Source: Chiloscyllium plagiosum
Lineage: Eukaryota
Direction: 5' to 3'
DNA: 33,270 nucleotides
Assembly: GCF_004010195.1 (NCBI RefSeq)
Contig: NW_025214417.1
Span: forward strand, 1 to 33,270
The notes under the pieces are model-generated. The model saw nothing but the letters and a program-made list of their open reading frames with translations, made no database searches and was not told the origin of the DNA. Numbering within the stretch: position 1 is the first letter of the stretch; every line of letters begins with the position of its first letter. Of the stretch, positions 1 through 33,270 are shown piece after piece. Both the position numbers and the translations under genes were made by a program.

Positions 1-184
1 TGGCCTTCAGTCCAGAACAGGGCCCTACTCTCTCTATTCTCTCCATCATTCAATTCTCAATGTATTTAGTATATTTCCCCTTACTCAATCTCTGTTACAT
101 CCTTCACTCAGCTGTTTGCAACCACTGTGATAACATAAAATTTCTCGTTTTTTTTTAGCAGGACCTATTCACCCAGGGGTTTTG

Positions 185-545
185 GAAGGCGTTAATAAGG
201 GCAGAGTTTATTTGTCGTTGCCCATAGCTTTTGAAAAGGCTACAGCAAGCTGCCTACTTCAACCTCTTTAATTCGAGTGGTGCAGATCCACACAAAGCTG
301 TTTGTAGGTGAATTCCAACATTTTCAGCAAATGGTAACGAAGGAACAGCAAGTTAGTCCCTGATCAGCATGACATGCAATTTGGAAGATAACATGAAAAA
401 AATGCCTTTTCGATTGTTCCCATTTTCATTACAGGATATTCTCCAATTCCCATTAATCTATTTTTTATTTTGCTCAGGGCCCTTGATGCCATCCTCAGTC
501 AAATAATGTTTCGATTGAAAGGGAGGTCTTTTTGATCTAACCTCA
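185..545 (-). mobile_element. Heavily decayed CR1/L2-group LINE remnants (ORF2 3' end plus a more upstream piece)
   Basis: Resembles, from memory, the abundant elasmobranch LINE 3' end (gaattccaacatttt...gaaggaacagc...) and an upstream ORF2 segment (ctcagggcccttgatgccatcctcagtcaaat). No open frame remains. Confidence 0.4.
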
Positions 546-1150
546 AATTACATTGGAAGATCAATTGAAAGAATAAGGAGCAAAATAGAAGAATAACGTT
601 TGTAAGAAAAATATCCTCATAATATTTTTAAAAATGTATGGTCATCCGATTCTTTCAGAAGATGTTCGTCCTATTTTGTCATGAGGCTGTTTGGTTAAGC
701 ATTGTGAAAGAGGGACAGGAAGAAGCAGAACTTCATACCAATAGTGAGCAAAACCATTCCGTTCACTTTGCATCAGCCAGTGGCAAACATACTATTGTCG
801 GTTCTTTTTAGATCTTGATCATTCCAAATACATCATTCCCTGATGATCAGTCATAACACAGAAAGCAGTACCATCCAGCATCAAGTTGCAGATCGAAACG
901 GGAACATAACGCTCAGGTATAGAGGGAGTAACAGGGGAAGTGGCATGATATACAGTGCGACAAGTGTAAAGGGAGATGATCAGTGGAAGGTATGTAGCAG
1001 TGAAAGGGGCACTGCAAGGGAAGTAGGAGTGTAAGGAAAGCGTCGGAAGGGTAGGAGTAGAAAGGCAGAAATAACATCAGTGGCAGGGAAAATAATGTAT
1101 TTGAAAAAGCGAGATTGATGGGCAATCAAGCATGACTGTTCAATCAAATC

Positions 1151-1438
1151 GATTTGATTAAGTTCCCTTAAGTGTGGAAACAGATCCGTCGGCCCAACAA
1201 TTCCACACCGAGCTTCTGAAGAGTAACGCACCCAGACCTATTCCCTACCCTAAATATGCCCCCACTAATGTACCAAACACTGTGGGCAACTTAACATGGC
1301 CAGCATATCTTTGCATCGTGTGTGGAAACCGGAGCACACAGTGCAAACTCTGCATACACAGTGACCAGAGACTCGAATTGAACGTGCGTCCATGGCGCTG
1401 TGAGGCTGCCGTGATAACCGCTGAGCTACCTTGCAACC
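1151..1438 (-). mobile_element. HE1-type (V-SINE) tRNA-derived SINE, old copy
   Basis: The reverse complement aligns to the SINE at 14467-14787: tRNA-like head (ggtagctcagcggttatcac...gttcaattcg), gagtttgcac/gtgctccggtttcc core, tggccatgttaagttgccc, and the tail gttgggccga...ctgtttccacact with an aatc-like end. Confidence 0.8.
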
Positions 1439-2119
1439 AATTTCCCAATATTTTTGACGGGCTGATTTCTTTTGAAAGTTAAGACAAAAAATCTCATTTT
1501 TTAAAATAAAAAAATGATTCAGTCTGCGTTTATGTATCTCCATCAAGTAAACATAACATTTTCTTTCCTCCCCTCATGCGTTATATCAACATTTAATCAC
1601 TTTCTTAAAACAATGTTCAGAACTGCGGATGTTTTTGTTTTTTATTAATTTGCTTCCAGTTTCAACATAGGCATGAGAACGTGAATTGATCTTCTATATC
1701 GCTTTTATAATGCATAATATTTATCCTCATCGCTCTCGCTTTTTCAAAGAAACATAATGAATGAGACTATGTCCATCCTGCAGATGAAAGAAAATTCCTT
1801 CAGCTCTGAGTATTGCAGTGCAATTTACAAAGAAACATGCTGTTGACCCACAGAAAATAGAAATTTTGCAGTGCACGGTGCCAAAATCTAGTCCAAAATT
1901 AATAATGTAAAAGCTTTATGAATAATACACGCTGAGGGACGGAGTTCAAAAGCAGAATTCAGCTCCATGTCCAACATACTATCTGTGGCTCCCTCAAAAA
2001 AGTCCTCGACTGCAATTCAAGAAAATAAGAAAAACAAGAGTCTGGAATTCTCACCTTTTCCACTGCAACAACATCTGTAGACCAGGAAGAAAATCTAGTA
2101 TTTTTCCAGATAAATGTTA

Positions 2120-2640
2120 TGACAAAATCTGGCAGATAGAGCGGTTTTGGAGGATGATAAACAATGTTGTGGATGACACAATGATTAGCCGAGTGGTTCA
2201 CAGTGAGGAAGAACGTCTTATGTTACAAGAGGGTACAAACAGATGTTCAGGTGGCCAGATCAATGACTGATAAAAATTAACATTGATAAATGTGAGTTGC
2301 TGCACTTCAGAAGAAGTAACCACACAAGATAGTACTCAAGCCATGACGATAGGCGAGATTTGTTTTTGGAGCAGAGAAGGTTGAGGGGAGAACCAGACAG
2401 GGATGCATAATAGCATAAGAGGTATGGATAGAATGACCATTCAGCAGCCGTTCCACTTAGTCAAAGGGTTAAAAACCGAGGGGATACACGTCTTAAGTGA
2501 AAGGGAAGATATTGAGAGAGGATTTTTGGAATCAGTTTTGAACCCAGACAATGGTATGTGTCCACTACGCATTGCATGGGAGGGTGGTTGTGGAAGGAAA
2601 CTTACAGACTTTATAAAGCACTTGAATCAGCACTTGATGG
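2120..2640 (+). mobile_element. Decayed CR1 LINE ORF2 fragments (RT C-terminal part and 3' region)
   Basis: Remnants of DDT..SEE..LQ..DKCE.LHF (gatgacaca, agtgaggaagaa, gataaatgtgagttgctgcacttc) and LEQRRLRG (ttggagcagagaaggttgagggga). Confidence 0.65.
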
Positions 2641-2797
2641 TACTGACTCGATGGACATTTTCATTATTACGTGATTTGTGTGGTGGTAGATGTGCAAACT
2701 CTGAAACATTCTGAAGCATCAGCCACTGGTACTTGTTAGTTTGCCCCGTCGGACCGTGCTCAGTAAGAGCCAATATTACAAATCAGTATCATCCTAT

Positions 2798-4185
2798 GGA
2801 GCGTGGACTGCGATGCTGGAGATTAGAGTCAAGATTCGAGTAGTGCTGTAAAAGCACAGCTGATCAGGCTGCTTTCGTGGAGCAGGAAAATCGACGTTTC
2901 CGGCAGGAGTCCATCGTCAGGAATAAGGCTGGAAGCCTCGGGTGTGGAGAGATAAATGGGAGAGTTTGGGGCTGGGGGCAAGGTAATTTAGAGTGTAATA
3001 TGTGGATGGTGGAAGAGGTAAAGGTGATAGGACGGAGAGGAGCGTGGAGCAGATAGGTGGGAAGAAAGATTGACAGTTGGGACAGACTTTGAGCATGGTG
3101 CTGAGCTGGACGTTTGGAACTAGGGTAGGGTGAAGGAGGGGAAATCGGTAAACTGGTGACATCCACGTTCATGCACTGGGGTTGACAGGTTACAAGGCCG
3201 AAGGTGAATGGCAGTGGAGGAGGCTCAGGACATGAAAGTCCTCGGCAGATGGAGGGTGAATTGAAATGTTCAGCCACACGACGGTGTGGTTGATTGGTGC
3301 GGATGTCCCAGAGATGTTCCCTGAAGTGCTCTGCGAGAAGACATCCAGTCTCCCTAATTTAAAGGAGACTACCTTGGGAGCAAAAGGCACCATAAGTGAC
3401 ATTTGTGGATGTGCCAGTGAAATTCTAATGGACGTGGAAGGCTCCTTTGTAGCCTTGCATGGATGTGAGGGAAAAGGTGTGGGCGCAGGTTTTGAAATTC
3501 CTGCGGTGGCAGGGGAAGGTGCCAGGGAGGGAGAGTGGGTTGTTGGGGGGCGGGGACACGAACGGAACTGTCTTTGTGGAAAGCAGGTAAGACTGTGGTG
3601 GGGAATATATCCCTCGCAGTGGGGTGTGTTTGTAGGTGGGGGAAATGTCGGCGGATGATGCGGTTTATGCAGAGGTTTGTGGGCTGGAAGGTATGGAGCA
3701 GCAGGGTCTGCCTTGTTGAGGTTGGAGGGGTGGGTTTTGAGGGTGGCGGTGCCCGACGTGGATGAGATGCGTTGGAGGGTATCTTCAACCACATGGAAGG
3801 GGAAATTACGGTCTTTAAAGAAGATTGACAACTGGTGTAGTCTGTGGTAGAAATGGTCATCCTGGGACCAGATACGCCAGAGACGGAGGAATTGGGAATA
3901 GGGGATAGCAATTTTGCAGGAGGTTTGGTGGGAGGAGATGTCGTCTGGATTGCTGTGCGAGTTGTTGGATTTGTAAAAATTGTCGGTTTTTAAATCAGTC
4001 GTCATTGATGGAGATGGAGAGGTCGAGGAAGGGCAGAGAAATGTCAGAGATGAACCATGTGAAGCTAAGTTCGGGTTGGAATGTGTCTGTCAAATTGATG
4101 AACTGCTCAACCTCTTCGTGGGAGCACGAGGTGGCGCCGATGCAGTCATCAAAGTAACAGAGGAAAAGGTGGGGAGTGATGCTGT
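2798..4185 (-). mobile_element. Neptune-like Penelope-like element, 5'-truncated (RT end, GIY-YIG region, 3' terminal repeat with decayed hammerhead)
   Basis: YFDD at 4145-4156 (minus), IPYSQFLRLWRIWSQ..FFKDRNFP, frameshifted endonuclease region, pyrimidine-rich 3' UTR, and terminal segment with ctgacga...gaaacgtc at 2893-2920. Confidence 0.85.
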
Positions 4186-4400
4186 TTTGAGGTCTCTGGG
4201 TTTATGCTCGTCGAATTTTAGGATGCCGAGCGTCTAATTGAAACATACAGAAGAATGAATGCCTGGTCTGTGTAGATATTGGGAAGATGCTTCCATTGTT
4301 AGTAGAGAAAGGGCCAAAGACGTAGCCTCAGAGGTAATGGGAGATCTTTCAGAACGGAGATTACGGAAACATCTTTGATCACAGAGTGGCAAATCCATGC
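4186..4400 (+). mobile_element. Decayed CR1 ORF2 C-terminal fragment
   Basis: Remnants of LGLYSLEFRR..LIETY..GKMFPL..FRTE.R; homologous to the CR1 at 21632-22075. Confidence 0.75.
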
Positions 4401-4407
4401 AAAGAGT

Positions 4408-4598
4408 AATATTTTCCTTCCATAAAGGACATGAATGAACCAGGTGAGTTTTTCCAGGCTATCGATTCATTGTCACAATCAGTTTCTTAATTCGAGATTT
4501 GAATTCAAGCGTCGCCATTTCCATGGCAGGCTTAAAACCCTGGTCACCAGAACATTATCTGCGTTTCTCGATTAAGAATTCAGCGATAACACTGGGCC
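4408..4598 (-). mobile_element. Second tRNA-derived shark SINE family (5' half), decayed
   Basis: Reverse complement reads ggcccagtgttatcgctg...taatgttctggtgaccagggttttaagcctgccatgg...ttgaattcaaatctcgaattaagaa...ctggttcattcatgtcctttatggaaggaaa, a tRNA-like head of a common elasmobranch SINE (recognised from memory). Confidence 0.6.
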
Positions 4599-4599
4599 C

Positions 4600-4900
4600 A
4601 ATCCTCCAGATTGTGACTGACTTGTAACGTATGCCATGCCCTAGTTTTTGCCTTTATGTTATCCATGACTTCCTTGTCAACACATGGATAATTTTTCATC
4701 GTTATTGAATTCTTATTCGGTTTTTCGTATCTCCCTATATACTTGCCAAATTTCATCATCTGTCCTGCCCCTGACGGTTTTATTTTCTTCTTCACAGTCC
4801 ACCAAGGCCAAATCCTTCCGTTGGTCTGTACAATTATCATTACCCAATACTAAAATTCTCAAATGTGACTCTGTCCTCACTCTTGCAGTCTGAATTTCAC
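4600..4900 (-). mobile_element. Decayed CR1 ORF2 fragment (linker between endonuclease and RT)
   Basis: Translations LALVDCEE..GRTDDEIWQVYREI and YPCVDKEVMDNIKAKTRAW..EDW resemble the CR1 VDW..W..F and PW..K..K..A..EDW segments. Confidence 0.6.
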
Positions 4901-5538
4901 ACTCCAGCATAGCTTTGTCAAGTTGATTAATTGAGTCAATATTCTTGTTCAAACCCTCACTATTTCCCCTTTGGAGGGACGGTGGCTGAAAATTAATCTT
5001 CACCAGTGGTTTCATTCTTTGCTTTTTATTTGCACTAAGACTGATTTCAAACATTTTGTATTGGCACAAGACTCTTTGAAAAAGTCTGACTTTTCACTCT
5101 CACAAACAAATGTTAATCGTTTTTGTCACTAACTACATTTCTCTTTAAATGTCATTCATTATAAAAATAGCAAGTGAATTTGATTGCAAACCATTTATTA
5201 TTTTACAGTGCATGTCAAGTTATTGTCATTTCTAAATTGTTAGCAAATAATTGAAGCTCACATATTTAGGGCCAGAAATTAAGTTGATTTATTATAGTTA
5301 AATGTTCTAGAATGCTAATTCTATTTGATTGTTCCATCGTTTGCTCACTCTCAATATGTAATCATTCGGATGCCAACCACTTTGCGAACGACAGTGCATT
5401 GATATATACATTTGAATGCTAACAGTCAATGTGCAAGTGTGATCACCGGGATAGTTAGGCATGCGCATTTTCCGGTTCAAAATAAAATGTGCATTCTTTA
5501 TTTTTGTGTCATATAATGTTGACAGATATTTATGCAAG

Positions 5539-6256
5539 GTTTGTGAAGGATTGTAGCACAGGTTGAGGTTTAGACCAAACACAGCCAGAAACCCTAACCA
5601 CCTTAGCATACATCAAAGATGTTTCGGAAATGACAGCCAGAATTCTAAGACCCTTAGGAATCCCAGTAGCATACAAACCCACCAACACTCTCAAAAAAAA
5701 CTAATAAACTTATAAGACTCAGCACAACCCATTGACAAAACCAACGTCATCTACAAAATTCCATGCAAGGACTGCCACAAACACTACATAGGACAAACAG
5801 GAAGAAAGTTAGCCACCAGGTTACACGAACACCAGTGAACCACAAAAACACACGACCCTCTCTCCCTCATAGCCCTACACACGGATGAAAAAAAACACCA
5901 TTTCGACTGGGACAACACATCTATCCTGGGAAAGGTTAAGCAAAGACATGCCAGAGAATTCCTAGAGGCCTGGCACTCCACCCACAACGCCACAAACAAA
6001 CACATGGATCCAGATGCTATCTATTAACCTCTCAGAAAATGAACAGGAAATGACATCACCACAAACCCCAGGAACCCCATACAGAATAATGAATGCCTGG
6101 TCTGTGTAGATATTGGGAAGATGCTTCCATTGTTAGTTGAGAAAGGGCCAAAGACGTAGCCTCAGAGGTAATGGGAGATCTTTCAGAACGGAGATTACGG
6201 AAACATATTCGATCACAGAGTGGCAAATCCAGTTCTGCGAGCAAACCTACACCCAT
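5539..6256 (+). mobile_element. Poseidon-like Penelope-like element, 3' portion with GIY-YIG endonuclease; probable short inverted terminal piece at 5539-5573
   Basis: YIKDVSEMTARILRPLGIPVAYKPTNTLK and NVIYKIPCKDCHKHYIGQTGRKLATRLHEHQ (GIY-YIG), then EFLEAWHS. The terminus gcgagcaaacctaca matches the reverse complement of 20150-20165. Confidence 0.88.
6078..6231 (+). repeat. 154-bp local direct duplication of 4244-4397
   Basis: Ungapped match at offset 1834 with 4 mismatches in 154 nt (counted by eye). Confidence 0.95.
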
Positions 6257-7011
6257 AGGTGTTTATATTTTTATCCATAAATGTAGAATCAACTTAATTA
6301 TTTTCAATTCTTGTTAAGTTGAATGATCATAATTCATATCTGGCTTTTTCCCAATACACAACATGGCAAACAACTGATTACTGTTCGGGTTAGTAAATTC
6401 ATCACTTGCAAACATGACCTGCATAAAAATGGATTACAAAAGGCCTGAATTCAGGCACAATTCTACTGAACTTCACAGCTGCCTGTGATACTGAATGATG
6501 CACTGGTCTGCTCCTGAATCTGCCCAGAGAGTTTCCAAACTGCATCAGGGCAGTCATTCAAACATTCCTTCACAACAAATCATTTGGAGTCCACCTTTGG
6601 AAGGGGTAAACTAGCCAACAGACTATCACCAGTCTGAATGTCGGAATAAATGCTGTTTAAGTTAGATACCAATGTCTGACCAGCAACCATGTCTTCCAAA
6701 TTCCTCTTCAGTCAGAGCCTGGCCTAGCGAGCAGTCGTACGGACAGGAGTTTCGGAATCACATCGCAGAAGTTACTTTATGGTGTNNNNNNNNNNNNNNN
6801 NNNNNNNNNNNNNNNNNNNNNNNNNNNNNGATTTTGTCTGGTGTAGATAAACACACAGGTTTATCTACCTATGGCACTGAGTTCAATGTAATAATGTCCT
6901 CCATAACTGGAAGAATCGGCCTAAAGCTCTTCCCCAGCTTCCTGACCTCACACACCTCACTCCCAAACATGTTCACCAATTGATAAGAACCCACAAATGG
7001 GGAGACACTTG

Positions 7012-8570
7012 AAGCATAGAACAGTAGACCACAGTGCAGACCCTACGGTCTTCATGTTGTGCCGGCCTTTTGTCCTATGCTAAATTCAGACTACCCTCCA
7101 TATCCTTCATTGTACTACCTTCCATGTGCCTACCGATCAATCGCTTAAATGTCCCTAATGTATCAGACTCTACGATACTGTCAGCAGTGCAATCCACGCA
7201 CTCACCAATTTCTGTTAAAAGAATCTAACTATGACATCTCCCCGAAACCTTCCTCCAATCACTTTAATATTATGCCCCCTCACGATAAACATGTCTGCCC
7301 TTGAAAAAACGTGTCTGGCTATCCACGCTATCTATGACGTCAACATCTCATACACCTCTATCAAGTCATCTCTCATCCTTCTTTTCTCCAATGTGAAAAT
7401 CATTAGCTCCCTCAATCTTTCTTCATGAGACATGCCCACCAGTCCAGGCAGTATCCTGTTAACTATCCTCTGCACTCTCTCTAGAACTTCCACATCCTTT
7501 GCACAATGAGGCGTCAGAACTGAACACAATATTCCAAGTGAGATGTAAGCAACGTTCGAAAGAGCTGCAGCAAAACATCGCGACTTTCAAACACAATCCC
7601 CCTGCTAACGAAAGCCTAAACGACACAGGACTTCTTAATAACCTTATCAACTTGGGTGGCAACTCTCCGTGATCTGTGTACATGGACCACAAGATGCCCA
7701 CGTTCCTCCATACTGCAAAGAACCCTGCCTTTATACCCGTATTCTGCATTCAAATTCGACCATCCAAAACAAATCGCTTCTAACCTTTCCTGGTTGAACT
7801 GAAACTCCCACTTCTCAGCCCAGTTCTGCATCCGTTCAATGTCCCGTTACAACCTGCAACAGCCCTCTGCAGTACCCCCAACTCAACCAACCTTCGTTTC
7901 ATTGGTCAACTTTCTACCCACACTTCCAGGTCCTCATCCAAGTTATTTATCAAATTTACAAGCAGTAGTGGTCCCAAAACGTATCCCTGTGGAACACCAC
8001 TTTTCTGCGACCTCCAGGCTGAATACGTTTCATCTACTACACCCCCTGCCTTCTATGGGCCAGCCAATTTTGTATCCAGACGGCCAGATTTCCCTGTATC
8101 CCATGCCGCCTTACTTTTTGAATGAGCCTACCACGGAAACCTTATCAAACATGTTGCTAAAATCCATGTACATCATATCCACTGCTCTACCTTCAATAAT
8201 GTGTTTTGTCACATCCTCAAAGAATTCAATAAGGTTTGTGTGGAATGACCTGCACCTCACAAAGCCATCCTGATTATGTCTAATCAAACTGTGGTTTTAA
8301 AATTAATTATAAATACTGTCACTCCAACAGTTTGCCTACGCCTGACGTAGTACTAACACGTCTGTTATTTCCATAATCATCCCTATTCCTTTTTCTGAAT
8401 AAGGAAGTGACATGTTCCCACCTCCAAACATGTGGCACTCCTGCATTGACAGTGAGGAAACAAAGATCCTTGCTAAAGGCGCAGCAATATATCTGCTCGC
8501 TTCCTGTCATAATCTCGAGAAATCTGCAGTATGCTCGAAATTGACCAGGGGATTTATCTATCGTTATGTT
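7012..8570 (-). mobile_element. CR1 LINE, 5'-truncated, RT region to 3' tail
   Basis: PHCAKDVEVLERVQR, LEKRRMRDDLIEVY, WAEKWEFQFN and VTSLFRK..GNNRRVSTTSGVGKLLE on the minus strand; gttctat-type tail near 7015. Confidence 0.9.
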
Positions 8571-8719
8571 TGTGCTTCACCTCCATAAGCCCTATTTAAA
8601 TAACTGATAAACTGCTTTCCATTTTAGTGCAATATTCAGTGCTGCCTTCCTTGAACAAGTATCGTTCCCAATCACGTTGAATCATGAAATGGAAAATAAT
8701 GGGAAGGCACGAATGCCTG

Positions 8720-8848
8720 TATAATGAAGGCTTATGTGTAAAACGCTAACAATCGTGCTTCTTGGATGCTGCCTGACTTGTCGTGCTTTTCCAGCGCCAT
8801 ACGTTTCGACTGGGAATCTTCAGCAACTGCAGTCCTCACTTTGTCCTT
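8720..8848 (+). mobile_element. Solo Neptune-like PLE 3' terminal segment (decayed), tail-to-tail with the next element
   Basis: ggatgctgcctgacttgtcgtgctttttccagcgcca...ctgcagtcctcactttgtcct aligns with 32910-33000 and is the inverted complement of 8860-8925. Confidence 0.8.
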
Positions 8849-9431
8849 TACTGAGGGGTGAGTCGGAGAGTGTGGTGCTGGAAAACCACAAATGGTCAGG
8901 CAGCATCTGAAGAACAGGGGAATCGATGTTTCAAGCACAAGCTCTTCAACAGGAATTAGACTTGTGGCCCAAAGGGGCTGAGAGATGAGGAGGAGGATTG
9001 TGGGGCTGGACAGAAGATAGCTGGAAATGCGAAAGATAGAGGACAGTGGGTGGAGGTAATCCTTTGCAGAGAAGGTTGGAGCATATATGTGAGAAGGAAG
9101 ATGGACAGGGAGGATAGTTCGTCGTTTGGGCAGTGCTGAGTTAGAAGGTTGGATTTCGGGCAATATGGGGGCGTGGATAAATGAGAAAGCTGATGAAATC
9201 CACATTGATCACATATTGTTGGAGAGTTTTAAGGTGGAAGATGACGCGTTCTTCCATCAGATGTGAGGTGGTTAGGGTTTGACCGTGAAGGAGGCCCAGG
9301 ACATGTGTCCTTGGCGGAGTGGGAGGGGCTTTAAAGTGTTTGATCTCAGGGTGGTGGGGTTATTTCATACGTGTGCCCCCGAGATGTTTTCTGGAATGTT
9401 CCATGTTTTGCTGTCCTGTCTACTGAATGAA

Positions 9432-9569
9432 AAGGTAAGAACAATGATTGTAGATGCTATAAGCCAGAATCTCGTAAAGAGTGGTGCTGGAAAAGCACAG
9501 CAGATCAGGGAGCGTCTGAGGAGCAGTAAAATCGACGTTTCGGGCAAAAGCCCTTCATCAGGAATACAG
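9432..9569 (-). mobile_element. Hammerhead-containing PLE mini-insertion with target-site duplication
   Basis: Same terminal family as 13485-13597 and 20838-20967; flanked by ctgaatgaaaaggt (9423-9436) and ctgaatgaagaggt (9570-9583). Confidence 0.85.
9534..9561 (-). ncRNA. Minimal type I hammerhead ribozyme, intact catalytic core
   Basis: Minus strand reads CUGAUGA-A-GGGC-UUUU-GCCC-GAAAC-GUC: conserved CUGANGA and GAAA boxes, a perfect 4-bp stem II, a palindromic ACGU mini-stem III and a GUC cleavage triplet. Stem I is short and imperfect. Confidence 0.85.
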
Positions 9570-9994
9570 CTGAATGAAGAGGTCACCACAACGAGTGGGA
9601 CGGGCACAGTAGATGGCACGTGCGAAAGTATAGGTGAATCTCTGTCAGATGTGAGACAGTCCCATTGGAGCCGTGGGCGGAACTGTGGGGGAGGGGTAAC
9701 ACGTCTTGCGGTTGAAGGCGGAGGTGCCGGGAGTGGAGGGTGTATTGGCGTGGGGGTGCTTCGAACTGACAAGGGGGTCAGGGAGGGAATGCAGATACGT
9801 GTGGGCAGGAAGGCATATATCTGATGGTATGGTCTGTTCCAAAGTGGCGAAAATGGTGGAGGGTGATGCGATGCATCCGCAGGTTGCTTGGATTGAAGGG
9901 GAGAATTGTGTGGGGGTGTTCCATTCTTGTTACGAGTGGAGATGTGTGAAGTGCAGGAGATGCGCTGGGAGCACCGTCGACGTTGTGAGCAGTT

Positions 9995-10632
9995 TATGAT
10001 CAATCCAAGACGTATTTTACGTGTATTAGAAGAAAGAAAATAGCAAGAGATAGAATAGGACCACTTAATATCCAAATTGGAACTGTGTGGAAACATAGGA
10101 GATGGAAGAGGGCCTCAACGAAAGTTTCTCCTCTAGGTTTACTGTGGAGAAAGACATGAAGAGTTGGAAAATTGGGGAAGTTAGTTGTGATATCTAAGAG
10201 ACATTCTTTTTCACAGGAGAAAAGGTGTTGGACTTTCTAAAATGTATGAAGGGAGAAAGATCTCACGGTCCTTACTAGATAAAAACAAGAACAGTGCAAG
10301 AGACAACAGCAGAATTTGCTGGGCCCCTGGCTGATAACTGAGATCATCATTAACCACAGGAGACATTGCAGAAGACTAGGGGATCGCAAATGTTGTGCCC
10401 CAATTCAAGAAGGACTGGGAAAAATAGCTGAAAACATAGACCACTAAGCATATTGTCTGTGGTTGGTAAGTTAATTTAGAAGGTTCTCAAGGATAATATA
10501 TACATGCATTTGAAATGACAGGGCTTGATTAGAAATAGTAAACATGGCTACGTGCATGCAAGTTCATGCCGAACTTTTAAAAAAAAAATTCTTTGATGAA
10601 TTGATCATGAAGCTTGACGAGGGTTGTGCGGT
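9995..10632 (+). mobile_element. Decayed CR1 ORF2 fragment (pre-RT and RT start)
   Basis: Remnants of RIGPL, ANVVP.FKK, RPLSILSVVGKL, LIRNSKHG and FFDEL...DEGCAV. Confidence 0.8.
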
Positions 10633-10970
10633 AGAACATAGAATATAGAACAATACAGCGTAGCACAGACCCTTCGGCCCTCAATGTTGCGCCGACCTGA
10701 TAACTATTCTCAGCTCGTCTCCCTACACTATCCCATCATCATCCATCTGTTTATCCAATGATTGTTTAAATCACCCTAATGTGGCTGAGTTAACTACATT
10801 AGCGGTTGTGGCATTCCACTCTCTCTCCACTCTCTGAGTAAAGAGCCTATCTCTGACATCTGTCTTAAAATGCCCCCTCGTAGAAGCTGATGTCATCATC
10901 CTAGGAAAAAAGACTTTTACGGTGTAAACCTATCTAATCCTCTGATCATCTTGTATGTCTCTATCAAATC
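10633..10970 (-). mobile_element. CR1 LINE 3' end
   Basis: (agaacat)n-type tail, cccttcggccc stem region and DLIETYKMIRGLDR on the minus strand. Confidence 0.85.
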
Positions 10971-10974
10971 TTAA

Positions 10975-12815
10975 TAATATGTTGCTGGAAAAGCGCAGCA
11001 GGTCAGGCAGCATCAAAGGAACAGGAGAATCGACGTTTCGAGCATAAGCCCTGCTTCAGAAATGAGGAGGGGGTGTCAAGCAGGCTAAGATAAAAGGTAG
11101 GTAGGAGGGACTAGGGAGCCGGGCGTTTGGAATACGATCGGTGGAAGGAGGTTAAGGTGAGGGTGATCGGACGGAAAGGGGGTGGAGGCGGAGAGGTCGG
11201 GAAGAAGATTGCAGGTCAAGAAGGCGGTGCTGAGTCTGAGGGTTGGGACTGAGAAAAGGTGGGGGAGGAGAAATGAGAAAGCTGGAGAAATCTGCATTCA
11301 TCCCTTGTGGTTGGAGGGTTCCAACACGGAAGATGAGGCGCTCTTCTTCCAGGCGTCGTGTTGCCATGGTCTGGCGATGGAGNNNNNNNNNNNNNNNNNN
11401 NNNNNNNNNNNNNNNNNNNNNNNNNNNNNNNNNNNNNNNNNNNNNNNNNNNNNNNNNNNNNNNNNNNNNNNNNNNNNNNNNNNNNNNNNNNNNNNNNNNN
11501 NNNNNNNNNNNNNNNNNNNNNNNNNNNNNNNNNNNNNNNNNNNNNNNNNNNNNNNNNNNNNNNNNNNNNNNNNNNNNNNNNNNNNNNNNNNNNNNNNNNN
11601 NNNNNNNNNNNNNNNNNNNNNNNNNNNNNNNNNNNNNNNNNNNNNNNNNNNNNNNNNNNNNNNNNNNNNNNNNNNNNNNNNNNNNNNNNNNNNNNNNNNN
11701 NNNNNNNNNNNNNNNNNNNNNNNNNNNNNNNNNNNNNNNNNNNNNNNNNNNNNNNNNNNNNNNNNNNNNNNNNNNNNNNNNNNNNNNNNNNNNNNNNNNN
11801 NNNNNNNNNNNNNNNNNNNNNNNNNNNNNNNNNNNNNNNNNNNNNNNNNNNNNNNNNNNNNNNNNNNNNNNNNNNNNNNNNNNNNNNNNNNNNNNNNNNN
11901 NNNNNNNNNNNNNNNNNNNNNNNNNNNNNNNNNNNNNNNNNNNNNNNNNNNNNNNNNNNNTATCATGTGTGTGGAGGTGTAGGTGAATGTCCGACGGATT
12001 TGGAAGGATCCCTTGGAGCCTTGGAAGGAAGTGAGGGGGGAGGTGTGGGCGCAAGTTTTGCATTTCTTGTGGTTGCAGGGGAAGATGCCAGGAATGGAAG
12101 TTGGGATAATGGGGATTGTGGATCTGACGAGGGAGTCGTGGAGGGAATGTTTTTTCGGAACGCTGATAGGGGTGGGGAGGGAAATATATCCTTGGTGGTG
12201 GGGTCTCTTTGGAGGTGGCGGAAATGACAAAGGATGATACGATGTATCTGGTGGTTGGTGGGGTGGTAGATGAGGACCAGTGGGGTTCTGTCCTGGTGGC
12301 GATTGGAAGGGCGTGTTACAAGGGCGGTGGAGCGGAAAGTGGAGGAGATGCGGTGGAGAGCATCGTCAACCACGTCTGAGGGGAGATTTCGGTCTTTGAA
12401 TAAGGTGGCCATCTGGGTTGTTCGGTATTGGAATTGGTCCTCCTGGGAGCAGATGTGGCTATGGCGAAGGAATTGTGAATATCGGATGGTGTTTTACAGG
12501 GGGCAGGGTGGGAGGAGGTGTTATCCAGGTAACTGTGGAAGTCAGTTTTTTTTTATAGTAAACGTCCGTGTTGAGTCGGCCGTCCGAGATAGAAATGGAG
12601 AGGGAGGAGTCTGAGACGGCCCAGGTAAATTTGAGGTCGGGGTGGAAGGTGTTAGTAAAGTGGATGAACTGTTCAACCTCCTCGTGGGAGCACGAGGTTT
12701 CGCTGATACAGTCATCGATATAGCCGAGGAAAAGGTGGGGGGTCGTGCTAGTTTAGCTGCGGAAGACGGACTGTTCCACATATCCAATGAAGTGTCAGGC
12801 ATAGCTGGGGCCCCG
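10975..12815 (-). mobile_element. Neptune-like PLE, 5'-truncated (RT C-terminal half, GIY-YIG region partly in the gap, 3' terminus with hammerhead)
   Basis: YIDD at 12711-12722, FKDRNLPSDVVDDALHRISS, FPCNHKKCKTCAH, RRLEEERLIFRVGTLQPQGMN; HHR motif at 11032-11059. Confidence 0.9.
11032..11059 (-). ncRNA. Hammerhead ribozyme motif with one core substitution
   Basis: CUGAAGC-A-GGGC-UUAU-GCUC-GAAAC-GUC; the conserved A9 is replaced by C, and stem II is kept with one G-U pair. Confidence 0.65.
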
Positions 12816-14450
12816 TTAGCCTTCTTCTTTCATATGAAAACAGGCAGAAGTCTCTCAGCCGTTCCTCATAAGACTTTTCCTCCAGGCCAGGCAACATCCT
12901 GTTAAATCTCTTCTGCACCTTCTCCAATGCTTTCCATATCCTTCATGAAATGTGGCGACCAGAACTGTACACAATATTCCAAGTGCGGCCGCACTAGCGT
13001 TGTGTATATTTCCGGCATGATATTGCGACTGCAGAATTCAACACCTCTACCAATGAAACCGAACACACTGTATGCCTTCTTAACAGCACTATCAACCTGG
13101 GTGGCAACTTTCAGGGATCTATGTACATGGAGTCCAAGATCCCTCTGCATATTCTATACTATCAAGAATCTTTCCGTAAACTCAGTATCCCACCTTCCTG
13201 TTCTTCTTCCCAACGAGAGTCACCTCACATTTCGCTACATTGAACTCCATTTGCCACATCTCAGCCCAATTCTACAGTTTATCGAAGTCCCCCTGCAACC
13301 TGTACCATTCTTCCAAACTGTCTACTATTCCACCGACTTTAGTGTCATCTGCAAATTTTCTAATCCATCCACCTATGCCTACGTCAAAGTCATTTATAAA
13401 AATGACAAACTGCAGTGGTCCCAAAACAGAAACTTGTGGCACAATACTAGTAACCGGACTCCAGGTTGAATATGTTCCATCAACGAGGTAAAAACAATGA
13501 CTGCAGATGCTGGAAACCAGATTCTGGATTAGTGGTGCTGGAAGAGCACAGCAGTTCAGGCAGCATCCGAGGAGCTTCGAAATCGACGTTTCGGGCATGA
13601 AGGGCTGTTCTCCTCTATTCTATTTGCCCGAAACGTCGATTTCGAAGTTCCTCGGATGCTGCCTGAACTGCTGTGCTCTTCCAGCACCACTNNNNNNNNN
13701 NNNNNNNNNNNNNNNNNNNNNNNNNNNNNNNNNNNNNNNNNNNNNNNNNNNNNNNNNNNNNNNNNNNNNNNNNNNNNNNNNNNNNNNNNNNNNNNNNNNN
13801 NNNNNNNNNNNNNNNNNNNNNNNNNNNNNNNNNNNNNNNNNNNNNNNNNNNNNNNNNNNNNNNNNNNNNNNTGATTACAAATCCTATCTCTTATAATCCT
13901 TTACAAAACCTTTCCTACAAAGGAAGTAGGGCTCGCTGGTCTATAATTACCTCGGTCATTTCTACTGCCCTTCTTGAACAAGGGCACAACATTTGTAATC
14001 CTCCAGTCCTCTGGTACTGAACCAGTAGACAATGACGACTCAAGTATCAAAGCCAACAGCTCTGCAAACTCCTCCCTCGCTTCCCAGAGAATCCTCGTAT
14101 ACATCCCATCCGGCCCAGGCGACTTACCTACTTTCATTTCATCTAGTATTTATAACACCTCTTTGTAACTAACCTCGATCCTTTCTAGTCTAATAACTCC
14201 ATCTCATTCTTCCCCTCTACAATATTCTCCATTTCCTGAGTGAACACTGATGAGAAAAGTACACTTAGCACCTCTCCGATCTCCACACTCAACTTCCCAC
14301 TTCTGTCTTTGACTGGCCCTATTCCTACCTCGTCAACCTTTTATTCCTCACATACCAATAGAAAGCGTTAGAGTTCTCCTCTATTCTATTTGCTACAGAC
14401 TACTTGTGTCCTCTCTTTGCTCTTCTTACCTCTCTCTTCAAATCCTTCCT
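12816..14450 (-). mobile_element. CR1 LINE ORF2 (RT), interrupted by a PLE inverted-repeat insertion and a gap
   Basis: VPQVSVLGPLQFVIFINDFD..KFADDTKVGG, LVRPHLEYCVQFWSPH, KSPGPDGMYTRILWE and NYRPASPTSFVGKVL. Confidence 0.92.
13485..13691. repeat. Head-to-head inverted pair of PLE terminal repeats (67-bp arms, 27-bp spacer)
   Basis: 13531-13597 is the reverse complement of 13625-13691 with one mismatch; the right arm runs into the gap. Confidence 0.92.
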
Positions 14451-14466
14451 CGGTGATATAGGTAGT

Positions 14467-14787
14467 GGGCGGCACGGTGGCACAGTGGTTGGCACTGCTG
14501 CCTCACAGAGTCAGAGACTCAGGTTCAATTCCCGCCTCAGGCGACTGACTGTGTGGAGTTTGCACGTTCTCCCCGTGTCTGCGTGGATTTCCTCCGGGTG
14601 CTCCGGTTTCCACCCACAGTCCAAAGATGTGCAGGTCAGGTGAATTGGCCATGCTAAATTGCCCGTAGTGTTAGGTAAGGGGTAAATGTAGGGGTATGGG
14701 TGGGTTGCGTTTCGGGGGGTCGGTGTGGACTTGTTGGGCCGAAGGGCCTGTTTCCACACTGTAAAGTAATCTAATCTAATCTAATCT
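14467..14787 (+). mobile_element. HE1-type (V-SINE) SINE, full-length young copy
   Basis: Pol III A box tggcacagtggtt (14478) and B box ggttcaattccc (14522), V-domain-like core tgtgtggagtttgcacgttctccccgtgtctgcgtgg..ttcctccgggtgctccggtttcc, LINE-like tail and (taatc)4. Confidence 0.92.
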
Positions 14788-14825
14788 TAAAAAAAGATAG
14801 TGTACTGTGCACATGTTGATAAAAT

Positions 14826-15295
14826 GGTGTGTGAACAAATCCGCACTCTGTTCTTCTAAAAATTGCCTGTGCCAAATTTCCACTCTGTTTCCGTAGCATT
14901 GGTTTGTGAAACAATTCCAACTCTGAACGCCTAGCATTAGACTGTGAACCCATCCCCACATTGTTTAACCAGCAACATCCTGAGACCTCATTCCAACCCT
15001 GTTTTCCTGGCAACGATCTGAGAACCCAATACCAGAAAATGAATCGAGCAAAGGGCTGTGGAACTGTTCCAACTCTGTTCTGCCGGAATTGGTTTGATAG
15101 CGTTTCACGACTTTGCTCTCCGAGCAACGGCGACTGAACACATCCCCACTCTCTTTCCCTACCTTGCCCTGTGAACCCATCGTAACAGCATTTCCCTAGC
15201 AACATACTGAAAATCCAGTCCCACGCTGCTCTCTTTGCAATGGACTGTTCACCTGCCCCCATTCTGTTCACCTAGCAATGGTATATGAACCCAAA
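14826..15295 (+). repeat. Degenerate 38-bp tandem repeat, about 12 units
   Basis: Approximate consensus ttcccactct-gtttccctagcaac-ggactgtgaaccca. The central 14-mer starts at 14850, 14887, 14925, 14963, 15001, 15039, 15077, 15115, 15153, 15190, 15228 and 15266 (spacing 37-38). Confidence 0.85.
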
Positions 15296-15836
15296 TCCAT
15301 GGAACGCAAATCAAGCATGAGGTAAGTGAGGATGAGTTTGTTTGGGAGGTAGAGAGAGAGAGCAAGAAGGAGAGTGAGTGGAGTAGATTTGGGAAGGGTG
15401 TGTAGCACCAGCGGTAAGAGCAAGGACAGAGTGAGGTAAGCCCAACCCCTCAGCTCAGGCCGAGTCCCCTCCCCTTCTTTAAGTATCGAGACGTGGGGCT
15501 GAGTCCGTCTTTCTCTTCTTCGACACAACGACAAATAAGAATATAGTTGACGCTGCTGTTTTTCCCTTTTTAATGAACATTTTATTATTTACAAATTGAA
15601 GTAATAGATACAGTCAGTGGGATCGTGTATTTACGCACTTAGTCCTGAGCTGAGAGAAACATTGAAATGTGTCCCTGTAACCCCCTGTGGGATAAGGTTA
15701 GACAACCGAGCACTCACCTCAGTGTGTGACCATAGCGACCGTCTGCTTCATTGCAGAAGCATTGAATTGAGAAGAGAGAATACATTAAGAATTGATGAAT
15801 GAGGAAAACATATTTTTAGATGAATTTTGGGAAAGT

Positions 15837-16361
15837 GTTGCTGCATGGGGTAAAACTCGTCTAATTTAAACCTGTAATAGAGAAAGATTTACCCCGTGCA
15901 TTAACCTGTGAAAATTCGAGGGGCCAAGAACTATTTCAAAATCACTATTTGAAGTAAAAAAAAAGCTTTTAAAATTCTAACAGAGAATAATTAATTAACA
16001 ATTATTTACAGCTCCTTCCTCTCACCCATATTTTACTTTCCCTTATAAAATACTAAACCGATAAAACCCCGGAGTATAATGGACCACAAATTCCGATTTC
16101 AAAACCAGCCAGCTATCGAACCTTCCCTTTGTATCTTGATTGTAGATTTTCTTCTTCTTTGGGATTTCTGTGTCACAGGCGATTGACTGATAAACGTATC
16201 TTTAAGAGAACAGTGTGCCTGGTCGTCTGTACGTGCTGATGGCTTGGCAATTCTCCCTCAGCTGATCACGTTTTCCCGGTATTTTACCACTAAAGCATCG
16301 GACTATGTCACTGGTTGTTAATATTTTCAAAGTACTAAATTAAAACTGGATTGGTGTTTGG
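15837..16361. mobile_element. Possible solo-LTR-like interspersed repeat, truncated by the gap
   Basis: Starts TGTT and resembles a shark repeat I recall (ggggtaaa...ctaatttaaacc...gaaagatttacccc). The second end and any TSD are not visible. Confidence 0.3.
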
Positions 16362-17352
16362 NNNNNNNNNNNNNNNNNNNNNNNNNNNNNNNNNNNNNNN
16401 NNNNNNNNNNNNNNNNNNNNNNNNNNNNNNNNNNNNNNNNNNNNNNNNNNNNNNNNNNNNNNNNNNNNNNNNNNNNNNNNNNNNNNNNNNNNNNNNNNNN
16501 NNNNNNNNNNNNNNNNNNNNNNNNNNNNNNNNNNNNNNNNNNNNNNNNNNNNNNNNNNNNNNNNNNNNNNNNNNNNNNNNNNNNNNNNNNNNNNNNNNNN
16601 NNNNNNNNNNNNNNNNNNNNNNNNNNNNNNNNNNNNNNNNNNNNNNNNNNNNNNNNNNNNNNNNNNNNNNNNNNNNNNNNNNNNNNNNNNNNNNNNNNNN
16701 NNNNNNNNNNNNNNNNNNNNNNNNNNNNNNNNNNNNNNNNNNNNNNNNNNNNNNNNNNNNNNNNNNNNNNNNNNNNNNNNNNNNNNNNNNNNNNNNNNNN
16801 NNNNNNNNNNNNNNNNNNNNNNNNNNNNNNNNNNNNNNNNNNNNNNNNNNNNNNNNNNNNNNNNNNNNNNNNNNNNNNNNNNNNNNNNNNNNNNNNNNNN
16901 NNNNNNNNNNNNNNNNNNNNNNNNNNNNNNNNNNNNNNNNNNNNNNNNNNNNNNNNNNNNNNNNNNNNNNNNNNNNNNNNNNNNNNNNNNNNNNNNNNNN
17001 NNNNNNNNNNNNNNNNNNNNNNNNNNNNNNNNNNNNNNNNNNNNNNNNNNNNNNNNNNNNNNNNNNNNNNNNNNNNNNNNNNNNNNNNNNNNNNNNNNNN
17101 NNNNNNNNNNNNNNNNNNNNNNNNNNNNNNNNNNNNNNNNNNNNNNNNNNNNNNNNNNNNNNNNNNNNNNNNNNNNNNNNNNNNNNNNNNNNNNNNNNNN
17201 NNNNNNNNNNNNNNNNNNNNNNNNNNNNNNNNNNNNNNNNNNNNNNNNNNNNNNNNNNNNNNNNNNNNNNNNNNNNNNNNNNNNNNNNNNNNNNNNNNNN
17301 NNNNNNNNNNNNNNNNNNNNNNNNNNNNNNNNNNNNNNNNNNNNNNNNNNNN

Positions 17353-18033
17353 ATTGGCCATAACAGTATGAAATTGGCCGAGATGACAAACAGTAAAATG
17401 CTGGATTTTTTCCGATTTTGCATTTCTGTGTCAGACTGAGCATTCCCATCGGTGTGAGCCCGGAGTCTCCTGCGGGCTCTGCTGCTCACCAAAATGTGTT
17501 TGATGGTGAAAACATTGAGCAGCAGAATCAGGAGAAATGGGAGAGCCGGGGTTAGAATGTTATGAATGAACTCCATTGTGGCCCAGACAGGTGAGTACTT
17601 GACAGCGAGTGTTACAGCACAAAACGAGGGAGAGTTCCATAGCCAATATCGAGATGTGAACATAAAATACCAGAAAATGTCCTTTAAACAGTTCAGCACA
17701 GTGACTGTTCCCAGAACGACAGCCGCCGTTTTCTCACTGCAATATTTGTTTTTCAGCTTCTGGTAACAAATGGCCACGAATCGATCAAAGGTCAAAGCAA
17801 CGGTGTACCAGATAGAACAGTCAGTGGCTGTAAAAAGCAGGACTGTTTTATTACACACGGGGATGGACCACACGAAATAAAACTGTTTCAGATAAACAAT
17901 GGGAATATGTCTCAATATCAGAGCGAGGATAATGACCAATAGATCCGCCACTGCCATGCCCCTAGGTAACGTCTGATACACGGAGACAATCCACAATCTT
18001 TATAAATCAGGACGGAGATGATCACTACATTAA
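17353..18033 (-). pseudogene. GPR139/GPR142-like orphan class A GPCR, main coding exon (TM1 end to TM6), frameshifted; 3' end lost in the gap
   Basis: Acceptor gttttcacag| at 18034, then VNVVIISVLIYKDCGLSPCIRRYL. A 1-nt shift at 17958-17962 leads into MAVADLLVII..ATDCSIWYTVALTFDRFVAICYQKLK..TPALPFLLILLLNVFTIKHILVSSRARRRLR..EMQNRKKSSILLFVISANFILLWP. Confidence 0.85.
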
Positions 18034-18594
18034 CTGTGAAAACGGCATACATACAAATTATACATCAACCTGGAGCCAACGTTACCAGTTTGATTGATAA
18101 CACAATGAGGTGTGTCACTGCATTCAGAGATTTATTGAAATAAATGGATCTGAAATATCAAACAGGAAGGCCTGAAGTACTCACAAAAATATAAGATGAA
18201 ACGCAAGAAATCATCCCTCACTAAACAGACACAGACACATCAATAAGAACAGAATGGTTTCTGGAACACTCCTACAGACTCGATCATTCGAGGGCAGACA
18301 CAGGTCACTTCATCCCACTTCTAATACGGAAGGTGAGAACGTTGCTGTTCTGAAGTATTCTATCCCAGTTTATTGAAGGGAAACGGCGTTTGGAAATTTC
18401 TGGCTTTTCGTCTTAATTGTGGTCAATCGTTTGCCGTGAAGAAATGTAGATGCAGGGAAAACATATTCATTCCTTTACTTGACAGAGGGAATATCAAAAC
18501 TGTGTTTCCTTCTCACTTGAAGGGGATCTCTTCCCTCAGGATCTTATCTTTTGTTAAATTAACCCATTTCGGAGGTTCAGAAATCTGAGCTGCC

Positions 18595-19860
18595 GGGAGT
18601 AAAATGTTCCAGAGAATGTCGGGTTTGGAACATTCCAAAGATTGTCATGCATAAAATGGTCCGGGGAATGTTGACTCCAGAATGCACCAGAGAATGCCGG
18701 GTGTAGAACATTGCAGGGAATGTCGGTTATAGAATATTCTGGGCAATGTCAATTCCAGAATGTTTCAGTGAATACCCAGTCCAGAATATTCCGGGGACTG
18801 AATGCCCTGGAGAATGGCAGGTATAAACTGTTCAACGGAATGTCCGGTCAAGAACGTTGCAGGGAATGTCGGATCGAGCAATGTCCGGGGAATGTCTGAG
18901 ATTGAATGTTTTGGAGAATGTTGGGGATAGAACGTTTCAGAAGAAGTCTACAAGGTATAGGATGCTCTGGGAATGTCAGTTAAGGAATCCTCCTGAGAAT
19001 GTTGGGGATGAAATTATCCGGGAAATGCTGCCTATAGAATGTTCTGGGAAATGTTGGGGATGGAATTGTACTGAAAATGTCATTTATAGGATGTTCTAGA
19101 GAATGTCGGGTCTAGAATATTCTGGGGAATGTCTGCTGCAGAATGTTCTGCAGAACGTTGTATATGGCATGTTCTGGAGTATGTCGGTGCTGAATGTTCT
19201 AAAGGATGTCTGTTACAGAATGTTCCGGGGAATGTCAGTATATGCTAGGAATATCAGTTATAGACTGTTATTGGAAGTGTCGGATGTAGAACGTTCTGGA
19301 GAATGACAGTTTCAGAATATTCCAGAGAAGGTTCGGTCTAGAACGTTCCGGGGAGTGTCAGTTATTGATCATTGCAGAGAATGTCGGATATGGAATGTTC
19401 AGAGGAATTCCAGTTACAAATGTTTCAAGGAATGTCAAGTGTAGAAAATTCCAGAGACTGCAGTTTTTAAAATGCGCCGAAGAATATCGGGTATGCAATG
19501 ATCTTGAGAATGTCAGCTGAAGAATGTTTCAGAATGTCATTTGTGGAATGTTCTGGAGAATGTTGGGTATACAACGTTTCAGGCAATGCCAGTTACAGAG
19601 TGTTCTGGAGAAATTCGGGAATAGAACAATCCATGATTTTTGGGTATACAACGTTTTCGGGAAGTCAGGTGGAAAATTTTCCAGAAAATGCTGGGTATAG
19701 AATGTTCCAAGGAATGTTGGTTACAGAACGTTGCAGAGAATGTCGGGTGCACAAAGTTCTGGAGACTGTTGTTTGTCGAATGTTCTGGGTATATTTGTTT
19801 ATACAATGTTCCGAACAATGTCGGGTGCAGAGGGTCCCAGTGAGTGTAGGGTATAGAATA
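18595..19860 (+). repeat. Degenerate 26-bp minisatellite (12+14 subunits), roughly 45-50 units
   Basis: Approximate consensus gaatgttctgga-gaatgtcgggtata recurs throughout and produces the low-complexity ECSGEC-type ORFs. Confidence 0.92.
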
Positions 19861-20139
19861 TGATAGATCTATAAATATCCATATCTCAGAAGTTCTTGTG
19901 CCCATTAATTTGGCGAGATCCGCTCAGCCGCAAGGCGGGAATCTGTCTTCAAGCTTAACTCAGCTGATAGTTTTAAACAAAATACAGTAAGATTCAGCCA
20001 ATACCTTCATTATTTCATGCAACATCCTCTTGTATGGTCAGACACGAGCTATCCCTTATTTGGATAATTACCCAATCTTTGTTCTCAATTTTGTGTAACA
20101 CTCCCAAATGTCTTGGACATTCAGTTCCCAATATTGGTC

Positions 20140-20830
20140 ACACTCTGGATGTAGGTTTGCTTGCTGAGCTGGCAAGTTCATTTTCATATGTTTCATCACC
20201 ACACTAAGTAACGTAATCAGTGAGTCTCCGAATGAAGTACTGTTGGTGTAGCCTGCTTCGTATTTATATGTTTGGGTTTCCTTGGGTTGCTGGTGTCATT
20301 TCCTGTGGTGTCATCATTTCCTATAGAGATGTGATTTACTGTAGTTCTTTTCTCAGGAGCTAGTAAATGCGATTCAAGTCAATGTGTTCGTCCATGGAGT
20401 TCCGGTTGGAATGCCATGCTGATATGAATTCTCGTGCATGTCTCTGTTGGCTTGTCCAAGGATGGATATGTTGTCCCAGTCGAAATAGTGTCCTTCCTCA
20501 TCCGTATGTAAGGATATTAGCGACAGTGGGTCATGACTTTTTGTGGCCAATAAATGTTCACTATGCTGGTGGCTCGTTTTCTTCCCGTTTGTCCAATGCG
20601 GTGTTTGTTACAGTTCTTACTAGGTACTTTGCAAATGGTATTAGTTTAACTTGTTGTCTGTATAGGGTCTTTCAAGTTCATTAGCGTCTGTTTTAGTGTG
20701 TTGTTGGGGTTGTGGACGAACATGATGCCAAGGGGTCTGAGTCATCTGGCAGTCATTTCCGAAATGTTTTTGATGGAGGGGAGAGTGGCTAGGGTTTCTG
20801 GAGGAGTTTTTCTCTTTTCGTTTGATTTCT
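20140..20830 (-). mobile_element. Poseidon-like PLE 3' portion with decayed hammerhead
   Basis: Reverse-complement homologue of 5575-6077 (ETLATLP..ISEMTA; NTICKVPSKNCNKHRIGQTGRK; AWHS). HHR remnant CUGAUUA-CGUUAC..GUGAU-GAAAC-AUA at 20187-20220. Confidence 0.85.
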
Positions 20831-20837
20831 TCTAAAT

Positions 20838-21100
20838 GAGGTAAAAACAATGATATCAGATGCTGGGAACCAGATTCTGGATTAGAGTGGTGCTTGTAAA
20901 GCACAGCAGTTCAGGCAGCATCCGACGAGCAGTAAAATCAACGTTTTGGGCAAAAGCACTTCATTAGAAATAAAACGCAGATTTGCTACAGGTTGGAGAG
21001 GTATATGAGAGGAGGGTGGCAGTGGGGAGAAAGTAGCACAGAGTACAATGGGTGGATGGGGATGGGGATGAAGGTGATATCTTAGAGAGGAGGATGGAGC
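20838..21100 (-). mobile_element. Neptune-like PLE 3' terminus with decayed hammerhead
   Basis: Aligns to 13485-13597; HHR remnant CUAAUGA-A-GUGC-UUUU-GCCC-AAAAC-GUU at 20940-20967. Confidence 0.85.
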
Positions 21101-21457
21101 GAATACATTGTATCGGCGTTCTTCTTCCTCTTTTTGCAGTTCTGATGTACTGCAGTGTGTTGTGGCCCTTTTGAACTGTGTCTTGATGCAACTTCTTTTG
21201 TGTGTGTTGTGGTTGCAGACTACTGCGACTACTAGGACTCATAACAGCACACAAACCAACAGCCACTCTCAGACAACAACTCACCAGGACGAAGGACCCG
21301 ATACCCAGCAAGCACAAAACCAATGTAGTGTACAAAATCCAGAGGCATGGCACTCATCCATAGATTCAATCAATAAACGCATCGACCTGGACCCAATATA
21401 CTGGCCCCTGCAGCGGACAGCTGGAACTGACAACCGGAAGCGGCAGATACAAATCAC
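21101..21457. mobile_element. Rearranged Poseidon-like PLE fragments (minus 21101-21220; plus 21221-21457 with an internal deletion)
   Basis: Minus: THKRSCIKTQFKRATTHCSTSELQKEEEE. Plus: LLGLITAHKPTATLRQQLTRTKDPIP..TNVVYKI joined directly to EAWHSSIDSINKRIDLDPIY. Confidence 0.8.
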
Positions 21458-22140
21458 TGGCTGATCATCCTCAATCAGTATCCTGTTCCTGCCTTATCTC
21501 CATAACCCTTGATTCCACTATCCTTTGAGAGCTCTGTCCAACTCTTTATTAAACGAATCCAAAGATTGGGCCTCCACTGCTTTCTGGGGCAGAGCATTCC
21601 ACACACCCACCACTCTCTGGGTGAAGAAGTTTCACTTCATCTCTGTCCTAAATGGCCTACCCCTCATTTCTAAGCTGTGTCCTCTTGTTCGGGACTCACT
21701 CATCAGCGGAAACATGTTTCCTGCCTCCAGAGTGTCATATCCTTTAATAATCTTATACGTCTCAATCAGATCCCCTCTCTGTCTTCTAAACTCAAGGATA
21801 TACAAGCCCAGTCGCTCCAATCTTTCAACATAAGATAGTTCCGCCATTCCAGGAGTTGACCTCATGAAGCTACGCTGCACTCCCTCAATAGCCAGAATAT
21901 CTTTCCTCAAATTTAGAGACCAGAACTGCACACAATATTCTAGTTGCGATCTCACCAGGGCCCTATACTGCTGCAGAACAATCTCTTTGCTTCTATACTC
22001 AATCCCTCTTATTATGAAGGCCGTCATGCTATTCGCTTTCTTCACTACCTGCTGTACCTGCATGCTTGCCATCATTGACTGGTGTACAAGAATACCCAGA
22101 TCTATTTGTACTGCCCCTTTACCTAACTTGACACCATTTC
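21458..22140 (-). mobile_element. CR1 LINE 3' portion
   Basis: ORF 21632-22075: LVRSQLEYCVQFWS..LEFRRQRGDLIETYKIIKG..SRTRGHSL..FRTEMK. Confidence 0.92.
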
Positions 22141-22479
22141 ATAACAGCCAGTGTCTCCATCCCTGCTTTCATATCAATCTGGTCAAGAGATCGATTTCTG
22201 CACCTGGCTCCTCCATTTCTCTGAATCGAAGGTGGCCACAATATCTCACATTTTTTTTCTGAGAGCATTTATTTCATCTAATGCAATTTTAATATGTTTT
22301 TTAACTATCATTGAGTCTCCTTCCTTTTTGATGTTTGCTCTGTGGTGGGCATTTGAACAACTTACATGCCGTAGTTTTTATTTAAACAACAGATGTTGCC
22401 TCTCTTCCTTACATCTTTGTCATGTGCTTTTGCAATTCGCTGAAGTCATCTAACGCCTCAAACATTAATAGTAGACTAA

Positions 22480-25430
22480 AGGTCGGCTAGAAGAACACAG
22501 CAAGCCAGGCAGCATCAGAAGGTGGAGAAGTCGACGTTTTGGGTTAACTCTTCTTCAGCACTGTGGGTGGGTGTAAATGGAGGTGCAGATAAAGGAGGTG
22601 GCGGGGTCAGGGTCTTAAATTGGACAAAAAATAAGACAGGTAGAGGGTACCACATGGTTGGTCAATGGGGGAGGAAATGAAGCCTGCAGTGACTGGGAGG
22701 ATTGCAGGGAGTGGGAGGGGCTGGGAGCAAGTCGGGTGATGGGATGGGAGGTTATTTGAAATTGAAGAACTTGATTTTGAATCCTAAGGGCTGCATACTG
22801 CCCAGGCGAAACATAAGGTGTTGTTCGTCCAATTTTCGTTATGGCTGCAGAAGAGGCCAAGGATCGTTGAGTCGGGAAGGGAGTGAGAAAGGGAATTAAA
22901 CGTGTGGTGGCTGGGATCTTCGTCCGCCCCTGCAAGCCCAGCTGTGATGCTTGGCGAATTGTTCCCTCAGTTTACATTTGATCTCCCGGATGGAGAGAAG
23001 ACCACATCGAGAGCACCTGATGCAATTAACTTGTTCAAAAGGCATGTCAAACTCTGTTTCACATGGATGGACTGCTTGGAGTTCTGAATGGAAGTGAGGA
23101 GTTGGTGTACGGGCAGGTTTTGTGTCTTGTCCGGTTGCTGGCGAAAGTCTTTGGGGGTTCGGGAGGATTCATGTGCAGAGGTTTGATAACCAATGACTGG
23201 GGAAGGGAATGATCCTTGTGGAAGGCAGAGAGGAGTGGGGAGGGGAATATGTTCTTGTTGGTGGGGTCTGATGGAAGTTGGCAAAAGGTTTTAAGGATGA
23301 TGTCCTGGATGCGGTGATTGATGGATTTGTAGGTGAAGACAAGGGGTCTCTATGTTTATTGTGCTCAGAAAGTGGTGTTTAGGGCAGTGGAATGGGGAAT
23401 CGAGTTGATGCAGGGAGGGCTATTAAATTGCAGAGGTAGAAAAAGCATTTTTTTAAAATAAGTGGACATCTGGATTGATCGCAAGTAGAATGTTTCCTTG
23501 TCTGAGCAAATACAGCAGAGGCGGAGGATCTGGGAGAATGAGATCGAGTTCTTCCAGGATACTGGGTGGCAGAAGTTGTAATCCAAGTATTTAATGGGGG
23601 TCTGTAGGTTTGTAGTGAGCGTCCATTTGGAGATAGTCACCGAAGGTGAAAATGGAGTGGTCAAGAAAGTGGAGGGAGGTGTCCGAGATGGAACAAAAGA
23701 ATTTAACGACAAGGTGGAAGTGGTGGATGAAGACGATGAACTGCTGCAGTTCTATCTGGGTGCAGGTTGCTGCGCCAGTGCAATCATTGATGTAACCGCA
23801 GAAGAGCTTTGGCACAGTGCCTCTGTGTGTACTGAAGAGGGGCTGTTTGAAATACCCAACAAAGAGACATGCATAGCTACGTCCCAATCGAGTGCACATG
23901 GCCACCCCGTTGGATTTGGAGAAAATGGGAGGAATTGAAGGAATATTTACTGAGGGTGAGGAATAATTGGGTGGACGGAAGAGGGTATGGCTGGAGGGAG
24001 ACTGGATGGTTCCTTTTGGAGAGGAAGAAAGTGAGTGCCTGGAGGCCATCCTTGGTAGTTTTTAACATGTATAAGGACTGCACGTCCATCATGAAGATAG
24101 TGTGCTAGGGGACGGGGAACTGGAATTCTGAAGAGATGGGGATTGTGGTGGGTGTCAAGAATTCAGGTGGGAAGTGACTGAACCAAGGCGGTGAGGACAG
24201 AATCGAGACAGGACGAGATGATTTCGAAGGGACTAGACAATGCTGAGACGATTGATCAGCCAGGGCAGTTGGGCATTTGGATCTTAGGGAGCAGGTAGAA
24301 CCAGGCAGTGCGAGGGTGAGGCACAATGAGCTTGGAGGCGGTGGAAGGGAGATCAGCATCTGCAATAAGGGCACAAACAGGGCACGCAGTTTTGGCCTGA
24401 TTGGTCAGTGTGGGGTCGTGGTCAAAGGGGAGGTAGAATGTGTTATTGGAGAGTTAGCGTTCAGCCTCTGCGAAATAGAGAAACCTTCTCCAGACTACCA
24501 CCTACGTTAGCATTTGTGATGGTTAACCGGGGTAATTGTGGAGCGAGTAGAGTGCTGCACGTTTGGAGGAGATGCATGTTGAGTGGATTCGGGTGGTGGA
24601 GAAAGTGAGGCTGATGTCACGTTGGACGTCTGCAAGGTAGAGGTCTGGGACAGGTACAAGGCACTTCAGGTGGTGATCAGGTGGAGAAAGAAGGTTGGAA
24701 GCGGGAGATGGGATCCTCCGAGGGAGATTCGGAGGTTTTGGCAAAGAAGAAGACATGGAAACAGAGGGCGAGAAAGAAGCGCTCCACGTCGAGACTGGTC
24801 CTGAATTCGTAGAGGTGGAGGTAGGGGGTGCGAATGTGAGCTTTTTCTTGAGGACAGAATGATTGCATATGGTAAGTGACTGTTGTATCTGCTGTAGTTA
24901 GGGGAGTTGGTGTGGATAGAAAAAGAGTATTGAGAGTGCGATGGGTTGCCGAGTAGCAATGTTGCTGGGTGGATGACGTGAAGAGGGAGAAGTGGAGAGG
25001 TAAAGTGTATTGTGGGGGTGGAATGGGTGAGGAGGGAGAGCTGGTGTGCTGGCTGGCTGTAGGCAGGCTGTAGGACCCAGGCATGACCCTGAGAAATGTA
25101 GACCGAGAAGTACTTGTACAGTGGGCAATGCCAGAGTTGGAGGTGGAAGCTGGAGGAACCTCGAATCTGGTTGGAGTGCTGTTGTCAGCAGAATCAGGGG
25201 CAGTGTTGTTGGAGAGATCCGGAGCTGAGACAGAGGTTTTGGGTGAGTATTTGGGGGTCCTCGTAAGTGGTTTGATGGCCTGGGTAACAAACCGGAAGGA
25301 GCGTCTGACCCGGAACTAGCTTTGGACTGGGCAGACCCAGTGCTGGATGGAGTCTCCACGTGGATAATAGGCGCGGCACCAAAGTGGGGCGGGTCTGGAG
25401 GCGGCCGGAAGCAGGGCACAAATTTCGAAC
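22480..25430 (-). mobile_element. Long, possibly near full-length Neptune-like PLE, heavily frameshifted
   Basis: RT motifs MDVQSLY, GVAMCTRLGRSYACLFVGY, YIND (23783-23794), FLD, YKPTD, SISFSQILRLCCICS. N-terminal DVERFF..FF region. HHR remnant CUGAAGA-AGAGUUAACCC-AAAAC-GUC at 22533-22558. The 5' boundary is uncertain. Confidence 0.85.
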
Positions 25431-26294
25431 AGTGGGCAAGTTTTGTGAATGTAGGCGAGTGGAGCAGTGTTTCCCAAACTTCAGATTTTATTCCGATTGG
25501 AGGTGTTTGGAGCAGACATGTGGAGGACTTCTACTATTCCACATTCAATGGAAAATCCACCAGTTGAACAAACGGAGGCATCTCATACATTCATTGCTTG
25601 TACGACTTAGGTTGACAACCGTAATTTCCAAAAAGAAAAGCGTTTTGTATTAAGCCATCATGTAAAATTCAATGCATTATGATCACAATTTCTAAAAACT
25701 TCTTAACTGCAAGGTTTTCAAGGACTGGTAATACAAAACGTCTCATACACGCTGATGAAAACCATTTTTAGAGCTTTAACATTCACTGAGGTTAACATCG
25801 TTTCAATATAACTTGACGCTGTCCATTATTGCTGCAAGACCCACAAACATGGTTTATCTAATTTCCTCTTTTATAATATGGCCAACATTGGTATTGCAAT
25901 TTTAACTTTGACACATAACTCCCATCAACACTTGCTTCTCCTTGCTGTTTCTAAGCGCCACGTTTGCAGATCCTGTGGAACCTGAGAGACGCGGCCATTG
26001 GGGCGTTGAATGGCAGATTCAGCCAAGGTGAGGCGAATCTGGCGTTATCGGATCATCTCGTCACATTGTTCGTTCTTCTCCTGTGTCATTGTGACACTTT
26101 CACCAGATATCTCATTACACTGATGGAGTAGAGAAAGACAAAGATCTTTGTCCACTGCTATGCCTTTCTCCAGATAGCTGAGCCTGCTCTGACCTGAGTA
26201 GGAACCGAAGAGCAGGCTGGAGAAGTGTTGCTGTTGCTGTTCGGATTTTTAGTGAGATCACATACGAAGGAGTGTGCACAAATTTAGTCTCCTC

Positions 26295-26700
26295 ACTGTA
26301 GCAAGGATATTGTTACTTCGGAAACTGCTCAGAGATTGGTCCCTCAACGCATTCCTGCAAAGAAGATGTTGGCTTACAAAGAAAGGATGATCATGTTGAT
26401 CCAATAGCTGTTGGAGTTCACAAGAATGAAAGATGGTCTTAATTTTATGTGGAACACCAGAAGGAGTCAGCAACAAAAGCCAATTATACAACAAAGGTGA
26501 GAGAATCAGCAAATTAAATAATCAAGAGGAGGTGGAGAGTATTCACGTGGACATTAACAAGTAGAGTAAATGGATAATAATTAGACAGGTGAAATGGAAC
26601 ATAACGTATGCCCCGTCTTATTTTTCAGGAAGAATGGAAGGCTGGATGTTCCTGCAATGGAGAGAGATTACAGAACTTAGTGATGCAATGTATACTTGAG
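26295..26700 (+). mobile_element. Highly decayed CR1 fragments
   Basis: Remnants of KDI..ETAQR..IP and EEVESIHVDINK..KW. Confidence 0.45.
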
Positions 26701-27629
26701 AGTTCACCCTGACACGCTCAGACATCGAAAGTGTTGCTCCATTTCCCAGGTATTCTGTTCCCTGATATTCCCAGTTACCCCAATGCTCTCAGTACACACA
26801 GGATATTTTGATGTGGTTGGTTGACGGTCGGGAGTGGTGAGGGGAGGGTAGTTTGTGCTGTGTATCAAGGAAAGGGTGTCTATCTGAAATGCTGTCTTTT
26901 CATTCTACTTGGAGAGCCTAAGAAAATGGGATTGGCTGACTGCTTCTTCATGAAGAGGCTGTGGCTGCTGCCAGGACAGTGGGTATTCACCAACATGCTG
27001 GACTGTGCATGGGCACACTGTAACATGAATTGAGTGAGCGGTCATTCTGTTCCTCTACCGGGCCAAGTCTCCAGACCGCACAAGGCCAAGTTGGGCTCGT
27101 CGTGTTGAAGGAGGTGACGTCGTTCTGTAATCAGCTTTACGTTAGTCAGGGTCCTCTCACAATCTGCTCCTGGATAATGTTTACCTTGGAAAGTTTTTCT
27201 TGGAAAATCCTGGGTGGATACGGTAGATCCTTTCCCCACAGACACTCAGTCCGTGGTTTCTGAGCCTCCCCTCTCTACATCCTGCCCTCCACTTTTTGTT
27301 CATGTTATGGACCCAGATACTGTAACCACAGTCCCAAGACAGCATCAAAAGTTGGGTTTCCAAATTCTCAGGTCTACTGAAAAGTCTGAGGCAACTCACA
27401 GAACAACCTCCAGCAAACCTGCCCCAGCAGCTCCACTACACTTTCAATAGCAGGAGACAGCCCTTCAGCTGCGAGTTAGATTTCTGGACATTTCCAATAG
27501 TACACGAGGGATTTCCTCGTGTTATTGGCCACGCGATCAACAAGTGAGACAAACAGTGGACTGGCACAGGCCAAGCTTCAAGGATGTGAATCAAAGCTGC
27601 TGAAACCCCCATGTCCAACATGGCGTCCA

Positions 27630-30485
27630 CGTCCTTTGGTAATGTGGCAACCCGAACTGTACACAATATTTGAAAAGTGGTCGAACCAAAGTTTTTCCAA
27701 CTCAAACATGACCAGCCAACTCTTGTACTCAATGCCCGATCCGATGAAAGACATCATGCCGTATGCCATCTTAACCACTTTGTAGAATTGAATACACAGA
27801 TTCATCTGTACATCAATATTCCCAGCATTTTCCAATTTACTGTGTCGTTCAGTCTTGAACTGGATCTTCCAAAATGGATCACCTTCACTTTCCCGGATTC
27901 AACTCTATCTGCCATTTGTCTGCCCAACTCTTCAATCTATTTATATTCTACTGTATTCTATGACAATCCCTTTCAATGTGCATTACTCCTCAATCTGCAA
28001 ATTCATAATCAGACCACCGTTACCTTCCTCAAAAACATTTATGTGTATCACAAACAACAGTGTTATCAGCACGGATCCCTGTAGCACACCATTATCTCCA
28101 TTTTGAGATACTACCATTCATTATTATTCTCTGTCTCCTGTTGCCCAGCAAGTTCTCTATCTATCCAGCTAGTATATTTGGGATCCTATGCGACTTCATC
28201 ATCTCCATCAGCATACCATGGGGAATTTATCCAATGCCTTACAAACGTTCATGTATATTACATGCACAGTCCTTTCCTCACCAATCAACTTTCTCACTTC
28301 CTCAAATAATTATATTAAGTTGGTAAGAGATTATCTTCCCTACACAAAACCATGTCGCCTATCTCTGGTAAGCTTATTTTCTTCCAAATGGGAATAGATC
28401 GTTGGTCTCAGTATATTCTCCACCAGCTTTCCTACTGTTGACGTCAGGATCCCTGGATTATCCCTGCTATCCTTCTTACACAGCGGACAACATTAGCAAT
28501 TTTCCAGTCCTTCGGGACAATGTTCAAGGATGCTGCAATAATATCTGTTTTCAAGGTCCCAGCAATTTCCTATCTCACTTCCCTCAGTAACCTGTCATCG
28601 ATACTACCCGGATCTGGGGAATTGTGCACCTTAATGCCTTTGCAAATGCAAACCAATTCCTCCATCCATATGCTAACTTGACGTAGAGTAATCAACCAGC
28701 TACTCAGGACGGCACGATAGCACAGTGGTTAGTTCTGCTCCCTCGCAGCACTCGAGATCCAGATTCAATTCCCGCCTCTGGCGACTGAGTAGAGTTTGTG
28801 CATCGTCTGTGTGGGTTTTCTCCCACAGGCCAAAGATGTGCAGGTCTGGTGAATTGGCCATGCTAAATTGCCCGGAGTGTCAGGTGAAGGGATGAATGTA
28901 TGGGTGGGTTGTGCTTCAGCGGGTAGGTGTGGACTTGTTGAGCCGAAGGGCCTGCTTCCACACTGTAAGTAATCTAACCTCAACATCCATCACGTCCCTC
29001 TCCTCGGTGAATAACAATGCCAATAATCATTTTCTCTGACTTCACGCATAGTTTTCCTCCTTTTTCCTTGAGTGGGACAACCCTTTCTCTAGATACCCTC
29101 TTGCTTCTTGTATAGGAATAAAAAATACTTCGGGATTTCCCGTAAACTTGTTTGCTAGAGATATGTTACGACCAATTTCAACCCTCTTAATTCCACGTTT
29201 CAGGTTAATCCTACATTCCCAAAATTCTTTCAAAGCTTCACCTGTCTTGTGCCGCCTAGACTGTATGTACGCTTCCTTTTTCCACTTAGCTTGTCTCACA
29301 ATTTAACCTGTTATCCATAGGTTTTAAATGGAAAACAAAATCTCTTGAACTCTGATCCACCTCTCTTTAAAAGTCTCCGACATATCAAATGTGGATATGC
29401 TTTCAAACCGATGAACCCAGTCAACATTCACCAGCTCCTTCTGAATGTGGTGGAGTTGGCCTTCCTTCCACTAAGCAATCTTATTTTATGACCACTCTCA
29501 TCTTTTTCCATGGTTATTCCAAAACTTGGGAATTTTGATCACTTTTCCCAAAGTAAGACACTAGTGAAATGTTAATCACCAAGCCAGGCACATTCAATTC
29601 CACCAGATCCAGTATGTATCATTCCCGAGTTGTACAATTAACATACTGCTCGAGAAAACCCTCCTGGATACCCCTTACAAATTCTACTCCATCTACACTT
29701 CTAACACGAAGTGAATCCCAGTCACTGTTGGGCAAGGTAAAATCTTCCGTCACCATCTCCCTGTTGCTGCCACATCTTTCCATAATCTGTTTACATATTT
29801 GGACCTCTATTTCCGCTCGCTGTTGGGAGGCCTGGAGTATAACCCGAACATTGTTACCGCACACTTCCTATTTCTCAGCTCTGCGCTTTTTGCGTTATTG
29901 TCTGAGCCGACCACATGCTCTCTTGCAGCACAGCGTGATATACTCTTTAATTAGTAATGCAAAAACTCCTCCCCTTTAACTCCATCACTATCCCACCTGA
30001 GCCATCTATATCTGACGATATTTTGTTGCCAATCATGCCCTTCCCTCAACCAAGTTTCAGTGATAGGAATATCATCATACTCTCAAGTACTAATCCAAGT
30101 CCTAATTCATATGCCTTACCTACGACATTTCTTGCATTGACACAAATACACCTCAGGCCAACTTTGCGTTCCTCATCTCCTCCCTGTCTTGCATTCCACT
30201 TAGTCACTCTGACTTCATTAAGTTCCATAAAGGCTTTAGTTACTAACTCCATACTGTCCACGAATCTCCTCATTTGAGTCCCATAAACAACGCCACTTTA
30301 GTTTAAACCGTCCCCAACAGCATTTGCAAAACCACCCAAAGGACATTGGGTCTCGTCCAGCCCAGGTGCAGACCGTCCAATTTGCAATTGTCGCTCCTCC
30401 CACAGAACTGGTCCCAATGATGCAAAACCTGAACTACTCCCTGCTGCACTATCCCTCAAGCCACGCATTTAACCTTCCTATTCTT
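27630..30485 (-). mobile_element. Long CR1 LINE: ORF1 (SGNH esterase-like) C-terminus, ORF2 APE endonuclease and RT, decayed; interrupted by a SINE
   Basis: ORF2 start LRCICVNARNVVGKAYEL, EDFTLPNSDWD..GFLEQYV..TRE, AYGMMSFIGSGIEYKS. ORF1 end remnants HWDQF..KLDGLHLGW at about 30295-30485. Confidence 0.9.
28707..28977 (+). mobile_element. HE1-type SINE with internal deletions, inserted in CR1
   Basis: Aligns to 14467-14787 (head, aaagatgtgcaggtc..gtgaattggccatgctaaattgccc, tail ccacactgtaagtaatctaa). Confidence 0.9.
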
Positions 30486-30759
30486 TCATTTTCTCTCTGA
30501 ATTTGAGAAAGAGTCTTTAAGAAGTTGGCGGTGAGCTAACTTCTTGTAAAACTGCAGTCTCATCTTCAGTTGTTCTTGGCCCACCGCGTGCAATGGATGC
30601 CCAGGTTTGGAGGTATTCACTTCGTTTGAAATAACTTTTATCGGCTTCAAGCACACCACCGAATTGCCCAAAGTGCTGCCATAATAAATGTACTCGGATC
30701 CCTAAAATGGGGCAATAGATCAGACATTTCTCCCATCTGCCGTGTTTAAAGACATAGAA

Positions 30760-30848
30760 TGAAGGGGAGAGATACAGAGCGAGAGAGAGAGGGAGGGAGA
30801 GAGAGGGAGAGAGAGAAAAATAAATGAGAGAGTGCCAGAGAGAGATGG
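30760..30848 (+). repeat. (GA)n-rich low-complexity tract
   Basis: gagagagagagggagggagagagagggagagagaga... Confidence 0.8.
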
Positions 30849-30914
30849 ACAATGATAGTGCAGACTTGCAACATTGACAACACATCAACTGGAATTCGTT
30901 TCCTGCACATTTCA

Positions 30915-31185
30915 CTGGTACATTCCGACCCTGGGAAAGTGAGTTAGAAACTCCATACTGTCCCACCATTTCCTCCTCAATATCTCTTTGCATCTCTCTC
31001 GATCAACCTTTCCAACTGTCGCCACATTTCAGGCAAAGTAGTTTCTGGCACATTCCGACCCTGGGAAAGTGAGTTAGAAAATGATCTCAGGTTGCTTTCA
31101 TCCCACCATTTCCTCCTCAATATCTCTTTGCATCTCTCTCGATCAACCTTTCCAACTGTCGCCACATTTCAGGCAAAGTAGTTTC
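30915..31185 (+). repeat. Tandem duplication of the form A-x-B-A-y-B
   Basis: A: 30920-30950 equals 31050-31080 (31 nt). B: 30961-31045 equals 31101-31185 (85 nt). The spacers of 10 and 20 nt are unrelated. Confidence 0.95.
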
Positions 31186-31199
31186 AATTTTCCAAATGA

Positions 31200-31595
31200 C
31201 CTCTTCTGAACTGCATTATTCTTTCTTTCTATGATTCTGTCTCGTCTCTCATCCTTTCTTTTATTTACTTCTGTCCCGACCGTTCTCACAATTCTATCGG
31301 TCTTTTTCTCACTTCATTCCTTTCTCTCTTTGTTTCTGTCTTTCCGATCTGTCTCCATTTTTACCTCTCAATCTGTAACTCTGCCTTACTCTGATTTCAC
31401 CTTCTATCTCTTCTCACTCATTCGCTGCTTTTCTTGCATCTCTTTCTACCACTGTCTCTACATGTGTTCCAGTATTCTTTTCTCTTTTTGATCTCCTTCT
31501 AATCGTTTGCGTCATTACCATTCTGTCCACTTCCTTCCCTCACTATCTTTGCCTTGCTTTATGTTATCTCTCTGCATCTCTCTCTCACCCTGCCT
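31200..31595 (+). repeat. CT-rich low-complexity tract (decayed microsatellite)
   Basis: Strong pyrimidine skew with many tctc/tttc runs. Confidence 0.7.
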
Positions 31596-32840
31596 GATCT
31601 ATTTGTCCAGAGTGTTAAACAGTATTGATTCTTCGTTATTTTGTGGAATAAATGCTTCCAAATGGTTCTACCTTCTCGTTTCTCACCATCAAATTTTTAC
31701 TTAAGCTGTCACAGAATATGATACAGTCTGAATGGTTAAATATCCGACCACCACCAGATTATATCCTAAATATTGTAAAATAATGTGCGTTGTTTTTTCC
31801 AGATAATACCTGAAAAAAAGCTTCCCAGAGTCAAACATTGTGTCCATTATCGTTGGGAAAATGCAGACTTTTTTTTCAAGCGATGTGACTGATTCTCGGT
31901 GAATCTTGCATTTGTAAAGCTACCCAGTTAACCCGGTCTTGTTCACTAGTTTGACTGTACTACAGCCTCCATCCTTTTTGTGGCATTCACTACATTTCTG
32001 GACGCTACTGTCTGAGCTCGATGTGAACACAGCGACGAGAGACATAGCGCAAAAGAGCCTTAAAGGTATGGGTTCCGTGCAATAAATGCAGTTCTGAAGA
32101 TCTTAAGATTTGGCACTTATCTCCTTGCACACGAAAAGGCTTTGTGGATCCAACAACACGATGGCGTAGAACAGAGGTGAAAAAGACAGTCTGTTTTCCG
32201 CTCGTAAATGAGATAGTACCATGGGGTCTGGAATCAGGCACAGATTTCCAATGACTTGTAAAGCAATATACATGAGGTGAAAAAGTTGTTTATTCCTAAA
32301 AGCACAGACTTTTGTTCTGGAATTGCTGTCTGGAATTAATGCAGAGAGAGGTTGTAATAAAGTTTCTAAAAGAGGCATTTAATGGAGATTTGAACAGAAT
32401 GGATATGCAAGGTGCTAGCGAAATCCAAGGAGATTGCCATTCAGTTATGAATCTCCTTTCAACAGCCAATTCAAAAAGTTTTAATCAAACGCTCTCCTGC
32501 GGCACACCCAGCATTTTTGTGAGTTTGTGGATCATAGACAAAATGTACAACAAGGCTTTGGGCTAAAAGCAGAACGTGAGAGCAACTACCCTTCACAGCA
32601 TTGTGGTATTTGCCTGAGTGTGGCTTGAAGGATCAATGAAGTCAATGGAGACCATGGGACCCAATGGTTGCAATTGTATTTGTCACAGAGCAAAGCAGTA
32701 GTCACTCTGTAGCGATGATAATTTCAGTCCATGATGTACACAGAATGTTGCCCTCTGCAGAGTTACATTCTTATCCTTCCTCAATGACTTTGAACGCTTG
32801 ATGTGTAAAATGTCACACTTGCTTAAGAAAGGGTAAATCG

Positions 32841-33000
32841 AGCAATATCCGAGGAGCTGGAGAATTGACGTTTCAGGGAAAAGCCCTTGTGCCTGAAACG
32901 TCGATTCCCCAGCTCCTTTGATTATGCCTGAGCTGCTGTGGTATTCCAGCACCACACTCTCGACTCTAATCTCCACAGTCTGCAGTCTTCACTTTCTCCT
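32841..33000. mobile_element. Head-to-head inverted PLE terminal fragments (short minus arm, complete plus tail)
   Basis: ggagctggagaattgacgtttcagg (32853-32877) is inverted relative to cctgaaacgtcgattccccagctcc (32892-32916). The plus arm continues to ctgcagtcttcactttctcct. Confidence 0.85.
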
Positions 33001-33039
33001 CATCTCGCAAAATGCAGACCTGTTCGCTTGATATATATA

Positions 33040-33270
33040 ATGGGATGACTGATGGGAGCCAAAGTACAAAATAAGTTAAAATATACATTGGAAGGAAAAT
33101 AGGTCCATACGAGAGAGTCTATATTCCTTTGCCAACGGCAGGTCATGCCTGACAAAGCTGATTCATATATTTGATGACGTCACATAGTCAGTATATGAGG
33201 GAGTACTGTGAATGTTGTTTCTTTGGAGTTTCAGAAAGTATTTGTTACACTGCCACGTGACATTTTGTTT
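33040..33270 (+). mobile_element. Decayed CR1 RT fragment, runs off the window
   Basis: GRSCLTKLIHIFDDVT..VNVVSLEFQKVFVTLP resembles GRSCLTNLIEFFE.VT..VDVVYLDFQKAFD.VP. Confidence 0.75.

Follow-up and report, generated by a model that had tools for sequence, protein, structure and literature searches.

Copies of the PLE terminal hammerhead motif, all but one damaged, in a contig of the shark Chiloscyllium plagiosum

Minimal type I hammerhead ribozymes (min-HHRs) are a described component of the terminal repeats (pLTRs) of metazoan Penelope-like elements (PLEs): PMC4209133 reports them in fish Neptune, Poseidon and Xena elements, with about 4,000 in coelacanth and about 9,000 in Xenopus, and describes monomers that showed no cleavage and dimers that were cleaved weakly. 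Non-LTR retrozymes have been reported from one chondrichthyan genome and with 126,247 motifs in axolotl (PMC7229834; 10.64898/2026.07.22.740005), and one of nine Xenopus retrozyme dimers was cleaved (10.64898/2026.07.22.740005). The role of PLE hammerheads has been stated to be unclear (PMC8557442). Here we analysed a 33,270-nt stretch of C. plagiosum DNA (the window), which carries a dozen copies of the PLE terminal hammerhead RNA motif, all but one of them damaged; motifs of this kind are already known (PMC4209133).

Motif sites and their host elements

A motif or remnant was present at all ten sites named in a first-pass annotation, with correct coordinates, and these resolved into 12 arms, ten belonging to a single Neptune-like group and one each to a more distant Neptune-like and a Poseidon-like element (Table 1). 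Two corrections apply to the partial copies: the one at 8722-8747 sits on the plus strand, and those at 13584-13637 and 32867-32902 each consist of two head-to-head arms. Eleven of the 12 arms were damaged or truncated, with no intact tandem pair, and 9534-9561 alone among the seven full-length sites combined CUGANGA, GAAAC-GUC and four of four stem II pairs. The core boxes had been described as shared, which held for 2893 and 9534, where both were intact, but 8925, 11032, 20187, 20940 and 22533 each carried one or two core-box changes. All seven full-length sites contained an extra nucleotide after A9, and the palindromic positions 15.1-16.1 read ACGU in five and ACAU in two, with helix III absent in the monomer. 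Stem II was closed by G10.1-C11.1, and the four pairs of copy C had a predicted probability of 0.9-1.0. Stem I of the main Neptune-like group comprised two pairs, a U-U mismatch and one pair, the U-U recurring in all five full Neptune-1 copies, while E and G had three pairs (the inner pair broken in G); as the mismatched stem is weaker than in most published rows, even source elements may cut poorly.

Table 1. Hammerhead motifs, PLE copies and short units in the window.
Feature	Position	Strand	Description
min-HHR A	2893..2920	-	core boxes both intact; 2 of 4 stem II pairs lost
min-HHR B	8925..8952	-	A6 and G16.2 changed; stem II 4 of 4 pairs counting G-U
min-HHR C	9534..9561	-	sole intact motif: CUGAUGA, extra A, GGGC-UUUU-GCCC, GAAAC-GUC; stem I 2 pairs, U-U, 1 pair
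min-HHR D	11032..11059	-	A9 changed to C; UUAU loop; GCUC strand
min-HHR E	20187..20220	-	G8 and G16.2 changed; stem II 6 pairs (three G-U); stem I 3 pairs
min-HHR F	20940..20967	-	G5 and G12 changed; one mismatch in stem II
min-HHR G	22533..22558	-	G12 changed; stem II shorter, damaged; stem I letters differ
Copy A	2804..4195	-	5'-truncated Neptune-like PLE (RT end, CxxC linker, GIY-YIG, 3' UTR, HHR, tail); tblastn P0001-P0004, 45-80% in pieces; tail by nhmmer
Copy B	8860..9975	-	5'-truncated Neptune-like PLE, interrupted by insert C
Insert C	9436..9569	-	134-nt HHR-plus-tail unit nested in the copy B GIY-YIG region; begins 8 nt ahead of C3
Copy D	10974..12812	-	5'-truncated Neptune-like PLE; assembly gap; short tail
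Copy E	20148..21240 (approximate bounds)	-	5'-truncated Poseidon-like PLE interrupted by copy F; tblastn P0016, P0013 on both sides of F
Copy F	20839..21100	-	short 3' end of a Neptune-like PLE (UTR, HHR and tail), lying inside copy E
Copy G	22486..24904, may reach about 25550	-	long decayed more distant Neptune-like PLE; tblastn 32-55% to P0002/P0003; weak tail match E 1e-9
Arm H	8721..8846	+	HHR-plus-tail unit, strongly decayed; tail-to-tail orientation with copy B; nhmmer E 2e-15
Arms I (-), J (+)	13486..13691	.	head-to-head, joined inside HHR; neither with whole CUGANGA; runs into N gap
Arms L (-), K (+)	32838..32999	.	head-to-head, joined in stem/loop II; neither with CUGANGA

Identification as PLE minimal type I hammerheads was borne out by homologs and by the published traits of the motif. 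Same-strand PLE ORF pieces lay upstream of the motif in five copies, containing Neptune-type RT, CxxC linker and GIY-YIG, or Poseidon-type GIY-YIG, with no 5' pLTR and no full-length two-pLTR element in the window. The proposed placement of each motif in the sense of a PLE ORF was supported by tblastn for five sites (2893, 8925, 11032, 20187 and 22533); it does not apply to 9534, a nested insert lacking its own ORF, to 20940, where only 3' UTR is present, or to the five partial arms. The proposed limit of ~100 nt from the 3' end agreed with distances of about 30-101 nt between cleavage position and 3' end where measurable (about 40 nt for 20187). The Neptune clade is marked by an RT followed by a C-terminal GIY-YIG with a CX2-5CxxC linker (PMC8557442), and both linker and GIY-YIG were found in the homolog alignment and in the frames of copy D; in the Penelope/Poseidon clade, GIY-YIG follows RT with no Zn-finger linker, and P0016 (PF00078, PF26215), which has no such linker, matches copy E at 41-58%, both clade calls coming from domains and homolog matches rather than from a tree. 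A Pfam scan of 22 window frames returned no PLE domain, and identity was taken from homologs.

Counting motifs with a minimal type I descriptor gave numbers only modestly above chance. Over 30 dinucleotide shuffles, the strict descriptor had two matches versus a mean of 0.3, a count that shuffles reached (maximum 2); with at least four stem II pairs it had one versus 0.03 (maximum 1), and in relaxed form seven versus 1.6 (maximum 4), four of the seven being named sites and three (8604, 10156 and 24455) lying away from PLE ends. Rfam covariance models gave no hammerhead match at E up to 10, and stem covariation among the 11 decayed or truncated arms of the window gave no signal above shuffles (245 of 500 reached the score). 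These results would suit chance matches to a short motif, unrelated to hammerheads, but homology and position argue otherwise: the same architecture recurs at the same place in Neptune-like and Poseidon-like copies that have otherwise unrelated flanks, the layout is near-identical to published PLE rows, and the positions that vary are tolerated ones. The chance-match reading is thus already largely refuted, and we consider it extremely unlikely. An nhmmer profile built from eight arms recovered 11, including three held-out arms at E 2e-15 to 8e-9, with the next match at E 0.42; the same profile search of the window found no tail-only piece without the motif at E below 0.4. Neither an exact motif scan nor a protein scan of metagenome contigs gave anything usable.

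Variation, abundance and predicted activity

Variants were listed from contigs of three organisms (39,506, 41,131 and 50,694 contigs, only those at least 80% alike, with an 8% floor and 40 of the 46 rows). Those within the 28-nt motif comprised CpG transitions together with changes at position 3 of loop II (14-27% of depth) and at position 7 (5-11%), the last being tolerated by the hammerhead core, and core letters were the majority at all listed core positions. The annotation had stem II differing between families; the UUAU loop proved a real variant in the contigs of all three organisms, whereas GCUC was absent from the 40 of 46 rows listed (8% floor) and seems confined to one copy. Several lineages are present: alongside the Poseidon-like element (20187) and a distant Neptune-like element (22533) there is a Neptune-like group whose 3' UTRs differ and whose loop II has at least two variants. 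The idea that each keeps its own HHR variant is tempered by the membership of ten of the 12 arms in one group, the Poseidon-like and 22533 variants each resting on one decayed copy.

By a rough calculation, one group has at least about 10^4 copies per genome, decayed copies counted. The very large ribozyme repertoire suggested from the window is supported for motif copies, by their abundance in contigs, but not for active ribozymes, given the damage to 11 arms, the want of an intact tandem pair and the predicted burial of the core in the lone intact monomer. In a large working repertoire, intact dispersed copies would cleave transcripts of the host or of the elements, either by themselves, in trans or by pairing with copies nearby, and besides copy number this reading could draw on the presence of the motif region in polyA RNA reads, on the 12.6% of run X20 depth with a change completing a perfect four-pair stem I, assuming an unchanged 5' strand, and on the spacing of copies B and C, 609 nt apart on one strand. 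However, one arm in 12 is intact, copy B is mutated in both boxes, and monomer C is predicted to sequester itself, U4-G8 pairing with C15.2-G1.1 (probability 0.5-1.0) and stem I almost never forming (0.007-0.02), in energy models that do not describe the hammerhead core. In polyA RNA run X21 (2,282 of 12,955,460 records placed), no pile of read beginnings or ends occurred at the cleavage site, and depth was flat across it and similar in both directions, a weak test given a polyA single-cell library, sampled at about 2 in 100 and ill-suited to 5'-OH ends. The published cleavage results cited above (PMC4209133; 10.64898/2026.07.22.740005) point the same way, making a working repertoire very unlikely; motif abundance here does not imply one.

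Taking these observations together, we consider it highly probable that the copies represent the PLE terminal-repeat minimal type I hammerhead of Neptune-like and Poseidon-like elements, probably carried as passive passengers because RT would start about 50-100 nt downstream on uncut RNA. Motif, position, PLE identity, decay and abundance come from this analysis, while the RT start, and where the motif lies with respect to the ORF start, are borrowed from a different clade and species (anole Poseidon, PMC11167929). By that analogy, the motif would occupy the junction between pLTR and ORF of the next unit, RT would start internally, downstream of the motif, on a mainly uncleaved RNA template, and cleavage would need the element's own protein. 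Nearly every insertion, however 5'-truncated, would then receive one motif, which would explain the abundance. All 12 arms extend across the cleavage position, suggesting that they were copied from uncut RNA. Source-element RNA would be cut after GUC only if two copies paired via the ACGU palindrome, or with protein help, whereas the core of a lone copy is predicted to fold into an inactive hairpin, and dispersed single copies would then probably decay neutrally, chiefly at CpG sites. Most copies are likely inert passengers, not working ribozymes.

Short HHR-plus-tail units and inverted pairs

Insert C is flanked by a 13-nt direct repeat with one mismatch (9423-9435 and 9570-9582), a similarity that 14 of 3,000 random window pairs reach, and its excision reduced the alignment gaps of copy B to P0003 from 55 to 6; among 11 boundaries searched for target-site duplications, it alone was convincing. 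HHR cleavage as the definer of insertion ends was ruled out, since every arm spans the cleavage position.

Six arms (C, H, I, J, K and L) begin in or just before the motif. Such short units might belong to a separate family, non-autonomous, SINE-like or of retrozyme monomers, that is propagated in its own right and whose 5' end is fixed at the motif, consistent with the start of insert C 8 nt before C3 and its target-site-like duplication, with the starts of the other five arms in or next to the motif, and with an inverted joint, 9509 to 9563, which the three organisms show repeatedly, in 6, 5 and 6 contigs. We find this unlikely, as the six short arms differ in start and tail, as independent truncations would, the window has no tandem array of the unit, and 5'-truncated single copies and opposite-strand pairs are already described for PLEs (PMC4209133, PMC8557442 and PMC3846280).

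The HHR region may itself set the cDNA end, RT from the tail stalling or switching template at the hairpin, or running off the RNA 5' end just upstream, an idea we offer tentatively and with more doubt than confidence. A span of about 40 nt around the motif contains the starts of six of 11 arms (four of nine independent events). Were the idea true, shark Neptune elements would generate ribozyme-first mini-insertions of 130-150 nt, and fold-backs, in very large numbers (10^4 to 10^6 in each genome), which would be likely raw material for retrozymes.

Stem II as a genome-wide inversion hot spot was unsupported: among 15 of 25 joints listed, opposite-strand rows pair 9561-9566 with 9509-9526, and because the reference lacks the family UTR beyond 9569, joints and loose ends are biased toward that edge. 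An Rfam match to MIR533 at 32839-32930 was rejected as well, lying far below the gathering score and reflecting the K/L inverted pair.

Comparison with known systems

No shark was found in the parts of the main text covered or in the searchable supplement of PMC4209133, whose supplement file 1 may contain these families, and our literature search found no shark-specific description, although supplements of 10.64898/2026.07.22.740005 (one chondrichthyan) may likewise contain them. The main value is as a resource: a genome that carries a single min-HHR family in tens of thousands of copies or more would allow statistics-only tests of core selection in source elements and of 5' truncations and inversions clustering at the motif.

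Non-LTR retrozymes (PMC7229834; 10.64898/2026.07.22.740005) similarly carry type I HHRs in short PLE-related units dispersed as monomers, but they form tandem repeats of 170-400 nt with mostly canonical HHRs and circular RNAs, whereas the copies here have no canonical helix III, and self-comparison of the window found no tandem array in which successive units each contain a complete HHR. In Poseidon PAc of Anolis carolinensis (PMC11167929), as here, the HHR lies shortly upstream of the insertion 3' end, tail length varies and no RNA-seq reads end at the cleavage site, with uncut RNA as the probable template; PAc has been the subject of in vitro tests and has its ORF start at stem II, whereas the present copies are known from sequence and are mostly Neptune-like.

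The closest resemblance is to the metazoan PLE pLTR min-HHRs (PMC4209133). The copy estimate here exceeds the counts given there, but it includes decayed copies, whereas published counts are descriptor matches, and the main-group stem I, with two pairs, U-U and one pair, differs from most published rows. Shared with them are CUGANGA with an extra nucleotide, a G-C pair closing stem II, GAAAC-GUC with the ACGU palindrome and the absence of helix III, together with opposite-strand pairs, the presence of several families in a genome, and copies that are for the most part single, dispersed and associated with truncated PLEs. In Fig. S3 of that work, the four-pair GGGC stem II and GAAAC-GUC also appear in the coral Neptune row, and the lamprey Poseidon row shares the long stem II seen here.

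Hammerhead motifs and their host elements

Hammerhead ribozyme (HHR) motifs or their remnants had been placed by the first-pass annotation at ten sites, at most ~100 nt from the 3′ ends of Penelope-like elements (PLEs); sequence inspection found them at 10/10 sites, and the distance to the 3′ end measured 30–101 nt. A profile built from eight arms recovered 11 Neptune-type arms in the window (next match, E-value 0.42), including three outside its building set (H, 2e-15; G, 1e-9; L, 8e-9), and the Poseidon-type site E brings the total to 12 arms, one of them intact. A strict descriptor gave two matches versus a mean of 0.3 (maximum 2) in 30 shuffles, a modest excess, and a relaxed descriptor gave seven versus 1.6 (maximum 4), three of the seven lying outside PLE ends. 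Since these counts were only modestly above shuffles and an Rfam search of the window returned no hammerhead match, it is homology and position that carry the argument. The observation is real and the PLE hammerhead identification correct. Stem covariation across the window's 11 arms was not above shuffles, a result made uninformative by their decay and truncation.

Homolog searches returned proteins from bamboo, epaulette, zebra and whale sharks, which points to a shark, probably a carpet shark, as the source of the window; the Poseidon-type homolog, P0016, lacks the CX2-5CxxC linker of Neptune-clade elements. Copies A and D reach up to 75–80% identity to Neptune proteins versus only 32–55% for copy G, which is therefore judged from sequence to be a lineage of its own. 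Copies A, B, D and F share related 3′ UTRs that diverge just upstream of the motif, and a 5′ terminal repeat (pLTR) is absent from every copy in the window.

Several arms required a different reading. Arm H, listed as a partial copy, lies on the plus strand, tail-to-tail with copy B. The sites 13584–13637 and 32867–32902, also listed as partial copies, are each a head-to-head pair of arms whose junction falls within the motif, with a whole CUGANGA in none of the four. Copy C, rather than ending its surrounding ORF, is a 134-nt insert flanked by 13-nt direct repeats with one mismatch, a level of match that 14 of 3000 random window pairs also attain; its removal reduces the gaps in the alignment to the Neptune-type homolog P0003 from 55 to 6. 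The Poseidon-like copy E harbours copy F, a short 3′ end. Separately, the second copy of a duplicated 154-nt segment occupies the expected hammerhead place of a Poseidon-like element, reflecting either local templated replacement or an assembly error.

Table. Motif sites, arms and other features of the window (motif states from position-by-position scoring of the seven full-length sites)
Feature	Position	Strand	Remark
Copy A motif, Neptune-like	2893–2920		core boxes intact, stem II broken
Copy B motif, Neptune-like	8925		1–2 core-box changes
Copy C motif, Neptune-like	9534–9561		intact
Copy C insert	9436–9569
Copy D motif, Neptune-like	11032		1–2 core-box changes
Copy E motif, Poseidon-like	20187		1–2 core-box changes
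Copy F motif, Neptune-like	20940		1–2 core-box changes
Copy G motif, distant Neptune-like	22533		1–2 core-box changes
Arm H	8721–8846	+	HHR plus tail
Arms I/J	13486–13691		HHR plus tail
Arms L/K	32838–32999		HHR plus tail
154-nt segment, twice	4244–4397, 6078–6231		97.4% identity, within-window comparison
Poseidon-like element	~5537–6260	+	5′ end (5537–5575) resembles an inverted tail by eye
Inverted Poseidon-like fragment	21240–21460	+	adjoins copy E's 5′ end; internal deletion in GIY-YIG part
21-nt exact match	13607–13627, 14373–14393		within-window comparison
Rhodopsin-family GPCR frame, 7tm_1	17363–17999	−	E-value 1e-13; runs into assembly gap
Degenerate tandem array, short units	18590–19870		just upstream of GPCR frame; seen in sequence
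Three related ~300-nt copies, likely SINE	1151–1434, 14467–14781, 28707–28980		within-window comparison
Two-copy tandem duplication, ~130–140 nt	30915–31185		89% identity, within-window comparison

Abundance, variation and activity of the family

The stretch 9400–9600 was compared at 80% likeness with one RNA run (X21) and three contig sets, chosen from 24 listed runs. Matching contigs numbered 39,506 (X4, organism A), 41,131 (X9, organism B) and 50,694 (X20, organism C), and depth was highest on the motif; counted separately, 5,622, 5,905 and 6,262 contigs overlapped the stretch only in part. Summed depth does not equal copy number. Peak depth over the depth of long single contigs gave a rough bracket of 0.3–1.7 million, or 11,000–56,000 when divided further by 31 overlapping words, and the density of this single window (11 arms per 31,477 called bases) corresponds to ~1.3 million in a 3.85-Gb genome, the size stated in the available text of PMC7677710. 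Given this spread and the one-window density, at least 10^4 copies can be taken as safe, and the number may exceed 10^5.

The hammerhead core leaves position 7 and loop II free, both being N in the published descriptor. Among the variants listed (8% floor, single positions without linkage), CpG transitions at C17, G16.2, C15.2, G12 and C11.1 of the 28-nt motif made up 5–22% of depth, loop II UUUU to UUAU 14–27% and U7 to A 5–11%. The GCUC strand of copy D, proposed as a family variant of stem II, was absent among the variants listed. A stem I change at position 1.3, which would complete four pairs, reached 12.6% of depth in X20 and 0.2% in X4 and X9.

In X21, 2,282 of 12,955,460 RNA records matched; depth was similar for the two directions and stayed level over the cleavage position. 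This is consistent with copies being transcribed passively in either orientation. No places with many read starts or ends were listed over 9400–9600 in this polyA single-cell library, sampled at about 2 in 100 and poorly suited to cleavage ends. The predicted fold of monomer C kept stem II and paired the first core box with the ACGUC-G segment, with a stem I probability of 0.02 or less; the intermolecular ACGU helix was computed at ~−3 kcal/mol.

Starts around the motif and the fate of copies

Copies and arms C, H, I, J, K and L begin around the motif, within a span of ~40 nt. With each inverted pair taken as a single event, four of nine events start near it, the binomial chance being 0.0006–0.03 at assumed per-event rates of 0.05–0.15, calculated post hoc. 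Loose ends and inverted joints in the contig sets cluster at 9561–9566, an agreement with the window starts that is biased because family sequence in the reference stops at 9569. By analogy with Drosophila Penelope, for which the available parts of PMC2377424 and PMC4209133 describe a start site and intron just upstream of the HHR, such an arrangement offers one possible route to these starts; pausing at the hairpin is a candidate for another. Loop II of arm J, beside an N gap, holds sequence of the surrounding LINE-like DNA ~770 nt away, through either a template switch or an assembly error.

All 12 arms run past the cleavage position, and no tail-only piece was found in the window. For the Poseidon element of Anolis carolinensis, the accessible text of PMC11167929 reports that reverse transcription starts at an internal site downstream of the HHR with uncut RNA as template, that insertion persists in HHR mutants and that protein is needed for cleavage. 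If that internal start carries over to these elements, almost every insertion, whatever its length, would receive one motif. Dispersed copies would likely be inert by analogy, since PMC4209133, in the portion available, records no cutting of HHR monomers and weak cutting of dimers.

Relation to known hammerheads

Our literature search found no paper on shark PLE hammerheads. In the accessible portions of the sources, a PLE expansion is noted in whale shark (10.1101/443036), retrozymes in one chondrichthyan (2026 preprint 10.64898/2026.07.22.740005) and 126,247 type I motifs in axolotl retrozymes (PMC7229834); inverted pLTRs, junction palindromes, solo pLTRs and 8–10-bp target duplications are described in PMC3846280, and several families per genome, dispersed single copies and opposite-strand pairs in PMC4209133. 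The layout of the window's Neptune-type motif equals the coral Neptune row, and that of site E the lamprey Poseidon row, in the available supplement of PMC4209133. The kind of motif is thus already known, and the shark copies add to that kind.
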